Source: Candidatus Pacearchaeota archaeon | GTDB taxonomy: Archaea; Nanobdellota; Nanobdellia; Pacearchaeales; GW2011-AR1 | Reading direction: 5' to 3' | Length of the DNA: 64,000 nucleotides | Assembly (NCBI GenBank): GCA_018303755.1 | Contig: JAGVXO010000007.1 | Coordinates: 295-64,294, forward strand | Shown: in pieces, positions 1-64,000 of the stretch | How the letters are laid out: each line of letters starts with the position of its first letter | Position numbering within the stretch: the first letter of the stretch is position 1 | The notes under the pieces: model-generated | Seen by the model: the letters and a program-made list of their open reading frames with translations, nothing else | Database searches by the model: none | Told to the model about the DNA's origin: nothing | Translations under genes and position numbers: made by a program

Positions 1-1
1 G

Positions 2-499
2 ATGCCAAAAGAAGAAAAAATGGCGGGTGTGAAATGCAGCGTTTGCATGAAAGATATGCAGATGCCTGAATCTTTTTTGAAAGCAGGAAAGGAAAGAGGA
101 GTTGATGCAATGAAGATGCCGCATATATGTTCTTATTGTACGGGTAAAATGGGAGATGTTCTGGGAGATAAGAAGATGAAGGGTTTTATGGAAGATGTTA
201 ATAAGCAGATGGAGAAGATGGGAAAGAATAATGAAATAGCAGAGAAGCTGGCTGAAGAGATAACTTATGGAAATATTGATGCTTTAATAGCCGAGCTTGA
301 TGAGTCTGATGCCTCTGAAGAAGACAAGATAAAAGAGGCATTTTATAGGGGCGCATGGATGACTTTATTTTTAATAGGGAATAATCATGAGCCTGGCTTC
401 TTGGAGAAAGAAGCTGTGAGCATTAAGGATTTTCACGAGAAGATGAAAGAAAGGGAAGAACAAGAAGCGGAGATGGAAGAGGATGATGGAAGAGGATGA
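2..499 (+). CDS. hypothetical protein with two CxxC motifs (possible Zn-binding)
   Basis: 165 aa ORF, CSVC...CSYC, acidic tail; overlaps the next ORF. Confidence 0.6.
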   Translation: MPKEEKMAGVKCSVCMKDMQMPESFLKAGKERGVDAMKMPHICSYCTGKMGDVLGDKKMKGFMEDVNKQMEKMGKNNEIAEKLAEEITYGNIDALIAELDESDASEEDKIKEAFYRGAWMTLFLIGNNHEPGFLEKEAVSIKDFHEKMKEREEQEAEMEEDDGRG

Positions 500-903
500 T
501 GAAGAGGAGAATGACGATGAGCAGGTATAAATTAAATATGTCTGATGCAAGGAATATGCAAAAATGGGCATTAGAAGTGAGCGGAGCTAGAAAATATCTT
601 AAAACCCTTCCTGAATTACCAAAAACGAAGAAGATAATCCCTGGAATTTATGTTGGTTACGACATTGATGAAAATGAATTAGAAGATGACGGGCTCGATT
701 ATTGTACTCCCGAAATTGCTTCTATTTGGGCAATTGATTCAAATGGAGAAGAAACTAATTTGGGTGGAATTAGGGCATATAATTGGGAAACTTTTTGGCT
801 AGAAATTGGTGAGGATTGTGAGGTTGATACTGCCGAGAACTGGTTTGATTTAATAAAAAAAGAATACGAAAAGATAACAAAATCTGATAGAGAAAAAACA
901 TGA
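496..903 (+). CDS. hypothetical protein
   Basis: 135 aa ORF translationally coupled (ATGA overlap) in an operon; start uncertain. Confidence 0.6.
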   Translation: MMKRRMTMSRYKLNMSDARNMQKWALEVSGARKYLKTLPELPKTKKIIPGIYVGYDIDENELEDDGLDYCTPEIASIWAIDSNGEETNLGGIRAYNWETFWLEIGEDCEVDTAENWFDLIKKEYEKITKSDREKT

Positions 904-1589
904 AGATAAAAAAGGTTGTAAAATATAATTATGAACTAACAGAAGAGACTCTTGAGAAAGATATAGATAAATTTATCCAGAATGCGAAAAAAGGCGATTA
1001 TCACATGGATAAGATGTATGGTAATGAGGGATTAAAGATAATAAAGCAATATCTTAAAATATTAAATGAGAAATTTAAAAATAATGAATTGGAAGAATGC
1101 AAGAATTGTTATCATAAACTGATACCTTTCTTACTCATATCCTCATCTGCTGATGGAGATTTATTTGATTATAATGATATGCTAGCAATGTTAAGTAAAG
1201 ATTTTGACGATTATGTTAGAAATTATTTTATTTGTCTTGTAAAGACCTGTAGCATAGATGAATTAGCAGATAAAATCTCAGAATACGCTTCTAGCCTTGA
1301 TGTTTATGGTTTTGATTCTGATAAAGAAATTATGTTAAATAATTTAAACAAAGAGCAATTAAATCAGCTTGAAGAAAAGATGCTTGTGAAAACTCATGGA
1401 ATGACAAAAAAAGATGAAAAAAAGCATGAAATTGTTTATTTTTTAATGGAGATAGCTCAAATACAAAATGATAAAGAAAAATATCTTGAGTTATGCGAGA
1501 AATTCAAAGGAGTTTTAGACAATAAAGAATATGAATATATTAAGAGAGAATACAATAACTCAACAAATGAGGAGAATGAAAATGGATGA
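900..1589 (+). CDS. hypothetical alpha-helical protein
   Basis: 229 aa ORF, ATGA overlap with the upstream gene. Confidence 0.65.
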   Translation: MKIKKVVKYNYELTEETLEKDIDKFIQNAKKGDYHMDKMYGNEGLKIIKQYLKILNEKFKNNELEECKNCYHKLIPFLLISSSADGDLFDYNDMLAMLSKDFDDYVRNYFICLVKTCSIDELADKISEYASSLDVYGFDSDKEIMLNNLNKEQLNQLEEKMLVKTHGMTKKDEKKHEIVYFLMEIAQIQNDKEKYLELCEKFKGVLDNKEYEYIKREYNNSTNEENENG

Positions 1590-1959
1590 AGAAATTGGTA
1601 AAAAACTTGTTGATGAATTAGACAAATTGGAAATAACAAAGAAAGAAGTAGAATCTAAAATTAATAATTTAAAGTCAGAGATAGCTAATATTGCAAAGAT
1701 AGAGGGCAAGAACTTTATTAATGGAGCTCATAAAGGTTGTTCTGTAAAAGAATATGATAAGGTTATTTATCCTGAAGACAAGGATTATTTTGCTAAACTT
1801 ATTAGGGAAAAGGGAATTTATGATTATTTCTCACAAGTTAATTATTCTAGGTTGAGTCCGGCAATTATAAAGAAAGATATCAGTATCGATAAGGAAATAC
1901 TTGATAAAGTGAAAATAACAAAGAGCTTTAGGGTGGTCTTAATTGACAAAGGTGTTTAA
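1582..1959 (+). CDS. hypothetical coiled-coil protein
   Basis: ORF with GAGGAG upstream of ATG 1582; N-terminal heptad pattern. Confidence 0.6.
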   Translation: MDEEIGKKLVDELDKLEITKKEVESKINNLKSEIANIAKIEGKNFINGAHKGCSVKEYDKVIYPEDKDYFAKLIREKGIYDYFSQVNYSRLSPAIIKKDISIDKEILDKVKITKSFRVVLIDKGV

Positions 1960-1960
1960 A

Positions 1961-2188
1961 ATGACAGAAACATGCAAGATTTGCAGGAAGAAGTTTGACT
2001 CTGGAATTTGGATAGCTCCGCAATTTGTAGATGAGCGTGTTTTATTATTTTGCTCAGAGAAATGCAAGAAAGAATATCTTAAGAAGAAGTTCAATAGAAT
2101 AAAAACAGAGTATCCAAAATATTATGACAAAATAATGAAATCCTCAAGAGATGCGAGAGAATCCTTTTTGGATACCTCAAAATTCTAA
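1961..2188 (+). CDS. small TRASH/YHS-like metal-binding protein
   Basis: CKIC...LLFCSEKC motif. Confidence 0.6.
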   Translation: MTETCKICRKKFDSGIWIAPQFVDERVLLFCSEKCKKEYLKKKFNRIKTEYPKYYDKIMKSSRDARESFLDTSKF

Positions 2189-2301
2189 CAATTTTGATGG
2201 TCGTAGAAATCCAAACAATTAGAGAAAATTTCTGAGAAAAAAGAAAAATTAAATTTTAATCCCTCTCTTTTTCATCTCCTCTTCTAACTTCTTAGGAAAT
2301 C

Positions 2302-2487
2302 CTAAGGACATGAGCAGTTCTTGTTATGCTCTTTATCCCATTTAACTCTTTCTTCAAAAGAGATGTTTTTGGGCATCTTGTTTTTCTCGTGCCATTCTTT
2401 GTTTATGTCAAGATGTTTATTGTCTTTCGTTACATCTTGATCATCCAAAAGTCCAGACAATTCATACAAGGACTTTTTGATTTTCAT
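2302..2487 (-). CDS. small hypothetical protein
   Basis: 61 aa ORF overlapping the end of the HNH gene; INKEWHEKNKMPKN...W...CSC. Confidence 0.4.
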   Translation of the reverse strand: MKIKKSLYELSGLLDDQDVTKDNKHLDINKEWHEKNKMPKNISFEERVKWDKEHNKNCSCP

Positions 2488-3007
2488 TTTTCAACTCTTG
2501 ATTATGATAACTAAACCAATTGTAATACATATCCTTTTCTATAGGTGGTCTTGAGCTAACAAAACCTAATAATTTTCCTATATATCTCAGATCCATTTTA
2601 AAAGGAACCCTCTCTTTTAATTCCAATACCCCGATTATTTCTACATCTTTAGAGCCTTCATCCCTCATTTTCCGAGTTATTTTTATTATAGTATTTTGAT
2701 TGTATTTTGACTTTTTGTATAAATCAACCACTGCCTGAACTTCACAGCCTTGACCGGCATGCTTTATTAGATTGCACATCTGACAAATTACTTGCATATT
2801 GCTATCCGAGTTATTCTCAGGGTTTCCATCAATATGATCAACTATTTGATATTTCTGAGATTTATATCCGCAGTATGCACATGTGTAATTATCTCTGTTC
2901 AAAATCTTATTTCTAAATTCTTGCCATTTCTCTCCTTCTAACTTTTTTGTTTGTCCGGGATTTCTCCATTTTTCAGGAGGGACGAATGATAAAACTAATT
3001 GTTTCAT
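2462..3007 (-). CDS. HNH endonuclease-family protein
   Basis: RDNYTCAYCG...VDHIDGNPENN..SNMQVICQMCN..KH. Confidence 0.85.
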   Translation of the reverse strand: MKQLVLSFVPPEKWRNPGQTKKLEGEKWQEFRNKILNRDNYTCAYCGYKSQKYQIVDHIDGNPENNSDSNMQVICQMCNLIKHAGQGCEVQAVVDLYKKSKYNQNTIIKITRKMRDEGSKDVEIIGVLELKERVPFKMDLRYIGKLLGFVSSRPPIEKDMYYNWFSYHNQELKNENQKVLV

Positions 3008-3019
3008 GATTATGCAGTA

Positions 3020-3376
3020 TTATTCGTAATCTTCCTTGATAAATTTCAGATAATCGTTAATAACCGTATTGTTGGAAGATTTCTTATCTAAAGGCTCAAT
3101 TTCTGTCAAAGGCATTCTTGATCTTATTCCTTCTTCAAATTCTATTTCGCATACAACTCTGTGAGAAACAATTGAAGTAAATCTTAATACCTTAAAATTT
3201 TTGGAATTCTTCTCATTTTTTATCTTTGCTTCAAAAGGGAATTTAATATAATCTTCAAGATAGCAGCAGAATGCTGTTTGCATCTCATCTTCGCCATAAG
3301 CATCTGTTAAGATAATCTCAATTCTTTTGTCCTGATTCAGTTCATCTAAAATATTTTCGTATTCTGCCATTTTCAA
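3020..3376 (-). CDS. CcbP-like (calcium-binding family) protein
   Basis: DAYGEDEMQTAFCCYLEDYIKFPFEAK...PL..IEP...INDY pattern typical of this family. Confidence 0.65.
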   Translation of the reverse strand: MKMAEYENILDELNQDKRIEIILTDAYGEDEMQTAFCCYLEDYIKFPFEAKIKNEKNSKNFKVLRFTSIVSHRVVCEIEFEEGIRSRMPLTEIEPLDKKSSNNTVINDYLKFIKEDYE

Positions 3377-3891
3377 TAATTGTTCTTATCAAAGTTCTTT
3401 GGTATTTGATAAGTTTCATTAGTTATTTTAGCAGATGAAATTCTGCTTGTCCGGAATTTTCTGATGTCTTTTCTTAAATGACAATAACCAATAACATATT
3501 TGCTTGATTTATAATAAATATCTAATTTTCTCGTGCTGAATTCTGCGCTTTCCATACTGAAATATTTTATTTCGACCGTTCTCAATTGTGAGAATGCTTT
3601 TTCAATTGCAGAATAAACTTTATCATCAATTTCGTTGTTAAAAGTATGATATTTCTTTCTTAGAAAGTCTTTATCGATTTCTACTTTTTGTTTTTCAGGG
3701 AGAAAAGCACTAATTTTTTTAATTACTGATTGAATTATCTTTTTCTTTATTGGAGTTTCATATTCATCATAGTAATCATCATAATATTCCTTATCATTTT
3801 CGGGAGCGTTTTTCTCGTATTCCTTTATTATTTTGTATAATGATTCTGCTTCTTCTTTGCTAAAGTTTGTAGATTTCTCTTTTTTATCCAT
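3373..3891 (-). CDS. WYL-domain protein
   Basis: IEKAF...VEIKYFS...STRKLDIY...YVIGYCHLRKDIRKFRTSRI. Confidence 0.85.
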   Translation of the reverse strand: MDKKEKSTNFSKEEAESLYKIIKEYEKNAPENDKEYYDDYYDEYETPIKKKIIQSVIKKISAFLPEKQKVEIDKDFLRKKYHTFNNEIDDKVYSAIEKAFSQLRTVEIKYFSMESAEFSTRKLDIYYKSSKYVIGYCHLRKDIRKFRTSRISSAKITNETYQIPKNFDKNNY

Positions 3892-3932
3892 ATTCTTTTA
3901 TTGTTTTTAGGATATTTTATACTTTTTGGATT

Positions 3933-4727
3933 TCATTCTGATTCCTTGTAGAGTTTACTAACTTCTTTAGGTGTTAAATCTCTGTCATAAATTCTTAAAT
4001 CATCCATTTCCCATTCAATATCTTTTAATGGGGCGTATGAAATTCCTATAAAAAAATGCGTGTCATTGTAGGATTTTGGGATAATCACAGAGATATTTTT
4101 GCTTTCAGCAACGGAGAGATTATTTAAGTAAAATTTCCAGGAAGTTTTATTCCAGGTCATTGTATAAAGAGACCATTCATTTATTTTGATGCTTTTGTTA
4201 AGCTCGCCTAAATACAATCTGCATCCTTCTGTGCCAATATCTGTGTAGTCGTTCTGGAATTTTCCACAGACAGTTCCGTTGGCAAGTATTTTTATAAATG
4301 AATCATTATTCCAAAACTGCTTGTCTATTCCAAATGTCCTTAAATCTGGCTGGCTTTCCCAATTGTCTTGCGCATTTCCCCATAGGTTTATTTTAAGCCA
4401 GTAGCTCCATGTACCCTCGCCTTCTGTTTTAAGCTCAATTTCATTTGTCGGAGACTGCATTGCAAGAATACCCTCATCTTTGTATGAAATTGCCTTTCCT
4501 ATTTTTCCATTTTCAATTTGCGCGACATTTGAATCATAATATGTCCAGTTGTATCTTCCAGTTGTATCTGCAGCTATGCTGCCATCAAATGTCCAGCGGA
4601 CGATATAATCATTTGTTCTATTAAAAACTAAATGGGGTTTTATTATTAGAATTAATAAAATAAATAAAACCAGAATTAAAGATATCTCTTTTATTTTTTT
4701 GTTCATTTTATTATTCTCTTTATGCAA
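3933..4727 (-). CDS. LamG/concanavalin-A-like secreted protein
   Basis: N-terminal TM, WTFD, GKIGKA, W...TMTW, MDDLRIYDRDLTPKEV. Confidence 0.85.
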   Translation of the reverse strand: MHKENNKMNKKIKEISLILVLFILLILIIKPHLVFNRTNDYIVRWTFDGSIAADTTGRYNWTYYDSNVAQIENGKIGKAISYKDEGILAMQSPTNEIELKTEGEGTWSYWLKINLWGNAQDNWESQPDLRTFGIDKQFWNNDSFIKILANGTVCGKFQNDYTDIGTEGCRLYLGELNKSIKINEWSLYTMTWNKTSWKFYLNNLSVAESKNISVIIPKSYNDTHFFIGISYAPLKDIEWEMDDLRIYDRDLTPKEVSKLYKESE

Positions 4728-4840
4728 ATAAATTTATTTAATCATTCTCTTATATAAACTATTCCCTAATGGGATTATCAAGATATTTGGAGACTGGACA
4801 TTTAAAGTTTAATCTTGATTGATGCAGCTTAATTAATTTT

Positions 4841-4990
4841 TCTGACATCCCATAATTTTCCCTTATTTTACACATTTTATTTTTTAATTTTGCTGTTTAC
4901 ATTAATCCTTTTATCTTTAATATAAATTAAATTTTATAAAGAACCAATAAACCATTGGACGAAGAGTTTGAGAATAAATATAAGTAAACA
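4841..4990 (+). repeat. intergenic repeat family A (degenerate hairpin end)
   Basis: left block TGACATCCCATAATTTTCCCTTATTTTACAC; right block CCAATAAACCATTGGACGAAGAGTTTGAGAATAAA. Confidence 0.7.
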
Positions 4991-5089
4991 CGAAGATTAT
5001 AACCAAGGAGACCATTATGCATCTTTAATCTGATAACCTTTTTTTAATAAAGATTTAAAAAGAGAAGGAGATTATTATGTTTACCTGCA

Positions 5090-6049
5090 ATGGGGGACAG
5101 AAGATTAAGCAGACTTATGGCGCAAGAGACAGAACCTGAAAATGAGGCGGCGATAAAAAGGGGATTGAATATTTATCTTTATTACTGGACAATACCTGTT
5201 TTTTTAATTTTCATCCTGATTAATTATTACACTCCTATTTTGAAAATTGGCTCACTTGACATAGGGCTGATGATTTCAATTGTAACTTTTTTATTCGGCT
5301 TCCTTATTACTGTTACTTTTTCAATGCTTCTTACAAGGGTGTCTTCTCTTAAAGATGCATTAGCAACAGAAACAGGAAGATTGGCCAGTATTTTTCTGCT
5401 GTCAAAACATCTCGGAACAAAGTTTAATCAAGCAGTCAGGCAGAGAATTGACGATTACACTATTTTTACTTTAAGGGAATACACTAATTATTCCTTAAGC
5501 AGAGAGTCAATTTATGGAATTCACGAGGATATTTCTTTGATGGAGCTGAAAACATCAAATCAGCAGGCAGCTGCAAATTCTTTTCTTTATATTCTTGGAG
5601 AGCTTGAACCGATAAGAGAAAAGCTGGAATATCTTACTGGAAGAAGAGTTGAATGGTCTTTAAGATTTACTAATTTAATTCTCGGGACAATCTTAATAAT
5701 TCTTCTTTTTCTTAACAGAGGAGATGCATTTTCAAATGCGCTTTTTGTGATACTTTCCACAATTATAATATTCATTTTATTTATCCTTGAGGATTATGAT
5801 AATCTTAAAATTGGGGATTATATCACAAATATAAGCAACTCAGAACAGCTTTTTGATTTAATAGGAACTGAAAGATATTATCCGGAATTTGTGCTAAGGG
5901 GTGTTAAATTAGAACGGGGGAAAACATATAGAATCGGGATTTATGACCCCTCTGCAAAGGCAGAAAAAATATTTAGAATAACTTATAATCCGAAATTCTT
6001 TTTTAGGGTATCTGAAATTATCCGAAGAGTAAGAAGAAAATCCGTTTAA
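5090..6049 (+). CDS. integral membrane protein (DUF4239/bestrophin-like topology)
   Basis: two TM pairs separated by a helical soluble domain. Confidence 0.55.
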   Translation: MGDRRLSRLMAQETEPENEAAIKRGLNIYLYYWTIPVFLIFILINYYTPILKIGSLDIGLMISIVTFLFGFLITVTFSMLLTRVSSLKDALATETGRLASIFLLSKHLGTKFNQAVRQRIDDYTIFTLREYTNYSLSRESIYGIHEDISLMELKTSNQQAAANSFLYILGELEPIREKLEYLTGRRVEWSLRFTNLILGTILIILLFLNRGDAFSNALFVILSTIIIFILFILEDYDNLKIGDYITNISNSEQLFDLIGTERYYPEFVLRGVKLERGKTYRIGIYDPSAKAEKIFRITYNPKFFFRVSEIIRRVRRKSV

Positions 6050-6501
6050 CAAGGGATTATTTCTTTTTCTGCAATAGGACAATTCCCTATTGAGAGATGA
6101 ACTTTTTCAAATTGTTCCGATGAATCAACATAGTAACTTTTTGAATTTCCTTTTGGCAGAATTGCACAATTTTTGCAGTCTGAAGAGCAGACAAATTTAT
6201 TTATTAATTCTCCTTTTTTTAATTCAAATACAAGAAAATTTATTTCAGGAGAATTTTCATTGCGAATTAAACTTGTTTTTGTTTCTTGCGAACTTTTGTT
6301 AAAGCAGGCAGATTCTATTTTAATCGGATCTTTTAACTGCATACTAATGCAGGATTTTTCGTAATCTGTATTTTCTTTTACATACTTTGATAAAAAGACG
6401 GCTAATATTGTTATGGAGGATATTGCCAGGAATATTATTAAAATTGTTACAACTATATTTGAAATTGCTTTTTTATCCAGCTCATTAGTTATATTTTGCA
6501 T
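6046..6501 (-). CDS. archaeal type IV pilin-like protein
   Basis: class III signal DKKA|ISNIVVTILII; Cys-rich globular domain. Confidence 0.7.
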   Translation of the reverse strand: MQNITNELDKKAISNIVVTILIIFLAISSITILAVFLSKYVKENTDYEKSCISMQLKDPIKIESACFNKSSQETKTSLIRNENSPEINFLVFELKKGELINKFVCSSDCKNCAILPKGNSKSYYVDSSEQFEKVHLSIGNCPIAEKEIIPC

Positions 6502-7616
6502 GGCATTGCTCCTGCATGGCTTAAATCAATTTCTGCCATCGTTGCACCATTCTTTGTGATTGCAATTATTTCCCCCTGGTTTTTTGAAACAGGGATTCTA
6601 AGAATAAATGGTAATTCTGAAAAGAAAACTGTTCCATTGATTTCCCCTCCAAGAGATACGCCTTTTAGAGAATCTGTAAATATCAGCCCGGGATTAAATT
6701 CTATGCCCGAATAATTCTCGTCTGGATTTATGAAATTATATTCAAATTCTCCAGAGCCGCCATTTCCAGCACATCCTTTTTCAATAGAAGTATTTAAGAG
6801 AGTAATTTTTTCAGGCAATGTTAAATTTCCCGGGTTGTAAATTCCTTCAATTAAGTAATAGGCTGCATCATTGCACTCTGCAAATTCAGCTATTGCTTTT
6901 GAGGTTATTCCCTGAAAGTTTTTTGGCATCTTTTCCAATATTAAGTTATTGTTAAATTTCCCATATTCTTTAGAGGATAAAGTTCTCATTACCCCTTCAT
7001 CTATTGAACGATAGTACACCTCTTTTGAACAACCTTCGAAGCATCCATTAGTTTCCCAAGCGAATTTTGAGCATGAAGAAACGCAGTTTTTCGAATTTTT
7101 CGGGATTGTTGCAGGAGTGTATTCGTCTGCGAAGTTTGCAAATGCGTGCCCAAATTCATGAATAAGGACGCTTTTAGGATGATTTGAATTAATGCTCATA
7201 ACTTCCATGTAAGCAGAGCTTCGAATCTCGGCAGATTTTTCTTTAATTACAATAATATAATCGCTTGGGCAGGATGATGCCTTTTTTATAATCTTTTTTG
7301 AATAGCATACTAATGCGATTCCTTTGTATAATTCACATTCGGGAGTATAACTATCAATATAATAAAAATTAAATGCTTCTTTATTTTCATCAAAAGGCTG
7401 CACCTGAAGAAAAAAGTCAGAATATTCTTTTGCCTGCTCTTTTGTTGAAAAAAATAAGATATTCACCGCGTCTGCAGAATTGAATTTTAATTCATTGCAT
7501 TTTTCCAAGGCATCATTTGGCGGGCTCAGGTTATTTGTTGTTATAATAATAGATATTATTGAAGCAATTACCACAATTGCTCCAACCATTGAAAAAAGGA
7601 CATAGTTTTTATCCAT
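6489..7616 (-). CDS. membrane-anchored M64-like zinc metallopeptidase
   Basis: N-terminal TM; VLIHEFGHAFANFADEY; YRSIDEGVMR. Confidence 0.75.
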   Translation of the reverse strand: MDKNYVLFSMVGAIVVIASIISIIITTNNLSPPNDALEKCNELKFNSADAVNILFFSTKEQAKEYSDFFLQVQPFDENKEAFNFYYIDSYTPECELYKGIALVCYSKKIIKKASSCPSDYIIVIKEKSAEIRSSAYMEVMSINSNHPKSVLIHEFGHAFANFADEYTPATIPKNSKNCVSSCSKFAWETNGCFEGCSKEVYYRSIDEGVMRTLSSKEYGKFNNNLILEKMPKNFQGITSKAIAEFAECNDAAYYLIEGIYNPGNLTLPEKITLLNTSIEKGCAGNGGSGEFEYNFINPDENYSGIEFNPGLIFTDSLKGVSLGGEINGTVFFSELPFILRIPVSKNQGEIIAITKNGATMAEIDLSHAGAMPCKI

Positions 7617-7646
7617 TTTTTTAATAAGGAAAGCACATTTAAATAA

Positions 7647-8105
7647 CTATCCTGCTGAGAGGCTATTAGGATACCTGTTTTTAAGAGTAATTTTAATTGA
7701 GAGTGAATAAATAAATTGATAGCCGATTTGCATAATAAATAGGAATAAACAAAGTTTATCTGCTATTAACAAAGTTCCTTGATTATCTTTTACTATGCGG
7801 ATTTGCGCAGAGACCTTTTGGCCATATGCCTCTTTTATTTTTTCAGAACAGATTTTGTCTTTGCATTCAAGGAATATTCTTGCAGAAGAATTTTGATTGT
7901 GAATTGTAATCCAAATTCCTGAACTGCTGTTGCTTATTTTTTCAACAATTCCTAAAATAAATACTTTTGAACCACCTGGCAATTCGCTGATTTTTTCCAA
8001 AGGCGTTTCTTTAGGGGAGATTAAAACTGAGGCAGAGTATAGAGAAAATATTCCAATCAGCGAAATTAGCAAGGCAAAGAGTTTTAATAGGTTTTCTTTA
8101 GTCAT
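7647..8105 (-). CDS. membrane-anchored OB-fold protein
   Basis: N-terminal TM, then ISEL..GSKVFILGIVEKI beta pattern. Confidence 0.55.
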   Translation of the reverse strand: MTKENLLKLFALLISLIGIFSLYSASVLISPKETPLEKISELPGGSKVFILGIVEKISNSSSGIWITIHNQNSSARIFLECKDKICSEKIKEAYGQKVSAQIRIVKDNQGTLLIADKLCLFLFIMQIGYQFIYSLSIKITLKNRYPNSLSAG

Positions 8106-8177
8106 TTTAAGGATAAATCACCAGAGGATTATTAAGTTAACGCACTATGCCTTTTGAATTTTTAAATAGCTCGTTTA

Positions 8178-8262
8178 TTTTTCTTATTTTAGGTTTGTTT
8201 ATTGGTGTTTTATTTTTTGATTTAAGATATGTAAATTATGATTTGTAAGGGATTATTGACTT
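8178..8262 (+). repeat. degenerate family A repeat
   Basis: TTCTTATTTTAGGTTTGTTTATTGGTGTTTT...ATGTAAATT resembles the 29.7 kb copy. Confidence 0.5.
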
Positions 8263-8300
8263 ATGGAAAACTTTAATAATAAACCTTTTCTTCTTCTTTT

Positions 8301-9317
8301 ATGGATAGTGAAGAAAGATTTAAGCTGATAAAAAGAAATACTGAAGAGATTATTGGAGAGGAAGAGTTGAAAAAGAAGCTGGCTTTAAAAAAACAACTGG
8401 TTGTTTATTGGGGTACCGCACCAACAGGAAGGCCGCACGTGGGTTATTTTCTTCCAATGCTTAAAATTTCTGACTTGCTAAAAGCAGGATTTAAAGTAAA
8501 AATTCTTCTTGCAGATTTGCATGCAGCCCTTGATAATACTCCCTGGATAATTCTTGAAAAAAGATACGAGTATTATGCTGCAGTTATTCCCATGATTATT
8601 GGAGCAATAGGCGTAAATGTTAAAAATCTTGAAATTGTCAAGGGAAGCGACTTTCAGCTAAAACCCGAGTATATGTATGATGTTCTGCAGATGTCGAGCT
8701 ATGTTTCTGTTCATGATGCAAACAAAGCAGCTTCTGAAGTTGTTAAATTAGGAGATAATCCCAAACTCTCTGGCTTGATATATCCGATAATGCAGGCAAT
8801 TGATGAACAATATCTTGGAGTTGATGCACAGCTTGGAGGAACAGACCAGAGAAAGATAATGGTTCTTGCAAGAGAAACTCTGCCTAAACTCGGTTATGAT
8901 TCAAGAATTGAAATTCTTAATCCGCTTGTTCCTGGGCTTATAGGGAAAAAAATGAGTTCAAGTGATGAAAAATCAAAAATTGATTTGATTGATGATGAAA
9001 AATCTGTTTTTTCAAAGATAAATAATGCAGAATGCATTGCAGGAGATTCAAACAATGGGCTTATGGCGTTTCTGAAATATGTTATAATGACGATTAAATC
9101 AGACAAGAAAGAAAAGTTTGTGATTAAGCGAGATAAAAAATACGGAGGAGATTTAAGTTATTTCAATTATGCAGATATTGAGAAAGATTTTATTGCAAAG
9201 AAGATTCACCCTCTTGATTTGAAGAATGCAGTTGCAGTTGAGATAAATTCTCTTCTCGCAGTTTTCAGAAAGAATATTAAAAAGCTTGAAAAGCTCTCAG
9301 AAGAGGCGTATGAGTAA
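8301..9317 (+). CDS. tyrS: tyrosyl-tRNA synthetase (archaeal type)
   Basis: YWGTAPTGRPHVGY, LLADLHA, YPIMQAID, GGTDQRKI, KMSSS, HPLDLK. Confidence 0.95.
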   Translation: MDSEERFKLIKRNTEEIIGEEELKKKLALKKQLVVYWGTAPTGRPHVGYFLPMLKISDLLKAGFKVKILLADLHAALDNTPWIILEKRYEYYAAVIPMIIGAIGVNVKNLEIVKGSDFQLKPEYMYDVLQMSSYVSVHDANKAASEVVKLGDNPKLSGLIYPIMQAIDEQYLGVDAQLGGTDQRKIMVLARETLPKLGYDSRIEILNPLVPGLIGKKMSSSDEKSKIDLIDDEKSVFSKINNAECIAGDSNNGLMAFLKYVIMTIKSDKKEKFVIKRDKKYGGDLSYFNYADIEKDFIAKKIHPLDLKNAVAVEINSLLAVFRKNIKKLEKLSEEAYE

Positions 9318-9324
9318 AACCTCC

Positions 9325-10245
9325 TTATTTAAACTTAAACTCCACAATGTCCTTGTCTTTTAATATATGCGAGATGCTTACAATTTGATTTGGGAATTTG
9401 CTTGAGGGGCCTGTAATTCTTGCCTCTTTTATTTTTTCTGACAGCCCTTTTTTTATTTTTTCAGCTATATCTTTTATATTTGTGTTTTGAGGCATAATTA
9501 TGGGTTCTTTGCTTACGGACTTACCTGGCTCTTTTGTGTAAACTCTTATTTTATTAAAGCTATGAAAAATCTTTTCTTTTAATTCTTCAATCCCTTCTTT
9601 AGTTATTTGGGAGATTAAAACAAATGAAACTCGTTTAGATTTGAGCGTTTCTGATATTTTTCTTTTTTCGTTTTCAGACAGCAAGTCACATTTTGAAAAG
9701 GCGATTATCCTTTTTCCAACCGCCCTTGGAATTGATTTTTCTATTTCCTCTATTTCTTTTATTGAGGTTATTGCATAAATTAATGTGTCTGCAGAGTTTG
9801 CAATGCCTATATCAAAATATTCACTGTTTATTGGAGGATTTTCTATAATTTGCACTTTGATATCTTCGTAATCCATCATGCCTACTTCAGGCAAAATTGT
9901 TGAAATGTACCCTCCTGTTATAATTGGTTTTGCATTTGTCAAAGCTGTGAGAAGGGAGGACTTTCCCGAGTTTGCTATTCCTATTAAAACTGCCTGCATA
10001 TCTGCTTTTTTTATAGAGTCTTTTCTTGATTTCCCGCCTTTTTTTGATTTTTTAATTCTATCAATTTTCTCGATAAGTTTTATTCTTCTTGTTTTAAGAT
10101 TAGCAAGCATTTTTTCAGAGGATTTGTGCTTAGGACATTCTTTAATCATTTCTTCAAGAAAATAAAGGCGCTCTTCATCTGTCTGTGCATTCAGAAAATT
10201 TTCTTCTGCTTTTTTATAAAAGGGTGACTGGTTTGTGCTCGCCAT
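9325..10245 (-). CDS. DRG/OBG-like GTPase with C-terminal TGS domain
   Basis: PKHKSSEK N-terminus, GIANSGKS P-loop, IRVYTKEPG...HILKDKDIVEF. Confidence 0.85.
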   Translation of the reverse strand: MASTNQSPFYKKAEENFLNAQTDEERLYFLEEMIKECPKHKSSEKMLANLKTRRIKLIEKIDRIKKSKKGGKSRKDSIKKADMQAVLIGIANSGKSSLLTALTNAKPIITGGYISTILPEVGMMDYEDIKVQIIENPPINSEYFDIGIANSADTLIYAITSIKEIEEIEKSIPRAVGKRIIAFSKCDLLSENEKRKISETLKSKRVSFVLISQITKEGIEELKEKIFHSFNKIRVYTKEPGKSVSKEPIIMPQNTNIKDIAEKIKKGLSEKIKEARITGPSSKFPNQIVSISHILKDKDIVEFKFK

Positions 10246-10296
10246 ATAAAGATGAATTCTGCATTATTTATCAAACTTTGCTTTTTAGGATTACTT

Positions 10297-10600
10297 TGCT
10301 CGCTCGTTTCACTCGCTCTGCTCGCGATTGTGCTCACATTGTTTAAAACTTTAATTACATTCGTCCAATCGCTCGCCCAACGATTTTGGCTCGCTCCGCT
10401 CACTTATTTATTCTCCTGCAAACCCTTAATCCCTTGGCACATTGGAATTTATGTATATCACAAAACCCTTTGAGTATACTCCACACTAAAGTGTGGAGTT
10501 TGTGTTTGGGTTTTGGGAGAACCGGGAAAAATCTATACATTTTAACTCCAATCTATGAACAAAGGTAAAATAAGGAAAAGTTATAGGGTGTTAGAAGAAT
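10297..10600 (-). repeat. family A repeat with module C hairpin, interrupted by a family B element
   Basis: minus strand CTAACACCCTATAACTTTTCCTTATTTTACCTTTGTTCAT...GGGTTTGCAGGAGAATAAATAAGTGAGCGGAGCGAGCC. Confidence 0.8.
10457..10554 (-). mobile_element. family B non-autonomous IS200/IS605-like palindromic element, 5'-truncated copy
   Basis: near-identical to the reverse complement of 45040-45138; hairpin CTCCACACTAAAGTGTGGAG. Confidence 0.75.
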
Positions 10601-10656
10601 TAAATATCCTTAATCCTTCTAAGAATGTTTAAAAACATCCTTGTCTTTTTGAGGCT

Positions 10657-11856
10657 ATGGTCCAAAGGAAAATTCTGAAAAACGGAATGACTGTGCTTTT
10701 TAAGAAGAAAAGAGGAGGAGTTGTAAGTGTTGCTTTTGCTGTTAGAAACGGCGGAAGAAATGAGGTTGCTAAGGAAAAAGGAATATCTCATTTTATTGAG
10801 CATATGCTTTACAAAGGTACGCCAAAAAGGAACAGCATGCAGATTTCAGCAGAGATTGAGAAAAATGGAGGGGAGCTAAACGGATTTACGAGCGAGAGGA
10901 TGACGGCTTTCTGGTGCAAGATGCCGAGCAGGCATATTAAGGTTGCTCTTGATGTTTTAAGTGATATGGTGAAAAATCCGCTTTTTGATGAAAATGAATT
11001 GAATAAAGAGCGGAAGGTTATTTTTGAAGAAATGAAATTATACCACGATACACCAAGCAGGTATACTGCTGAAAAAATAAAATCTTTGATGTATAGAGGA
11101 GATTTTTCAGTTCCAATCATAGGCACAGAAAGCTCAATGAATTCTATTTCCAGAAAAAAACTTACTGAATTCTTTAAAAAAGTTTATGCCAGCGAGAACA
11201 TGATTCTTTGTGTTGTCGGAGATACAGATTTTAGAAAAGTATGCAGTTTTGCAGAAAATAATTTTATCAAAAAAAGCGGGAAAGTTGCAAAGCCAAAAAT
11301 AATCCTTTCAAATAGTAAACAAATAGAGAGAAGAAATGGAATTGACCAGGCGAATCTTGTTTTTGCCCACCATATTCCTCTTCCAAATAAAAAAGGATAT
11401 TATTCTGCACAGGTATTGAATATGATTATGGCCGGCGGCATGTCTTCAAGGCTTTTTTCAGAAATACGCGAGAAAAGAAATCTTGCATATTCTATAAGAG
11501 GAGAGACAGATTCAGAGGGAGAGTATGCTTATAGTCTTATTGCTGTTGGAACTCCTCCAGAAAATGTTCAAAAAATTGAAAGGCTGATAGTTGAAGAGTT
11601 TAAGAAAGTCTCTGAAAAGCTTTCAGAAAAAGAGCTGTCAGAAGTTAAGGAGCAAATTATCGGGAATTATCTGATTTATCAGGAAGATTCTTTTAATGTT
11701 CTTGCAAATTTGCTTATGGAAGAGATAAAAGGGAATGCGCTTAATGCTGAGAAGTTCATTGACAATATAAAGAAAGTGAAACTAAGTGAAGTTAAAAAAC
11801 TTGCAAAAATTAAAAAATATAGTTTTTTTGCGCTTGTGCCTGATAAGCACAAGTAA
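10657..11856 (+). CDS. M16B (pitrilysin/insulinase family) zinc peptidase
   Basis: GISHFIEHMLYKGT, NGFTS, GGMSSRLFSEIREKRNLAY. Confidence 0.93.
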   Translation: MVQRKILKNGMTVLFKKKRGGVVSVAFAVRNGGRNEVAKEKGISHFIEHMLYKGTPKRNSMQISAEIEKNGGELNGFTSERMTAFWCKMPSRHIKVALDVLSDMVKNPLFDENELNKERKVIFEEMKLYHDTPSRYTAEKIKSLMYRGDFSVPIIGTESSMNSISRKKLTEFFKKVYASENMILCVVGDTDFRKVCSFAENNFIKKSGKVAKPKIILSNSKQIERRNGIDQANLVFAHHIPLPNKKGYYSAQVLNMIMAGGMSSRLFSEIREKRNLAYSIRGETDSEGEYAYSLIAVGTPPENVQKIERLIVEEFKKVSEKLSEKELSEVKEQIIGNYLIYQEDSFNVLANLLMEEIKGNALNAEKFIDNIKKVKLSEVKKLAKIKKYSFFALVPDKHK

Positions 11857-11914
11857 ATTTGTCCTATTTTTAATGAACCAAAAGGTTTAAACTTGTTCTT
11901 GTATATGTGCTTCT

Positions 11915-12154
11915 ATGGCAATTAAGAATATCTCTATAACTAAAGAGGCATATAGCAGGCCTGCTCGTCTTAAAAAGAACAAGGAACGTTTTTCAGAAAT
12001 TATAGTAAAGATTACCCGAAAAACGAGATTAGAAGATTTTTTTGGAATTTTGTCTAAAGATGCAGGCAGAAAATTAGGAGAGAATATACTTTTTTTAAAA
12101 ACAGAAAGAATAAGAGAATATCAAAAACGACACAAGAAATATAATTCATTTTGA
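11915..12154 (+). CDS. archaeal VapB-type antitoxin (orphan)
   Basis: KNISITKEAYSR..RLKK..ERFSEII...LEDFFGILS; no adjacent PIN toxin. Confidence 0.7.
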   Translation: MAIKNISITKEAYSRPARLKKNKERFSEIIVKITRKTRLEDFFGILSKDAGRKLGENILFLKTERIREYQKRHKKYNSF

Positions 12155-12192
12155 GAAAATAAACGGATTAAAAATTGAAGGATATTAAATAT

Positions 12193-12561
12193 TCATTTAT
12201 TCGCATCAGTCAATCCGATTATTCCACCAATTAATGCAAGGATTCCTATAATATTTCCGATTCCAATTACTCCTATGATTATTGCCCAGATTGCGCCGTT
12301 TCTGGCAGTTTTGGCATTAAGCATTTTTCTTGATGAAATCAGCAGAATACATCCGATAAGAATGATTACTAGAGAAATTAATATGCCCAAGATAAATATG
12401 GCTATTGGAAGAAAGGGATGAGAAACTTCTGCATTCGGAAGTTTTCTTATATAATTAATAAATAATGAAATTACCAGGGCTACAAAGAGAACTATTCCTG
12501 CAATTACAAAATTAATAATTGCAGCGATTTTTGTCAGCGAAGCACCTGTTTCGCTTTTCAT
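12193..12561 (-). CDS. small membrane protein (DUF4064-like)
   Basis: 3-4 hydrophobic helices, GILALIGGIIG end. Confidence 0.6.
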   Translation of the reverse strand: MKSETGASLTKIAAIINFVIAGIVLFVALVISLFINYIRKLPNAEVSHPFLPIAIFILGILISLVIILIGCILLISSRKMLNAKTARNGAIWAIIIGVIGIGNIIGILALIGGIIGLTDANK

Positions 12562-12611
12562 AAATAGGTTAATAAACAGAAGTTTATAAATTCTTTTAAT
12601 TTGAATTTAAG

Positions 12612-13427
12612 ATGATGTTGGTTAAAATTCCTATTGAAAGCAGTAAAGAATCTGCTGGATGCAGAGAGGCGGGAAATGCAGTTATTTCCCAGATACCTGC
12701 AAATTATTCAAATGAGACTGGCAAAAATTTTTCCAAATTTGATTTAAATATTGAAGAAATCCACTTAGATAATTCAAAACTTAAACAGGCGCATGCGCTT
12801 ATTTATGAAAATTCTATTGAGCTGATAGAAACAAATAAAAAAGTGGTTTTTCTCGGAGGAGACCACTCACTGACTTTTTCAACTGCTCTTGCATTTAAAG
12901 AGGTTTGTGATAATGAAAACAAGCAGAATAGAGAGGATAAAGAGCCATTTTTAATTATTTTTGACGCCCATGCTGATTGCGAAGAGTATTCGGGCATTCC
13001 GAACAGCAGGCAGTGGCTTAGAGCCTTAATTGAAAAAGGGTTTAATGCAGAGAAAATTATCTTAGCAGGATTTAGAACCGGAGATTCTGAAGAAATAGCT
13101 TTTTTAAAAAGTGCAGGAGCCAGAATTTATGCAATGAAAGATATGAACGATTTTGAAGAATTATGCGATATTATTATGGAGCTTGCGAGAGAGAATAATA
13201 TTTATCTTTCAATTGATATTGATGCTGCTGATGCTGTTTTTGTTCCAGGCACGGCTCATCCCGAAAGCGCAGGACTTACTTCAAGACAGCTCGTTTATTT
13301 TGTGCAAAGGATTAGTATGCTTAAAAATCTGAGAGTTGTTGATATTACTGAGATTAATCCTAAGAAAGATATAAAAGAAGCAACGGTTAAATTTGGAGCA
13401 AAAATCGCAATTGAGGTTTTAAATTGA
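12612..13427 (+). CDS. arginase/agmatinase-family ureohydrolase
   Basis: GGDHSLT, DAHAD, SIDIDAAD, PGT..P..GL, DITEINP. Confidence 0.9.
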   Translation: MMLVKIPIESSKESAGCREAGNAVISQIPANYSNETGKNFSKFDLNIEEIHLDNSKLKQAHALIYENSIELIETNKKVVFLGGDHSLTFSTALAFKEVCDNENKQNREDKEPFLIIFDAHADCEEYSGIPNSRQWLRALIEKGFNAEKIILAGFRTGDSEEIAFLKSAGARIYAMKDMNDFEELCDIIMELARENNIYLSIDIDAADAVFVPGTAHPESAGLTSRQLVYFVQRISMLKNLRVVDITEINPKKDIKEATVKFGAKIAIEVLN

Positions 13428-13963
13428 GGGCGTTTATATCCCTCGAACTTCCCGAAAATATAAAAAAAGAAATTGTAAAAATACAGAAATATATTGAGAA
13501 ACTTGGGATTTTAAAAGGAAAATACACTGAAGAGGAAAATTTGCATCTTACTTTAAAATTTTTGGGAGAGATTGATGAAAAAGAAGCTGAAAGAGCGGCA
13601 AATCTTTTGAAAAATGTTAAATTCAAAAAGTTTAAGAGTAAATTAGGGCTTTTGGGAGTTTTTTCAGAACAGGAGATTAGAATTGTTTGGATCGAACTCA
13701 AAGGAGAAGGAATTTTGGAATTGCAGAAACAGATAGATGATGTGTTATCTCCTATGTTTCCTAGAGAAGAAAGATTTATGCCCCATATTACAGTAATAAG
13801 GCCGAAGTATGTTGAAAACAGAAGAGTTTTTTTGGATAAGTTAAAAGAGATAAAATTTGAAAAATCAGAGTTTGAGGCAGATAGTTTCTGTTTTAAAAAA
13901 TCTGAACTCAATAAAAAAGGCGCAGTTTATTCAGATTTTGGTGTGTTTAAAACTACAGATTGA
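13424..13963 (+). CDS. thpR: RNA 2',3'-cyclic phosphodiesterase (2'-5' RNA ligase family)
   Basis: MRAFISL, NLHLTLKFLGE, FMPHITV (two HxT motifs). Confidence 0.92.
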   Translation: MRAFISLELPENIKKEIVKIQKYIEKLGILKGKYTEEENLHLTLKFLGEIDEKEAERAANLLKNVKFKKFKSKLGLLGVFSEQEIRIVWIELKGEGILELQKQIDDVLSPMFPREERFMPHITVIRPKYVENRRVFLDKLKEIKFEKSEFEADSFCFKKSELNKKGAVYSDFGVFKTTD

Positions 13964-14070
13964 AAAATATAATTAATAAAGAATTTCTTGATTTATAAGT
14001 TTATTGGAATTTAATAAATATTTTCTACTGCATATTATTTTTTATACTCCTACTATTTTTAATTATTTTA

Positions 14071-14385
14071 ATGTTTTGTTGTGATAATGCAAACCTTTTA
14101 AGGAGTTTAAATCACGAAGGATATGATTGCAGGGGATTTGTTTTTTATGGGGGTTCTGCTGAAATCCGTCAGCAGTTTGAATCTGAAATGAGAAAACAAC
14201 TTGCTGGAAGAGAATCAGAATATGTTGTTTTATGCTCTGAAGTCCGTCCATTTGATTACCTTATTAAATGGTTTAATCCTAAGGAACCAAAAAATCCCGG
14301 TGTAATGGGGGTTGATGTTGGTTATTTTATTAAGAATGGCGTTCCGTTGATGAATCATACAGATATCCAGAGAGTCCAAAGATAA
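14071..14385 (+). CDS. hypothetical protein
   Basis: 104 aa ORF with normal composition; 3' end overlaps the ERCC4 gene. Confidence 0.4.
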   Translation: MFCCDNANLLRSLNHEGYDCRGFVFYGGSAEIRQQFESEMRKQLAGRESEYVVLCSEVRPFDYLIKWFNPKEPKNPGVMGVDVGYFIKNGVPLMNHTDIQRVQR

Positions 14386-15037
14386 ACGCTTTTTTCCCTA
14401 TAACTTTTTCCAGTTCTTCTTTTGAGGCATTTATTATATTCTTTATTGAGCCGAAATGCTCGAGAAGCTTTTTTGCATTTTTCGGGCCTATGCCTGGAAA
14501 ACTTTCTATGATATATTGAGTTTGCTCTTTTGGATTTCTTGATTTTCTTTTTAGGTTTGCGCTTTTTTCAGAAGAATTTTCTTTTTTATTGTATAAAACC
14601 TTTATGAATTCTGCTGTATCTTCATAATCTTTTGTGAAAATAATCGGAATTTTTCTTTTTAGCAGAATTGAGAGAATAAAGCCCCTTACTGCATTTTCAT
14701 TTATTCCAGAAGAGTATAAATCTTTTTCATCTGTGCCTTCAATTATCAGAAGCTTTTCTTTGTTTTCATATTGCATAAGAGTATCTAACTGGGATTCCAT
14801 TCTTTTGTTTATCATTGAAGAGAGAAAATCACCGATTGTTTTTCTTTCGATTATTACTTCTTTTACAATATAATCCCCTACTTCAAGATGCACAAAGTTT
14901 ATTTGACATCCTAAGCGCACGAGCTCGCTTGCAACAAGCGCGTTTTTTTCCCTATCATCAATTAGAATTTCCGGTTTATCCAAATCCTGTTCTTCTAGTT
15001 TTCTTTTCTCAGATTTTTCAAATATATTCTCGAACAT
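14330..15037 (-). CDS. ERCC4/XPF nuclease with HhH domain (stand-alone Hef nuclease half)
   Basis: IDDRE, LEVGDY, IERKT, LIIEG, FPGIGPKNAKKLLEHFGS. Confidence 0.92.
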   Translation of the reverse strand: MFENIFEKSEKRKLEEQDLDKPEILIDDREKNALVASELVRLGCQINFVHLEVGDYIVKEVIIERKTIGDFLSSMINKRMESQLDTLMQYENKEKLLIIEGTDEKDLYSSGINENAVRGFILSILLKRKIPIIFTKDYEDTAEFIKVLYNKKENSSEKSANLKRKSRNPKEQTQYIIESFPGIGPKNAKKLLEHFGSIKNIINASKEELEKVIGKKAFIFGLSGYLYDSSTERHS

Positions 15038-15087
15038 TTTTTTAAGAAGGGTTATGCCTTTTTATCTTTAACTGCACTTTTTATTTT

Positions 15088-15260
15088 TTAAACATCCCCA
15101 TAACTTTTCCTTATTTTACATCTTTTCATTAAAGTTTTCTTTTTTATTTAATATCTCATTAAAAATCATAAAGTCTAATGAACAAATGGACGACAGATTT
15201 GCAGAATTAGATAAGTGAGCGGAGCGAACCAAATTAAGGCGAGCCCGAATGGGCGAGCCG
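15088..15260 (+). repeat. family A repeat
   Basis: left and right blocks plus GTGAGCGGAGCGAAC and GGCGAGCCCGAATGGGCGAGCC; closely similar to 28295-28432. Confidence 0.85.
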
Positions 15261-15330
15261 ATAATTCCATTATTCAAATAAAAAATCACAACCGAAATAT
15301 TTATAACTCCCCCCCTTAAATTGTTAATCT
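15251..15330 (+). promoter_or_regulatory. duplicated promoter block with TATA box and poly-C tract
   Basis: identical to 29870-29934 up to the C run; CCGAAATATTTATAAC BRE/TATA-like element, then C7. Confidence 0.7.
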
Positions 15331-15385
15331 TGCTTTCATAACGATAAAGCAGGAATTTTAAAATTGAGTGAAAGGAGGTGATAAA

Positions 15386-16540
15386 ATGAAAAGCAAAGAA
15401 TGGGTTGGAGTGATTGCTGTTGTTGCAGTTGCGTTTGCAATTGCTTGGGTTTCTGCGAATTTAGATGTTTTAACTAATTCAGGAATACTGCAAAGCCCGC
15501 CTTCTGGTAATGATATAAATGTGACTCCGAGAGAGAATCAGACATATTCCTTTATTATGGGGGGAGATAGGTATGATTATAGATTTGGGATGAATAGTGT
15601 TAAGATTCCATATAGTATTGACTTGTCTATTAATGATCCTTTTGCTCAGGAATCCTTTATGAAAAGATTATCTTTTGCAGGGAATGATACTAATAATTTG
15701 AGTTATGCTTATTTTGGATTCCAAAAGATAATAATAAAGGCAAATCTTGTAAAAGTTCATGATACTTGGGCGAAGAAATGGTTTGTTAATTTAACCTTTA
15801 AAGATGCAACAAATGATCCGAATGCACCTTATACGAAAATTGATGGATGTAATCGTATAGATGAAGTAATCATTGATAAAACTCAGGAGCTTACTGATAA
15901 AGGAAGGATTGTTGTGATAGAAGAAATGAGCCCGGTATATTACGGGAATTACTTTATTGCTCCTGGAGATACTAATGGAACTGACGCAGGGATATATAAA
16001 ATAACTACACTTTCAAACTCTTCTACAGAATTCCATTTAGTGCTTACTGATGTGTTTGACACAGCAAATACTTTTGAGGTTACTGACTCTACTGGAGATG
16101 GAATTGCAAGTATCTATATAATGGGAAAACAATATGAGGTTTACTATGCATTTACTTCCTCAACCCTTCCAATTGAAAGGGCTGTTAAATTTGATTTTTC
16201 GCAAACAATAGGACATCAGATTATGGATTTCAGCAAGTGTGCTAATGCACAAGAGAATTATGTTGGTGTTTTGAAAATGTTGAATGAGTGCGATTTAAGA
16301 TTCGTAGACGATTCTTTTTTTAGAAATCAAACGGCTCACATTTCTTGCGATCAAAAATGCCGAGAATCTGGTCAAGTATGTACTGAAGCATATGGTTATC
16401 TATTTAATGGGACAGATGAAGATTCAGAAGATTTTAGAGTAATAACTACTAGGGTTCTTTGTCAGGCACAGGCTTCATCTTCTGATGTTCTGGGTGGGTA
16501 TCCTTTTTTAGAATTAATGTGCAACTGCTGTGGAGATTAA
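15386..16540 (+). CDS. secreted/surface protein with Cys-rich C-terminus
   Basis: SD GGAGGTGA before ATG 15386; N-terminal TM; many NxS/T sites; SCDQKC...C...CNCC. Confidence 0.75.
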   Translation: MKSKEWVGVIAVVAVAFAIAWVSANLDVLTNSGILQSPPSGNDINVTPRENQTYSFIMGGDRYDYRFGMNSVKIPYSIDLSINDPFAQESFMKRLSFAGNDTNNLSYAYFGFQKIIIKANLVKVHDTWAKKWFVNLTFKDATNDPNAPYTKIDGCNRIDEVIIDKTQELTDKGRIVVIEEMSPVYYGNYFIAPGDTNGTDAGIYKITTLSNSSTEFHLVLTDVFDTANTFEVTDSTGDGIASIYIMGKQYEVYYAFTSSTLPIERAVKFDFSQTIGHQIMDFSKCANAQENYVGVLKMLNECDLRFVDDSFFRNQTAHISCDQKCRESGQVCTEAYGYLFNGTDEDSEDFRVITTRVLCQAQASSSDVLGGYPFLELMCNCCGD

Positions 16541-16616
16541 TTAATCTTTAATTTTTATTTTTCTTCTTTTCTTTTTTATTCAATCAGCTTCTGCTGTGCG
16601 TCTTTTTCTCTTTTTT

Positions 16617-19600
16617 TTATATTAATTTTTTTTGTATTTCTTCTTCATCTTTTTTATTTTCGTCTGCGCTTTTTCCTTCACTTTCTATTTCTTCATCCTG
16701 CGCTTTTGCATTAAATGTTCCGTCCTGCATTTCCTGTTTTATTGAGCTTATGGCGTTGTGCATTCTTTTTTCCTTGTGATAAGCGGCCCAGTAATATGCT
16801 TCGTCTCTTGTGTCTTTTGTTATAAGCATTATCAACTCTCCTGGCATTAATCTTGCTGTTCTTCCTGCTCTCTGAATTTTTCTTATTGCGCTTGGAACTG
16901 GCTCGTAAAAAATAACTGTATCAACTTCAGGTATATCAAGCCCCTCTTCTCCTATCTGGGTGCTGACTAAGACATTGAATTTTCCGTCGGAAAAGTCAGA
17001 GATTATTTCTCTTTGCTCTTTTTGGCTTAGTCCTGTATCTCCTTTTTTTGCCTGCCCTACAAAAACTTTTGCACTTGCATTTTCAATCGAATTAATTTCC
17101 TTGCATATTTTTGTCACGCTGTCACGATACTGCGAAAAAACAATTATTTTCGGGTTTTTGATTGAGCTTATTTTTGATTCTATAATTGCTTTTAGCTGAA
17201 GAAGTTTCGGATGCTCTAAATTTTCATTTATCATCTGCTTTATTTTTTCATATGCAATTGTAAAATCAGGATTGCTGACAAGCTTTTTTACAGCTCTGCT
17301 TTTATTCTGCCTTGCCTGTTCATTCAGAGATTCAATATAATTATTTAATCCATAAAGTGTTTGGGTTTCAAGAAGTTCAATTGCATGTCCGATTTTTATT
17401 GCCTGTGCGCATAATGACGCTCCATAGAACAAATTAAAATTTTTACTTCCTCTTGAAATCATAGCCATTATTCTTTTCTGGCAGTCTAACAAAGCGATTT
17501 TGTTTGCGGGCCCATTAAGGATATTTTTTTCTTTAAGCGAATTTATGTTTTTATCATAAATGTTTTTCAAATGAACTTTAATTTCTTTGAATTTTTGCGG
17601 AAATTCCACTTTTATTGTGTTTATGTCAAGTTCCTGCAAATATTCTTTCAAGTCTTCGCTTTCTCGTGTTCTTATTTCAACTTCTTCAATATTCAGATTT
17701 TCACAAATGAGTTTTATTGACTTTTTGTCTGCGCCAGGCGAGGCAGTAAGTCCCAAAATCCTCGCATTTTTCGCCTGCTCGATATACTTTTTCGCAACAT
17801 AAGTGTAGCTGTAATTTTTCACGCATTTATGCGCTTCGTCTTCTATAAGCAGAGAAACTCCTTCTAAATCATATAGTTTTTTCTTTAAATCATTGGCAAT
17901 GCAATTATGGTTTACTAAATAATTTGCTATAAAATTATGGTGTTTATCAACGCTTAAATCATACACTTCTCTTTTTTCTCGACACCCTCTTTTTTCTTTA
18001 ATCTTCACCCACCTTATTGGAAGGTTGAGAAGTTCTTTCAATTTATTGGCACTTTCTCCCTCTAAACAAGAGGATAGCTTTTTTAAATTATCCAAGGACA
18101 GGCAACTAAATTTATAATATTCTGCTTTGCTCATATTAGACTTATGAATTTTTTTCATTAATTCTGGAATAGGCAGTATTTCTTTTGAGCGTGTTTCTGG
18201 TCTTTTTGTATTGTTTAAGGTTTCTATTAGTTTTTTACATTTTTCTTTGTTTGGAGAGGACTCAAGAAATTTTTTTAAATTCAGCCTTCCTGTGAATTTG
18301 AATGTAAAAATTTCAGATTCTTTTAAATGTCTTCCATTTATCGTTCCATGAGATTTTGTTTTTTCAATATTGCCAAGAATGCCTATTCTTAAAAATAGCC
18401 ACTTTAGTCCCTGCACAAATTTTTCGCTTACACTGGATATTGATACTCCGTATTTTGATGCATGGCCATCTGTGTCAAATATTCCTTTGATAAATCCATT
18501 TATAGAATCTTTATCTGCGAAAAATAAAAATTTTGGAATTTCAATTCTTCTTGCTTTTTTTCCTTTTGGGATTCCAAGATGCGAGAAGAAATGTGCGAGA
18601 GCAGAGTTATAAGCAATAAGCCCTTTAGTTTTATCTTTCTTCATTTCAATTCCAAAAACTTCTTTAACTGCCTCTTTAAATTCTTGAGAGATTGATTCTC
18701 TTTCTAATTCTGAGAGGACCACTTCAGACCCATGACCTATCCTATCTCCAATATGTCCATCACCAAACATCGCACCTAAGATATATGCTAATTTATTGTC
18801 TAACTTTTTAGGGAGCTTTATTGGAGAACTTTTTCCGCAGCTATCTGTAAGTGTCAATAAGCTATAATCAAAATCTATTTTTTTTGATAGTTCTAGGAAA
18901 AGTTTTATGGGCATGAAGTTATAAAAATATCTTGAATAAGGCGAGGTTTTAATTTTCTTCTCTTTTAACTTCTTTATTAAGTCTTTTGTAAGAGCAGTAT
19001 CTGCTATTTTTAAACATTCACTCGAAGAGAGGAGATTTAAAATGTCGAGATTTTTTTCTTCTATATCTATCTTCTTTGAAGATGCAATGTAATCTCCTTT
19101 ATTTAGGCTTGACGCTTCCTTCCAAATTAATTCTCCACATGGGCTTATTGTTAAAAGAGGGTGGTCTTTTGTACACAAGAGGGTATTTCCTATTTCGGTT
19201 TTTATATTAATTACTTCTTCGGTTGTCCTTTTCCATGCTTTTGTTGCCTTTAAGAAATCAATTTTTTGCCCATTGTAACCCAGAATTTTTTCATTTATCT
19301 CAGCGACTTCTATTTTTCCATTTAGATAGTTCTTTTCTTCGAAATTAAATTGTTTGAAGAAATCTGAAATTTTTATCGGACCTTCTCCAGTGAATATTAA
19401 TGTTCCGCCATCAATGCACTGCGGAGTTGAAAATATAATGTCTGTTCTCTGCCATATTTTTTTTCTTTTTTCTGCATCAACTTTTCCTGTAAAAAGCTCC
19501 ATTTGAGCAAACAGCTCTGGAAGATATTTTTTAAAATAAGCAATATGCTGTTCTGCGAGCGGGCGTGTTGGAGCAAGAAAAAGAATTTTCTCCTCTGGAA

Positions 19601-19760
19601 ATTTCTGCATCCTATGTATTGTGAGAAGCAATGCAACAAGAGTTTTTCCTATGCCTGTAGGCAGGACTACTAAACAGTTTTTTTCTTTGCATTTTTCAAA
19701 TATCTTTTTTTGATATTCTCTTGGATTTATATCTTTTAAAAATTTCTCTTCTGGCATCAT
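16617..19760 (-). CDS. hef: Hef/MPH1-like SF2 helicase (no fused nuclease) with an intein
   Basis: PREYQ, LPTGIGKT, LAPTRPL, DEAH, LTASPG, EEGLDIP, IQRAGRTAR. Confidence 0.93.
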   Translation of the reverse strand: MMPEEKFLKDINPREYQKKIFEKCKEKNCLVVLPTGIGKTLVALLLTIHRMQKFPEEKILFLAPTRPLAEQHIAYFKKYLPELFAQMELFTGKVDAEKRKKIWQRTDIIFSTPQCIDGGTLIFTGEGPIKISDFFKQFNFEEKNYLNGKIEVAEINEKILGYNGQKIDFLKATKAWKRTTEEVINIKTEIGNTLLCTKDHPLLTISPCGELIWKEASSLNKGDYIASSKKIDIEEKNLDILNLLSSSECLKIADTALTKDLIKKLKEKKIKTSPYSRYFYNFMPIKLFLELSKKIDFDYSLLTLTDSCGKSSPIKLPKKLDNKLAYILGAMFGDGHIGDRIGHGSEVVLSELERESISQEFKEAVKEVFGIEMKKDKTKGLIAYNSALAHFFSHLGIPKGKKARRIEIPKFLFFADKDSINGFIKGIFDTDGHASKYGVSISSVSEKFVQGLKWLFLRIGILGNIEKTKSHGTINGRHLKESEIFTFKFTGRLNLKKFLESSPNKEKCKKLIETLNNTKRPETRSKEILPIPELMKKIHKSNMSKAEYYKFSCLSLDNLKKLSSCLEGESANKLKELLNLPIRWVKIKEKRGCREKREVYDLSVDKHHNFIANYLVNHNCIANDLKKKLYDLEGVSLLIEDEAHKCVKNYSYTYVAKKYIEQAKNARILGLTASPGADKKSIKLICENLNIEEVEIRTRESEDLKEYLQELDINTIKVEFPQKFKEIKVHLKNIYDKNINSLKEKNILNGPANKIALLDCQKRIMAMISRGSKNFNLFYGASLCAQAIKIGHAIELLETQTLYGLNNYIESLNEQARQNKSRAVKKLVSNPDFTIAYEKIKQMINENLEHPKLLQLKAIIESKISSIKNPKIIVFSQYRDSVTKICKEINSIENASAKVFVGQAKKGDTGLSQKEQREIISDFSDGKFNVLVSTQIGEEGLDIPEVDTVIFYEPVPSAIRKIQRAGRTARLMPGELIMLITKDTRDEAYYWAAYHKEKRMHNAISSIKQEMQDGTFNAKAQDEEIESEGKSADENKKDEEEIQKKLI
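17904..19418 (-). mobile_element. intein (505 aa) with LAGLIDADG endonuclease in the Hef helicase
   Basis: STPQ|CIDGGT...TKDHP...LGAMFGDG...IKGIFDTDG...VYDLSV...NHN|CIAND. Confidence 0.92.
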
Positions 19761-19776
19761 TTTAAGGATTAGAAAA

Positions 19777-20427
19777 TTAAATCAGTAAAAAAGAATATGA
19801 AAGGAATATTGCGGTTATTGATGCTAAGATTATCCATAAAAGAGCTCTTTTTGATGCAAAAAATATTTTTGTTCCGTCGAGGTTGCTGAATGGAATCAAG
19901 GAAAATGCCGCGTAGTAAATACCTACTCTTGCAATCTCTGGAAAGTTTACAAGATATGCCAGAATCGAGAGCGCCAAACAGGCAATTACTCCTGATGCAG
20001 CAATAAGCCCGAGATGAATGTCAGTTATTTCTGTAAAGCTGAATAATCCATGCCTTTTGCTTGCTCTTGCACTTGTTCCTTCTGCGTCAAATTCCAGAAC
20101 TGCCATCCAGATTAATTTTCCAAAAGAGATTATTGGAATTATAAATGCGAGAATTATTCCGATAGGAATAGGCGTTTTGAGATATGCATCTCTTCTAAGT
20201 CCAAACCTTTGGAAATTCCAGGATTTATGCTCTATTGTAATTTCATAATAATAGGCAGTTATTTTTTTTGCAACAATACTTGTGAAAGCAACAAGTACAA
20301 TGCCTATAAGACTAAGAAAAATTGAGGCATAGTCTGGAGTTCGCGAGATAAACTGGAGATAATTAAATGTAAATAAAAGAACAATTATTGCCAAGAAAAT
20401 ATGCCCTCCTTCTTTTAGTTTAATCAT
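19777..20427 (-). CDS. site-2 protease (M50)-like membrane protein lacking HExxH
   Basis: multi-TM, IAASG, SLIPFSNLDGTKI motif; no HExxH. Confidence 0.6.
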   Translation of the reverse strand: MIKLKEGGHIFLAIIVLLFTFNYLQFISRTPDYASIFLSLIGIVLVAFTSIVAKKITAYYYEITIEHKSWNFQRFGLRRDAYLKTPIPIGIILAFIIPIISFGKLIWMAVLEFDAEGTSARASKRHGLFSFTEITDIHLGLIAASGVIACLALSILAYLVNFPEIARVGIYYAAFSLIPFSNLDGTKIFFASKRALLWIILASITAIFLSYSFLLI

Positions 20428-20570
20428 TATACTACTTGGAAGAGATTTTTTATAAACCTTGTTATTGCCAAAAATTTAGGTATTTTTTCCGGGAAGGTTT
20501 TTATTCTGCTGTTTTTTACATATTTTTCCGGTATAGAAAAGTATATAAATCAAATCTTTTTGAAATGGGT

Positions 20571-20852
20571 ATGTTAAACATAAAAAAGCTCAGCGAGGTG
20601 CTGAACAAGAAGGTGTATACTGATTCCGGCAATTTCTTTGGAGAGATAGAAGAGGTTAATTTAGTGAATAATCGGGTGGACAGCTGGAGAATAAGAGTTG
20701 CAGGAAGTGTCAGCAGGACATTTAATGGCGCGAGAGGAGTAATAATCCCCCATAATTTTGTTCGTTCTGTTGGAGATGTTTTTGTAGTAAGCCAAATGGC
20801 TCTGCCTTCACAAAGCGAACTGCCTGAAATTTCAACAGAAGAGTTTAATTAG
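20571..20852 (+). CDS. PRC-barrel protein (CdpB-like)
   Basis: LSEVLNKKVYTDSGNFFGEIEEV...IIPHNFVRSVGDVFVV. Confidence 0.85.
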   Translation: MLNIKKLSEVLNKKVYTDSGNFFGEIEEVNLVNNRVDSWRIRVAGSVSRTFNGARGVIIPHNFVRSVGDVFVVSQMALPSQSELPEISTEEFN

Positions 20853-20887
20853 GTTGAAATTTATATAATATAAACAAAAAGGGGAAA

Positions 20888-21409
20888 ATGGCTTTTGAAA
20901 CAATTCTAATGCACGCTTTTGCAGTTCAGATAATTTATCCTTTTTTGCTTATTTTTACATTGGTTTTTGCAATTCTTCAGAAATCAAAAATTTTAGGAGA
21001 TGAGAAGAAACAGATTGATGCGCTTGTAGCTTTTTCAATTGCATTAATCACTGTTGCTTTTTCATGGGCAACAAACATTATTACTTCCTTAATGCCTTTT
21101 CTTGCAGTTTCAGTTGTTATACTTTTAGTATTCATGATTCTTTATGGTTTTGTTGGAAGCACTTCTGAAAAAGAATTTTCTCTGCCTAAACGCGTTCAGG
21201 TTGGAATTGTGATTATTGCAGGAATTGCATTGATAATTGCTGTTCTTGTTGCAACAGGACAATGGGATAAAGTTCATAATGCCTTGTTTATTAATGGCAA
21301 TCCAACGAATTTATTTTCAAATGTTCTTCTTATTGCGATTATTGCGGGTGCTTTGATTATTGTGGTAATGCCGTTTAAAAGTTCTGGCGGAAAAAAGAAG
21401 GACGAATAA
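20888..21409 (+). CDS. DPANN-type polytopic membrane protein (paralog 1)
   Basis: PFLLIFTLVFAILQKSKILG motif shared with the next two genes. Confidence 0.75.
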   Translation: MAFETILMHAFAVQIIYPFLLIFTLVFAILQKSKILGDEKKQIDALVAFSIALITVAFSWATNIITSLMPFLAVSVVILLVFMILYGFVGSTSEKEFSLPKRVQVGIVIIAGIALIIAVLVATGQWDKVHNALFINGNPTNLFSNVLLIAIIAGALIIVVMPFKSSGGKKKDE

Positions 21410-21418
21410 TCTTCTTTT

Positions 21419-21745
21419 GCGATCATCCAATAATCTTGCCTTATTTTAAGTTTGTTCATGGGCGTTTTTTATTTTTAATATAAATGAATCTTATTCAAAT
21501 TTATAAAAGAAATAGATTGCCTTTGTATGAATGTATGGCGGATTAGCAGATTTGAAGAAAAATAAATATGAGTGAGCAGAGCGAACCAAATTAAGGCGAG
21601 CCCGAATGGGCGAGCATATTACTTATTTTGCTAACACCCTCCATACTTTTTTCCACATTTTACCTCTTTTCATTAAATTTTTTTTATTTAATATTTCATT
21701 AAAAATATAACTTCTAATAAACAAGTGGATTAAGAATTTAAGAAA
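21419..21745 (+). repeat. two tandem family A units
   Basis: units start ~21419 and ~21629, joined by hairpins and the linker GAGCATATTACTTATTTTGCTAACA. Confidence 0.8.
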
Positions 21746-21809
21746 TGCCTTTTAAATACCTTTTAGAAAGGTATTTAAATAATGCTGGTTTTTTATTGGG
21801 GTTATTAAA

Positions 21810-22352
21810 ATGGGGCAATCAATAGGAACAATTCTTCAGCAGTGGGAGCAATTAGGGATATTTTATTATGCACTTCCTTTTCTTTTAATATTTGCGCTTG
21901 TATTTGCTGTTTTGCAGAAAGTAAAATTAATGGGCGGAGATGACGATAGGGCAAGAGGAGTTAATGCAATAATTGCTCTTGCTGTTGCACTAATGGCTTT
22001 GCAGTATAATAAAGTGCCAATATTTTTTCAGGTGATATTTCCTAAATTAGGAATTGCAATTTCAATACTTCTTGTTGCAATTATCCTTGTCGGGCTTTTT
22101 GTTGATTTTTCAAAGCACGAAGGCGCGGCAGTTATATTCTTTGGAATCGGAGGAGTTTCATTTATAGTAATTTTGTTGAGCTCTTTTGAAGATTATTCTT
22201 GGTGGAGTGGAGGCTGGTGGTATAATAATATGTCTGCTATAATTGCGGGAATTATTTTATTAGTTTTTGTAATGGTGATAATAAATTCAGGAAAAGTAAG
22301 AGAGAAAGGGACTCCTAACTGGCTTTTTAAACCGATTTCCGGAGGACATTGA
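21810..22352 (+). CDS. DPANN-type polytopic membrane protein (paralog 2)
   Basis: LPFLLIFALVFAVLQKVKLMG...VNAIIA. Confidence 0.75.
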   Translation: MGQSIGTILQQWEQLGIFYYALPFLLIFALVFAVLQKVKLMGGDDDRARGVNAIIALAVALMALQYNKVPIFFQVIFPKLGIAISILLVAIILVGLFVDFSKHEGAAVIFFGIGGVSFIVILLSSFEDYSWWSGGWWYNNMSAIIAGIILLVFVMVIINSGKVREKGTPNWLFKPISGGH

Positions 22353-22367
22353 GGATTATAAACAGAG

Positions 22368-22892
22368 ATGGCAGCAGCAGTTGATATTTCGTGGCTTGCA
22401 TATTTTATGCCGATAGTCGGCTTCTTTTTTGTATTTATTGTAATGTATGCAATTTTGGCAAAGACAAAATTATTAGGAGAGTCAAATTTTGTTAATTTGT
22501 TTTTATCATTTATTTTTGCAACGATTTTCGTGACTTTTTCTCCAGGAGTTGATTATGTTACAACAATCACCCCCTGGTTTGTGATATTAATTATTTCCCT
22601 TTTATTTGTTATGATGATAATCGGCTTTTCACAGAAAGAAATTGACAAGATGATGAAGCCGGGATTTTCATGGTTTTTTATTGTGGTTCTTGGAATTATA
22701 TTTTTAATATCTGCAATTAATGTTTTTCATCCAATACTCGCGCCTTATCTTCCTGGAGCATCTGACAGCGGAGGAGAAGACACTCTTTTATCTCTGAAGC
22801 ATTTTGTTTATTCTTCCAGATTCTTGGGGGCTGCGCTTCTGCTTATAATCGGCGCCTTGGCTTCGTGGATTATAACGAAAGGGAAGAAATAG
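22368..22892 (+). CDS. DPANN-type polytopic membrane protein (paralog 3)
   Basis: FFFVFIVMYAILAKTKLLGESNFVN. Confidence 0.75.
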   Translation: MAAAVDISWLAYFMPIVGFFFVFIVMYAILAKTKLLGESNFVNLFLSFIFATIFVTFSPGVDYVTTITPWFVILIISLLFVMMIIGFSQKEIDKMMKPGFSWFFIVVLGIIFLISAINVFHPILAPYLPGASDSGGEDTLLSLKHFVYSSRFLGAALLLIIGALASWIITKGKK

Positions 22893-22978
22893 TTTTTGCT
22901 TAAGTCCATTTACCTTTGAAGAAAATCCGCTGAAATAAGAATAGAAACCCTTTTAAACCCATTATCTTTTAAAAGATA

Positions 22979-23632
22979 ATGGGAATAATAAACGAGATAA
23001 CCTTGAGCATAATAAAAAATGCTGAAGATGGAGAGAGCATTCACAGCTTGGCCTCTAAATTGGGATTTGCTTATTCAGCAGTGTACAGATGGATTTTGGA
23101 ATTAGAAAAATACGGAGTAATTGGTTTAATAAGAAATGGAAATAGGGATGTTATTAAGATTAATGAGAATTTAATATATAAAAAGTTTAAAGAGTTGGAT
23201 GGGGCTGTTTCTGTTATTGAAAAAGACAATAATTTTTGGGAGTTGGTTAAAACTTTAAAATTGAAAATAAGGTTTGTAAAGGGAACAGCCGCAGTTATCT
23301 GGACTCAGGGAAGTTTTATAACAGGAGACTTTTATGATAGAATTTATTTCTTGGAAGTTGAAAAGAAAGATGCTGATAGTTTAAAGAATGCTTTAAGGGA
23401 AAATGGAATTGCATATACTAGAGGAGAGATTAACAACAAAAGGCCTTTGATTTGGATTATCCAAAAACAAAGTTTTAAGACAGAAAGAAGAGAAGGCTTG
23501 CCTGTTATGCCTTTAAGAGAATTAGTAAAATGGGGAAAAGAATTGCATTTGGAAAATATTTTGGAACATTTGGATATTTTATATAATTTGAAATTAAATG
23601 TCAGATATTCGGAGGTTTTAACAAATGTTTAA
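22979..23632 (+). CDS. wHTH protein, AbiEi-like antitoxin partner
   Basis: ESIHSLASKLGFAYSAVYRWILELEKYG HTH; overlaps an NTase gene. Confidence 0.65.
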   Translation: MGIINEITLSIIKNAEDGESIHSLASKLGFAYSAVYRWILELEKYGVIGLIRNGNRDVIKINENLIYKKFKELDGAVSVIEKDNNFWELVKTLKLKIRFVKGTAAVIWTQGSFITGDFYDRIYFLEVEKKDADSLKNALRENGIAYTRGEINNKRPLIWIIQKQSFKTERREGLPVMPLRELVKWGKELHLENILEHLDILYNLKLNVRYSEVLTNV

Positions 23633-24326
23633 AATGGATTCAAGAGCAGGTTTGCTTGAAAGAGAACAGGAGATTATAAAATTGCTTAATTTATTTTTGG
23701 ATAAAGAATTAGAGTTTATTGTTGTCGGAGGATATGCGGTTTCAACGTATAAAAAAAGATTCTCAATAGATTTGGATATCGTAATTCGCGAGGATAATTT
23801 TCTTCAATTTGAAAAAATATTAGAAAAAGAGGGTTTTGCTTTGCATTATGAAAAGAAAATTGCCCTGCTTTATGGAGAGAATTTTAAAAGATTTACAAAA
23901 AAGATGAAAAATTTGCCTGTTGATATTGATTTGTTAGTTAATGGGCTAGTTTCGCGAACAACAGATGCAAGTTGGGGATTTGATCATATCAGAAGAAATT
24001 CTATAAAAAGAAAGTTAAATGAATCCGAATTTTTAACTCCAGAAAAAGAGCTGCTTATTGCAATGAAATTTCATAGCGGAAGATTATCCGACATTCGGGA
24101 TATTGTTGCATTGATGCCCTGCAACAAAGAAAAACTTAAAGCTCATTTGTTAAAAGGGGATCTCAGCAAACTTAAACAATCTATGAAAAATCAAACATCT
24201 CTTCTAAATAACTCTCAATTTGATGATAGCTTTAAAGGGATATTTGGGCCATTTTCATATAATAATGAAGTTGTACAAGCAACTAAGGAGCTAATTGAAG
24301 GTATTTTAAAAGAAATGGATAAATAG
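23625..24326 (+). CDS. nucleotidyltransferase (AbiEii/pol-beta superfamily)
   Basis: VVGGYAV...RFSIDLD...IDLL...LIAMK..SGRLSDIRD. Confidence 0.8.
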   Translation: MFKMDSRAGLLEREQEIIKLLNLFLDKELEFIVVGGYAVSTYKKRFSIDLDIVIREDNFLQFEKILEKEGFALHYEKKIALLYGENFKRFTKKMKNLPVDIDLLVNGLVSRTTDASWGFDHIRRNSIKRKLNESEFLTPEKELLIAMKFHSGRLSDIRDIVALMPCNKEKLKAHLLKGDLSKLKQSMKNQTSLLNNSQFDDSFKGIFGPFSYNNEVVQATKELIEGILKEMDK

Positions 24327-24342
24327 AAGTATTTTGTTAATC

Positions 24343-25200
24343 TTATTTTCTTCTCGTGCTTTTTGTTTGCACTTCTCTCGCACCATCTATCAATGGATTA
24401 ATAACTTTTCTAAATCCATCCTGCATCTGCCTCATTTCTGTTTTTATGTCCCCTATGTTCTGTTCTTGCTCAGATGCTTTTCTTATTAGTGATGCCTGCA
24501 AAGAATCTATTATTGATTCTATTTTTTCAAGGCGCGAATTTAGTTTTTCAAGTTGCGCAGATGCCATAATTTTAAATTCTGAAACATCTTTTACGGATTT
24601 TGACATCTTGGATGTTTTTTCTTCAATCAGCTGATTTGCAACTTCACTTATTGTTTCTGTGCTTGCTTGAGAATATCCTGCTCCGTACTCTGTTCCATAT
24701 TGCCCATTATTTTGTTCATATTGACCATACTCTGCTGTTTGAGGAATTGTCTGCGGGGCATATTGTTCTGGTTGTTGATTCCAGTATTGCGGCTCTTGCT
24801 GCTGAGGCATTTGTTGAGGAGGATATGCTTGTTGCTGTGGTTGAGCAGTATATTGTTCGTATTGTTCTTGCTGAGGAGGATATTGCTCTTGAGGTATTGT
24901 TTGTTGGCCATATTGCTCTTGTTGTCCTTGTTGCTCAAATTCTGTTTGCTGAAAATTTGATTGTTGTTTTGGAGTCATTATTGATGTTTCCATACCTTCA
25001 GTAATCATTGAATCTTCTTCATATTCCTTACTATTATCTCCTACTGCCTGTTTTATGCTTGACTGCGCCATTGCTTCATTTATATCTCTCGGAGATATTC
25101 CTTTTTCTTGAAGTGAGCGTATTACATCACTGTTTGAGTATCCCTGCTGTTTCATTATTTTTATTATATCTAGTGTTGCCATTATACTTTTCCTGCCCAA
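24343..25200 (-). CDS. Q/P/Y-rich linker coiled-coil protein
   Basis: small N-terminal helical domain, QEQYPPQ-type repeats, C-terminal coiled coil ending VINPL. Confidence 0.75.
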   Translation of the reverse strand: MGRKSIMATLDIIKIMKQQGYSNSDVIRSLQEKGISPRDINEAMAQSSIKQAVGDNSKEYEEDSMITEGMETSIMTPKQQSNFQQTEFEQQGQQEQYGQQTIPQEQYPPQQEQYEQYTAQPQQQAYPPQQMPQQQEPQYWNQQPEQYAPQTIPQTAEYGQYEQNNGQYGTEYGAGYSQASTETISEVANQLIEEKTSKMSKSVKDVSEFKIMASAQLEKLNSRLEKIESIIDSLQASLIRKASEQEQNIGDIKTEMRQMQDGFRKVINPLIDGAREVQTKSTRRK

Positions 25201-25613
25201 AAAGCGTGTTTTGAATCTGAATTTTCTAATTCTTCTTTTTGTGAATGTTTTTTTCCTTTTCCTAATTTTTCGTCAATAATTTCTTCAACATCTTCTATTC
25301 TTGCATAATTTAACGGCTCAAACATTTTATACTGGCGCGAGAGTATTGCTAACTCTTCTTTTCTTGCACTTTTTGAAACTTCTTCTGAAAGCGACTCAAT
25401 TATACTTTTTATTCTTTTTACATCTGTTTTCATTTCCTGGACTTCTTTTTTTATTTCTGTTATCTCTGCACTGCTTTTTTCTTCAAATTCTATGAGATTT
25501 TTTCCAATTAGAAGAACTCGGTCTTTCATCAGTTTCTGCCCCTGCTCTAAATCACGAAGCTTTATTGCAACTTCATAGGAAATTTGCTGCTGAGTTTGAA
25601 ATTCCTGCACCAT
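25182..25613 (-). CDS. coiled-coil protein divergent from the pilus ATPase
   Basis: 143 aa heptad-rich ORF overlapping the next gene. Confidence 0.7.
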   Translation of the reverse strand: MVQEFQTQQQISYEVAIKLRDLEQGQKLMKDRVLLIGKNLIEFEEKSSAEITEIKKEVQEMKTDVKRIKSIIESLSEEVSKSARKEELAILSRQYKMFEPLNYARIEDVEEIIDEKLGKGKKHSQKEELENSDSKHAFWAGKV

Positions 25614-25696
25614 CTTTATTTTATTATTAAATAACGAAGGGAGGGTTTAAATTTGTTTGCACGTGCAGATAAATTGAGCGTTTTAAGGGATGTTTT

Positions 25697-25960
25697 GCTC
25701 GCTTCGCTCGCCTTTTTATTTTTCAAATTTGTTAATCTATTGATACATTGGTTTTCAGGAATTTAATTTGTATTAATAATAAAATAATAAATTTTTAATA
25801 CTCGTGAAAAATCTCCAATCTTTAGATTGGAGTTAAAGTGTATAGATTTTTCCCGGTTCTCCCAAAACCCAAACACAAACTTCACACTTTAGTGTAGAGT
25901 ATCCTCAAATGGTTTTGTGATTAAACAGATATTAAATAAGAGAAAGTTATTAGATGTTAG
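25697..25960 (-). repeat. family A repeat interrupted by a family B element
   Basis: minus strand CTAACATCTAATAACTTTCTCTTATTTAATATC...CCAATGTATCAATAGATTAACAAATTTG...GCGAGCGAAGCGAGC. Confidence 0.8.
25800..25922 (+). mobile_element. family B non-autonomous IS200/IS605-like element
   Basis: TTAAT|ACTCGTGAAAAAT-CTCCAATCTTTAGATTGGAG ... CACACTTTAGTGT-AGAGTATCCTCAA; near-identical to 45017-45139. Confidence 0.8.
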
Positions 25961-26023
25961 AGAATAAGCTACTTTAATCATATTTAGCATCACAGAAAAC
26001 TATTTTAATCGTCTTTTGGTTTT

Positions 26024-28285
26024 ATGGTTATGTTATTTAAAAAAGGGGCTGTGCTTTATTCATATGAAGTTCAGAGAGAGTCAGGAGAGAATGTTATTTA
26101 TGTAAACTATCTTGGAGCGCCTGATATTCCAAGCATCGCAAAATCTCCTGAAGTTATGACAAGAGCAATTGATTTATTTATTGAATCTCCTAATGCTTCG
26201 AGATTAGTATTAGTCCAGCAGAGAAATTACAGCTATAATTCAGAGCAGGTTGAAATGCTTGTTGAAATTGCACAATTATATACTTTTCTTTTAAAGCAGG
26301 AAAGAGTGCTTTCTCCAGAAATGTTGTCAAGTAATCCAAGGGAGTTATCATCAAGATATGCTTTTATGAATTATTTTATGACTATTTTAAGACAGAACCC
26401 ATTTTTAGCATACAGAAAGATTAAAAATGCCTTAATTGAAGAAAAATCAAAGAGTGGGCACGATATTCTTTACATTGGGCTTCTTGAAAAAATTGTTTCA
26501 TTACTCTTAAAAACAAAACTTATTTTAAAAATAGAAAAATATGCAGAGGATTATGCTTTTGAAAGCAGGGAAATATACGAAAAACTTTTTTCTCCAAATA
26601 TAATCCCTAATTATGCTTTTGCAAGGCTTGCTTCTGAGCTTCCGGAAAATGCGAAAATAATATCGCAATATGCTATTGGAAGTGGAGATGATAAAAGCAC
26701 AGTAACTATCTTAAAAAAAGAAAATGAATTAAAATATATTTATCATTTAATGCCTCCTGAATATTTTCTTAATGAGGATTTTCAGATGCTTCTTAATCTT
26801 GCGAGAAATGTTCTTATAGAGCACCAGCCAAAGGCAGAAGAGTTTACAGATACTGAAAGAACAAGGCAGGTTTTTTTTAATGTTGCGCGCGATTTATTGA
26901 GGGAGCTTGCAGAAGAAAAACATATAACTTTTTCTTATGAAGAGCTTGGCAAACTCGCGATGATTCTTGTAAGACATACAATTGGCTTTGGCTTGTTAGA
27001 GGTTCTTTTGCAGGACAGTAATTTGCAGGATATTGTTCTTAATGCTCCGATAAGCATGAATACAATTTTTGTAAGGCATGGAAAATATGATGAGTGTTCT
27101 ACGAATATTATTCTTAGCCAGGAAGATGGAGAATCGTGGGCCGCGAAATTCAGAATGATTTCAGGAAGGCCGCTTGATGAGGCAAATCCTGTTCTCGATA
27201 CTGATTTATTGATTGAAGGCGCGAGAGCAAGAGTTTCAATTGTGCAGAGGCCTTTATCTCCTCACGGACTTGCATATGCTGTAAGAAGACACAGAGATTA
27301 TCCTTGGACACTTCCTTTGTTTATTGAAAATAAAATGCTTAATCCATTTACTGCTGGATTATTAAGTTTTCTTATTGATGGGAGCAGGACACTTCTTGTG
27401 GCAGGAACAAGAAGCTCTGGAAAAACTTCGCTTCTTGGAGCTTTAATGCTTGAAATAAAACCAAAATATAGAATTATCCTTATAGAAGATACTCTTGAAA
27501 TTCCTGCAGATTATTTGAGAAAAATGGGTTATGATATTTTAAGTATGAAGGTGCGTTCTTCGCTGACTGAAACAAGCAACGAAGTTACAGCAGAAGAGGG
27601 AATAAGAACAAGTTTGAGATTAGGAGACAGCTCTTTAATTGTCGGCGAGATAAGAAGCAATGAAGCAAAAGCATTATATGAGGCAATGAGAGTAGGAGCA
27701 CTTGCAAATGTTGTTGCAGGAACGGTTCATGGAAACTCTCCTTATGGTGTTTTTGACAGAATTGTAAATGATTTGCAAGTTCCGATTACAAGTTTTAAAG
27801 CAACTGATTTAGTTCTTGTTGCAAATCCTGTTAAAAGTCCTGATGGATTACATTCTGCGAGGAGAGTTGTTCAATTAACAGAGGTAAGAAAGCACTGGAC
27901 AAAAGATCCTCTTGAAGAAAAAGGATTTGTTGATTTGGTTAATTATAATGTTGAGAAAGATGAATTAGAGCCGAGTGATGAATTGATTAACGGGAATTCT
28001 GAAGTTATAAAAGCAATTGCTTCAGGAGTTAAGGGATGGGCAGGAAACTGGGATGCTGTTTATGATAATATTATTTTAAGAGGGATGGTTAAACAGGAGC
28101 AGGTTGAATTAGCACATAGGTTGAACAGGCCAGAACTACTTGAGGCAAATTTTTCCCTTCTTGCAAATACTTTATTTCATAACATTTCTGAAGAAGTTAC
28201 AAAAGAGTTAGGATTTCCTGATTCCAAGATTGTTTTTCCTAAATGGAAAAAGGACGTTGAGAAACTTGCGCAGGATTTTTCTTAA
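26024..28285 (+). CDS. type II/IV secretion (VirB11/TadA/ArlI-like) pilus assembly ATPase
   Basis: GFGLLEVLLQD, AGTRSSGKT, IEDTLEI, SLRLGDSSLIVGEIR, GTVHG. Confidence 0.93.
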   Translation: MVMLFKKGAVLYSYEVQRESGENVIYVNYLGAPDIPSIAKSPEVMTRAIDLFIESPNASRLVLVQQRNYSYNSEQVEMLVEIAQLYTFLLKQERVLSPEMLSSNPRELSSRYAFMNYFMTILRQNPFLAYRKIKNALIEEKSKSGHDILYIGLLEKIVSLLLKTKLILKIEKYAEDYAFESREIYEKLFSPNIIPNYAFARLASELPENAKIISQYAIGSGDDKSTVTILKKENELKYIYHLMPPEYFLNEDFQMLLNLARNVLIEHQPKAEEFTDTERTRQVFFNVARDLLRELAEEKHITFSYEELGKLAMILVRHTIGFGLLEVLLQDSNLQDIVLNAPISMNTIFVRHGKYDECSTNIILSQEDGESWAAKFRMISGRPLDEANPVLDTDLLIEGARARVSIVQRPLSPHGLAYAVRRHRDYPWTLPLFIENKMLNPFTAGLLSFLIDGSRTLLVAGTRSSGKTSLLGALMLEIKPKYRIILIEDTLEIPADYLRKMGYDILSMKVRSSLTETSNEVTAEEGIRTSLRLGDSSLIVGEIRSNEAKALYEAMRVGALANVVAGTVHGNSPYGVFDRIVNDLQVPITSFKATDLVLVANPVKSPDGLHSARRVVQLTEVRKHWTKDPLEEKGFVDLVNYNVEKDELEPSDELINGNSEVIKAIASGVKGWAGNWDAVYDNIILRGMVKQEQVELAHRLNRPELLEANFSLLANTLFHNISEEVTKELGFPDSKIVFPKWKKDVEKLAQDFS

Positions 28286-28294
28286 ATCTTATTT

Positions 28295-28463
28295 TTAAAC
28301 ATCCCATAATTTTGCCTTATTTTTACATCTTTTCATTGAAGTCTTCTTTTTTATTTAATATCCCATTAAAAATCATAAAGTCTAATGAACAAATAGACGA
28401 CAGATTTGCAGAATAAAACAAGCGCGAAGCGCACTAATGTCGTTATTAATGTGAGCGAGCGAA
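28295..28463 (+). repeat. family A repeat
   Basis: close to 15088-15210; GCGCGAAGCGC mini-hairpin, then GTGAGCGAGCGAA. Confidence 0.85.
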
Positions 28464-28507
28464 AGATTTAAATATCCATATACTTCTATATGATAAGGTG
28501 TATAAAT

Positions 28508-29095
28508 ATGTATGAAAATAAATATAAAAATGAGCCTCTTACGAGATTAGAAGATTTAGATATTCTTTTAAATCTTTTGGCAGATTTAAATGAGCCGTTG
28601 GAATTGTTTGCAATAGGAGGAACTGCAATGGTTTTAAAAAGAATTAAAGAATCTACAAAGGATATAGATTTTTTGACTGCTGAAAAATATGAGAAAATTA
28701 AAAAGCTATTTACTTTAGCAGGTTTAAAAGAAGAAAGTTCTAATAAACTTTGTAACATTTGGAAATTAGGCAATATTCGGATAGATATTTTTTATGATGG
28801 TTTTATTATGGGCATAAGATTTCCTGATGATTGGAGAAAGTTATCTGAAAAAGTAAAAGAAATTGGAAAAATTAAGCTATATATTCTTAATTGGTATGAT
28901 TTGATTATCACGAAAATTTCAAGGGCTGAGAAAAGAGATATTGAAGATATAATTGCAATAATAAAAAGCCAAAAGTTAGATTTTGGTTTTTTGAAAAAGA
29001 GATATTATTCTTTTGCCGAAACTGCACTTATTTCAGATTTTGATTATAAATTTAAACATTTGGAAAGGGAATATGCCAAGCGCAAAATTGATTAA
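28508..29095 (+). CDS. DUF6036-like nucleotidyltransferase
   Basis: AIGGTAM...STKDIDF...RIDIF...DLIITKISR...DIEDI. Confidence 0.8.
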   Translation: MYENKYKNEPLTRLEDLDILLNLLADLNEPLELFAIGGTAMVLKRIKESTKDIDFLTAEKYEKIKKLFTLAGLKEESSNKLCNIWKLGNIRIDIFYDGFIMGIRFPDDWRKLSEKVKEIGKIKLYILNWYDLIITKISRAEKRDIEDIIAIIKSQKLDFGFLKKRYYSFAETALISDFDYKFKHLEREYAKRKID

Positions 29096-29693
29096 GGCAC
29101 TTGAAAAAGAAGGCTTTTTTTTGGAGTTTCCAGAATATTATTCAAATGAAGAAATTGTTTTTGAGATATTAAAGGAGGACAATCCGAGAATAACTCTCTG
29201 CCTGCCGCTTTTTTTAAGAAAAGGAATAGATTACAAAACGATTTCCTCGAAATTAAATCCCAAAAAGAAAAAAGAATTAAATAGGGCAATTGCTATCAGT
29301 GATAAAATCTACAAAAAAGAAAAAATTGAGAATACTCTTTCAGGCATTATAAAACAAAATAGAATAAAAGTAAACTTCTCAGAACAGGAATTCAAAGAGT
29401 TTTATGATTCTTTTAAAGAGAGTCGAGCAAGATTAAAAGAAAATGAACAAAAAATTATTGAAAAGCAGTCTAAACTGCGGCTTAATCTTGATTTAAACAA
29501 ATGCATGTCTGTTTTATTTTCTCCAGCAAAGATAAAAATAATGGAGAAAATATTCAATCATAAACTGCTTACGAATACAGAATTAAAGTATTATTATAAA
29601 TCCATTTCAAATATAAACAAGGCAGTTTTAAATCCAAATTTGCAGGATTATTTAAGGATAATTGAGATTACGAAGAAGATTGCGGAGAAATGA
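29073..29693 (+). CDS. hypothetical partner of the NTase (C-terminal HTH-like region)
   Basis: overlaps the NTase; LFSPAKIKIMEK...LTNTELKYYY. Confidence 0.65.
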   Translation: MPSAKLIKALEKEGFFLEFPEYYSNEEIVFEILKEDNPRITLCLPLFLRKGIDYKTISSKLNPKKKKELNRAIAISDKIYKKEKIENTLSGIIKQNRIKVNFSEQEFKEFYDSFKESRARLKENEQKIIEKQSKLRLNLDLNKCMSVLFSPAKIKIMEKIFNHKLLTNTELKYYYKSISNINKAVLNPNLQDYLRIIEITKKIAEK

Positions 29694-29710
29694 GCGAGCT
29701 AAATTAATTA

Positions 29711-29879
29711 TTCTAACATCCTATAATTTTGCCTTATTTTAAGTTTGTTCATTGGTGCTTTTTATTTATTGATTTAAAACATAATGTAAATTCCAATCTG
29801 CTCACGGGTTTAGGATTTACAAAATAAATAAGTGAGCGAAGCGAACCAAAATTGTGGGGCGAGCCCGCAGGGCGAGCCG
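29711..29879 (+). repeat. family A repeat
   Basis: CTAACATCCTATAATTTTGCCTTATTTTAAGTTTGTTCAT...GTGAGCGAAGCGAAC...GGCGAGCCCGCAGGGCGAGCC. Confidence 0.85.
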
Positions 29880-29951
29880 ATAATTCCATTATTCAAATAA
29901 AAAATCACAACCGAAATATTTATAACTCCCCCCCCCTTGGATTGTTAATCT
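29870..29951 (+). promoter_or_regulatory. duplicated promoter block with TATA box and poly-C tract
   Basis: copy of 15251-15330 with C9 instead of C7. Confidence 0.7.
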
Positions 29952-30024
29952 TTCAATAAGTTTTTAACACGAAAAAGAAAGATTGAACTAAAATAAAAAA
30001 TAGTGATTGAAAGGAGGTGATAAA

Positions 30025-30831
30025 ATGAATAGAAATTTAGTGATTGGACTTTCTGTTACTTTAGTTGCTGTTTTAATTGCAGGAAGCTTGAGCGGATGGT
30101 TTGGATTGACTGGAAACGTAATTTGGGGAAGTTCTCCCTATGCTGATAAGATTGCAAAATTAGGGAAAACATATACTCTAAATTTAGAAGGGAGTAGTCA
30201 TACATTTTTAGTTACCGATTATCAGAGAGAAAATTCTACTTCTGTAGGGTTTATCTGGTTAAATGTGGATGGAGAACTAAAAAAGGTAAGTTATGGGACA
30301 TCTGCTGTTAGATTTTGGGATAATATTGACGTGCAGATTTTACAGTTTTACAATTGGGCAGGAAGTTTTGTTCAAATAAGGTTTTTTTATCTTTACCCTG
30401 AATATACTGATATGAATGATTGTAGGTGGGAATATAATACTTATGATAATGAGTATCTCCCAGAATCTCGGGCGGTAATTTGCAGATATGGTGAAGAAGT
30501 ATTAGTCTCAACCGAATTTGTCACTTGTGATACTCCAAGGTTGGTTGAAACATGGAACTATTGGTGGCCTGGATTTAAAGGTGCACCAACCTTTGGAAGA
30601 GGGTATACTTGTTATGACTCTTCTTCAAATACTGTTTTTAAGCCAGGGTATGTATCTGGAGTATGTTGTAAAGTAAGAAGTACAAATGGATCTCCAGGAG
30701 TAATCTCTTCATTGAAGTCTGGTGCTGAAAATGGAGAAATCTTGGCAAAGGTAAATCAATTGACTTCAGATAATAAAATAATAGAAAGAGATTTAACTTC
30801 TGAAGAAATAGAAGTGACTTTATCTGCTTAA
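30025..30831 (+). CDS. secreted/surface protein (TGN-motif signal anchor, Cys-rich)
   Basis: same TGAAAGGAGGTGATAAAATG start as the 15386 gene; TM then LTGNVI; GVCC. Confidence 0.75.
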   Translation: MNRNLVIGLSVTLVAVLIAGSLSGWFGLTGNVIWGSSPYADKIAKLGKTYTLNLEGSSHTFLVTDYQRENSTSVGFIWLNVDGELKKVSYGTSAVRFWDNIDVQILQFYNWAGSFVQIRFFYLYPEYTDMNDCRWEYNTYDNEYLPESRAVICRYGEEVLVSTEFVTCDTPRLVETWNYWWPGFKGAPTFGRGYTCYDSSSNTVFKPGYVSGVCCKVRSTNGSPGVISSLKSGAENGEILAKVNQLTSDNKIIERDLTSEEIEVTLSA

Positions 30832-30928
30832 GCAATTTATTTTTTATTTTCTTTTTATTTTCTTTTTTCAATACCTTTATTAATTCTTTTTTTCTTATTT
30901 CTATAAGGAATAAGTGAAAGAGGGAATA

Positions 30929-33130
30929 ATGGCGGATGTTAATGAGATTTTAAAAAAGTATGGGGGCAAGCTTTCAGAGGGGATTAATGAAGAGTATAAA
31001 TCCGGGGATATAAGCAAAGAGTATATACATTTCAAACAGGATATGATGCCACAGCTTTCAAGATATGAAAAGCTTGCAAAGACGTTTTCTCTTTTAAAAC
31101 TTAAAATGGGAAAAAAGAGCGAGGAGAGAATGAAGAAAAATCTTGATTCTGCGCATCTTGACTTGACTCCTTCTGATGTTGCGACTTTTTCTTTTTTTTC
31201 TGCAGTAATGGTTTTTATGCTCGGACTTGTAATTTATGTTGTTGTTTATATGAATACAGATGAACTTTCTGGCGCAAATGGATTATTTTTAGCGCTTATG
31301 TTTATTGCATCTCTTTTTGTTTTTTATTTTGTATATACCTCTCCTGAAAGAATGGCGAATATGTGGAGATTAAAAGCTGGTTCGCAAATGGTGCCGTGCA
31401 TACTTTATATTGTAGTTTATATGAAGCACACTTCAAATTTGGAAAGAGCAATACATTTTGCATCTCAGAATTTAAAAGCGCCTCTTTCGCTTGATTTGAA
31501 AAAGATTTTCTGGGATGTGGAAACTGGGAGATTCAGCACAATAAAAGAGAGTTTGGATAATTATCTTAAAACATGGGAAAAATACAGCATTGAATTTGTC
31601 GAGGCATTTCATCTTATTGAGAGCAGTTTGTATGAGTCGTCTGAATTAAGAAGAATTCAGATACTTGAAAAATCACTGCAGGTGATTCTTGACGGGGTTT
31701 ATGAAAAGATGCAGTCCTTTTCACGAGAAGTCCGCGGACCTTTGACAAATGTTTATATGCTGGGAGTTGTTCTGCCGACACTTGCGCTTGCACTTCTTCC
31801 TCTTGCTTCGACACTTTTAGGAGGAGTTATAAAAGTTTATCATGTGTTTATACTTTTCAATCTTATTGTTCCTTTTCTTGTGTTTTATATGACTAACAGC
31901 ATTATGCTTAAGCGTCCAGGAGGACATGGAGAGAGCGAGATTTTAGAAATGAATCCTGACTATCCTAAATATAAAAGCAAAAAACCATATTTTATTGCAG
32001 CATTATTTGCAGTTCCATTATTAATTATTGGCTTGATGCCATTGTTTTTTCAATGGGCTTGGTTTGTGCAGACATTTAATCTTGCTCCTGATTATAATCT
32101 TGGAGTTTTAGGCGGGAATTTTGAAGGAGCAGTTATGTTTGATTATAAAAATGCTGATTTAAGTTCTGGAAGCTCGATAATGACACTTGCAGAGCTTAAT
32201 TCTGCAAAAAATATTGCAGGGCCTTTTGGAATTGGCGCGCTTATTCTAAGCTTGTTTGTTCCTCTTTCTGTATGCCTTTTTTTTGCTATTTCTTTTTCTA
32301 TTAAAACAAAAGAGATGATAAAGGCAAGAAAAAATACACAGGAGCTTGAGAAAGAATTTACAAACTCGCTTTTTCAGCTTGGAAACAGGATTGGCGACGG
32401 GCTTCCTGCTGAAGTTGCATTTGCAAGAGTTGCAGAATCAACACGCGGACAGAGAACAGCAGAATTTTTTAGAAAGGTGAATCTTAATCTTCAGCAGTCA
32501 GGAATGTCACTTGAAAACTCTATTTTTCATCCGCGCAATGGGGCAATAATCTTCTTTCCATCACAGCTTATTGCTACGAGTATGAAAATTCTTGTTGAAT
32601 CAGTCAAGAAAGGGCTGAAAATTGCAGCACAGAGTTTAATGAGTATTTCAGAATATCTGAAAAATATAAATAAAGTTGAAGACAGGATGAAGGATTTGCT
32701 TGCAGAGGTTACAAGTGATATGAAAAGCAATATGGTATTTTTGGCGCCTCTTCTTGCAGGAATTGTTGTCGGACTTGCTGGTATGATTACTTCTATAATA
32801 AACAAACTGACTCTTCTAATAGATTCTATGGCTTCTGGACAGGAGATTCCCGGATTTGGAAATATTTCAAATATTGTAAATCTCTTTGAAATAACTAAAA
32901 TGGTTCCGCCTTATTATCTGCAGATTGCAATAGGAATTTATCTTATCGAGATTATTTTTATTCTTACAAAGGTTCTTGTTACAATTGATTCAGGAGAGGA
33001 CAAGTTAAGCACAACAAACAGAATTGGAAAGAATCTTTACACGGGATTATTCCTTTATTTTGTTGTGACTCTTGCAGCAGTCATTACTCTTTATATTCTT
33101 GCAACTGTTTCTTTGGGCGCGATTGGGTGA
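30929..33130 (+). CDS. TadC/ArlJ-like pilus inner-membrane platform protein (two T2SSF domains)
   Basis: MKHTSNLERA, LFQLGNRIGDGLPAEVAF, LAPLLAGIVVGL; multiple TMs; follows the ATPase. Confidence 0.88.
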   Translation: MADVNEILKKYGGKLSEGINEEYKSGDISKEYIHFKQDMMPQLSRYEKLAKTFSLLKLKMGKKSEERMKKNLDSAHLDLTPSDVATFSFFSAVMVFMLGLVIYVVVYMNTDELSGANGLFLALMFIASLFVFYFVYTSPERMANMWRLKAGSQMVPCILYIVVYMKHTSNLERAIHFASQNLKAPLSLDLKKIFWDVETGRFSTIKESLDNYLKTWEKYSIEFVEAFHLIESSLYESSELRRIQILEKSLQVILDGVYEKMQSFSREVRGPLTNVYMLGVVLPTLALALLPLASTLLGGVIKVYHVFILFNLIVPFLVFYMTNSIMLKRPGGHGESEILEMNPDYPKYKSKKPYFIAALFAVPLLIIGLMPLFFQWAWFVQTFNLAPDYNLGVLGGNFEGAVMFDYKNADLSSGSSIMTLAELNSAKNIAGPFGIGALILSLFVPLSVCLFFAISFSIKTKEMIKARKNTQELEKEFTNSLFQLGNRIGDGLPAEVAFARVAESTRGQRTAEFFRKVNLNLQQSGMSLENSIFHPRNGAIIFFPSQLIATSMKILVESVKKGLKIAAQSLMSISEYLKNINKVEDRMKDLLAEVTSDMKSNMVFLAPLLAGIVVGLAGMITSIINKLTLLIDSMASGQEIPGFGNISNIVNLFEITKMVPPYYLQIAIGIYLIEIIFILTKVLVTIDSGEDKLSTTNRIGKNLYTGLFLYFVVTLAAVITLYILATVSLGAIG

Positions 33131-33148
33131 TTTTTTCTGTTATTTTCT

Positions 33149-33536
33149 TTAAACACACTATAACTTTTCCTTATTTAACATCTTTTCATCTCACTTTTTT
33201 CTTAATATTATTAAAACAATCCAAAGGACAAATGTATCAATGGAGTCAGATTTGCAGAATAAAATAGGCGAGGCGAAGCCGAGCACAATATTTATTTTGT
33301 TAATATCCAATAATTTTCCCACATTTTACATCTTTTTAATTGCCTTTTTATTTTTTTAATTAGATTTTGATTTAATGCATTTAAACTTTATAAAAACCAA
33401 TGTATCAACGGATTAGGGGTTAGCAGAATAAAACGCGCGCCCGCAGGCGCGCGTTATCTCTCTATTAAACGAGCGAGGCGGAGCCGAGCGAAAATCGTGG
33501 GGTCGCAGGGCGAGCGAACCGAAGGTGAGCGAGCCG
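33149..33536 (+). repeat. two tandem family A units with a cluster of GA/GNA hairpins
   Basis: units at ~33149 and ~33299; GCGAGGCGAAGCCGAGC, GCGCGCCCGCAGGCGCGC, GGCGAGCGAACCGAAGGTGAGCGAGCC. Confidence 0.88.
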
Positions 33537-33605
33537 TTATACTCTTCAGAAAGCCGTAGTTTAATTCAGAGATACATTTATTAATTATTCTTTGTTAATT
33601 GAATT

Positions 33606-33770
33606 ATGGTGGAAAGAGAGGATAAACGGGGCTTTGAAATGGATTTTCTTGCGTGGACTTTGCTTGCAATTGCAACTGTTGCAGTTGTTGTGATTATTTA
33701 TCTGGGCATTATCGGAAGACTTGATGGAATAGTTGAATATATAAAAAATGTTTTTACTTTTGGAATATGA
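33606..33770 (+). CDS. minimal Flp-like pilin (54 aa; not in the ORF track)
   Basis: MVEREDKRG|FEMDFLAWTLLAIATVAVVVIIYLGIIGRLDGIVEYIKNVFTFGI; ATGA overlap with the next gene. Confidence 0.75.
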   Translation: MVEREDKRGFEMDFLAWTLLAIATVAVVVIIYLGIIGRLDGIVEYIKNVFTFGI

Positions 33771-35065
33771 GGAAACTAAGTAAATCCGGAAAAAGAGGAG
33801 AGTTATCAAGCGACAAATTGCTTACAGTAATTCTTATTATAGTAACTTTGGCACTTGCATTTTATTTTTTGTTTGTGAGAAGCGAAATTAAAAGCCTGAT
33901 TAATATTTTTCCAGATTATACTCCAGGAGGAAATAACGAGATTGTTGTTGAAGAGGGAAGCCAGGTTGACAGCAACTGTGTAAATATTGGTGCTGTGCAA
34001 GTTGATAAAAGTAATTCTAAAGAATATCTTGTTGCAGTCAAACAGAATTTACAGAGTGATAGTTATAACTACCTTGGATTAAAGTATGATGAAAGTACAG
34101 AAACAATAATTTATCCAGTTAAATATTACAGCAAGCATAAAGGGTTTTCAGATATAACTGTTGGAAAAATTGAAGATTCAATAAATAAAGATGGAGAGAA
34201 AGAGAAAAGATTTATTGCAGATAAAAATATGTTTGATGCAAATTCCTTTATTCAAAGCCAAATTGCATTTCAACACGTTTTATCAGGGGTTATAAATCCT
34301 GAAGTTAAACAACAGGGGCTTGCTTATCAGTTATGGACTCTAAATAATGCAAAAGTTTCTTTGAAAGCAGTTTCATCTGATAATGTTTTATTCTTTTTGT
34401 GCAAGAGCAAAGATGAAATTAAGCCCTTGGAATATGTTCCAAGCAAAGTTGATGAAAATGCGCGGGTTTTGAGTTTGAAAGAAATTAATCCAAAATCAAT
34501 TCCAAGTAAGGGAACTATTTGGAATTTGTGGAATTTATTTTCACCTGGAAATCTTTTAGGATATGAAATTGTTTTGCCTTATGATGTTCATTCTAGGGGG
34601 GTTAGAGAATTATCTCAAGAGGATTTAAATTGGGTTAGGAATTATAAAATGTATAAAATTGAGAACTATCTTTTTGTAGGATATACGGATATTCCAGACT
34701 ATATGGCTGAACAATTTGCAAGGAAAGGGATTGGGTTTGATTTTAATGCTGCCACAGTTAGCAATTATTTTCCATTTACTAAGAGTTTTGTGCCTGTTGC
34801 ATTTATATTTCCTGACGGTTCTGTTTGGTTTTATAAAAGTTATTATGATGTTTTTATTGATGAATATAAAGTGATTATTAATGAAAATTTCTTTCTTAAA
34901 GGGGGTTATGCTCCTCACAAAACATTTTCTGGAGATATTGACTATCATTTTGGTTTTGAACCTGAACCAGGTGAAAAATATGGATTTCCTCGTGACTTTG
35001 TAAAATCAAATCTCCGCATAAGCCCTGAGGATTTTAAACTTCTGCATGATGGAATTGGAAAATGA
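33767..35065 (+). CDS. large class III signal-peptide protein (minor pilin/adhesin candidate)
   Basis: GKRG|ELSSDKLLTVILIIV. Confidence 0.75.
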   Translation: MRKLSKSGKRGELSSDKLLTVILIIVTLALAFYFLFVRSEIKSLINIFPDYTPGGNNEIVVEEGSQVDSNCVNIGAVQVDKSNSKEYLVAVKQNLQSDSYNYLGLKYDESTETIIYPVKYYSKHKGFSDITVGKIEDSINKDGEKEKRFIADKNMFDANSFIQSQIAFQHVLSGVINPEVKQQGLAYQLWTLNNAKVSLKAVSSDNVLFFLCKSKDEIKPLEYVPSKVDENARVLSLKEINPKSIPSKGTIWNLWNLFSPGNLLGYEIVLPYDVHSRGVRELSQEDLNWVRNYKMYKIENYLFVGYTDIPDYMAEQFARKGIGFDFNAATVSNYFPFTKSFVPVAFIFPDGSVWFYKSYYDVFIDEYKVIINENFFLKGGYAPHKTFSGDIDYHFGFEPEPGEKYGFPRDFVKSNLRISPEDFKLLHDGIGK

Positions 35066-35766
35066 GGGAAATAAAATTTGATAGTGATAAAATGAAAAAA
35101 GGAAAATTTAAATTTGGTAATGGTGAAATAAGTAAAAAAGATAGAGGGGATAAAAAAGCAATTCTCCTGCCAGAGGCGCTGAAGATAATTATTGCACTTG
35201 CGTGCCTTGTTCTGCTGGGTTATCTTGCAGTCGATTTGTATTCTTTATTTGCGTCTGCAAACCAAAAACAGCAGGTAAAAGTTCATCTTGATAATCTCAT
35301 TGAACTTTCAAATACAATCAAAGATGGTGAAAGCAAGGAATATGTGCTTATTTATCCTAAGGGATGGGCATTGACAAGCTGGCCTGCAAAAGGATATATT
35401 GAAACTCACCCTCCAACAAGGGTTGGCAATGAGTATATTTCTGGAGACATAGAGCAGATTCCTTATGGAGAAGAAGATGTTCCGGCAATTTGCAAGCAAA
35501 GCAACTGGAAGAGATGCATTTGTTTTTGTGAATGGAGTAACAGCAAAAATTATCTTCTTTGGTGTGAAGGTGAAAATACTATTTGTGACAGTGCTGAAGG
35601 AAAAGAGATTTTTGTAAATCCGCAATTAGATGATAAATTTAGGGATGGATACAGGAATTATTTAGTTATAGCTGATCTTGTTGATATGAAAACATCAGTA
35701 GTTTTATCTGCAAAAGATAATCAGATAACAATTAAACCTTCTGGTAAACCTGCAAAAATTGAATAA
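35062..35766 (+). CDS. class III signal-peptide pilin-like protein
   Basis: DKKA|ILLPEALKIIIAL; CICFC cluster. Confidence 0.75.
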   Translation: MREIKFDSDKMKKGKFKFGNGEISKKDRGDKKAILLPEALKIIIALACLVLLGYLAVDLYSLFASANQKQQVKVHLDNLIELSNTIKDGESKEYVLIYPKGWALTSWPAKGYIETHPPTRVGNEYISGDIEQIPYGEEDVPAICKQSNWKRCICFCEWSNSKNYLLWCEGENTICDSAEGKEIFVNPQLDDKFRDGYRNYLVIADLVDMKTSVVLSAKDNQITIKPSGKPAKIE

Positions 35767-35786
35767 ATTAATAATGGAGAATAAAA

Positions 35787-35900
35787 ATGCCTGAAAATCT
35801 GCCAATGGAAAATGTTGTGAGAATTTTATTCTGGATAATTTTGTTTATTTTTCTTGGGATAGGGGTTTATCTGATTTATAAAGGACTGACGAACGTATAA
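35787..35900 (+). CDS. 37 aa single-TM microprotein
   Basis: MPENLPMENVVRILFWIILFIFLGIGVYLIYKGLTNV fills the gap in the pilin operon. Confidence 0.55.
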   Translation: MPENLPMENVVRILFWIILFIFLGIGVYLIYKGLTNV

Positions 35901-35929
35901 TATAAAAACTCTATTTTATTTGTTTTATA

Positions 35930-36976
35930 ATGGTGCAAAATACCAAGAAAAGAGGCGAGATTTCAATGTCTTTTGTTGCAGGAATTGTTCTTCTGCTTAT
36001 TGGCTTTGGAATTTTATTTTTATTTTATCAGTCTTTGTATAAAGCAGTTGACATTAATAGAACTGCGTGCCATACTTCTGTTATTGGAAGGGCAACGCTT
36101 CCTGCTCTGGCACAGGGATATGTTCCTCTTAAATGCACAACTGCAAAAATATGCATTACTGGAAAGAAAAGCGAGAAATGTGAAGAATTTCTTAACAGCG
36201 AAAGCGTTACAACTGCAGTAGTCAAAAATAGTCCAGAAGGAATTAATCAGATACAGGCAATTTATGCAAATGAAATTATAAGTTGCTGGGCAGCAATGGG
36301 AGAGGGCAGAGTTGATGTTTTTCCTGATTATGTTCAATCACAATTAGGGCTTGGAAATAATGAGCCTGGATGTGTAATCTGCTCGAGGATTGCAATAGAT
36401 AAAGATAGTTTAAATCAGGTGGATTTTTCTAAAATGGACCTTGTCAAATATATGGATAGTCATACTCTTCCTGGAAAAAAAGAGACTTATGTAGAGTATC
36501 TTTCTAAAAATAAAAATGCAGCGCCTGTAAGAATTGGAGAGGATGTACAAATTGTTGATGCAGAAGGAAATATTATTGATAGTGATGATAAATGGAATAA
36601 TAATAAAGAAGCTGAATACGAAGAAACAGCAATTTTATTTGCTCAGCTTAGTGATACTCCTGGCTATTTTGAGGGTCCTTTAAATGGTTTAAAGACTATT
36701 TTTAAGGGAGCTACTATTTCAACAGTTATTTCTCCTTTGGCTACTGTTTATATTGGAAAGACGATTATAACCGAACCTCTCGCATGGGTAGCGATTTTGG
36801 TTGCAGGAGGATATCAAGAATATTCAATTTATAAAAATCGTGCATTCAGCGCAGGATATTGCGGGGATGTTCAGTCAGCAGATAAAGATAAAACTGGGTG
36901 CTCTGCTATTAGAACCGTGCATTATAATGCTCCAGAGATATTAGAGTATTGTGGCACGATTGAAAGTATAGGATAG
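35930..36976 (+). CDS. class III signal-peptide Cys-rich pilin-like protein
   Basis: KKRG|EISMSFVAGIVLL; CHTSV, PLKCTT, CWAAMGEG, CVICSRI. Confidence 0.78.
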   Translation: MVQNTKKRGEISMSFVAGIVLLLIGFGILFLFYQSLYKAVDINRTACHTSVIGRATLPALAQGYVPLKCTTAKICITGKKSEKCEEFLNSESVTTAVVKNSPEGINQIQAIYANEIISCWAAMGEGRVDVFPDYVQSQLGLGNNEPGCVICSRIAIDKDSLNQVDFSKMDLVKYMDSHTLPGKKETYVEYLSKNKNAAPVRIGEDVQIVDAEGNIIDSDDKWNNNKEAEYEETAILFAQLSDTPGYFEGPLNGLKTIFKGATISTVISPLATVYIGKTIITEPLAWVAILVAGGYQEYSIYKNRAFSAGYCGDVQSADKDKTGCSAIRTVHYNAPEILEYCGTIESIG

Positions 36977-37000
36977 TTATAAATTTTAATTTGTTGTGAA

Positions 37001-37447
37001 ATGAATAAAAAAGGTGAAGAGTTGGTTATTGAACAGGTTATTTTTATAGTTTTGAATATCGTGTTTGTGGGTTTGCTTTTAGCATTTGCTTATAAGACAT
37101 CATCTTCTGCATTTACTTTTGAGCAGAGATATGCAAAAGAAATCGCGCTTCTTATTGACAGCACAGCAGACAATTCTGCACTGAAATTAGATGTTACAGA
37201 AGCATATGAAATTGCCAAAAAAAATAATATTCCAAAAGAGGAGATGATTGTTATTTCTGACAAAGAGGTTATTTTAAAACTTTCTGGAGAAAAAGGATAT
37301 GCTTATCCATATTTTCATAAAGTGAGCATAGATAAAATTGGCGGAATTTCTTATGAAGATAAAAAAGAGGATTCTGGAAATGAGCGAGTTTTTGTCAATA
37401 TAATTCTTGGAAATGCCGGAGGAGAAAATGAGAATGGTCAAGATTAA
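37001..37447 (+). CDS. class III signal-peptide pilin-like protein
   Basis: MNKKG|EELVIEQVIFIVL; YAKEIALLID. Confidence 0.78.
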   Translation: MNKKGEELVIEQVIFIVLNIVFVGLLLAFAYKTSSSAFTFEQRYAKEIALLIDSTADNSALKLDVTEAYEIAKKNNIPKEEMIVISDKEVILKLSGEKGYAYPYFHKVSIDKIGGISYEDKKEDSGNERVFVNIILGNAGGENENGQD

Positions 37448-37928
37448 TGGAAAAAGAGCAAATTTGCTTTCTGCGTGGTGGATACTTGTGATTATTATAA
37501 TTGGCAGCGGGCTCGTTGCAGGAACACTGTTATTCTTTTTCAATTATGCAAATGTCTCTCTTGCAGAATCAGAGATTTTGGCAAATAATCTTGCAAGATG
37601 TATTTTTGAAAAATCTGTGAATGCAAACGAAGTTTTAGATGAAAATACAGATTTTCTTAATGAGTGCAGTATTAATTCTGAGTTATTCACAGGAAGTTCA
37701 CGTTATTTTGTAAAGATAAATGTAGATTACTCTGATTCTGAAAGAACAGATTTTGTTAAAAAGTATGGTGCAAATGCCTATGAAAAGGATTGCGAAATAA
37801 CACATGCAAAAATAAAGACAAAATATTTCTCCCAGTGTGATATTAAAAAGATAAAAGTACCTGATGAAAAAGGCGGAGCTGATGTTGAAATTACTGCCTC
37901 TTCTAAATCTTCTGGGAGGCAGATATGA
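37428..37928 (+). CDS. class III signal-peptide pilin-like protein
   Basis: GKRA|NLLSAWWILVI. Confidence 0.72.
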   Translation: MRMVKINGKRANLLSAWWILVIIIIGSGLVAGTLLFFFNYANVSLAESEILANNLARCIFEKSVNANEVLDENTDFLNECSINSELFTGSSRYFVKINVDYSDSERTDFVKKYGANAYEKDCEITHAKIKTKYFSQCDIKKIKVPDEKGGADVEITASSKSSGRQI

Positions 37929-38560
37929 TAAGAAGCTTGATTAAAAATACGAGAGCACAAGTAGGAGACACTTTAACATGGATAGGCGTGACCATATTAA
38001 TAGTTTTTATAATGATGATTTTTTTGGCAGGAGTTGGATTTTTGTCATCTAAAAAATCAAGTGCTGAAGATGTGAGAGTTTATCCTGCTTCAGAGGAAAT
38101 TTTAATTGGGGATTATGAAACTGACTTGGTTATGATGAATTTTTTTCAGGAGCATAAAAAAGAGATTTTTGAGTGGGTAGATAATGCGCCGAGTTTTAAA
38201 TCTGCTGAAAATATGGAGGATTATTTTAATTTGCAGGATAATAGAGATAAGTATAAACTTTATGATAATTTAGGCAAGGCGTATGCAGGATTTATTTCTG
38301 ACAAAGGATTAGGAACACCGTATTTTTATATAAGAACTTCGGATAAAGAAATGTGGGCTATTTCAGAAGTTTTGAATCTGGAATTAAAATGGCTTTCAAA
38401 TAACAGAGAAAATATTTTTTTATTTAATTTTCAGCCAGGCTATGCTTACTCCTCAGGCACTGATTTGAATGCTCCGCGTTTTTTTGTTGTCACAGACAAA
38501 GGAACTCTTGCAATGATTGTTTTTGATTATGAAAGGGCGGGGAGGGTTGTTACAGGATGA
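37925..38560 (+). CDS. class III signal-peptide pilin-like protein
   Basis: NTRA|QVGDTLTWIGVTILI. Confidence 0.75.
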   Translation: MIRSLIKNTRAQVGDTLTWIGVTILIVFIMMIFLAGVGFLSSKKSSAEDVRVYPASEEILIGDYETDLVMMNFFQEHKKEIFEWVDNAPSFKSAENMEDYFNLQDNRDKYKLYDNLGKAYAGFISDKGLGTPYFYIRTSDKEMWAISEVLNLELKWLSNNRENIFLFNFQPGYAYSSGTDLNAPRFFVVTDKGTLAMIVFDYERAGRVVTG

Positions 38561-39099
38561 GCAGAGAGTTGTTAAAACAGAATAAAAAAGCAATGTCTAT
38601 TCCTTCAACACTTTTGGTATTTCTTGCTTTGTTTCTGGTTGTGACTTTTTTGTTTTATTTTTCAGCAGAAAATGCGAAAAGCGTGAAAAATATTATTTAT
38701 TCTGTTAAATTAACTTCAGATTTATATGAAAGAACAAATTTGATTACATTTTATGTTCAGGATGCTTTGGAAAGAGGCGTGAACTCTGTTGATGTTTCTG
38801 CGAATAATAAAGAAGAATTAATTGCTGAGAAAATGAAGGAAACCCTTGATAAATATAGGTATCCTGACGGGATACTTATTTTTCCAGAATTTGAAAAAAT
38901 TATTGGGCAGATAAGCGCAGAGAAGATTGTTATAATAAATGGTGTTGATGGAACTCCTGAAAAAGCAGAGATTGAACTTGAGATAAGCGCAAAGGGAGGA
39001 ATAAATAGTGGAATAGGAGATAATTATAAAGAAATTGCAAGTGTGGAGAATTTTTATAAAAAGAAATTCAGCACTGAATTTCTTAAAGCGGGCAAATAG
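38557..39099 (+). CDS. class III signal-peptide pilin-like protein
   Basis: NKKA|MSIPSTLLVFL. Confidence 0.72.
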   Translation: MSRELLKQNKKAMSIPSTLLVFLALFLVVTFLFYFSAENAKSVKNIIYSVKLTSDLYERTNLITFYVQDALERGVNSVDVSANNKEELIAEKMKETLDKYRYPDGILIFPEFEKIIGQISAEKIVIINGVDGTPEKAEIELEISAKGGINSGIGDNYKEIASVENFYKKKFSTEFLKAGK

Positions 39100-39159
39100 G
39101 ATTTATAAATAGGTTGAGAAACATTTATAAATATAATCCCACTTAATAAATAATAAAAG

Positions 39160-39660
39160 ATGGTGAAAATGAATAAAAAAGCGCAGGAGACATCTCTTCT
39201 TGTCTGGATTGTCGGAATTGCTGCTGTTGTTATAATTATCATATTCCTTGCAGGAGGATTTGGATTTTTAGGGGATATATTTAATGTAGCTCCTGGAAAA
39301 GCACTTGAAGTAAGATTGGAAGCATGCAAGCTTGCAGTTAATACAAATAATCCCACTTCATTCTGCAGATTTGATTTAATAAAAGTCCCTGGATACAGCA
39401 ATGAGATTTATGTAAATTGTGAGTTTAGTGATTTGGCTTCAGGATTAGCAGAAAATCCTGATGTGGATACAACTGCATTGACAGAAATTAAAAAAAGCTG
39501 TGTAAATTCTGATGTAGAACTTTGCATAAGAAATTATAAGGACGATATGGATAAATTTACTAAGATAATTATTAATGGAAAGACTTGTGAAAAGACAAAT
39601 AATGGTTTAGAATTTGGCGGTGTTTGTGACTTAGATGCGAAAACTTGTGGAAACCCTTAA
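39160..39660 (+). CDS. class III signal-peptide pilin (possible major pilin; own promoter)
   Basis: MNKKA|QETSLLVWIVGI; several Cys; TTTATAAA upstream. Confidence 0.75.
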   Translation: MVKMNKKAQETSLLVWIVGIAAVVIIIIFLAGGFGFLGDIFNVAPGKALEVRLEACKLAVNTNNPTSFCRFDLIKVPGYSNEIYVNCEFSDLASGLAENPDVDTTALTEIKKSCVNSDVELCIRNYKDDMDKFTKIIINGKTCEKTNNGLEFGGVCDLDAKTCGNP

Positions 39661-39704
39661 AATTTTAAAATAACTTTAAAAACAATCTTTTCTTTAATAT
39701 TAAA

Positions 39705-39824
39705 ATGTCAGACGACTACGGCTTTGAAGGAAAGAGAACAACAAAAAAGGATTTGAAGAGAAAGCGCAAGGCGCGAGTGTATAAAAGAGGTGGGCAGAAT
39801 AGGGTTGATGAAAAGAGATGGTGA
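39705..39824 (+). CDS. 39 aa highly basic microprotein
   Basis: MSDDYGFEGKRTTKKDLKRKRKARVYKRGGQNRVDEKRW, ~25 nt after a TTTAAAAA TATA-like box. Confidence 0.55.
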   Translation: MSDDYGFEGKRTTKKDLKRKRKARVYKRGGQNRVDEKRW

Positions 39825-39860
39825 TTTTTGGGATATTGCTTTTTTATAATTCTTTTATTC

Positions 39861-40838
39861 TCACTTCGCCTTCGGCATGTTTTCTATTATCGTCACTAAG
39901 ATTGTAAGTATTAACGGGCCTATTATTAGTCCAATTATTCCAAAGAGTTTTATTCCTCCAATTATTCCAAACAGCATTATTGCAGGATGTGTTCCTGTTT
40001 TCTTGCTTAGTATTCTCGCGCGAAGAAGGTTGTCAATAAATAAGCTTAGAGTTATGCCCAATCCAATTATTCCTGCAGCTGCGAAATATTGTCCATAAAT
40101 TATTTTAATTATTGCAAGAGGAACCCAGATAATTGCAGGTCCGAGCGCAGGAATAAATGCGAGTATTCCTATTGCAAATGCAAGCACAAGATAAGCATCA
40201 ATTCCAAGAAGCTTGAAAACAACTGCACTTAGGATTATTTCTATTAATGCAATAAGGCATGTCCCCATTATTATATTCGATACCCTTTTCTTTATTTTAT
40301 CAACAATTTCTACTTTATTTTTAAATGGCAGTATATTGATAATTGCCTTTTCTATTTTATCCCAGTCAATTAAAAGATAATATGCAGTGAAAATTATTAT
40401 GAACAAATGAAGGATAAAAGAGGGAATGTAGCTTATTGTTTGAGGTATCAGGCTTATGAAATATTCCCCTATTCTAGAGATTATTGCTTCAAGATTATTA
40501 TTTATCAAAGGAATTTTGCTGATTTTTGATAGGCCTTCAAGTATAGCAGAGATATTGACAGGATTTAGGAATTTTGATAGCTGATTAATAAATGCTCCTG
40601 CAAAGGCGACGATAAATCCAATAATTATGGCTATTGCAAGGGAAATTATTGAAAATGCAGATATTCTTTTAGGTATTTTTTTAGAAAGTTTATCATGAAA
40701 GGGTTTAAGTGCATAGGCGAGAATTGCTCCAGTAATAATTGCAATAAGCATTTCATTAAGTATAAGATAAGAAAGTATAATCACTCCTGCAATTATACTC
40801 CAGAAGACATATTTTTTTGTCTGTTCGCTTTTCTCCAT
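39861..40838 (-). CDS. AI-2E family transporter
   Basis: AILAYALKP, FIPALGPAIIWVP, IDNLLR, HPAIMLFGIIGG, GLIIGP. Confidence 0.92.
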   Translation of the reverse strand: MEKSEQTKKYVFWSIIAGVIILSYLILNEMLIAIITGAILAYALKPFHDKLSKKIPKRISAFSIISLAIAIIIGFIVAFAGAFINQLSKFLNPVNISAILEGLSKISKIPLINNNLEAIISRIGEYFISLIPQTISYIPSFILHLFIIIFTAYYLLIDWDKIEKAIINILPFKNKVEIVDKIKKRVSNIIMGTCLIALIEIILSAVVFKLLGIDAYLVLAFAIGILAFIPALGPAIIWVPLAIIKIIYGQYFAAAGIIGLGITLSLFIDNLLRARILSKKTGTHPAIMLFGIIGGIKLFGIIGLIIGPLILTILVTIIENMPKAK

Positions 40839-40899
40839 TTCTGCCTCTTTATAATTCTAATTTAAAAACATTAATAAAGCTTTTTGTTTAGGTTATAAT

Positions 40900-41763
40900 A
40901 TGGATATGTTTTTGGCAGTGCTTGGAATTGTGTGGATAGCTGCTGCAGTGATTCAGGACTTGAAATCACGCGAAGTTGCAAACTGGATAAATTTCAGCTT
41001 AGTTATTTTTGCACTTGCATACAGGTCATTTTACTGGATTTTTTCAGGAGAGCAGATGTTTTTTTTGTCTGGAATTTTAGGACTTGCAATTTTTTTTATA
41101 GTAGCACATCTCTTTTATTATCTTCGGCTTTTTGCAGGAGGAGATGCAAAATTGCTGATTGCGCTTGGGGCAATTCTTCCCACAGCAGGAGGATATTATG
41201 AAAATGCGCTGATAATGCTGTTTTTTATTCTTGTGCTTCTTGCAGGAGGGGGGGTATATTCGTTCTGTTACAGCATTCTTCTTTCTTTTATTTCGTGGAA
41301 TAAATTTTTAAAAGAATTCAAGGTTCAGGTAAGAAAGAATGCATTTTATTTGGTGATTGCTGCGATTGTTTCTGCAGTTCTTGCAACTTTTTCTATGTTT
41401 AGCGGAGATTTTGTTTCTGCTCTTGCCTCTGTTTTAATAATTCTTATTTCTGCACTTTATGTTTATGTAAAAGCAGTTGAAAGTGCGTGCCTTATTTATG
41501 AAGTTTCTCCTGATAAACTTTCTGAAGGTGATTGGCTGGCATCTGAATTGATTGTTAAAGGAAGAAAAATAAACCCTTTCTGGGAAGGAATTAGTCAAGA
41601 AGAAATAGAGTTTATTAAAAAGAATTATAAAAGCAAGGTAAAGATAAAAGGAGGAGTTCCATTTACTCCTGCATTTTTGATTGCATTTATTGCAGTTCTT
41701 TATGTAAGTTATTTTGTTGGTTTTGATTTTATGCTTGAAAGGCTGATGAGGTTTATTGCATAA
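40900..41763 (+). CDS. A24 prepilin peptidase (PibD/ArlK-like)
   Basis: QDLKSREVANW, FAGGDAKLL, GVPFTPAF. Confidence 0.92.
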   Translation: MDMFLAVLGIVWIAAAVIQDLKSREVANWINFSLVIFALAYRSFYWIFSGEQMFFLSGILGLAIFFIVAHLFYYLRLFAGGDAKLLIALGAILPTAGGYYENALIMLFFILVLLAGGGVYSFCYSILLSFISWNKFLKEFKVQVRKNAFYLVIAAIVSAVLATFSMFSGDFVSALASVLIILISALYVYVKAVESACLIYEVSPDKLSEGDWLASELIVKGRKINPFWEGISQEEIEFIKKNYKSKVKIKGGVPFTPAFLIAFIAVLYVSYFVGFDFMLERLMRFIA

Positions 41764-41766
41764 ATG

Positions 41767-41922
41767 CCCGCTCTGCTCATTCATCATTATTATTTCTTAA
41801 ATTTTACTCCATGAGAACATTGGGTATTCATATATTTTAATTCATATTAAAAATAAAGAGGATATAAAAGATAAACACCAATGAACAAACTTAAAATTAG
41901 GGAAAAGAATGGAGTGATAGCA
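41767..41922 (-). repeat. family A repeat
   Basis: minus strand GCTATCACTCCATTCTTTTCCCTAATTTTAAGTTTGTTCATTGGTG...CCAATGTTCTCATGGAG...TGAGCAGAGCG. Confidence 0.75.
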
Positions 41923-41989
41923 AAATGTTGTTCATTTGCCTATGGCAGAAAGCAATAAGTTTATAAATAGTCCGTACTAAGTACATACT

Positions 41990-42745
41990 ATGAAATTCGT
42001 GCATAAAGTGTCAAAAGGAAGCAGGTTTAATCAGATATACATTCCAAAAGAATTTGAAAATCATTTTGAAGTCGGAGATTTGGTGCAGGTGGAATTGCTG
42101 GAAAAAAATACAAAACTTTATTATTCTAAAAAAATAGAATTAAGTAGTTTTAAAAAAAGAATTATCCAAGAAATATTCAGTTGCCTTAACAACTTAAAAT
42201 CTATAAGCCAGATATTTGTTTTTGGCTCTTTTATTACAAAAAAAGCAGATTATAATGACATTGATCTTATAATCATTTCCGACATAATAACTGAAAAACA
42301 GGTTTATACCCTGCTATTGGAAAAATTAGAATTGAAATTCCACATTTTAATGATTCCAGAATCTAAATTAAAAGAACTTGAAAAAATATGTCCTTTGACA
42401 AGAAGTATGCTGTATTACAGCATTTCAAACAAGCCATTTTTCCTGGAAAAAGAGAGGGTTATTGACAAAAACCACATAAATTTTCTTTTAATGATGCCAG
42501 AAGATATACTTAAACTTAATGTAGATGGAAAAACAATTTACAATGCTCTAAGAAGATTAGAAACAATAGAGAATTTTCTTAATAACAAAGAAGAAAATCC
42601 TAGAAAAATAGAAAAAGATGTAGAAAAATTAATAGGAGAGAAAATATCATGCAAATTAAAAGAAAACACTCCTCTTGCACAAGAAGAAACAAAAAGATTA
42701 AATGAGATTATCAAATCCAAATTAGTAAAAATCAGGAAAAAATAA
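41990..42745 (+). CDS. AbrB-like N-terminus fused to an MNT-type nucleotidyltransferase
   Basis: QIYIPKE....FEVGDLV; VFGSFITKKADYNDIDLII. Confidence 0.75.
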   Translation: MKFVHKVSKGSRFNQIYIPKEFENHFEVGDLVQVELLEKNTKLYYSKKIELSSFKKRIIQEIFSCLNNLKSISQIFVFGSFITKKADYNDIDLIIISDIITEKQVYTLLLEKLELKFHILMIPESKLKELEKICPLTRSMLYYSISNKPFFLEKERVIDKNHINFLLMMPEDILKLNVDGKTIYNALRRLETIENFLNNKEENPRKIEKDVEKLIGEKISCKLKENTPLAQEETKRLNEIIKSKLVKIRKK

Positions 42746-42746
42746 A

Positions 42747-43061
42747 ATGAGCAAAAAAGACAAAATCAGCGAACTGACAAATATACTTTCAAAAGCATTG
42801 AGGCATAGAATTGGAAGCATAGTAAATGAACATGAAATTTACGCAGAAAGATATTCTAAAGATTCAGATACTCTGATAAAATCCGCCCAAGATATCTCTT
42901 TAGGAGAAAACTGGAGCATCTATGACAAGGCAGAAATAAAAACACTATTAAAGAAAAAACTCCAAAAAGAACTTGAAGAAAAAGAATTCATAAATGAAAA
43001 AAAGTTTAAGATTTTAGACAAAGAACTGGAAAAAGTGCTTCTCTTCTTAGAACTAAATTAA
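42747..43061 (+). CDS. hypothetical helical partner protein
   Basis: 104 aa directly after the NTase; LRHRIGSIVN. Confidence 0.6.
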   Translation: MSKKDKISELTNILSKALRHRIGSIVNEHEIYAERYSKDSDTLIKSAQDISLGENWSIYDKAEIKTLLKKKLQKELEEKEFINEKKFKILDKELEKVLLFLELN

Positions 43062-43062
43062 T

Positions 43063-43341
43063 TTATTTTCCGGTTCTTCTAAATCCTACAACCTTCTTTC
43101 CCTGATAAATCGGAAGTTCAACAAGTTTTCCTCCTGAACTTCTTAAAGCACTCACGCCGAAAATTACAAAGGCAACTCCAATAACAATAAAATATACTCC
43201 ATGAATATTCATCAAAGGCAAAAATGCTGAAACTGCTTCTTTAATAGGCGCAACACTTAAAGCCATAAAAAATATTCCAATTGCACTTAAAAAATAACCT
43301 AATGTTCTTGACATTTTCACCTCAATACTAAATAATCGCAA
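43063..43341 (-). CDS. small two-TM protein
   Basis: two TMs, then ELPIYQGKKVVGFRR; start may be the internal Met. Confidence 0.6.
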   Translation of the reverse strand: MRLFSIEVKMSRTLGYFLSAIGIFFMALSVAPIKEAVSAFLPLMNIHGVYFIVIGVAFVIFGVSALRSSGGKLVELPIYQGKKVVGFRRTGK

Positions 43342-43348
43342 TTAGAAT

Positions 43349-43552
43349 TTATAAATCTTGTCCCATCTTCATCTCTTTAATTTTCAGAAGAGTTTGCCTG
43401 CCTTTTTCTGTTTTCATAAGTTCAGAATAAAATCTCCGTGCCATTATAATTTGCGCATCTAAAAATGGCTTTAATTTGCTCTTCCATTTTTCAGGATTTT
43501 CTCTGATATAATTTGCCCATCTTTCAATTTGTTCTGAATGTTCCTCACGCAT
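43349..43552 (-). CDS. small partner of the NTase
   Basis: 67 aa, 1 nt downstream of the NTase; IERWANYIRENP..W. Confidence 0.6.
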   Translation of the reverse strand: MREEHSEQIERWANYIRENPEKWKSKLKPFLDAQIIMARRFYSELMKTEKGRQTLLKIKEMKMGQDL

Positions 43553-43553
43553 T

Positions 43554-44120
43554 TTATCTCCTCATTTTAATCATTTTTATTTTATCTTTTATTTTTTCTA
43601 TTTCTTCTAAATTAAGCTTGTCTTTATAAATAATTCTTAAATGCTTTGCATCTTCCATATCCTTATCTGATTTTAAATACTCTTCTTTAAAGGCAATATT
43701 CATTTCAATAGACGAAAAATAAACATTCAACCCTGTAAAAGGCAGTTTAACCCGAGTTTTAATCTGGTAGTCATCTAATTCATCTTTTACAAACTTAATT
43801 TCCATTTCAGGAAGGAATTCTCCTTTTTTTGTATACCTCACACTGGTTTTATGCAACAAATAATCCATGTAGATAATTTGAGGATTTTCAGACTGCATGC
43901 ATTCAAATCCATGTTCTATCAAATCATTATGCAACTCCTCAAATCTTTTTTCATCAATTTTTTCAATAATCATGTCTATATCTTCTGTTCCTCTGCTTCT
44001 TCCATGCGCAATTGCAACAAAACCAGACACAATGATATACCTGCAGTGCTTTTCTACAATTTTTGTAAAATCTTCTGCAAATTCCTCTAAAATCGTTCTG
44101 TCTTTGATTCCTCTCTCCAT
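43554..44120 (-). CDS. nucleotidyltransferase (AbiEii/DUF6036-like)
   Basis: YIIVSGFVAIAHGRSRGTEDID...IAFK...SDKDMEDAKHL. Confidence 0.78.
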   Translation of the reverse strand: MERGIKDRTILEEFAEDFTKIVEKHCRYIIVSGFVAIAHGRSRGTEDIDMIIEKIDEKRFEELHNDLIEHGFECMQSENPQIIYMDYLLHKTSVRYTKKGEFLPEMEIKFVKDELDDYQIKTRVKLPFTGLNVYFSSIEMNIAFKEEYLKSDKDMEDAKHLRIIYKDKLNLEEIEKIKDKIKMIKMRR

Positions 44121-44200
44121 TATACGGTATATCTCCAGGACTATATAATAATTTCTATAAACTCAAGCATCCTTAATATGACTGATATCAGTTTTCTTCT

Positions 44201-44346
44201 TTAAACACTCGTAACTTTCTCACATTCATTATCTTTTCAAGGGTTTTCTTTTTTGATTGAATTTGTTTAATGTTAAATTAAAACATATAAAACCAATCTG
44301 CCCACAACGCCAGATTTCAAAAATAATAAAACAGGTACGAAGCGCA
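44201..44346 (+). repeat. family A repeat
   Basis: TAAACACTCGTAACTTTCTCACATTCATTATCTTTTCAA...CCAATCTGCCCACAACGCCAGATTTC...GTACGAAGCGCAC. Confidence 0.7.
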
Positions 44347-44382
44347 CAAAAGTATTAAATACTCCAAAAACGGGAAATATCA

Positions 44383-45015
44383 ATGAGCAGTTTAAGAAAA
44401 GAACAGCTGAAACAGGCAAGAGAAGCGCTTTTAAAGCAGATTGAAAGCTGGAAAGGAGATCAGGAAGGCGCAAGAGAGCAGATTAATTCTTTATCAGATG
44501 AAGAGCTTGAAAGCTTTTTGATTAAAAATAAGATTATAAAACTGCCTTATGGCGAATCTGAAAATTCTGCAGAATCAAAAAGTCCGTTCAGAATGATTGT
44601 AGAAGGAAAAATTAAGAGTTATAAAATTTCAGAAAATGACAGTGCACTTGCAGTTCTTGAAATAAATCCTGTTTCAAAAGGGCACACAATTATAATTCAA
44701 AAATCGCCGTCTGAAGAAATCTTAGAGGGAACAGAAACTCTTGTAAAAGAAACTGCAGACAAATTAAAATACACGCTAAACTGCAGAAGAGTTGATGTTG
44801 CAGTTCAGGATGTTCTGGGAGAAAGAATAATTAATTTAATTCCAGTTCATAATGAAGAAAATATAAACTCAGAAAGAAAAAAAGCAAGTGATAACGAACT
44901 TAAAGACGTGCAAAAACAAATTCTGGAGAAAAAAGCTGAGGAAAAAACAGAGAAAAAATCTGAAAAAGAAATTCCAATAGAAAAGCTTCCAAAAGCGCCG
45001 AGGAGGATTCCTTAA
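44383..45015 (+). CDS. HIT-fold protein lacking the histidine triad
   Basis: SPFRMIVEGKIKSYKI.E....AVLEINPVSKGHTII; no HxHxH. Confidence 0.75.
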   Translation: MSSLRKEQLKQAREALLKQIESWKGDQEGAREQINSLSDEELESFLIKNKIIKLPYGESENSAESKSPFRMIVEGKIKSYKISENDSALAVLEINPVSKGHTIIIQKSPSEEILEGTETLVKETADKLKYTLNCRRVDVAVQDVLGERIINLIPVHNEENINSERKKASDNELKDVQKQILEKKAEEKTEKKSEKEIPIEKLPKAPRRIP

Positions 45016-45016
45016 T

Positions 45017-45139
45017 ACTCGTGAAAAATCTCCAATCTTTAGATTGGAGTTAAAATGTATAGATTTTTCCCGGTTATCCCAAAACCCAAGCACAAACCCC
45101 ACACTTTAGTGTGGAGTATACTCAAAGGGTTTTGTGATT
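45017..45139 (+). mobile_element. family B non-autonomous IS200/IS605-like element
   Basis: preceded by TTAAT; two CTTTAG-loop hairpins; TCAA after the second hairpin. Confidence 0.8.
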
Positions 45140-45333
45140 TTATACAAAGCTCTGTAATCTCCAATTCGATAACGAAATATTTTATCAGAGTTTTCCCTGC
45201 CAATAAATTTTGCATCACTTGGTATAGGTTCTTGTTTCAACCTTTCAATTCTTTTGATTATCCTTTCAGTTACATGCAAATCAAGATTTTTTAAGAATTT
45301 TTTTGGTTGAGCTGCGAATTCAATAGAAAACAT
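45106..45333 (-). pseudogene. RelE/ParE toxin truncated by the family B element
   Basis: FSIEF...KKFLKNLD...RIIKRIERL..EP.P...FRYRIGDYRALY, then reads into the repeat. Confidence 0.75.
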
Positions 45334-45374
45334 TTTAAATACTTAACTCTTTTTTTAAACATTCAATAGATGTA

Positions 45375-46440
45375 TAGCATAAGACATTAATTATTCCCCA
45401 AGATTTATATACCCCTTATCTTTGTTTATTGGGAGGTAAAAATATGAACAATAAACAAATAGAATTTCTTAAGAAAGCTTATAAAAAAGAAAGAGATGCA
45501 AAAATAATAAAGAGAATTCTTATGATAATTTACACACTTCAAAAAGAAACTTTAAGAGAGATAGGTGAAAGACTTCATTGTGACCATAAACTTGTACTTT
45601 ATTGGAAAAGGAGATATGAAAAAGAAGGCTTAGAAGGTCTTAAAACAAGACCCAAAAGTGGAAAGCCGAGAAAGATTTCACGACGACAAGAAGCAAATTT
45701 AAAAAGAATCTTTTCTAAAGAAAATCCAGATAAACCTTGGACAACAAAAAGAGCTTTAGTATTAATTGCAGAAAAAACAGGTGTAGATTATTCACAACGT
45801 CAGACAACGAGAATTTTAAATCGCTGGAATTTTGGTCTCTCTACGGGTAGACCAATTTATTGGCATAAAGCTTCAGAGGAAGAAATAGCAAAATTCGGAA
45901 AAAAAAATTTGGTATTACAAAGATAAATATCCAAATCATCCATTATTTTGTGAAGATGAATCAACATTCCTTTATGATTCAATTTCCAGGAAAGTTTGGG
46001 TAGTAAAAGGCAGAGAATATAGACGATTAGTGACAGGTTCTCATAAGAAAGTACATGCATATGGCTTTCTTTCTGAAAATGGTAAAAAGATGTTTACATT
46101 AAGAAAAAACATGAATGCTGAAGAATTTGTTAAAGTTTTATCTAAATTCTTACACAAATTCAAAAGAGCAATACTAATTTTGGATAAGGCTCCTTGGCAT
46201 AAAAAGTCAAAGAAAGTTCAAAAATATTTGAAGGAACATCGACGAGAATTAAAGATAATTTGGTTTCCATCCGGATGCCCTGAAATGAATCCTGTTGAAG
46301 AATGTTGGAGACAAGCCAAAGGAGAAGTTAATGGTGGTAGAATTCATGAAAGTTTTGAAAGGATGGTGAAAGAACTAAGATATTTTATGAAATATACTGA
46401 ATTCAGGCAGAATATGGGGAAATACTTACGTCCTTAGCCA
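45375..46440 (+). mobile_element. IS630-family insertion sequence
   Basis: TA at 45373-74 and 46441-42; imperfect ~26 bp TIRs (TAGCATAAGACATTAATTATTCCCCA / TGGCTAAGGACGTAAGTATTTCCCCA). Confidence 0.88.
45444..46437 (+). CDS. IS630 transposase in two frames (HTH ORF 45444-45926 plus DDE ORF), joined at an A9 run
   Basis: HTH ...W.RRY..EG.EGL.TRPKSGKP; frame 2 FCEDES...ILDKAPWH...PEMNPVEECW. Confidence 0.88.
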
Positions 46441-46520
46441 TAGCTTCTAAAATTTCTTTTATTTTTCCTGTTAGATATTTTTTATCATACTTGCTCTGTA
46501 TATATTCACTTACAAGTTCA

Positions 46521-46925
46521 TTAGTTAAGTTTTGTGTGCTTTGCATTATTAATAATCTCTATAATGTCTTTTTCCACTTCTTCAGCTTCCTCTTGACTTA
46601 CTTCTGGAAAAAACTGGGAAATCATTGTTGGTCTCATGCCAACAATTTTTACCTTACCATTTTCTTCCAAAACATTAATTTTGCATGGCATGCATAGAGA
46701 AATAAGCTTGTTCTTGTTCAAAAATTGGTTTGCATATTTTCCTGAACAAATTTCAATTATTTTTAGTGGTTTTTGACCAAATCCTTTTGCAGCCAATCTT
46801 TCTTTCATATCATAAATCTGAAATATTGTCCAATTTTTCTGCTCAACTACTTTCAGCACCGAAACAACTGCTTCATCGAAACTTTTTTCAGTCTCAACAA
46901 TATATGCAAAATTTTCTATTTTCAT
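46521..46925 (-). CDS. DUF302 protein
   Basis: KSFDEAV..., IIEICS, SLCMPCKINV, MRPT. Confidence 0.85.
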   Translation of the reverse strand: MKIENFAYIVETEKSFDEAVVSVLKVVEQKNWTIFQIYDMKERLAAKGFGQKPLKIIEICSGKYANQFLNKNKLISLCMPCKINVLEENGKVKIVGMRPTMISQFFPEVSQEEAEEVEKDIIEIINNAKHTKLN

Positions 46926-47158
46926 TTTTTACCTTCTTGTAACTGTTTAACTAACCATAGAATAAATAAAACTAAGGCTACTAAAATTAGAGTCATAAAT
47001 AAAAACCCAAAAATCCACATACCTCCAAAACCAAATCCCCAATTTCCCATCATGCCATAACTTCCACCAATCATTCCACCAAAACCAAACATTCCCAAGA
47101 GTAAGAATACAATTACAGCAATTATTATTCCAATGATTAAATTATTATTGTCTTTCAT
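46922..47158 (-). CDS. small Gly/Met-rich membrane protein (metal-resistance cluster type)
   Basis: GGMIGGSYGMMGNWGFGFGGMW between two TMs. Confidence 0.65.
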   Translation of the reverse strand: MKDNNNLIIGIIIAVIVFLLLGMFGFGGMIGGSYGMMGNWGFGFGGMWIFGFLFMTLILVALVLFILWLVKQLQEGKK

Positions 47159-47727
47159 TTTGTTTTCTCCATTATGATGCCATAGTGATATGGTTTTAAA
47201 TCATATTTTTTTAGACTACTAAATCCAGCAAATTCTGCCCACTTAATGCATTGTTCAGGTTTTGGTCTCATTTCCATTGGAGGACCTCTTGGAGTTGTTG
47301 AATCATAGTTCCAGTGAATAATTCCAAGTTTCCCATTTATTTTCAAAATCCTATAAGCTTCTTTTAATAATTTTTCTGGATTTTTTGTGGTATACAATAT
47401 ATTGAAAAGAAAGACATAATCGACAATTTCATTTTCAAGACCAGAGCCTTCAGCCATAAAGTCACGAAGCCTTGCTTCTACATTATCCAGCCCGTTTTCT
47501 TTTGCTTTTCTTTTTACATTCTCTATCATTTCGGGCTCTATATCAATAGCATAAACTTTTCCTCTTATTATCTTGGCTGCAGGTATTGTGAAAGTTCCAT
47601 AACCACATCCTAAATCTGCCACACCCACTACACTGTTGCTTAAACCCAGAGTTTGAAGTATTTTATTGGGCTCAAAAAATCTACCCCACATCTCTTCTTC
47701 AGGCATGCCACTTTCTTTAAGTTTCAT
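47155..47727 (-). CDS. class I SAM-dependent methyltransferase
   Basis: VADLGCGYGTF, VYAIDIEPEM, EAYRILKINGKL, TPRGPP. Confidence 0.9.
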   Translation of the reverse strand: MKLKESGMPEEEMWGRFFEPNKILQTLGLSNSVVGVADLGCGYGTFTIPAAKIIRGKVYAIDIEPEMIENVKRKAKENGLDNVEARLRDFMAEGSGLENEIVDYVFLFNILYTTKNPEKLLKEAYRILKINGKLGIIHWNYDSTTPRGPPMEMRPKPEQCIKWAEFAGFSSLKKYDLKPYHYGIIMEKTK

Positions 47728-48050
47728 GCTTTCACCCCCACTAATATTTTTCTATTTTTTTCTAATCTTTCTGTCAAAACTTCTTTAATAATATCAAACG
47801 CCTTGAATATCTTTGGATTTGATAATTTATAATAAATCATTTTACCATCTCTTTTAGAGACAACAATACCTTTAGATTTCATTATTGACAAATGCTGGGA
47901 AATATTCGCTTGGCTTAATTTAGACATATTGATTAGTTCTGTAACAGACATTTCCTTATCTCTAAGAAGATTTAGAATTTCTAACCTTATTGGATTAGAG
48001 AACACCTTACACATTTCTGCATGTAGATTATAGATCTCTTTCATTAACAT
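47724..48050 (-). CDS. ArsR/SmtB transcriptional regulator
   Basis: KVFSNPIRLEIL..L...EMSVTEL.....SQANISQHL...GIV..RDGK..YY. Confidence 0.92.
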   Translation of the reverse strand: MLMKEIYNLHAEMCKVFSNPIRLEILNLLRDKEMSVTELINMSKLSQANISQHLSIMKSKGIVVSKRDGKMIYYKLSNPKIFKAFDIIKEVLTERLEKNRKILVGVKA

Positions 48051-48112
48051 ATTAGAATATTCTAATATATAAACTTTATGCTTCGGCTTTTTAATGCCTC
48101 ACCTCTTTTCTA

Positions 48113-48478
48113 ATGTTTCAAAAATATGAAATGTCTGCCAAACCTTCTAATTTAGCTCCCGTTAACTTTACAGCTCAAAGAAAACATAAAAATAAAGATG
48201 GAACATTTGATTTTGAAGTCAAAGGAGATGATATTTATCTTGCCAATGATTTGCTTGTCGGTGCTTATGAAAATCTTTATGATACGGCTATTTTAGTTTC
48301 AGGAGATGAAGATTTTATTCCAGTAATCCATACATTAAAAAGATTAAACAAAAAAACAGAAAATGTCTTTTTTTCAAAAACTTCTTCTAAAAAACTAAGA
48401 AAACTTTGTGATAAAGCAGTAAATATTTTAAGTATAATTGATAAAATAAGATTAAATAAAAAGTCCGGTATTGTCTAA
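48113..48478 (+). pseudogene. NYN/LabA-domain RNase, N-terminally truncated
   Basis: VKGDDIYLANDLL...YDTAILVSGDEDFIP...SKKLRKLCD; N-terminal IDGxN motif absent. Confidence 0.7.
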
Positions 48479-48632
48479 AAGACCATACCGGGAAAGTTAT
48501 TAGTAATATAATAATTAAGTACTTTTTAAACTCTTTTCTCGCTTTTTTATGGGCAATTTCCCCTTTTTATAGACAAAAAGCCCATTTATGGAATGTGTCC
48601 CAGATGTTTAAAATTATTTAAGAATTACCTTT

Positions 48633-49451
48633 TTATTTCAGACGTCTTATTGCGTCTTCTAAGTTTTTCTCTTTCTTTTTCAGTTTTCTTGCTTCTGCGC
48701 CAGAAATATAAGGGCTTGCGAGAGCTGATTGAACTCGCTCTAATTCTTTGCTTAACTCTGCTTTATTAACAATATCATTCATATCATAGCCTGCCTTTAT
48801 AGCGCCAACAATTATTGCTTCTCTTATTGTTTTATCAAATGCCAGAGCAATTATTGAAATTGCTGCAACAGCTATGTAAATCCAGCCTAAATTAAATGGC
48901 TCTGCTTCTAATTCTGTCCAGCGCATTGCTGCTAAAAAGAAATAGATAACTCCGAATGCAGTCCAGCCGAATTTTCTTAGAACTGTGCTGTCCAAGCTTT
49001 CTATGAAAAAGAAGAATATAATTAAAGGAAGAAGTGAAGATAGTGCTATGCCTAAAACCCCGTAAGGGAGCCAGATAAATTGTATGAGCTCTTCTGCTGT
49101 GAGATAGCGCGCAGCCATTAAAGCAATGATTACAGAGAGAATTTTTCCAAGCTGAGGATTTTCATTTATTCCAGGAACTCTTTTAAGAGCAACAACACAA
49201 ATAGCTAAAATTAAAAGAAAAATAAGGAATTTTATAAATACAATATTCATATCCCCGCCTACATCTCCTAAGACAAAACTTATTGTCGGCTCAAGCTGGC
49301 GAAATCCTTCTTCAAGTGAAAAGCCGCCAAAATTTCTTCCAAAGAATTGTGCACTTGCAAAATTAATTTGAAACATTGAAACAAGGAAGATAAAAGATAA
49401 GATTAACAAAAGATAAATTTGACGAGCACCTCGTTGCGAATTGAATTTCAT
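48633..49451 (-). CDS. polytopic membrane protein with C-terminal coiled coil (paralog)
   Basis: KFLIFLLIL, FIWLPYGVLGIALSSLLPLIIFFFFIES. Confidence 0.75.
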   Translation of the reverse strand: MKFNSQRGARQIYLLLILSFIFLVSMFQINFASAQFFGRNFGGFSLEEGFRQLEPTISFVLGDVGGDMNIVFIKFLIFLLILAICVVALKRVPGINENPQLGKILSVIIALMAARYLTAEELIQFIWLPYGVLGIALSSLLPLIIFFFFIESLDSTVLRKFGWTAFGVIYFFLAAMRWTELEAEPFNLGWIYIAVAAISIIALAFDKTIREAIIVGAIKAGYDMNDIVNKAELSKELERVQSALASPYISGAEARKLKKKEKNLEDAIRRLK

Positions 49452-49535
49452 AACATATCAAACATAAAGGAATTTAAAAAGGTTGTTGTGAACCAAGTTT
49501 TTCATTAGAATAATCTTTTATTCAATTTTGTAGAT

Positions 49536-50399
49536 TTAATATAACTCTTTTATTCTTCTTTCAATATCTCTAATTCTTTTTTTTATTTTTGATGCTTCTT
49601 TATTATTTGGAGCATTTGCAAGGGCTGTTGATAATCTTTTGATTTCTTCTCTTAACTCTCCTCTTGCTGTAAGATTTGCAGCACCTCTAGTTGCTTCTGC
49701 TTGTGAGCCAATAATCATCTTTCTTACTGGACGATCTAAAAATACCGCTAAAATTGCTAATACTGCGGTTATAAGATATACCCACCCTAAATTTGCAAAT
49801 ACTGGATTCACTTCTAGTCCAAAAATGCCATTTTGTCCCGTTGCTAAATCTTTCCATCTTAACATTGCTAACATTATATATACCAATGTAAATAAAGACC
49901 AACCAACTTTTCTTACAAGGGAAGCATCAAAACTCTCAATAAAGTAGAAGAAGATTATGAAGGGGAGTATACAGATTAATGTAATTCCAAGAACTCCTGT
50001 TGGTAACCATATAAATTCTATTAAGTAACTTTCGGAAAGAAGTCTAATTGCAAGTATAGAAGTAATAATTGAAATAATCCATGTTACTCCTGAATTATCT
50101 CCGAGTGTTGGAACTTGTCTTACTGCATAATAAATAATTGCCAATAAAATTATAAAGAATAAGAATTTTACAAGCAAAAGTTCGCCTGTAGGCGTATCAC
50201 CGAGAAACCATTTTAATATCGGTTCTGTATTCATAGCTACACCATTAAGAAAAGTAGTAACTAAATTTGTGATTGCGCCAGGAGTATTTTTAACTCCTTG
50301 ATTTGAATTTTGCACATTTGTAGCAGCAAAAGCAAAAGACGAAGCTAATACAAGCATTAAGAAAAATCCGAAGATTGCCACACTCTTTTTTTTGCTCAT
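49536..50399 (-). CDS. polytopic membrane protein with C-terminal coiled coil (paralog)
   Basis: KFLFFIILL, FIWLPTGVLGITLICILPFIIFFYFIES. Confidence 0.75.
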   Translation of the reverse strand: MSKKKSVAIFGFFLMLVLASSFAFAATNVQNSNQGVKNTPGAITNLVTTFLNGVAMNTEPILKWFLGDTPTGELLLVKFLFFIILLAIIYYAVRQVPTLGDNSGVTWIISIITSILAIRLLSESYLIEFIWLPTGVLGITLICILPFIIFFYFIESFDASLVRKVGWSLFTLVYIMLAMLRWKDLATGQNGIFGLEVNPVFANLGWVYLITAVLAILAVFLDRPVRKMIIGSQAEATRGAANLTARGELREEIKRLSTALANAPNNKEASKIKKRIRDIERRIKELY

Positions 50400-50519
50400 G
50401 TTAATTCTATATCTTTATGCTTTATAAAGTTTTCTTTGTTTTTGGGCGTTTTTGGTTTTATCAATCAAAGATTTTCAAATGAATCAATGTACTTGCAAGT
50501 AGAGCGCAATATTTATTTT

Positions 50520-50911
50520 GCTAACATACCATAACTTTCCATTATTTTAAGTTTGTTCATTGGTGCTTTTTTTAATATCTCTCAGTTAAATCTCAGAAGA
50601 ACAAATGAATCAATTGGCGTAAGATTTGAGAAATAGATAAGTGAGTGAAGCGAACCAAAATAAAGCGAGCCCGAAGGGCGAGCGATTGCACGAGCTAAAA
50701 AAAGTTGATACAATGAGTGCAATCGTGAGCAGAGCACAATATTTATTTTATTAACATCCCATTCTTTTTACTTATTTTAAGTTTGTTCATGGGTGTTTTT
50801 TATTTAAGGCATGTAAATTTCAATCTGCTCATGGAAAAGGATTAGCAGAATAAAATAAGCGCGAAGCGCGAACCATTAATTGCACTTATGGCGAGCCCGC
50901 AGGCGAGCGAG
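50520..50911 (+). repeat. two tandem family A units with a module C hairpin
   Basis: units at ~50520 and ~50751; GCGAGCCCGAAGGGCGAGC; CGATTGCAC-GA...GA-GTGCAATCG. Confidence 0.88.
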
Positions 50912-50968
50912 TTTGCTTTTATTAGAAAAGTGCGAAATGTTTATAAATATCTTATTTGTAGGTAAGTT

Positions 50969-51784
50969 ATGAAAAAAGAGAACAGGAATATTTATGTTAA
51001 TCTCCTTATCATAGTTTTGTTAATTTCTATGTTTGTTTTGAGTGTGGAGATGGTGAGTGCAGAAACTATCCTTCAAAAATTTGTTTCTGATATTTCTTTT
51101 GGAAATATAAACCTAACATTTTTAGATGAGGGTTTAAAATTTGGTGAAAATATTTGGTTTGTCAGAGTTTTATTTTTTCTATTAGTTGCTTTAATTATTT
51201 ATGCAGTTTCTGATTTTATTCCAATTTTCGAGGAGCATAAATATGCTGGAGGGATTGTTTCGGTTATTATTGCTATACTTGCTACTTTTTATTTATCAAA
51301 TCAAGAAGTTTATACTATTCTTTTATCTTATAATGCTTTGGGAATTGCTTTAACCTCAATTATTCCATTTATGGTAATTTTAGCAATTTCCAAAAAATTT
51401 CATGATAAAGGGCATACCTCTTTTAGCAAAGTTATTTGGATTTTTTTCATCGGTTTTCTATTTTACAGGTGGGCATTTGCAGATTCTACCGAACTTGGAA
51501 TTTTTGGAATGTATGCATATCCTGTAATAATTGGCTTGTCTTTTATTTTATTCTTATGGGAGAATAGACTTTGGTTCCTTCTTTTTAAAACGGAATTAAG
51601 AGGATATGCAGATACAGCTAGAGAAAATGCTGTAGCAAGAATAACTGCCGATTTGGATAGACTTGTTAAAAGAATTGAAGATACAGATAATAATACCGTT
51701 AAGGAGAGATTAATTTCTCAACACGATAAAATGGCAGAAAAGGCTAGAGAACTTGGGGTTCGGTGGAAAAATTGGGGACATTAA
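50969..51784 (+). CDS. polytopic membrane protein with C-terminal coiled coil (paralog)
   Basis: RVLFFLLVALIIYAV, ILLSYNALGIALTSIIPF. Confidence 0.75.
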   Translation: MKKENRNIYVNLLIIVLLISMFVLSVEMVSAETILQKFVSDISFGNINLTFLDEGLKFGENIWFVRVLFFLLVALIIYAVSDFIPIFEEHKYAGGIVSVIIAILATFYLSNQEVYTILLSYNALGIALTSIIPFMVILAISKKFHDKGHTSFSKVIWIFFIGFLFYRWAFADSTELGIFGMYAYPVIIGLSFILFLWENRLWFLLFKTELRGYADTARENAVARITADLDRLVKRIEDTDNNTVKERLISQHDKMAEKARELGVRWKNWGH

Positions 51785-52170
51785 TGAATTCTTTTTTTTA
51801 ACAACCCTTAAACTCCTCCCTTATTAATCCAATTTTCGGCGTTTGGAAATCTAAACTCCACTCGTTCCTTTTTGTTCTCATCTTGTTTTTTGTTTTATTT
51901 TTGAAAGCCATGCTCCTATGCCTCGTGTCTCGTGCTGAGGCGCTTGCGCTTCGCTTAAAGGAACATTTATAACCATGTGTTAATATAATTTAACAGATGT
52001 TAAAAGAAATTAACAGGCTTGCTGTGTTTTTTGGGAATTGTTCTTTTTAATGGATGTATTGGCTTTGTCTAAAAGATTATATTCAGGATGTTTAATAGTT
52101 TATATTACCAATATACAATAGTTTATATTGAGAATAGAAAGCTTTAAAAATATGTGCTCTTATAATAATT

Positions 52171-53388
52171 ATGCTATCAAAAGAAATATTGAGCAATGTG
52201 ATTATTTCACAAAGAGAATTTTTGGATAGTTTAGAACAAGGGACTATAAGAGAAAAAAGCAGGGAAATAAATATAGAAGATTCTTTTGCATTGATAATTA
52301 CAGGAGTAAGAAGATGTGGAAAAAGCACCCTTCTTTATCAATTGCTGAAGAAACAAAAAAAAGGATATTATCTTAATTTAGAAGATCCCCGTTTAGGCGG
52401 ATTTGATTTTTCGGATTTTAATAAAGTTGAGATGATTATGAAAGAAATTTATGGCAATGGAGGAATTTATTTTTTTGATGAAATACAAGTTATTCCTGAA
52501 TGGGAGAGGTTTGTAAGATATTTAGTTGATAAAAAAGAGAAAGTTGTTTTAACCGGTTCTAATGCTTCTATACTCAGCAGAGAACTTGGAACAAAATTAA
52601 CTGGCAGGCATATCTCAATAGAGTTATTTCCATTTTCATTTAGAGAATTCCTTAATATTAAAAAACAGGAACCTTCAATTTATTCTTTTGAAGAATATCT
52701 GATTAAAGGAGGTTTCCCTGAATATCTCAAAAAAGAAAATCCTGAGATTCTTCATGAATTATTATCTGATGTTGTAATGAAAGATATTGCTGCGAGATTT
52801 AAAATAAAAAACACAGCAATTCTAAATAAGATAGTAATTTATTTAATAAGCAATATAGGAAAAGAATTTTCATATAATTCAATTAAGAAAATGTTTGAAA
52901 TTAAATCTATAAAAACAGTCATAGATTATATATCTTTTTTTGAGAATGCTTATCTTATTTTTACTATACCCAGATTTAGCTATTCATTCAAACAACAACA
53001 AGTAAATCCTAAAAAAGTTTACTCTATAGATAACGGCTTTTCTTTTAATAACTCCGCGTCATTTTCAAAGGATTATGGAAAAATGCTTGAAAATTTAGTA
53101 TTTTTGGATTTAAGGACAAAATATAAAGAAATTTTTTATTTTCAAGAAATGCAGGAATGTGACTTTATTATAAAAGAAAAAACAAAAGTCATAAAGGCAA
53201 TACAGGTATGCTTTGATTTTAATGAAGATAATAAAGATAGGGAAATAAACGGGCTAATAAAAGCAATGGAAAAATTTAATTTAAAAGAAGGAATAATTTT
53301 AACGAATAAGCAAGAAGATGAGTTTAAATTAAAAGATAAAACAATAAAGATTTTGCCTGTATGGAAATGGCTCCTGAAAAATAATTAA
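52171..53388 (+). CDS. AAA_14 + DUF4143 ATPase
   Basis: ITGVRRCGKSTL, FFDEIQ, TGSNAS, LTGRH, GGFPE, KKVYSIDNG, ECDF. Confidence 0.92.
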   Translation: MLSKEILSNVIISQREFLDSLEQGTIREKSREINIEDSFALIITGVRRCGKSTLLYQLLKKQKKGYYLNLEDPRLGGFDFSDFNKVEMIMKEIYGNGGIYFFDEIQVIPEWERFVRYLVDKKEKVVLTGSNASILSRELGTKLTGRHISIELFPFSFREFLNIKKQEPSIYSFEEYLIKGGFPEYLKKENPEILHELLSDVVMKDIAARFKIKNTAILNKIVIYLISNIGKEFSYNSIKKMFEIKSIKTVIDYISFFENAYLIFTIPRFSYSFKQQQVNPKKVYSIDNGFSFNNSASFSKDYGKMLENLVFLDLRTKYKEIFYFQEMQECDFIIKEKTKVIKAIQVCFDFNEDNKDREINGLIKAMEKFNLKEGIILTNKQEDEFKLKDKTIKILPVWKWLLKNN

Positions 53389-53407
53389 ATACAGAGATTA
53401 AGATACT

Positions 53408-53692
53408 ATGAAAAAACAAACAGAAGATAAGAATTATGAAATTAAATTTTGGAAGGATTGGCTTAATGCAAATTTATTAGAAAGGGAAAAACTTGTTGAA
53501 AAACTCCCGATAGTTAAAAATATCTGGGGAATGGTAAAACTGCCAGAAAAACCAAGAAAACAATGCTTTGTTTCGATGCTTAATGGTTTTTTTGAAGATC
53601 TTGAATCAGCAGTTTATACTAAAATTAGAATTGAAAATAAAAAAGTATTAAAAAACAAAGGTATTAGAAAGCAGGATAATAAAAGAGAGTAA
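53408..53692 (+). CDS. hypothetical protein
   Basis: 94 aa ORF co-oriented after the ATPase. Confidence 0.5.
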   Translation: MKKQTEDKNYEIKFWKDWLNANLLEREKLVEKLPIVKNIWGMVKLPEKPRKQCFVSMLNGFFEDLESAVYTKIRIENKKVLKNKGIRKQDNKRE

Positions 53693-53770
53693 AAATCATA
53701 ATATACCGAAAGAATTAAAAGATAATTTGATTAATTGTATTGTAATGGAGAGGTATTTCAAGGTGATAAA

Positions 53771-54457
53771 ATGAAAAAAAATTGGGCATTTATTTTATCT
53801 GTCGTGCTTTTTGCATTATTCTTTTCTTTTTCTGCAAGTGTGCAGGCATTAGAAGATATTAAAATTAATCCTGATGATCCGCTTGGCATAGGTATTAATT
53901 CTGATAATCTTAATTCTGGAGATCTTGTTGGAAGCGCAAGCGACAAATGGCAGTATCTTCAGCAGGAATGGACAAAGATTTTAATGCAGAATCCAGCAGT
54001 TGTTGGAATTGACACTTTTTTCAAGCAATTTAATATTGTATTTGTGATTTTATTTGCAGAGCAGTATGCTATGCTTTCTCCTGTTTTATGGCTTGTTGTT
54101 GTGCTTTGGATTTTGATTGCTGCAGGCACCAGTGATTTAATAAGAGGGCAATTTGGGATGGACTTTGTAATTTCATTTTTGCTTGGAGTTATCACAACAG
54201 TAATTTTTGCACAGATGAAAATTTTCCGCTTTTTTGCAGAGCTTATGCTGAAAGTTGCCTTTACACCAGAGTTATGGTATGTTCGCCTGATTGTATGGCT
54301 TATTATTTTTGCTGTTGTTTTTGCAATTTTTCAGGGTTTTAAGATTTTAAGCAAGCACCTTAAGGAATCACGGCTTGCAAAGGCTGAGAAAGAGACAGCA
54401 CACAGACAAAAAGAATTAAAAACATATACTGATGCAGCAAAAAAAGATAAAGCATAA
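53771..54457 (+). CDS. signal-peptide membrane protein with C-terminal helix
   Basis: AGGTGA SD, signal peptide, 3 TMs, charged tail. Confidence 0.7.
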   Translation: MKKNWAFILSVVLFALFFSFSASVQALEDIKINPDDPLGIGINSDNLNSGDLVGSASDKWQYLQQEWTKILMQNPAVVGIDTFFKQFNIVFVILFAEQYAMLSPVLWLVVVLWILIAAGTSDLIRGQFGMDFVISFLLGVITTVIFAQMKIFRFFAELMLKVAFTPELWYVRLIVWLIIFAVVFAIFQGFKILSKHLKESRLAKAEKETAHRQKELKTYTDAAKKDKA

Positions 54458-54605
54458 AATAGAATTTGAAGATGAAGAATTAAGCAAAGAAGAGATTAAA
54501 GAGATAAAAATAGGTTTAAAAAATATTGAAAAAGGAGAGGTTCAGTCAATAGAACAAGTTGCAAAAGATATGGGTATTTTGCTTAAAGAGAAAAAGATTA
54601 GGTAA
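54432..54605 (+). pseudogene. orphan antitoxin C-terminal fragment
   Basis: EDEELSKEEIKEIKIGLKNIEKGEVQSIEQVAKDMG resembles archaeal RelB-type antitoxin tails. Confidence 0.45.
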
Positions 54606-54615
54606 TTTTAAAAAA

Positions 54616-55254
54616 CTAAGGGATTCTTGTTTCTTTGATTATTCTTGCTTCTGCATTCATCTGTGCAACATCTCTCCCTTTCATTTCTGCTTCTGCAAGT
54701 CCTGTTTTATGTTCTATTAATCTTATGATTATTGATAGTCCGTATGCCAGAAGCGCAACTATTCCAAGCGCAACCACAACTGCCAATGCAGGCCATTTGC
54801 TTAGAATATTAAACATATTTGCAAGATTGAGAAAAAATGTTGATACTTCAAGTATTGCTCCGCTTACACCAACAAGCGCAGTAACTATAAATGCAATTGC
54901 ATATCTTTGCAAACCTTCATTTGCAAAAGGCATTGATTTTAATATCTCTGAAATAAGGACAGCAAGACAAATAAAAACTCCAATTATGATAATTAGCAGC
55001 TGAAGAGGAATTTCTCCTTGTATCCCAAATAAGATTCTTGCAGGAATTTGATATTTTTCAGGCACTTGTATTGAGCGGTCAAAGTTGAAATCAATTTTGC
55101 CTATTGTAGAACTTAGGTCTACGCCCCTTGTAATTGAGGTATTGTTTGTAAGAGAATTATTTGTTTCATTTTGCGCACTGGCTAAATTTAGAACACTCAA
55201 AAAACTTAAAAGTAATATTGATAGAAACAAAAGGGATTGGATTTGCCTGTTCAT
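54616..55254 (-). CDS. signal-peptide membrane protein with C-terminal helix
   Basis: same architecture as the 53771 gene; ARILFG / VILFA motif before the TMs. Confidence 0.7.
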   Translation of the reverse strand: MNRQIQSLLFLSILLLSFLSVLNLASAQNETNNSLTNNTSITRGVDLSSTIGKIDFNFDRSIQVPEKYQIPARILFGIQGEIPLQLLIIIIGVFICLAVLISEILKSMPFANEGLQRYAIAFIVTALVGVSGAILEVSTFFLNLANMFNILSKWPALAVVVALGIVALLAYGLSIIIRLIEHKTGLAEAEMKGRDVAQMNAEARIIKETRIP

Positions 55255-55308
55255 AGAATAAACAGCTTTTTTTTGTTTATATTTCTTTCTCTGCCTTGAT
55301 TTATATTG

Positions 55309-55592
55309 GCTCTGCTCGCGATTGCACTAATTGTATATTCTTCTTTGGCTTGTGTAATTGCTCGCCTGCTACTCGCGATTGCACTCATTATATCTCCTTC
55401 ATTAGCTCGTGCAATCGCTCGCCCTTCGGGCTCGCTATAAATGTACTTAATGGCTCGGCTTCGCCTCGCTTATTTTATTTTGCAAATCCCACTTCATGAG
55501 CACATTGATTATTGGGTGCTTTTAATTGATAATGTAAAAAAGAAAAGATAAATGAAAAGAGGTAAAATGCAGGAAAGGAATGGCATGTTTAA
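55309..55592 (-). repeat. family A repeat with two tandem module C hairpins
   Basis: minus strand TAAACATGCCATTCCTTTCC...GGATTTGCAAAATAAAATAAGCGAGGCGAAGCCGAGC...GCGAGCCCGAAGGGCGAGCGATTGCAC. Confidence 0.85.
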
Positions 55593-55599
55593 AAAATAA

Positions 55600-55872
55600 C
55601 TAAAAGCTAATTCTTCTGAAGTCAATTATTTCTGTTGAGCTTACATTTTCTATTGCCCTTAGCGCCTCTTCCAAAGGATCCTGATCTGAATTTTCGTCCC
55701 AGGCAAATGTGATTATAATGGAATTAAGCCCAAATGCAATCGGCTCTTTTTCTGTTTTTGCCACCTTGCCGTGATATTCCATTATTATTTTTACTGCAGA
55801 ACTCTCTATGGCTTCCAGGTCTGCGTCTGGAGAAGTGGGCATTATCCTTATTTTTACTGCTGCGTCTCCCAT
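55600..55872 (-). CDS. ef1b: translation elongation factor 1-beta
   Basis: KIRIMPTSPDADL, EPIAFGL, IENVSS.EIIDFRR. Confidence 0.92.
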   Translation of the reverse strand: MGDAAVKIRIMPTSPDADLEAIESSAVKIIMEYHGKVAKTEKEPIAFGLNSIIITFAWDENSDQDPLEEALRAIENVSSTEIIDFRRISF

Positions 55873-56165
55873 AGCTATTTGAGTTAAATTTGCTTTTTAA
55901 GGATTTTGGTTTAAACCGGCAACTTATCTTCTTGCAGAGTATCCTTAGTCAGTGCTTTTCTTTAGACTTCTTACACCTTTCTAATATTTTGGGTTTAATT
56001 GAAGTTTATCTAACTATCTATAATTGTATAAGTAAAAATAAATTCTAGATTTTTAAGTTTTTAATAAAACTCAGCTATCACAATACTTAAAAATGGCCGA
56101 TGTTTTTTTAAGGAGTTCTCTAAAAGAGCACGTTAAAAAAAGATTAAAATAAGGGGTAAAATAAA

Positions 56166-57101
56166 ATGCTTCAAAATTATCAGCAAATTGCGGAAAAGAT
56201 TTCAAGAGCATCAGGTTTATCTATAGATGAGATAGACAGGAGAGTTGAGGCAAAGTGCGCGAAACTTTCTGGATTGATTTCAAAAGAGGGAAGTGCGCAG
56301 ATTGTTGCATCTGAACTTGGAATTTCATTTGAAAAAGAAAAAATGAAGGTATCTGAGCTTGCAGCAGGAATGAAAAGAGTTAATATTTTGGGCAAAATAA
56401 TTACAGAGCCAATGATAAGGAGTTATTCTAAAAATGGGCGAGAGGGCAAGGTTGCATCTTTGACTGTTGCAGATGAGACAGGGAATATAAGGGTTGTTTT
56501 GTGGGATACAAATCACATAGGGCTGTTTGAATCAGGAAAAATAAAACAGGGCAATACTGTTGAAATATCAAATGCTGCGGTCAGAAATGATGAGCTGCAT
56601 TTATCCGGTTTTTCTTATATCAAGCCGAGCACAGAAAATATTGAAAATGTGAATACAGAAATAAGTGTGCATGAGAAAAAGATATCAGAACTTGCTTCTG
56701 GGCAGAATGCTGTTGTTCGGGCTTTTCTTGTCCAGATTTTTGAGCCGAGGTTTTTTGATGTCTGCCCAGAATGTGGAAAAAAAGCTGCGAATAATTTATG
56801 CGCTGTTCATGGGAATGTTATTTCAAGAAAAAGGGCGCTTGTGGGAGTTGTGCTTGATGACGGATATGAAAACATGAGGGGAGTGATGTTTAATGAGCAG
56901 ATAGAAAATTTAGGAATAACAAATGAAGAACTTGAAAATCCTGAGTTATTTTTCAAGAAAAGAGAGGCGCTTATTGGAGAAGAGGCGTTTTTTACAGTTA
57001 ATGTAAGAAATAACAACCTTTTTAATACAACAGAGCTTATTGTGAATAATATAGAGAGAATTGACATTGATAGATTGATTAACTCTCTGCAGACGAAGTA
57101 A
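56166..57101 (+). CDS. replication protein A-like OB-fold protein with Zn finger
   Basis: GKVASLTVADETGNIRVVLW; CPECGK...CAVHG; VLDDG. Confidence 0.85.
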   Translation: MLQNYQQIAEKISRASGLSIDEIDRRVEAKCAKLSGLISKEGSAQIVASELGISFEKEKMKVSELAAGMKRVNILGKIITEPMIRSYSKNGREGKVASLTVADETGNIRVVLWDTNHIGLFESGKIKQGNTVEISNAAVRNDELHLSGFSYIKPSTENIENVNTEISVHEKKISELASGQNAVVRAFLVQIFEPRFFDVCPECGKKAANNLCAVHGNVISRKRALVGVVLDDGYENMRGVMFNEQIENLGITNEELENPELFFKKREALIGEEAFFTVNVRNNNLFNTTELIVNNIERIDIDRLINSLQTK

Positions 57102-57116
57102 AGAGGTTGAAAGAAA

Positions 57117-57569
57117 ATGATGTTTAAAACTCATTTGGCAATTGGAATTTTTGCAATTATTTTGTTTTTACCAATCGTCAGCGATGTTTTTATTTTTGTG
57201 CCCATTGCCCTTGCAGCTTCTGTTCTTCCTGACATTGACACGAATTTTTCAAAAGTCGGGAAATCAAAGCCTGCCAAAGTTGTTCAGGTTTTTACAGAAC
57301 ACAGAGGTTTTTTACATAGCTTAACTATTTGCATTTTAATTTCTTTACTTCTTGCTGTCTTCCTCCCTGTTGCTGCTTTTGGTTTTTTTCTCGGATATTC
57401 GCTTCATTTAATATCAGACAGCTTTACTAAAATGGGCATAACTCCATTTTGGCCTTATTCAAAAAAAGCGCAGGGATTTATCAGCACAGGTGGAGTAACT
57501 GAAAAAACAATTTTTGTTATATTTGTGTTTATAGATATTATTGCTTTTGCAGTTTTGATGCTGAAGTAA
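57117..57569 (+). CDS. YdjM-like membrane metal-dependent hydrolase
   Basis: FKTH, LPDID, HRGFLHS, HLISDSFT..G....WP. Confidence 0.88.
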   Translation: MMFKTHLAIGIFAIILFLPIVSDVFIFVPIALAASVLPDIDTNFSKVGKSKPAKVVQVFTEHRGFLHSLTICILISLLLAVFLPVAAFGFFLGYSLHLISDSFTKMGITPFWPYSKKAQGFISTGGVTEKTIFVIFVFIDIIAFAVLMLK

Positions 57570-57582
57570 GTTATTTTGTAAT

Positions 57583-57751
57583 GGTGCGCTTCGCGCACTT
57601 ATCAAATATTCTGCAAATCTGCTAATCCGCGGATACATTGATTCTTTATATTTTTAAAAGGATATTTAATTAAAATATGGGATAATTAAAATTAAAATAA
57701 TAAAACTTCAATAAAAAGATGTTAAATAAGGGAAAAGAATGGGATGTTAGA
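57583..57751 (-). repeat. family A repeat
   Basis: minus strand CTAACATCCCATTCTTTTCCCTTATTTAACATC...CAATGTATCCGCGGATTAGCAGATTTGCAGAA...GTGCGCGAAGCGCAC. Confidence 0.85.
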
Positions 57752-57833
57752 GACATTTAAGTTTATCTTGCTATTTTTAACACTATCCTGCGACTGAAAT
57801 AATCTTTATAAATGCGCGTTGTGAAGGGTATTT

Positions 57834-60800
57834 ATGGCTAAGGATAAAGAAGAGGAAGTTAAAGAAGCGGTTTCTGATGAAGGCAAAGGATTAAATGACT
57901 TGCCTGGAATAGGGCCTGCGGCAATTGCAAAGCTCGAGGCAGCAGGGGTATTTGATTTAATGGGTGTTGCAACAATGAGCCCGCCAATGCTTTCTGAAAT
58001 AAGCGGACTTGGAGAAGCAGTTGCAAGAAAGGCAATTCAGGCATCAAGAAAAATGCTTGATTTGGGATTTATGGACGCTTCTGAATTTGAGAAAAAACGC
58101 CTTGATATTCATCACATTACAACTGGCTCAAAAAATATTGATAATCTTCTTGGTGGAAAGGGAGTTGAGAGCAAGGCGATAACTGAACTATTTGGTGCTT
58201 TTGGCAGCGGGAAATGTGTGAGTAAAGATACAGAGGTTTGTTATTTTAATGATACAAGGATGCATGTTGAACAGATACAAGAAACTTATGAAAAATATAA
58301 AAAATTCAATGAAGAGTGTTTAGTTGATAGGGGTTATGCTGTGCCTGTTTCAACTGTAAAAGTATTGTCTTGGCATAATGGAATTTTAAGTGTTTTGAAA
58401 GCTTCCCACTTATATAAAGAAAAAGTTAATCAATTGTATATTATTAAAACAAGAAGAGGTAGAGTTCTTAAAACAACAGGAATGCATCAGATACTTAGTT
58501 TTGAAAATGGTGTTGCTTGGAAAAGAGTAGGATTGTTGAGCAAAGGAGATTTGATTGCCTCTCCAAAAGAAATTAGCATGATAACGGAAAATATTTATGA
58601 TGAAGATGACGCTTATTTTTTGGGATTATTTGTTGCAGAAGGCAGTTCAAATCCATTTTCAATTTCAATAAGTGAAAAAGAAATTAAAGATTGGTTGTGC
58701 AATTATATAACCAATAAATTTGGCTATTCTCCGACAGTCAGAGAAGACAGAAGACGAGAAAAAATTGTTTATCAAATACTATTAAGAAACAGCACAAAAA
58801 GAATTATGGACAATCTGGATAATTGCAATTCTTCCAATAAATTTATACCTGAAGGCATTTTTCTTTCATCAAAAGAAGTTGTTTTGTCATTTTTAGGGGG
58901 ATATTTAGATGGTGATGGTGAAGTTTCAAAAAGCGATATTTCTGCAACTACAAAAAGTATTAAACTTGCAACTCAATTGACTTATCTTTTTATGAGAATT
59001 GGAGTTTCTGCAAGTTTAAGAAATAGATTTGTTAATGGACAATTGTTTAAAATTATTCGGATTTCTGGAGAAGATAGAGAAAGGATGAAAGATGTGAAAT
59101 TTAAAATAAAAAGCTTTAATCCTAATATCTTAAATAGTTTTTATGGATATCCTAAAAAGATTATCGAGTTTATTTCTGATTTATACAAAGAAAGTATTGG
59201 GGGAAATAGAGGAAGGTTAAGAAAAGAATTTGGAAAAATAAGCGGCGGTTATGAACATAGGATTTTTACAAATTCCTCAACTCCATTTGTTATCAATACT
59301 AATACTCTAAATAAAATTGAGAAGGTTTTTATCAAACAGAAAGAAGAGTTTATTAAAATTATAAAATTATTAGAAGAAGAAAAATTTTCCACAGCATTCT
59401 TAAAAGAGATTTATCCAAAAATGCCCTTTGCTTTTAATAGTTTGGCTGAAAATATGGGGCTGAAGAAAAGCAGCATTCAAAATTATTACAGCAGAAAAAT
59501 TCCTGAAAATAAATCAGAGATTTTAAGAAATTTGATTTTAAATGAATTAAAAACAAGAGTCGATGTTATCTGTTTGGCTTTAGAAATGATTAGCGAGATA
59601 AGACTGTTTAATTGGGATGTTGTTGAAAGTATTGAGTTGGTGGATTATAATGATTTTGTGTATGATTTTGTTGTTCCAGAAGGGCATTCGTTTGTCGGAG
59701 GAAATATGCCTACAATGATGCATAATACTCAAATTGCACTTTCTCTTGCAGTTAATGTTCAGCTTCCTAAAGAAAACGGAGGAGCAAATGGAAAAGCAGT
59801 TTATATTGATACAGAAGGCACTTTTAGGCCAGAGAGAGTCAAGCAGTATGCTGCAGGAATCGGTGCAAATCCTGAAAAAGTGCTGAAAAATATCTTCGTA
59901 GCTCGCGCGTTTAATTCAGATCACCAGATTTTGCTTCTTGAAAAAATAAATGAAATGATTAAAGGTGGCGAACCTATTAAACTGCTGATTGTTGATTCTC
60001 TTACAGCGCATTTTAGGGCAGAGTATTCTGGAAGAGGACAGCTTGCAGACAGGCAGCAGAGATTAAATAGATATCTTCATGACTTAATGAAATTAGCAGA
60101 GCAGAGAAATCTTGCTGTGCTTGTTACAAATCAGGTTATGTCAAATCCTGCAATGATGTTTGGAGATCCAACAACTCCTATTGGCGGGAATATAGTCGGG
60201 CACGCATGTCTGACTGGAGACAGCTTAATTCAGCTTTCTGATGGAAGCATAAAACAAATTAAAACTATGCAACAAGAAAATGTGCTTTCAGGCAGTTTTA
60301 AAAATTTAAAAATTGAAAATGCTAAAAGTGAGAACTTGTTTATTAATAATAAAGTTGATAAGCTTTATAATATTAAGACAGATTGCCAGATTAATTGTTC
60401 TTCATTACACAGATTTTTTGCAATTGAAGATTTTAATGTTATTGAAAAAGAAGCTAAAGATTTAAAAGAAGGGGATTTTGTTGCGCAAGCAGGGAAAATT
60501 GAAGTGATTGGTGATGAACAAAAATTGCCTTTAGTCCATATCAAAAAAATAGCGAAACTCTCTGATGATTCTTCAAAACACTTAAAATTAGAGCTTGAAA
60601 AGGAAAATTCAACAAAAGAGGAAATTTGCAAAAAAATTGGCATAACAAAAAGGCAATTTAGAAGAGTTTTAAATCAGAGTTGGCCTACTTCTTGCGATGT
60701 TTTAAATAATCTGCAGGAGCATTTTTCTGGAAGATTGCAACTTCAAATGATTCCTGTTCAGACATATAAACATAGAGATTTAATAATTCCTGCTATGATG

Positions 60801-61832
60801 ACCACAGAATTTTCACAGATTTGTGGATATTTTATCGGAGATGGAAATTTTGAAGCAAGAGGGTTAAGATTTAAAGATGAGAGAATTGAAATTTTACAAA
60901 GTTATAATTCTTTATTTAAGGATATTTTTAATATAGTAGGAAGTATTACAAAGGTTAAAAATAAAAACTGCTATACTTTATATATTAATTCAAAAGAAAT
61001 TTCTGATTTCTTTAGACTTATTATCCCCGATGTTTTAGGCTATGTTGCAAAATCTAAAGATGAGGTAGTTGCAGGATTTATTAAGGGGTTTGTTGATGCT
61101 GAAGGGCACATTAACAAAGAAAGAGCGATGATAACTATTACTCAAAAGGAAAAAATGATCCTAAGGCATATTCAGATGTTTTTACTAAGGTTTGGTATAA
61201 GAGCAACTATTAAGTTTGATATTGGAATGAAGAAGATGAGCATTTTGAGGATTATTGGAAAGGATTGTTTGGATTATCTTCAGATTGGATTTACAGCTCA
61301 AGATAAACAGAAAGAGTTATTTAATTATAAGAGGCATTATTTGCGAACTTATTATAAAGAAATGATGCCTATGCAAAGAGAAGAGATTTGGAATTTATTA
61401 AAACAAGTTGGATTAAAATCCTCGCATTTTATGAAGCCAAGAGATAATAGTTATAAATGGGTAAATAGGAAGGAATTAGAAACGTGTTTTAAAGTTTTAA
61501 TGAATCAAAAAATAAATGACAGACAGATAAAACAAAAAATTGAGTTTATTTTTAAATTGATGAACGGCGATTTAAGGTTTGAAAAAATAAGAGAAATTAA
61601 AATTTCTGATAATATTAATAAAGAGTTGTTTTATGATTTCTCTGTTCCTTCTCATGAAAATTATATTGCTAACGGGTTTGTTGTGCATAATTCGACTTAC
61701 AGAATTTATCTTCGGAGAGGGAAGAAAGACACAAGGGTTGCAAAACTTATTGATTCTCCAAATCTTCCTGACAATGAAACTGTATTCATGGTTACAACTG
61801 ATGGATTAAAAGATGTTGTGCTGAAAGAGTAA
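57834..61832 (+). CDS. radA: DNA repair/recombination protein RadA with two inteins (333 aa after splicing)
   Basis: DLPGIGP HhH, GAFGSGK|T, YIDTEGTFRPER, VDSLTAHFRAEY.GRG.LA.RQQ, TNQV, RVAKLIDSP. Confidence 0.96.
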   Translation: MAKDKEEEVKEAVSDEGKGLNDLPGIGPAAIAKLEAAGVFDLMGVATMSPPMLSEISGLGEAVARKAIQASRKMLDLGFMDASEFEKKRLDIHHITTGSKNIDNLLGGKGVESKAITELFGAFGSGKCVSKDTEVCYFNDTRMHVEQIQETYEKYKKFNEECLVDRGYAVPVSTVKVLSWHNGILSVLKASHLYKEKVNQLYIIKTRRGRVLKTTGMHQILSFENGVAWKRVGLLSKGDLIASPKEISMITENIYDEDDAYFLGLFVAEGSSNPFSISISEKEIKDWLCNYITNKFGYSPTVREDRRREKIVYQILLRNSTKRIMDNLDNCNSSNKFIPEGIFLSSKEVVLSFLGGYLDGDGEVSKSDISATTKSIKLATQLTYLFMRIGVSASLRNRFVNGQLFKIIRISGEDRERMKDVKFKIKSFNPNILNSFYGYPKKIIEFISDLYKESIGGNRGRLRKEFGKISGGYEHRIFTNSSTPFVINTNTLNKIEKVFIKQKEEFIKIIKLLEEEKFSTAFLKEIYPKMPFAFNSLAENMGLKKSSIQNYYSRKIPENKSEILRNLILNELKTRVDVICLALEMISEIRLFNWDVVESIELVDYNDFVYDFVVPEGHSFVGGNMPTMMHNTQIALSLAVNVQLPKENGGANGKAVYIDTEGTFRPERVKQYAAGIGANPEKVLKNIFVARAFNSDHQILLLEKINEMIKGGEPIKLLIVDSLTAHFRAEYSGRGQLADRQQRLNRYLHDLMKLAEQRNLAVLVTNQVMSNPAMMFGDPTTPIGGNIVGHACLTGDSLIQLSDGSIKQIKTMQQENVLSGSFKNLKIENAKSENLFINNKVDKLYNIKTDCQINCSSLHRFFAIEDFNVIEKEAKDLKEGDFVAQAGKIEVIGDEQKLPLVHIKKIAKLSDDSSKHLKLELEKENSTKEEICKKIGITKRQFRRVLNQSWPTSCDVLNNLQEHFSGRLQLQMIPVQTYKHRDLIIPAMMTTEFSQICGYFIGDGNFEARGLRFKDERIEILQSYNSLFKDIFNIVGSITKVKNKNCYTLYINSKEISDFFRLIIPDVLGYVAKSKDEVVAGFIKGFVDAEGHINKERAMITITQKEKMILRHIQMFLLRFGIRATIKFDIGMKKMSILRIIGKDCLDYLQIGFTAQDKQKELFNYKRHYLRTYYKEMMPMQREEIWNLLKQVGLKSSHFMKPRDNSYKWVNRKELETCFKVLMNQKINDRQIKQKIEFIFKLMNGDLRFEKIREIKISDNINKELFYDFSVPSHENYIANGFVVHNSTYRIYLRRGKKDTRVAKLIDSPNLPDNETVFMVTTDGLKDVVLKE
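58215..59726 (+). mobile_element. RadA intein 1 (504 aa, LAGLIDADG) in the Walker A motif
   Basis: GSGK|CVSKDT...LGLFVAEG...LGGYLDGDG...VYDFVVP...MHN|TQ. Confidence 0.93.
60207..61691 (+). mobile_element. RadA intein 2 (495 aa, HTH plus LAGLIDADG)
   Basis: VGHA|CLTGDS...CGYFIGDG...IKGFVDAEG...FYDFSVP...VHN|STYRIY. Confidence 0.93.
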
Positions 61833-62041
61833 AATGGATTTTCAAAAGGGAGTTTAATTACAACAAGTGTAATTGCTTTTTCAATTTCTTTAGGGTGTTA
61901 ATTACTTTGCTTGGATTTATCAATTCAATGAAAGAAGCTCATTTTTGAAAATAATTTTTTTATGTTTTTTATATGATATTTAAACTAACATCTTAATTCA
62001 ACAATCTTTTTATACGCGCTTAATTTCCCAATTAGGTTAAA

Positions 62042-63247
62042 ATGATAATCGTTGATTTGCATCTGCATTCAAAACATTCAAGGGCGACTTCCAAGAATCT
62101 TAGTTTTGAAAATCTTGTGAAATATGCACGGATTAAAGGAATTGATGTTTTGGGAACAGGAGATTTTACGCATCCAGAGCATTTCAAAGACATTAAAAAA
62201 TTAAAAGAGAAGAACAGTATTTATTATTGCAAGGATTTTCCATTTATCATAACAGGAGAAGTTTCTTTGATATATCACCAGGGAAGCAGTCGGAGAGTTC
62301 ATTTATTGATACTTGTTCCAGATATTGCAACTGCTGAAAAAATAAATGCTTATCTTGATACACTTGGAAGACGGGATTATGACGGCAGGCCGATATTCGG
62401 AATTTCGTGCATTGAATTCACGAAAAAAATGATGGAGATTTCAAGGGATATTGAAATAATTCCGGCGCATTGCTGGACCCCCTGGTTTGGAGTTTTTGGA
62501 AGCAAGTCAGGATTTAATTCCCTGAAAGAGGCATTTGGCGAACAGATAAGGAATATTCATGCAATTGAGACCGGACTGAGTTCAGATCCACCAATGAACT
62601 GGAGAATCTCAGAGCTTGATAATTTTGCAATATTAAGTTTTTCAGATTCTCATAGCTACTGGCCTTGGCGCCTGGGAAGGGAAGCAACTTTATTTGAGAT
62701 TAATAAAAAAGATATTTCTTATAAAAAAATAATTGATGCAATAAGAGAAAATAAAATTATGGGAACAATTGAAGTTGATCCTGCATATGGGATGTATCAT
62801 TTTGACGGACACAGGAACTGCAATTTTTCATGCTCTCCTGAAAAAACAAAAGAACTTAATAGAATATGCCCTGTTTGCAAAGAGTTATTAACTATCGGAG
62901 TAGATTATAGAGTAGGAGAGCTTGCAGAAAGAAAAGAGGGATTTATTCCTGAAAATGCAAAAAAATTTTATAAGGTGCTTCCTCTTCAGGAGATTATATG
63001 CCTTTATACTGGGAAAGGAATATCTTCAAAAGAAAACTGGGAGATTTATAATTCCATTATTGATAAATTCAGAACAGAATTTAATGTTTTGCTTGATGTT
63101 TCTTTGAATGATTTTCTATCAGCAGAGATTAATGAAAAACTTGCGCATCTGATAATAAAGAACAGGGAAGGAAAAATAAAAGTAAAGCCAGGATTTGACG
63201 GGGTTTATGGAGAGGCGGTTGTTGAAGAGCAGAAAAAGCTGTTTTAA
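62042..63247 (+). CDS. endonuclease Q family (PHP domain plus Zn finger)
   Basis: DLHLHSKHSRATS, GTGDFTHP, PAHCWTPW, SDSHS, YHFDGHRNC..CPVC, PGFDGVYG. Confidence 0.9.
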   Translation: MIIVDLHLHSKHSRATSKNLSFENLVKYARIKGIDVLGTGDFTHPEHFKDIKKLKEKNSIYYCKDFPFIITGEVSLIYHQGSSRRVHLLILVPDIATAEKINAYLDTLGRRDYDGRPIFGISCIEFTKKMMEISRDIEIIPAHCWTPWFGVFGSKSGFNSLKEAFGEQIRNIHAIETGLSSDPPMNWRISELDNFAILSFSDSHSYWPWRLGREATLFEINKKDISYKKIIDAIRENKIMGTIEVDPAYGMYHFDGHRNCNFSCSPEKTKELNRICPVCKELLTIGVDYRVGELAERKEGFIPENAKKFYKVLPLQEIICLYTGKGISSKENWEIYNSIIDKFRTEFNVLLDVSLNDFLSAEINEKLAHLIIKNREGKIKVKPGFDGVYGEAVVEEQKKLF

Positions 63248-63248
63248 A

Positions 63249-63560
63249 ATGGTTGAGAAACTTTTGCATAAACTTGAAAGATTATTTTTAATGGACGAGG
63301 TTTTAGTTGATTCTGATGGAAATGAGGCTGCTGCATTTTTTGAAGGATTAGCTTCTATAAGAGCAAAGAACGAAGAGGAAATTGAAAATATTTTTAATGA
63401 ATTGGTTGGAAAGGAGTTTGAAGGATGTTTCAAAATAAGCACAAATTATGCAATACTTCTGGGAATTCCTGAAAGAGCAGACGCTTATGCAATTGGAAAA
63501 GGAACTGAATTTTTCAGCAGGCATAATTTATATCCTGTTGCTTACTGCAGAATTCTTTGA
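63249..63560 (+). CDS. hypothetical protein
   Basis: ORF directly after EndoQ. Confidence 0.45.
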   Translation: MVEKLLHKLERLFLMDEVLVDSDGNEAAAFFEGLASIRAKNEEEIENIFNELVGKEFEGCFKISTNYAILLGIPERADAYAIGKGTEFFSRHNLYPVAYCRIL

Positions 63561-63653
63561 GAATATTAATTTAATTCTTAGATTAAATATTTATTTAATC
63601 TCTTGATTATTTTATTGCGGGGTTGTTTAGAGATTGTGCAAATATTTTGATGT

Positions 63654-63863
63654 TCATTTATTCCATCTTTTATCTAATTTATTGTCCCAATCTTTTTTGA
63701 GCGATTTTTCAGATGCGAGCATTGTCATAATTCCCTCTTTATTCAAATTTTTCATAAATTTCTCCCTGAATTTATATCCTGCGTCTTTTGTTTCTGAGGC
63801 GCATTTGAGGCATTTTTTCTCCATTGTGTATGCATTGCACTTTGCGCATTTTTTCAAGTTCAT
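63654..63863 (-). CDS. Nop10-like Zn-ribbon protein with an antitoxin-like C-terminal tail
   Basis: LKKCAKCNAYTMEKKCLKCASET...YKF, then TMLASEKSLKKDW...W. Confidence 0.6.
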   Translation of the reverse strand: MNLKKCAKCNAYTMEKKCLKCASETKDAGYKFREKFMKNLNKEGIMTMLASEKSLKKDWDNKLDKRWNK

Positions 63864-63925
63864 TTTAATAATAAATTATTTTAATGTATTTAAATTTGTT
63901 TGGAAAGATATGCGAATAAATTCTT

Positions 63926-64000
63926 TTGCTAACACTCCAAATTTCCTTATTTTAAATTTGTTTCTTGGTGTTTTTTATCTTTAATATTTTAAAGTACAAT
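63926..64000 (+). repeat. family A repeat, left block (cut by the window end)
   Basis: GCTAACACTCCAAATTTCCTTATTTTAAATTTGTTTCTTGGTGTTTT. Confidence 0.7.

Follow-up and report, generated by a model that had tools for sequence, protein, structure and literature searches.

A Dense Gene-less Repeat Family in a Groundwater DPANN Archaeon, Probably the cis-Acting Part of a Mobilization or Exchange System

DPANN symbionts are generally regarded as having streamlined genomes. In the 64,000-nucleotide stretch of archaeal DNA analyzed here (the window), many of the larger gaps between genes are filled by copies of one repeat, denoted family A. The question raised by this locus is what kind of element the repeat is and by what means it spreads. 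The initial annotation had called it an unnamed, dispersed, noncoding mobile element of a DPANN archaeon, and this description is supported by the analysis reported here.

Copies and Anatomy of Family A

Family A is a gene-less unit of ~150 bases, present in ~190 copies in the genome of its host, a groundwater archaeon. Profile HMMs were built from the copies and then refined. The genome-wide scan proposed initially identified 193 L blocks, 195 R blocks, 154 complete units, and 169 loci in the 769,330-bp assembly (G000, 81.6% complete), or ~4% of its DNA, and the refined HMMs found no match at E ≤ 1 in the reversed and locally shuffled genomes used as controls. The Rfam check, also proposed, returned no family at the gathering score in the window, and a tRNA scan of the window returned nothing. 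We found no published description of the repeat in the main texts of the open-access literature; catalogues of MITEs (e.g., PMC11602168) may list it.

Each unit is composed of an L block, an AT-rich spacer, an R block, and hairpins with GNA loops that occur on one strand only. Of the 18 copies listed initially, 17 were confirmed by HMM on the strand given and within ~10 bases of the start given; the other, at 8178, proved to be a remnant that covers only model columns 22–60 and is without a right block. The features of the window are as follows.

4836–4978, + strand: family A copy from the L block to the end of R, with a decayed tail hairpin
8178–8216, + strand: remnant limited to the right part of the L block and scoring below threshold (E = 0.47)
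10389–10600, – strand: family A copy whose spacer holds a nested family B element (10457–10555); hairpin tail extends further
15084–15257, + strand: family A copy that has two tail hairpins; 87% identity to the 28290 copy in the body, tail in common with the 21414 and 29707 copies
21414–21614, + strand: family A copy, first in a head-to-tail pair
21627–21760, + strand: family A copy, L block with a decayed R block, end approximate
25697–25966, – strand: family A copy with a nested family B element (25796–25922) and a terminal tandem-GA, GAA-loop hairpin (25697–25711)
28290–28434, + strand: family A copy, left edge of the variable module
28306–28323, + strand: L core, 18 bp shared with 29723–29740; contains the junction of the empty allele on contig L115
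28324–29740, + strand: 1,417-bp module missing from L115, made up of the remainder of the left copy, two ORFs, and the left part of the next copy
28490–29095: DUF6036 nucleotidyltransferase, in the variable module
29013–29693: unknown ORF in the variable module, present in 2 of 21 genus genomes
29707–29876, + strand: family A copy, right edge of the module; L core at 29723–29740
33144–33293, + strand: family A copy, first in a head-to-tail pair, with hairpin and linker
33294–33451, + strand: family A copy, second in the pair; further hairpins behind
41767–41926, – strand: family A copy
44195–44345, + strand: family A copy, R end at 44326; tail end approximate
50515–50744, + strand: family A copy, first in a pair, with a long multihairpin tail and linker
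50745–50907, + strand: family A copy, second in the pair
55475–55597, – strand: family A copy, L to R end; long hairpin tail runs on to lower coordinates
57584–57756, – strand: family A copy upstream of radA
63923–64000, + strand: family A copy leaving the window; R end at ~64038 in the contig

The conserved body is ~120 nt long. The left end is T-rich, and in many copies L begins with a YTAAC-like motif. Within L there is a core that reads ATAA, 7 bp, TTAT, where 7 bp is the consensus length of the center; its inner arms are variable, the third base of ATAA being T in 35% and the TT of TTAT being AC in ~20%. The same hexamer, most often TTATTY, is found at the left end and at +11 to +16 of the core. 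Spacer lengths are broadly spread (44–70 nt), with no clear helical period by eye. The initial annotation saw no clear terminal inverted repeats. This holds for single copies, where the inverted similarity of L and R is weak (13.6 versus 11.7 when shuffled), but the profiles show R to be a degenerate reverse complement of L, with a score that was reached by 2 of 300 column shuffles (1 of 300 for the terminal part).

Among 252 triloop motifs in 195 tails, 150 are GNA and 8 are complementary, and 115 of the 134 intergenic hairpins are located within 300 nt behind an R block on the same strand. In 94 tails, the 9 nt before the first hairpin are A-rich, end in a G-T-G-C-like sequence, and do not contain the tetranucleotide GTAG. 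A T-run follows the hairpin when the minus strand is read. According to PMC13037366, GNA mini-hairpins have particular stability as DNA and less as RNA, and they occur at single-strand priming sites.

The absence of coding capacity noted at the outset was borne out, because no conserved open frame passes through L (the best is open in 97 of 193 copies); a small peptide is thereby ruled out. A structured RNA or a folded attC-like site was ruled out as well: no covariation links L and R within copies, L pairs no better with its own R than with a permuted partner, and the body folds no better than shuffled sequences (mean fold z between –0.45 and +0.15).

Placement and Mobility

Family A occupies most of the large gaps in the window, as first stated, when these are taken as ≥200 bp (13 of 23) or ≥300 bp (9 of 12), but not at ≥150 bp (13 of 27). 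Genome-wide, 45 of 46 neighboring copies are arranged head to tail; the order described for the pairs therefore stands, while the linker quoted for them occurs exactly only once in the window and five times in the genome. An integron-like cassette polarity was not upheld: all four gene-orientation contexts are occupied (49, 41, 35, and 25), and 79 of 137 adjacent loci are on the same strand. The strand of the element matches the local gene strand in 74 of 148 cases, which gives no sign of replication-strand polarity. Essential genes such as tyrS and radA are found near copies. In 41 solo copies, target-site duplications of 5–8 bp occur at the permutation level, in agreement with the initial annotation, and 4-mer flank matches are slightly in excess (34 versus 28.7 ± 2.5). 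Truncations are symmetric (30 R-only, 31 L-only). For ~4 of the L-only matches there is an R-only match beyond genes; these cases were judged by eye to be near chance, and the idea of an autonomous copy carrying a gene between its two blocks was rejected.

It is quite improbable that transcription termination or punctuation is the main reason for which the repeat is maintained. The T-run on the minus strand would suit such a role, as would the many L ends located 7–34 bp past a stop codon and the excess of co-oriented copies in tandem gaps (49 versus 25, p = 0.007). However, divergent gaps need no terminator, yet they are filled about as often as convergent gaps (35 of 149 versus 41 of 152, p = 0.51), the loop rule fits DNA on the plus strand, copies in the relatives G001 and G007 have no hairpin by eye, and the spread and mosaic structure of the family would be left unexplained. 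A terminator role for some copies may be a side effect.

In five relatives from the genus (G001, G007, G014, G010, and G005) only the L core is kept. Among 55 syntenic gene-pair rows, some of which repeat a locus, the gap is occupied only in the relative in 10, only in G000 in 6, and in both in none; for 7 of those 10, the corresponding gap in G000 measures ≤46 bp. Because none of the 16 occupied gaps is shared, we conclude that family A is mobile. A recent duplicate pair in G010 is identical up to the end of the hairpin, where the identity stops. By eye, the copies in G001 and G007 are without a GNA tail, and some form inverted pairs placed back to back. Viral contigs gave 1 and 0 exact matches, the single match being without an R block; a collection of genome contigs gave 9 loci, 1 of them archaeal, and no RNA run was present among the sequencing-run matches listed.

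Substitutions in the copies (C>T 0.129, G>A 0.119, A>G 0.048, and T>C 0.042) resemble neutral AT-biased drift, and the symmetry of C>T and G>A means that there is no signal of single-strand deamination. Most copies are old, and present-day activity is probably low. The same rates bear on retroposition of the copies by a resident DGR-type reverse transcriptase, which is largely refuted and very improbable indeed. A reverse transcriptase is encoded in G000 and in three of the four other carriers tested, and the left end is T-rich, but the enzyme occurs in 15 of 21 genus genomes irrespective of the element, and none was detected in the carrier G005. Adenine-specific mutation is seen on neither strand, and truncation is not polar.

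Mosaic Copies and the Internal Core

The copies are mosaics, with segment identities that are uncorrelated among 144 copies (Spearman ≤0.09). Six of 15 tract starts fall at +9 to +14 of the core, compared with 8% under uniform breakpoints (p = 7 × 10^–4, for a bin chosen after looking), and 1 of 15 falls at the element end, where 84% would be expected for whole-copy duplication. In G001 two of three tracts span the whole element and one starts at +9; no tracts were found in G007. The copies thus appear to trade segments, and possibly intervening genes, mostly at one fixed internal point.

The comparison of filled and empty sites, which had been proposed initially, yielded one empty allele in addition to the 16 unshared gaps. 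This allele is a single metagenome contig from the same species, L115, which matches 28209–28323 and then 29723–29830, both identically, and is without the 1,417-bp two-gene module. The joint is located inside the 18-bp core, which is also the longest stretch shared by the two module-edge copies (18 versus 10 bp). The joint was absent among those listed for window positions 14001–34000 from the contigs of 8 of 20 sequencing runs. The module homologue in G014 has no core upstream, and the homologues of the cargo genes carry the names Pacearchaeota and Nanoarchaeota.

The L core could be a dif-like site for a host XerA-type tyrosine recombinase, with small one-site circles integrating either at copies already present, which would produce arrays and cassette-like modules, or at secondary sites, although we consider this unlikely. 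The core resembles the inner arms of the Pyrococcus abyssi dif site, where 11-bp arms surround a 6-bp center (PMC2958812). The window allele and L115 have the layout expected from a single crossover with a one-site circle, head-to-tail arrays are common to both systems, and the inverted related blocks ~80–100 nt apart recall CTX-phi attP, for which PMC5357621 describes two inverted sites ~90 nt apart on a single strand. Tyrosine recombinases are encoded by all 20 relatives, many with two or more genes that look XerA-like by eye, and the lack of one in G000 may therefore be an assembly gap. However, membership in the dif class was rejected, since the center is 7 bp rather than 6 and the arms match only over the inner 4 bp, which vary freely. 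A simulated exchange at +4 to +13 predicts 34% of tract starts at 0 to +8, but none of the 15 falls there, and three are at +13/+14, to the right of the center. The Xer genes are equally frequent in relatives without the core, a CTX-type site needs an L–R fold that is unsupported here, and keeping ~190 live Xer sites of either orientation close to essential genes, tyrS and radA among them, would presumably carry a cost. The L core was also rejected as a single-copy dif in the family, where 10 of 200 genomes have 1–2 matches and the 11 loci retrieved looked by eye like chance, mostly within coding sequence.

Prokaryotic MITEs are short, gene-less, and intergenic, with inverted similarity at their ends. 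Family A could be an old DDE-moved MITE with decayed TIRs fused to a REP-like hairpin, its mosaics and the deletion arising from homology-driven gene conversion and slippage; we regard this, too, as unlikely. It would account for the profile-level similarity of the ends, the drift-like decay, and the location of the L115 junction in the longest common stretch. DDE elements are at hand (an IS630 is present in the window), and 17 of 150 other members of the order also have the hairpin, with unrelated upstream DNA in those examined. Against it, target-site duplications of ≥5 bp are lacking, the internal core rather than the ends is kept across species, an asymmetric hairpin tail lies outside the right repeat, and the breakpoints are clustered rather than uniform. 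The nearly strict head-to-tail arrays and one-strand hairpins would be left unexplained, and no IS with matching ends was found among the repeats inspected. Elements of the IS1111 subfamily have near-perfect subterminal IRs of 11–13 bp (PMC11187229), and derivation from IS1111 was ruled out, since the 12-bp IR of the single IS1111 in G000, which is inserted inside a family A hairpin, is unrelated.

Known Systems and a Possible Single-Strand Mechanism

In the account of PMC8266576, a REP is a palindrome that follows a conserved tetranucleotide, mostly GTAG; BIMEs pair inverted REPs, and the tnpA-REP gene is flanked by cognate repeats. Family A is similar in having hundreds of intergenic copies, small single-strand hairpins, and tandem clusters, and in being struck by an IS1111 element as are Pseudomonas REPs (PMC11187229). 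It differs in its direct pairs, its 120-nt conserved body, and the lack of a detected tnpA-REP. The REP/BIME assignment suggested at first was accordingly abandoned, because 45 of 46 neighbors are direct where BIMEs are inverted, no GTAG precedes the hairpins, and the GNA loops keep to one strand (150 versus 8). Integron attC sites and CALINs (PMC9668308) share a YTAAC-like start, GNA hairpins, a variable gene module between direct copies, and use as an IS1111 target. Family A, however, has no covarying foldback and no gene-to-site polarity, is dispersed among core genes, and comes with no integrase detected in the G000 assembly; membership in attC was rejected since own and permuted L–R pairings are equal.

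The HINE/DINE-1 elements are eukaryotic nonautonomous Helentrons, described in PMC4067079 as having subterminal IRs, a 3′ stem-loop, and T-rich targets that are left unchanged. Family A likewise is noncoding, of high copy number, and variable in its center, with (degenerate) subterminal IRs, a stem-loop near the 3′ end, and an unmodified T-rich target; no paralogous empty site was found, and its ends are placed approximately. It differs in being archaeal, in the degeneracy of its IRs, in having an internal exchange hot spot and GNA/tandem-GA hairpins, and in that no autonomous Rep/helicase partner was found. The parallel is one of analogy, not homology.

The initial annotation had proposed co-occurrence with a Y1 transposase or a tyrosine recombinase. 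Neither Y1_Tnp nor PF00589 has a match in the 81.6% complete G000 assembly, and neither family tracks the element in the relatives. There, the Y1 genes resemble IS200 TnpA and the PF00589 matches look XerA-like, both by eye and the latter with no IntI-specific model used. None of the 4 Y1 loci scanned in other genera contains the hairpin motif, and the Y1 gene near an L core in G014 and G007 is an ordinary IS200 with its own ends. Serine recombinases (2 of 5 carriers) and IS110 (2 of 21 genomes) were rejected as partners because they do not track the element. Three HUH families were searched in these incomplete assemblies: Y2_Tnp was found in none of the 5 carriers, and Rep_1 gave no match, although its control likewise matched nowhere. 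A regular expression for the HUH motif gave 4 matches over 819 crude ORFs. No autonomous long copy was seen.

The unshared gaps, the cluster of breakpoints in the L core, and the empty allele indicate that family A, as was proposed initially, is probably the cis-acting part of a mobilization or exchange system. Our preferred reading, which we hold at somewhat less than even confidence, is that it is a nonautonomous, rolling-circle-like element that likely moves as a single strand, cut and rejoined by a probable, candidate HUH (rolling-circle-type) enzyme that would recognize the conserved left core. The plus strand would be the one displaced, and the hairpins would end or prime it. A cut at the left-end motif would place whole copies into T-rich DNA, while a cut at the internal motif would swap the downstream part between copies and could add or drop genes between two copies on the same strand. 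A bolder extension is doubtful, namely that family A is a prokaryotic counterpart of the nonautonomous Helentrons, a DPANN rolling-circle-type mini-element whose internal core serves as a site-specific exchange point, with the 190 dispersed copies forming a cassette system that would span the genome, need no integrase, and gain and lose gene modules through the action of an undescribed enzyme.

In this archaeon, a single mobile repeat that has no name takes up ~4% of the DNA and is found in about half of the larger gene gaps. Should the core be cut by an enzyme and used for exchange, these archaea would be able to trade accessory genes in the absence of any known integron, and the core would define an exact 18-bp substrate for tracking down a new DNA-joining enzyme. 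Should family A instead be a decayed MITE, it would remain a new family of high density, affecting the spacing of genes and serving as a target for at least two other mobile elements.

Copies and anatomy of family A

The host genome assembly (G000; 769,330 bp in 36 contigs, 81.6% complete, with the window as contig C9) was found to contain 193 L and 195 R blocks when scanned with HMMs for the two conserved blocks of the gene-less repeat family A. The blocks form 154 L/R pairs and 169 loci, together ~31 kb, and no block match was obtained at E ≤ 1 in reversed and locally shuffled G000 controls. Of the 18 copies that the initial annotation had placed in the window, 17 were recovered with the HMMs; the copy at 8178 is sub-threshold and is retained only as a remnant. 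Using a gene set of crude ORF calls (n = 819), on which all gap and context counts rest, family A was determined to occupy 142 of the 296 gaps of at least 150 bp genome-wide, and 10 block matches fall inside called ORFs. Copies are present in all four gene-orientation contexts (49/41/35/25). Convergent gaps (41/152) and divergent gaps (35/149) are filled to the same extent, a pattern that speaks against termination as the principal role and also against an attC-like polarity. In tandem gaps the repeat lies on the strand of the genes 49 times versus 25 on the opposite strand (p = 0.007). A search of Rfam, suggested in the initial annotation, returned nothing in the window and leaves family A without a named RNA family there; ARAGORN found nothing in the window.

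In each unit, L (~50 nt) and R (~40 nt) are separated by an AT-rich spacer, in most cases of 44-70 nt from anchor to anchor, and followed by GC hairpins that vary in number and are in some cases decayed. The sharply defined left end adjoins T-rich DNA, and its hexamer is the same as that at +11 to +16 of the L core, the conserved ATAA-7 bp-TTAT part of L (position 0 is the first A of ATAA). R corresponds to the reverse complement of L in degenerate form; of 300 column shuffles, two scored at least as high as the profiles, and one did so for the terminal part of the inverted similarity. The earlier remark that no clear terminal inverted repeats were seen holds for single copies but not at the level of the profiles. 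L pairs with its own R no better than with random partners, L and R within one copy do not covary, and the body folds no better than shuffles, either as DNA or as RNA; the two blocks therefore act as sequence motifs and not as a stem.

The loops of the tail hairpins are strand-specific, with 150 GNA loops (GAA 115, GCA 20, GGA 8, GTA 7) versus 8 complementary ones, and 115 of 134 intergenic hairpins follow an R block on the same strand. By our reading of the counted motifs, the tail hairpins often carry tandem GA pairs. GNA mini-hairpins are described as unusually stable in DNA, far less so in RNA, and as marking single-strand priming sites (PMC13037366, excerpt). Close neighbours are direct in 45 of 46 cases, in agreement with the proposed head-to-tail pairing; family A is not a member of the REP/BIME class to which it had been likened (definition in PMC8266576, excerpt). 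No target duplications of 5-8 bp were seen in 41 solo copies, in line with the initial annotation, with 4-mers slightly above permutation. Membership among integron attC sites (PMC9668308, excerpt) was rejected, given the lack of gene-orientation polarity and of L/R covariation.

Probable exchange at the L core and an empty allele

When 144 family A copies were compared pairwise in seven segments, the segment identities were uncorrelated. After exclusion of pairs that share a second repeat (family B) and of pairs less than 260 bp apart, 15 shared tracts in register remain, with starts at -15, -8, -6, -6, 9, 11, 11, 13, 13, 14, 20, 29, 32, 32, and 43. One of the 15 starts at the element end, versus 84% simulated for whole-copy duplication, and six start at +9 to +14, versus 8% simulated for uniform breakpoints (p = 7e-4, for a bin chosen post hoc and pairs that are not fully independent). 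Counting against such exchange, the tract starts in the genus relative G001 are -30, -28, and +9, and the same search of G007 gave no shared tracts. An internal exchange site at the L core is probable. A decayed MITE whose copies were altered by gene conversion is another, less likely reading of family A.

One of 22 metagenome contig matches, L115, comes from the same species as G000 and matches window 28209-28323, followed by 29723-29830, at full identity. The joint is within an 18-mer common to both copies, the L core, and the absent 1,417 bp carry a DUF6036 nucleotidyltransferase gene and a gene of unknown kind. Farther on, the tail of L115 departs from that of the window, and the sequence thereby switches once more at the R end. 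As evidence for exchange, however, L115 is a single contig that may be misassembled, and the 18-mer is also the longest stretch that the two copies share. Among the contigs of eight sequencing runs, two span the filled allele, and the empty-allele joint is not among the joints listed. The ATAA-7-TTAT core and the crossover-like pair of filled and empty alleles would be consistent with a Xer-type site, but the core departs from the 11-6-11 site definition (PMC2958812, PMC5357621, excerpts) and the tract breakpoints are wrongly positioned for it, and we regard this assignment as unlikely.

Also against exchange, the gene of unknown kind from the absent segment is present in 2 of 21 genus genomes; its copy in G014 has no L core upstream, and the downstream side of that copy is cut by a contig end. 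Two-gene nucleotidyltransferase pairs occur at window 22979-24326, 28490-29693, and 41990-43061; one of the nucleotidyltransferases is weakly AbiEii-like, two of the pairs directly adjoin family A copies, and all three pairs are possible toxin-antitoxin modules. A 65-nt leader with a poly-C tract is identical at window 15251-15315 and 29870-29934, before two genes of unknown kind. Leaders of similar sequence recur elsewhere at several loci, and the leader in L115 is interrupted by another IS-like element.

Relatives, enzymes, and other mobile elements

With the full family A model, G000 yielded 147 copies and each of 20 genus-mates no more than three weak matches. With the L core alone, matches were obtained in G001 (17), G007 (14), G014 (5), G010 (3), and G005 (2), against 0-3 for reversed-pattern controls, and in G016 (4) and G019 (3). 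Loci were examined in the first five genomes, which contain species-specific repeats headed by the L core; matches outside the genus look like chance. The tandem-GA hairpin is more widely distributed (17 of 150 other order members), and in the loci fetched outside the genus the upstream repeats are unrelated.

Tandem-GA, GNA-loop hairpins ending unrelated genome-specific repeats
L132-L151 (G134, G063, G160, G163, G131, G165, G083), other genera of the family

Of 55 syntenic gene-pair rows, 39 have no copy in either genome; the copy is confined to the relative in 10 and to G000 in 6, and no row is filled in both. These counts include some loci more than once and come from loci retrieved around known copies, and decayed copies may escape. 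Because no syntenic gap is filled in both genomes, family A inserted independently in each lineage, and the suspected mobility of the element is borne out. A recent duplicate pair in G010 stops sharply right after the hairpin. Back-to-back inverted L cores were seen at L039:1238-1315 (G007) and L048:3080-3103 (G001), an arrangement almost absent in G000. Palindromes resembling dif, with 8-bp centres, lie near tyrosine recombinase genes at L101:1268 (G005) and L092:666 (G007) and are unlike the L core.

Neither a tyrosine recombinase nor a Y1 transposase was found in the 81.6% complete G000 assembly. Tyrosine recombinases occur in all 20 relatives and Y1 transposases in 13 of the 20, and neither tracks family A; the co-occurrence considered in the initial annotation was looked for and not found. 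Y2 was found in none of the five carrier genomes and a serine recombinase in two; of 21 genus genomes, 15 have RT and two have IS110. The IS110 of G000 is an intact 331-aa IS1111-type element (L169:1379-2686, C20) that has 12-bp subterminal repeats of its own. It interrupts a tail hairpin of family A at the GAA loop, and its excision in silico restores the canonical hairpin. IS1111 members target attC and REP sites (PMC11187229, excerpt). The G000 element is parasitic on family A and was rejected as its mover. The substitutions in family A are neither adenine-biased nor asymmetric between the strands, which argues against DGR-type retroposition and lends no support to single-strand exposure.

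Family B (~128 nt, 13 copies in G000, 91-100% identity) is a younger element that carries two hairpins with CTAAAG loops; one of its ends is constant, and the other is truncated to varying extents. We take it to resemble an IS200/IS605 derivative. Seven of the 13 copies are in or beside family A, against a 23% share of intergenic DNA (p = 0.017). Family C (~100 nt, five copies) has short terminal inverted repeats, and some copies adjoin family A blocks. Two collapsed multi-copy elements, whose genes are absent from the assembly, break it at contig ends; one also occurs as a 77-nt palindromic miniature (C6:27768-27844).

Additional mobile elements of G000
Window 10457-10555, family B
Window 25796-25922, family B
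Window 45013-45141, family B (10 more copies elsewhere in G000)
C1:4343-4441, family C
C31:13352-13447, family C
C31:9586-9687, family C
C15:10725-10824, family C
C3:19187-19288, family C
Ends of C1, C6, C10, C18, C22, C23, C28, one collapsed element
Ends of C2, C6, C20, C22, C30, the other collapsed element

An IS630 transposase is contained in two ORFs (window 45429-46437), the first of which has an A-run close to its end. At window 14072/14073, contigs of several runs depart from the window sequence, which suggests a polymorphic insertion; the motif of their loose ends is absent from G000. Inteins are present in a helicase (16617-19760) and in RadA (57834-61832), the latter with LAGLIDADG domains.

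Placement of family A among dispersed elements

With DNA hairpins confined to one strand at its sharply bounded 3' end, head-to-tail arrays, T-rich targets without duplication, and degenerate subterminal repeats, family A matches the layout of HINE/DINE-1 (PMC4067079, excerpt), and our favoured, though tentative, reading is that it is a non-autonomous, single-strand, rolling-circle-like element. Such movement would involve an as yet putative enzyme, predicted cut positions within family A, and a presumed role of the tail hairpins in the single-strand step. No description of the repeat was found in the open-access literature, and the excerpted text of a survey of IS elements in archaea from 2026 (PMC13343696) contains nothing relevant to it. 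Family A is a real and new variant among the non-autonomous dispersed elements.

What the first reader, a model, noticed from the sequence alone, without database searches (positions are those of the whole stretch)
33268..33535. Hairpins built from GNA triloops and tandem sheared G.A pairs: a strand-specific ssDNA signal
Seen: the GC-rich tails look like direct repeats of GCGA/GAGC but pair fully if GA pairs with GA. Examples: GGC-GA-GC-GA-ACC[GAA]GGT-GA-GC-GA-GCC (33509-33535), GT-GA-GC[GAA]GC-GA-AC (29832), GT-GA-GC[GGA]GC-GA-AC (15215), GC-GA-GCCC[GAA]GGGC-GA-GC (50665) and GC-GA-GC[GAA]GC-GA-GC (25711-25697, minus strand). Loops are mostly GAA, GCA or GGA, and the stems vary in a compensated way. 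Established: d(GCGAAGC)-type GNA mini-hairpins and Py-GA-Pu tandem sheared pairs are unusually stable in DNA, and the complementary strand (TTC loops, TC mismatches) cannot form them. Inference: selection acts on single-stranded DNA of one polarity, e.g. a priming site, a nuclease-resistant cap, a HUH/recombinase recognition site (conceptually like attC bottom strands), or a tag for pilus-imported ssDNA.
Basis: partly seen in the sequence, partly recalled or inferred. Interest (0 to 1): 0.8.

Follow-up and report, generated by a model that had tools for sequence, protein, structure and literature searches.

The report
Strand-specific DNA mini-hairpins in archaeal repeats
A tiny archaeon carries about 170 scattered copies of a short non-coding repeat, half of which end in small hairpins whose design points to folding as single-stranded DNA on one strand only; in related archaea the same hairpins line integron-like gene-cassette arrays, so they likely mark the strand that a DNA-recombining enzyme would use.

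Summary
Observation confirmed. All five hairpins are present. They are 3' modules of a ~145-nt intergenic repeat (167 loci in the genome; 85 with a strict hairpin). GNA triloops lie 113 to 4 on the repeat's own strand, 107 of 113 are closed by C-G, and 134 of 134 tandem-GA strands are Py-GA-Pu. Under one rule the repeats give 66 GNA to 8 GNRA loops, the genome's 23S rRNA 1 to 4: a DNA, not RNA, signature. Polarity follows the repeat, not genes or a replichore. In relatives the same hairpins line integron-like arrays beside XerA-type recombinases lacking the IntI insertion (106 to 2 on the recombinase-coding strand). But this genome's repeat fails a model of those sites, shows no long stem or cargo bias, and no recombinase, HUH, Ssn, ComEC or DprA gene was found (82% complete). 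Best reading (0.38): strand markers of derived, dispersed cassette-type recombination sites. The scan had already noted this repeat in this genome, and the XerA-type arrays and the hairpin design on other DNA; my ten literature searches found none described. New here: the DNA-versus-RNA tests, the link to the arrays, and an IS1111-type element whose guide matches the hairpin. Interest 0.55.

The parts
33146..33284 (+). Repeat copy 1 of a head-to-tail pair after the TadC-like gene: conserved pyrimidine-rich head, AT-rich body, conserved 3' block, hairpin tail
   Evidence: profile hit 33146-33276, E 3e-23
33268..33284 (+). C(GAA)G triloop hairpin with one tandem GA/GA
33296..33535 (+). Repeat copy 2 with a tail of three hairpins
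   Evidence: profile hit 33296-33446, E 6.5e-23; tail
33432..33455 (+). 10-bp Watson-Crick stem with 4-nt CGCA loop (or GCA triloop with a bulged C)
   Evidence: read; loop class counted
33473..33489 (+). C(GGA)G triloop hairpin with one tandem GA/GA
33509..33535 (+). C(GAA)G triloop hairpin with two tandem GA/GA, the longest type in the genome
15085..15229 (+). Repeat copy ending in the cited GGA-loop hairpin (15215-15229)
25697..25791 (-). Partial repeat copy ending in the cited GAA-loop hairpin (25711-25697)
28292..28434 (+). Repeat copy with a Watson-Crick C(GAA)G hairpin (28422-28432), at the variable insertion site between the pilus ATPase and TadC-like genes
29711..29878 (+). Repeat copy with two tandem-GA hairpins (29832-29846 cited; 29858-29878)
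50517..50872 (+). Head-to-tail pair with the cited hairpin 50665-50683 and a Watson-Crick hairpin 50859-50869
55417..55595 (-). Repeat copy with two tandem-GA hairpins (55453-55469, 55417-55435)
57584..57751 (-). Repeat copy with a Watson-Crick C(GAA)G hairpin (57584-57598)

Best explanation
The hairpins are the 3' modules of a dispersed ~145-base repeat; they are predicted to fold as DNA mini-hairpins on one strand only and likely mark that strand for strand-selective site-specific recombination, the repeat being a likely derived, scattered descendant of integron-type cassette sites. Shown: the hairpins, their polarity, their DNA-type loops, the repeat, and the same modules on the recombinase-coding strand of cassette arrays in relatives. 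Inferred: when the strand is single (replication, or extrusion from negatively supercoiled DNA; the genome encodes gyrase) the C(GNA)G cap and sheared GA pairs would nucleate a fold that single-strand-binding protein melts poorly, while the TTC/TC strand would stay open; a XerA-type tyrosine recombinase would then cut near the AAC at the head. Gene-less units would have spread to secondary sites and been reshuffled. The enzyme is missing from this assembly, so the system may be inactive here. The narrower claim 'folds as single-stranded DNA, not RNA' I put at about 0.8.
For: DNA signature: 113 GNA vs 4; 107/113 C-G closed; 66 GNA vs 8 GNRA in the repeats against 1 vs 4, 1 vs 5 and 1 vs 4 in three 23S rRNAs under one rule; only GNA of 64 triloops forms the DNA mini-hairpin, and a double mini-hairpin binds SSB poorly (PMC13037366, section 2.3 and passages). 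Relatives: in G022 a 273-aa XerA-type gene is followed by a 25-kb cargo array with 27 of 27 hairpins on the recombinase-coding strand; 16 of 30 loci of related recombinases have upstream hairpins (38 same strand, 1 opposite; 8 loci have under 210 nt upstream), 0 of 10 loci of the other XerA clade do; 106 vs 2 over 21 upstream stretches, G022 included. The array sites have invariant AAC/GTT and a covarying stem (10 of 15 pairs, 0/500 shuffles). attC bottom strands carry a GAA tip (PMC5027507, passages). The repeat has the same order as the array sites (AAC-A-TC start, GNA hairpins at the 3' end), lies head to tail in 58 of 59 clusters and 19 of 19 close pairs in G005, and its head is kept in four related species. 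Head, body and tail are unlinked among copies. An IS1111-type element sits in one hairpin and its non-coding region matches it; IS1111 members are known to target attC and REP sites (PMC11187229, passages). Gyrase present.
Against: A covariance model of 24 array sites finds 26 of 61 genomes but nothing in this one (best E 0.14) nor in G001, G005, G007, G014. No head-tail covariation in 113 copies (own partner no better than shuffled) and no terminal inverted-repeat signal above shuffles in six species. No cargo bias: core genes 44 head-side vs 50 tail-side of 156 (p 0.53); synteny breaks 25/44 vs 14/36 (p 0.12). No tyrosine recombinase in this assembly, and no XerA-like match at E 1e-40 in G001 or G005. 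The head does not match the recombinase-proximal sites. Shared hairpin cores (62 of 86 copies) may be convergent: the motif also occurs in 52 viral contigs, in this genome's DGR and in IS200-like ends. No crossover point could be mapped. G005 has an internal hairpin of opposite polarity.
Confidence: 0.38

Rival explanations
1. The repeat is a REP/MITE-like non-autonomous element moved as single-stranded DNA by a HUH (Y1) or similar nuclease that reads the hairpin; it is unrelated to the integron-like sites and shares their hairpins by convergence.
For: High copy number, intergenic (4 of 167 loci overlap called genes), head-to-tail clusters, empty sites in relatives; Y1 transposases in 21 of 61 genomes; GNA hairpins inside two IS200-like right ends; fails the attC-like model.
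Against: No Y1 in this genome, G005 or G010, all rich in such repeats; 9 of 12 Y1 loci had no strict hairpin within about 1.5 kb; no GIY-YIG over cut-off in 5 genomes; copies are old and diverged; 87 shared proteins held no candidate.
Confidence: 0.2
2. The hairpins are relics: once needed for mobility, now kept only by gene conversion among copies, while the conserved head does some other job (a protein-binding or termination site).
For: Only 85 of 167 loci have a strict hairpin; in the sampled stretches of G001, G007 and G014 many heads have none nearby; modules are shuffled; no enzyme found.
Against: 45 distinct compensated hairpin sequences, one mixed form in 48, 134 of 134 correct contexts; each related species has its own compensated versions.
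Confidence: 0.15
3. The repeat works as RNA: a two-way terminator or 3'-end structure, the T-rich head serving one direction and hairpin plus T-run the other.
For: T-rich head lies a median 29 nt after same-strand genes; between tandem genes the repeat strand is the sense strand 55 vs 29 (p 0.006); G005 copies prefer convergent spacers 31 vs 7; RNA rules also fold the GA strand well; an aCPSF1/FttA-type gene is present.
Against: Triloops instead of GNRA/UNCG, the reverse of the rRNA control; the opposite strand would carry UC/UC loops; no sense bias in G005 (22 vs 20); divergent spacers are used as often as convergent ones here (36 vs 38); no Rfam match. It may hold for the head without explaining the hairpins.
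Confidence: 0.13
4. The hairpins are SSB-free landing sites for primase or a fork-restart factor, like phage G4 origins or RSF1010 ssiA.
For: Mini-hairpins occur at the G4 origin and in ssiA and resist SSB (PMC13037366, passages); one locus per about 4.6 kb; orientation is regionally clustered in G005 (30/36 vs 14/45, p 0.002).
Against: The G005 switch points do not match the cdc6 position (510 kb) or any skew change; most relatives lack the dispersed family (6 of 21 genus genomes match the head).
Confidence: 0.1
5. The hairpins tag DNA imported through the type IV pilus.
For: Copies lie inside the pilus operon; genome-wide spread as for uptake sequences.
Against: No ComEC or DprA in 5 of 5 genomes searched; no enrichment in coding DNA (34 of 1387 vs 560 of 21052); operon copies are lineage-specific insertions.
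Confidence: 0.04

Closest known systems
Integron attC sites (IntI, attI, attC), bacterial and archaeal (PMC5027507; bioRxiv 2022.02.06.479319; passages read)
   Same: One folded, purine-rich DNA strand with GAA tips; AAC...GTT core and cassette arrays beside a divergent tyrosine recombinase in relatives; isolated cassettes can land outside att sites (bioRxiv 2022.09.11.507474, abstract).
   Different: The relatives' enzyme is ~270 aa and lacks the IntI insertion; their sites have a 2-3 nt one-sided bulge and branched tips; this genome's repeat has no covarying long stem, no conserved GTT, no cargo bias and no enzyme.
DNA mini-hairpins d(GCGNAGC) at phage G4 origin, RSF1010 ssiA and N4 promoters (PMC13037366), and CGAG blocks (PMC10085684; passages)
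   Same: Identical building blocks: C(GNA)G cap, Py-GA-Pu tandem sheared pairs.
   Different: Those are single sites with known partner proteins; here more than 110 hairpins sit in a dispersed chromosomal repeat with no known partner.
DGR hairpins with GRA triloops in DPANN archaea (PMC4372165, passages)
   Same: Same loop and closing pair; the DGR of this genome has two such hairpins.
   Different: DGR hairpins are perfect stems beside a variable region; no tandem GA and no repeat body.
REP/BIME repeats with RAYT (features recalled, not read)
   Same: Abundant intergenic hairpin repeats in clusters, targeted by an IS1111-type element.
   Different: Copies lie head to tail, not inverted; no GTAG foot noticed; no Y1 transposase in the assembly.

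Membership tests
DNA mini-hairpin (GNA triloop, tandem sheared GA) | GNA loop closed by C-G | tested here: met
   107 of 113; rule from PMC13037366 section 2.3
DNA mini-hairpin (GNA triloop, tandem sheared GA) | Tandem GA in Py-GA-Pu context | tested here: met
   134 of 134 strands; 30 of 40 in the relatives' arrays. Recalled: RNA tandem GA often has this context too, so it does not separate DNA from RNA.
DNA mini-hairpin (GNA triloop, tandem sheared GA) | Measured extra stability and nuclease resistance of the DNA strand | not testable with these tools
   ViennaRNA DNA rules give only 0-0.8 kcal/mol between strands and no significant z-score
Integron attC site (this genome's repeat) | RYYYAAC...GTTRRRY core with paired R and L boxes | tested here: not met
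   AAC conserved at the head (0.94/0.78/0.76); GTT and long stem not conserved, no covariation
Integron attC site (this genome's repeat) | Cassette array beside an IntI gene and attI | tested here: not met
   dispersed in both orientations; no PF00589 match (assembly 82% complete)
XerA-type integron-like site of relatives (this genome's repeat) | Match to a model of the array sites | tested here: not met
   best E 0.14 in G000; 26 of 61 genomes match
XerA-type integron-like site of relatives (this genome's repeat) | GNA/tandem-GA hairpins 3' of an AAC start, all on one strand | tested here: met
   may be convergent
Integron integrase IntI (the relatives' enzyme, G022) | IntI-specific insertion and TIGR02249 cut-off | tested here: not met
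   179.5 bits vs cut-off 265, over the archaeal XerA cut-off; about 42 residues shorter than PDB 2a3v across the insertion region
REP/BIME with RAYT | Y1 HUH transposase flanked by the repeats | tested here: not met
   no PF01797 in G000; relatives' Y1 loci look like IS200/IS605 elements
REP/BIME with RAYT | Alternating inverted copies in clusters (recalled) | tested here: not met
   58 of 59 clusters head to tail
Ssn-associated hairpin repeats (lead from an earlier scan note; paper not read) | Small GIY-YIG nuclease gene bracketed by the repeat | tested here: not met
   0 of 5 genomes over cut-off
Structured RNA / intrinsic terminator | GNRA or UNCG tetraloops; Rfam match; fixed orientation to transcription | tested here: not met
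   transcription itself untested
Single-strand initiation signal (ssi/pas) | Primase-dependent priming; polarity tied to the lagging strand | tested here: inconclusive
   no replichore could be defined in G005; priming not testable
dif-like Xer site (head of the repeat) | Two 11-bp arms around a 6-bp spacer with crossover in the spacer (recalled) | tested here: inconclusive
   inner ATAA/TTAT symmetry with a 7-nt spacer; no breakpoint mapped

The most novel reading that the evidence does not exclude
In this archaeal lineage an integron-like system run by a XerA-type enzyme has escaped its array and spread over the whole chromosome: about 170 strand-marked sites make the genome one shufflable cassette field, and sheared G-A mini-hairpins replace the IntI insertion and extrahelical bases as the means of choosing the strand. 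The same design would be a general, searchable code for functional single-stranded DNA in genomes.
Probability: 0.2. Interest if true: 0.85.

Novelty: new variant of a known kind. Interest (0 to 1): 0.55.

Why it matters
Mini-hairpins and tandem G-A pairs are textbook DNA chemistry with few natural examples. Here they recur more than 110 times with compensation and a fixed polarity, and an rRNA control from the same genome separates them from RNA structure, giving a usable rule for telling ssDNA from RNA motifs by sequence. Their place on the recombinase strand of IntI-less cassette arrays offers a testable answer to how a plain XerA-type enzyme could pick one folded strand. The value for this genome alone is capped: the repeat's function is not shown and its enzyme was not found.

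Tried and rejected
Rfam: none at gathering score in the window, only weak AT-rich hits at E up to 5; no tRNA. Plasmid BLAST: chance-level short hits only. A 25-nt hairpin pattern in viral contigs: 0; a 21-nt one in genome contigs: 79 loci, mostly named as bacteria of GC-rich groups, not examined. Replichore polarity: not supported. Genome-wide mutational bias towards GNA stems: none in coding DNA (34 observed, 26.7 +/- 6.0 in synonymous shuffles). G-T versus A-C wobble test: 6 vs 3, uninformative. My early reading of G005 copies as outward inverted pairs was wrong: 19 of 19 close pairs are head to tail. A crude AAC...GTT scan was too noisy (83 vs 58); of 31 stricter candidates I aligned 24, dropping 5 as likely coding false positives and 2 long ones. 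Head as attI or as terminal inverted repeat: not supported. The G007 second Xer locus shows no repeat head upstream of the recombinase gene. Enzymes not found in G000: Y1, tyrosine recombinase, serine resolvase, GIY-YIG, ComEC, DprA; 87 of 112 proteins shared with G005 but not with the 450 of 511 kb of G022 held were scanned, none a candidate. IS1111 homologues: 0 of 7 others with both ends resolved sit in a GNA hairpin. No close strain among 78 metagenome loci (best 68% identity). Sequencing runs: no RNA holder listed; joints at the repeats in four DNA runs look like other copies and were not used.

Full report
Setting. The window is contig C9 of a 769-kb, 36-contig, 82%-complete assembly with archaeal genes (RadA, EF-1beta, RPA, a pilus ATPase). 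The label Pacearchaeota comes from earlier scan notes and was not tested. The cited stretch lies between a TadC-like gene and a pilin-like gene (names inferred from position and sequence; Pfam gave no hit).

Observation. All five hairpins are present. They are tails of a repeat: an iterated profile finds 230 hits, 153 full length, 0 in the reversed genome, forming 167 loci, 4 overlapping called genes, 58 of 59 clusters head to tail. 85 of 167 loci have a strict C(GNA)G hairpin; 116 of 166 such hairpins in the genome lie in the 84 kb of repeat zones. Against shuffles GNA loops and GA/GA loops are strongly enriched. Polarity is 113 to 4, closure C-G in 107 of 113, context Py-GA-Pu in 134 of 134, with 45 distinct sequences and a concerted switch between Watson-Crick and tandem-GA forms.

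DNA or RNA. Energy models do not decide: DNA rules give a gap of at most 0.8 kcal/mol, RNA rules favour the same strand by up to 4.2. Loop type does. With one counting rule the repeat zones give 66 GNA triloops of 154 and 8 GNRA of 102 tetraloops; three 23S rRNAs give 1 GNA each and 4-5 GNRA (the rule counts possible, not proven, stems). Of 64 triloops only GNA forms the DNA mini-hairpin, and the RNA version of the tetraloop form melts at 39.0 against 76.5 C (PMC13037366, section 2.3). Coding DNA shows no excess, which argues against a general mutational bias. Orientation to neighbouring genes is mixed, with a sense bias between tandem genes here (55 vs 29) but not in G005 (22 vs 20). In G005, whose 857-kb contig has overlapping ends, orientation is regionally clustered (p 0.002) but unrelated to skew or cdc6.

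Relatives. A 13-nt tandem-GA motif occurs in 23 of 61 genomes. The head of the repeat is conserved in G001, G005, G007 and G014, whose ATPase genes are 73-74% identical to this one; G005 has about 100 copies of a homologous family, with one internal hairpin facing the other strand. The spacer after the TadC-like gene is short in most relatives inspected, and the site before it carries different cargo in different species. In G022 a XerA-type gene is followed by a 25-kb array of unrelated genes separated by folded sites, 27 of 27 hairpins on the recombinase-coding strand. This recurs: 38 to 1 within 1.5 kb upstream of 30 related recombinases and none upstream of 10 of the other clade (the two sets came from different queries and the tree is unrooted), 97 to 12 over up to 19 kb at 20 loci, four of which had none, 106 to 2 over the nearer stretches plus the G022 array. 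The sites have invariant AAC and GTT and a covarying stem. The enzyme scores as archaeal XerA and lacks the IntI insertion; it is the only PF00589 match in G022, so it may also be the housekeeping copy. I saw this; the scan's notes, read, describe the same kind of array in other genomes.

Is this genome's repeat such a site? Not by direct test. The array model misses it, head and tail do not covary, flanking genes show no cassette bias, and no recombinase was found. What links the two is order (AAC start, hairpins at the 3' end, head-to-tail units), mosaic copies and shared hairpin cores (62 of 86). The last is weak, because the design also appears in viral contigs (35 further hairpins on the same strand, 5 opposite), in the DGR of this genome and inside IS200-like ends, and in unchecked scan notes on other organisms. 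One further sign that the hairpin is a stable landmark: an IS110-family gene on C20 with 13-bp subterminal repeats interrupts a tail, its downstream non-coding region holds two segments matching the two flanks, and the empty site reads as a GAA-loop tandem-GA hairpin if two bases at the left end are the shared core (one case, inferred).

Verdict. A real ssDNA-type structural signal (about 0.8), most likely a strand marker of derived cassette-type recombination sites (0.38), with a HUH-moved repeat (0.2), relic (0.15), RNA terminator (0.13), priming site (0.1) and uptake tag (0.04) as rivals. It works like an attC bottom strand but is not a member of the attC family.

Literature. Ten searches found no description of this repeat, of XerA-type cassette arrays in DPANN, or of tandem-GA mini-hairpins in such sites; subscription journals are largely not covered. 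Seen: PMC13037366 (passages, section 2.3); PMC5027507, PMC4372165, PMC10085684, PMC8371274, PMC5737381, PMC11187229 and bioRxiv 2022.02.06.479319 (passages); PMC5737091 and bioRxiv 2022.09.11.507474 (abstract and outline). No supplements were opened; the site tables of the archaeal integron paper could include some of these arrays. REP/RAYT and dif features are recalled.

Noticed in passing
G022:C1:370945-397218 (L054, L056); L178-L227: Integron-like arrays beside ~270-aa XerA-type recombinases lacking the IntI insertion, with branched attC-like sites; model matches in 26 of 61 genomes.
   Followed up: yes
G000:C20:~23350-24670 (L338): IS1111-type element inserted in a repeat tail; its non-coding region matches the hairpin on both flanks; homologues in 10 of 400 other genomes, the resolved ones at other targets.
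   Followed up: partly
G005:C1:1-856651 (L011-L053): Contig with overlapping ends and negative four-fold GC skew almost throughout, with no switch; no XerA-like gene found in this assembly.
   Followed up: partly
L078:~1420-1480 and L079:~1410-1480: GNA hairpins inserted inside the right-end hairpin of stand-alone IS200-like Y1 genes.
   Followed up: no
L057:~11700-12300 (G010); G005:C1:~419200-419450: Tandem duplications of what look like tRNA 3' ends with a GNA hairpin in each unit.
   Followed up: no
G000:C31:1-2294 (L083): The only reverse transcriptase found, DGR-like, with two perfect C(GAA)G hairpins after similar motifs.
   Followed up: partly
window 28286-30913: Variable insertion site between the pilus ATPase and TadC-like genes: different toxin-antitoxin-like or membrane genes in most relatives, empty in L141 and L143; in L140 the cargo is flanked by direct repeats of the head.
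   Followed up: partly
L102, L108, L119, L122, L133 (viral contigs): attC-looking sites whose tips contain the same tandem-GA GAA hairpin.
   Followed up: no
window 57834-61832 and 16617-19760: RadA and a Hef-like helicase carry inteins with LAGLIDADG domains.
   Followed up: no
window 45429-45926: Short IS630-like transposase fragment.
   Followed up: no
G000:C29:595-3790 (L458): DNA gyrase A and B (B with an intein), also in G005.
   Followed up: no
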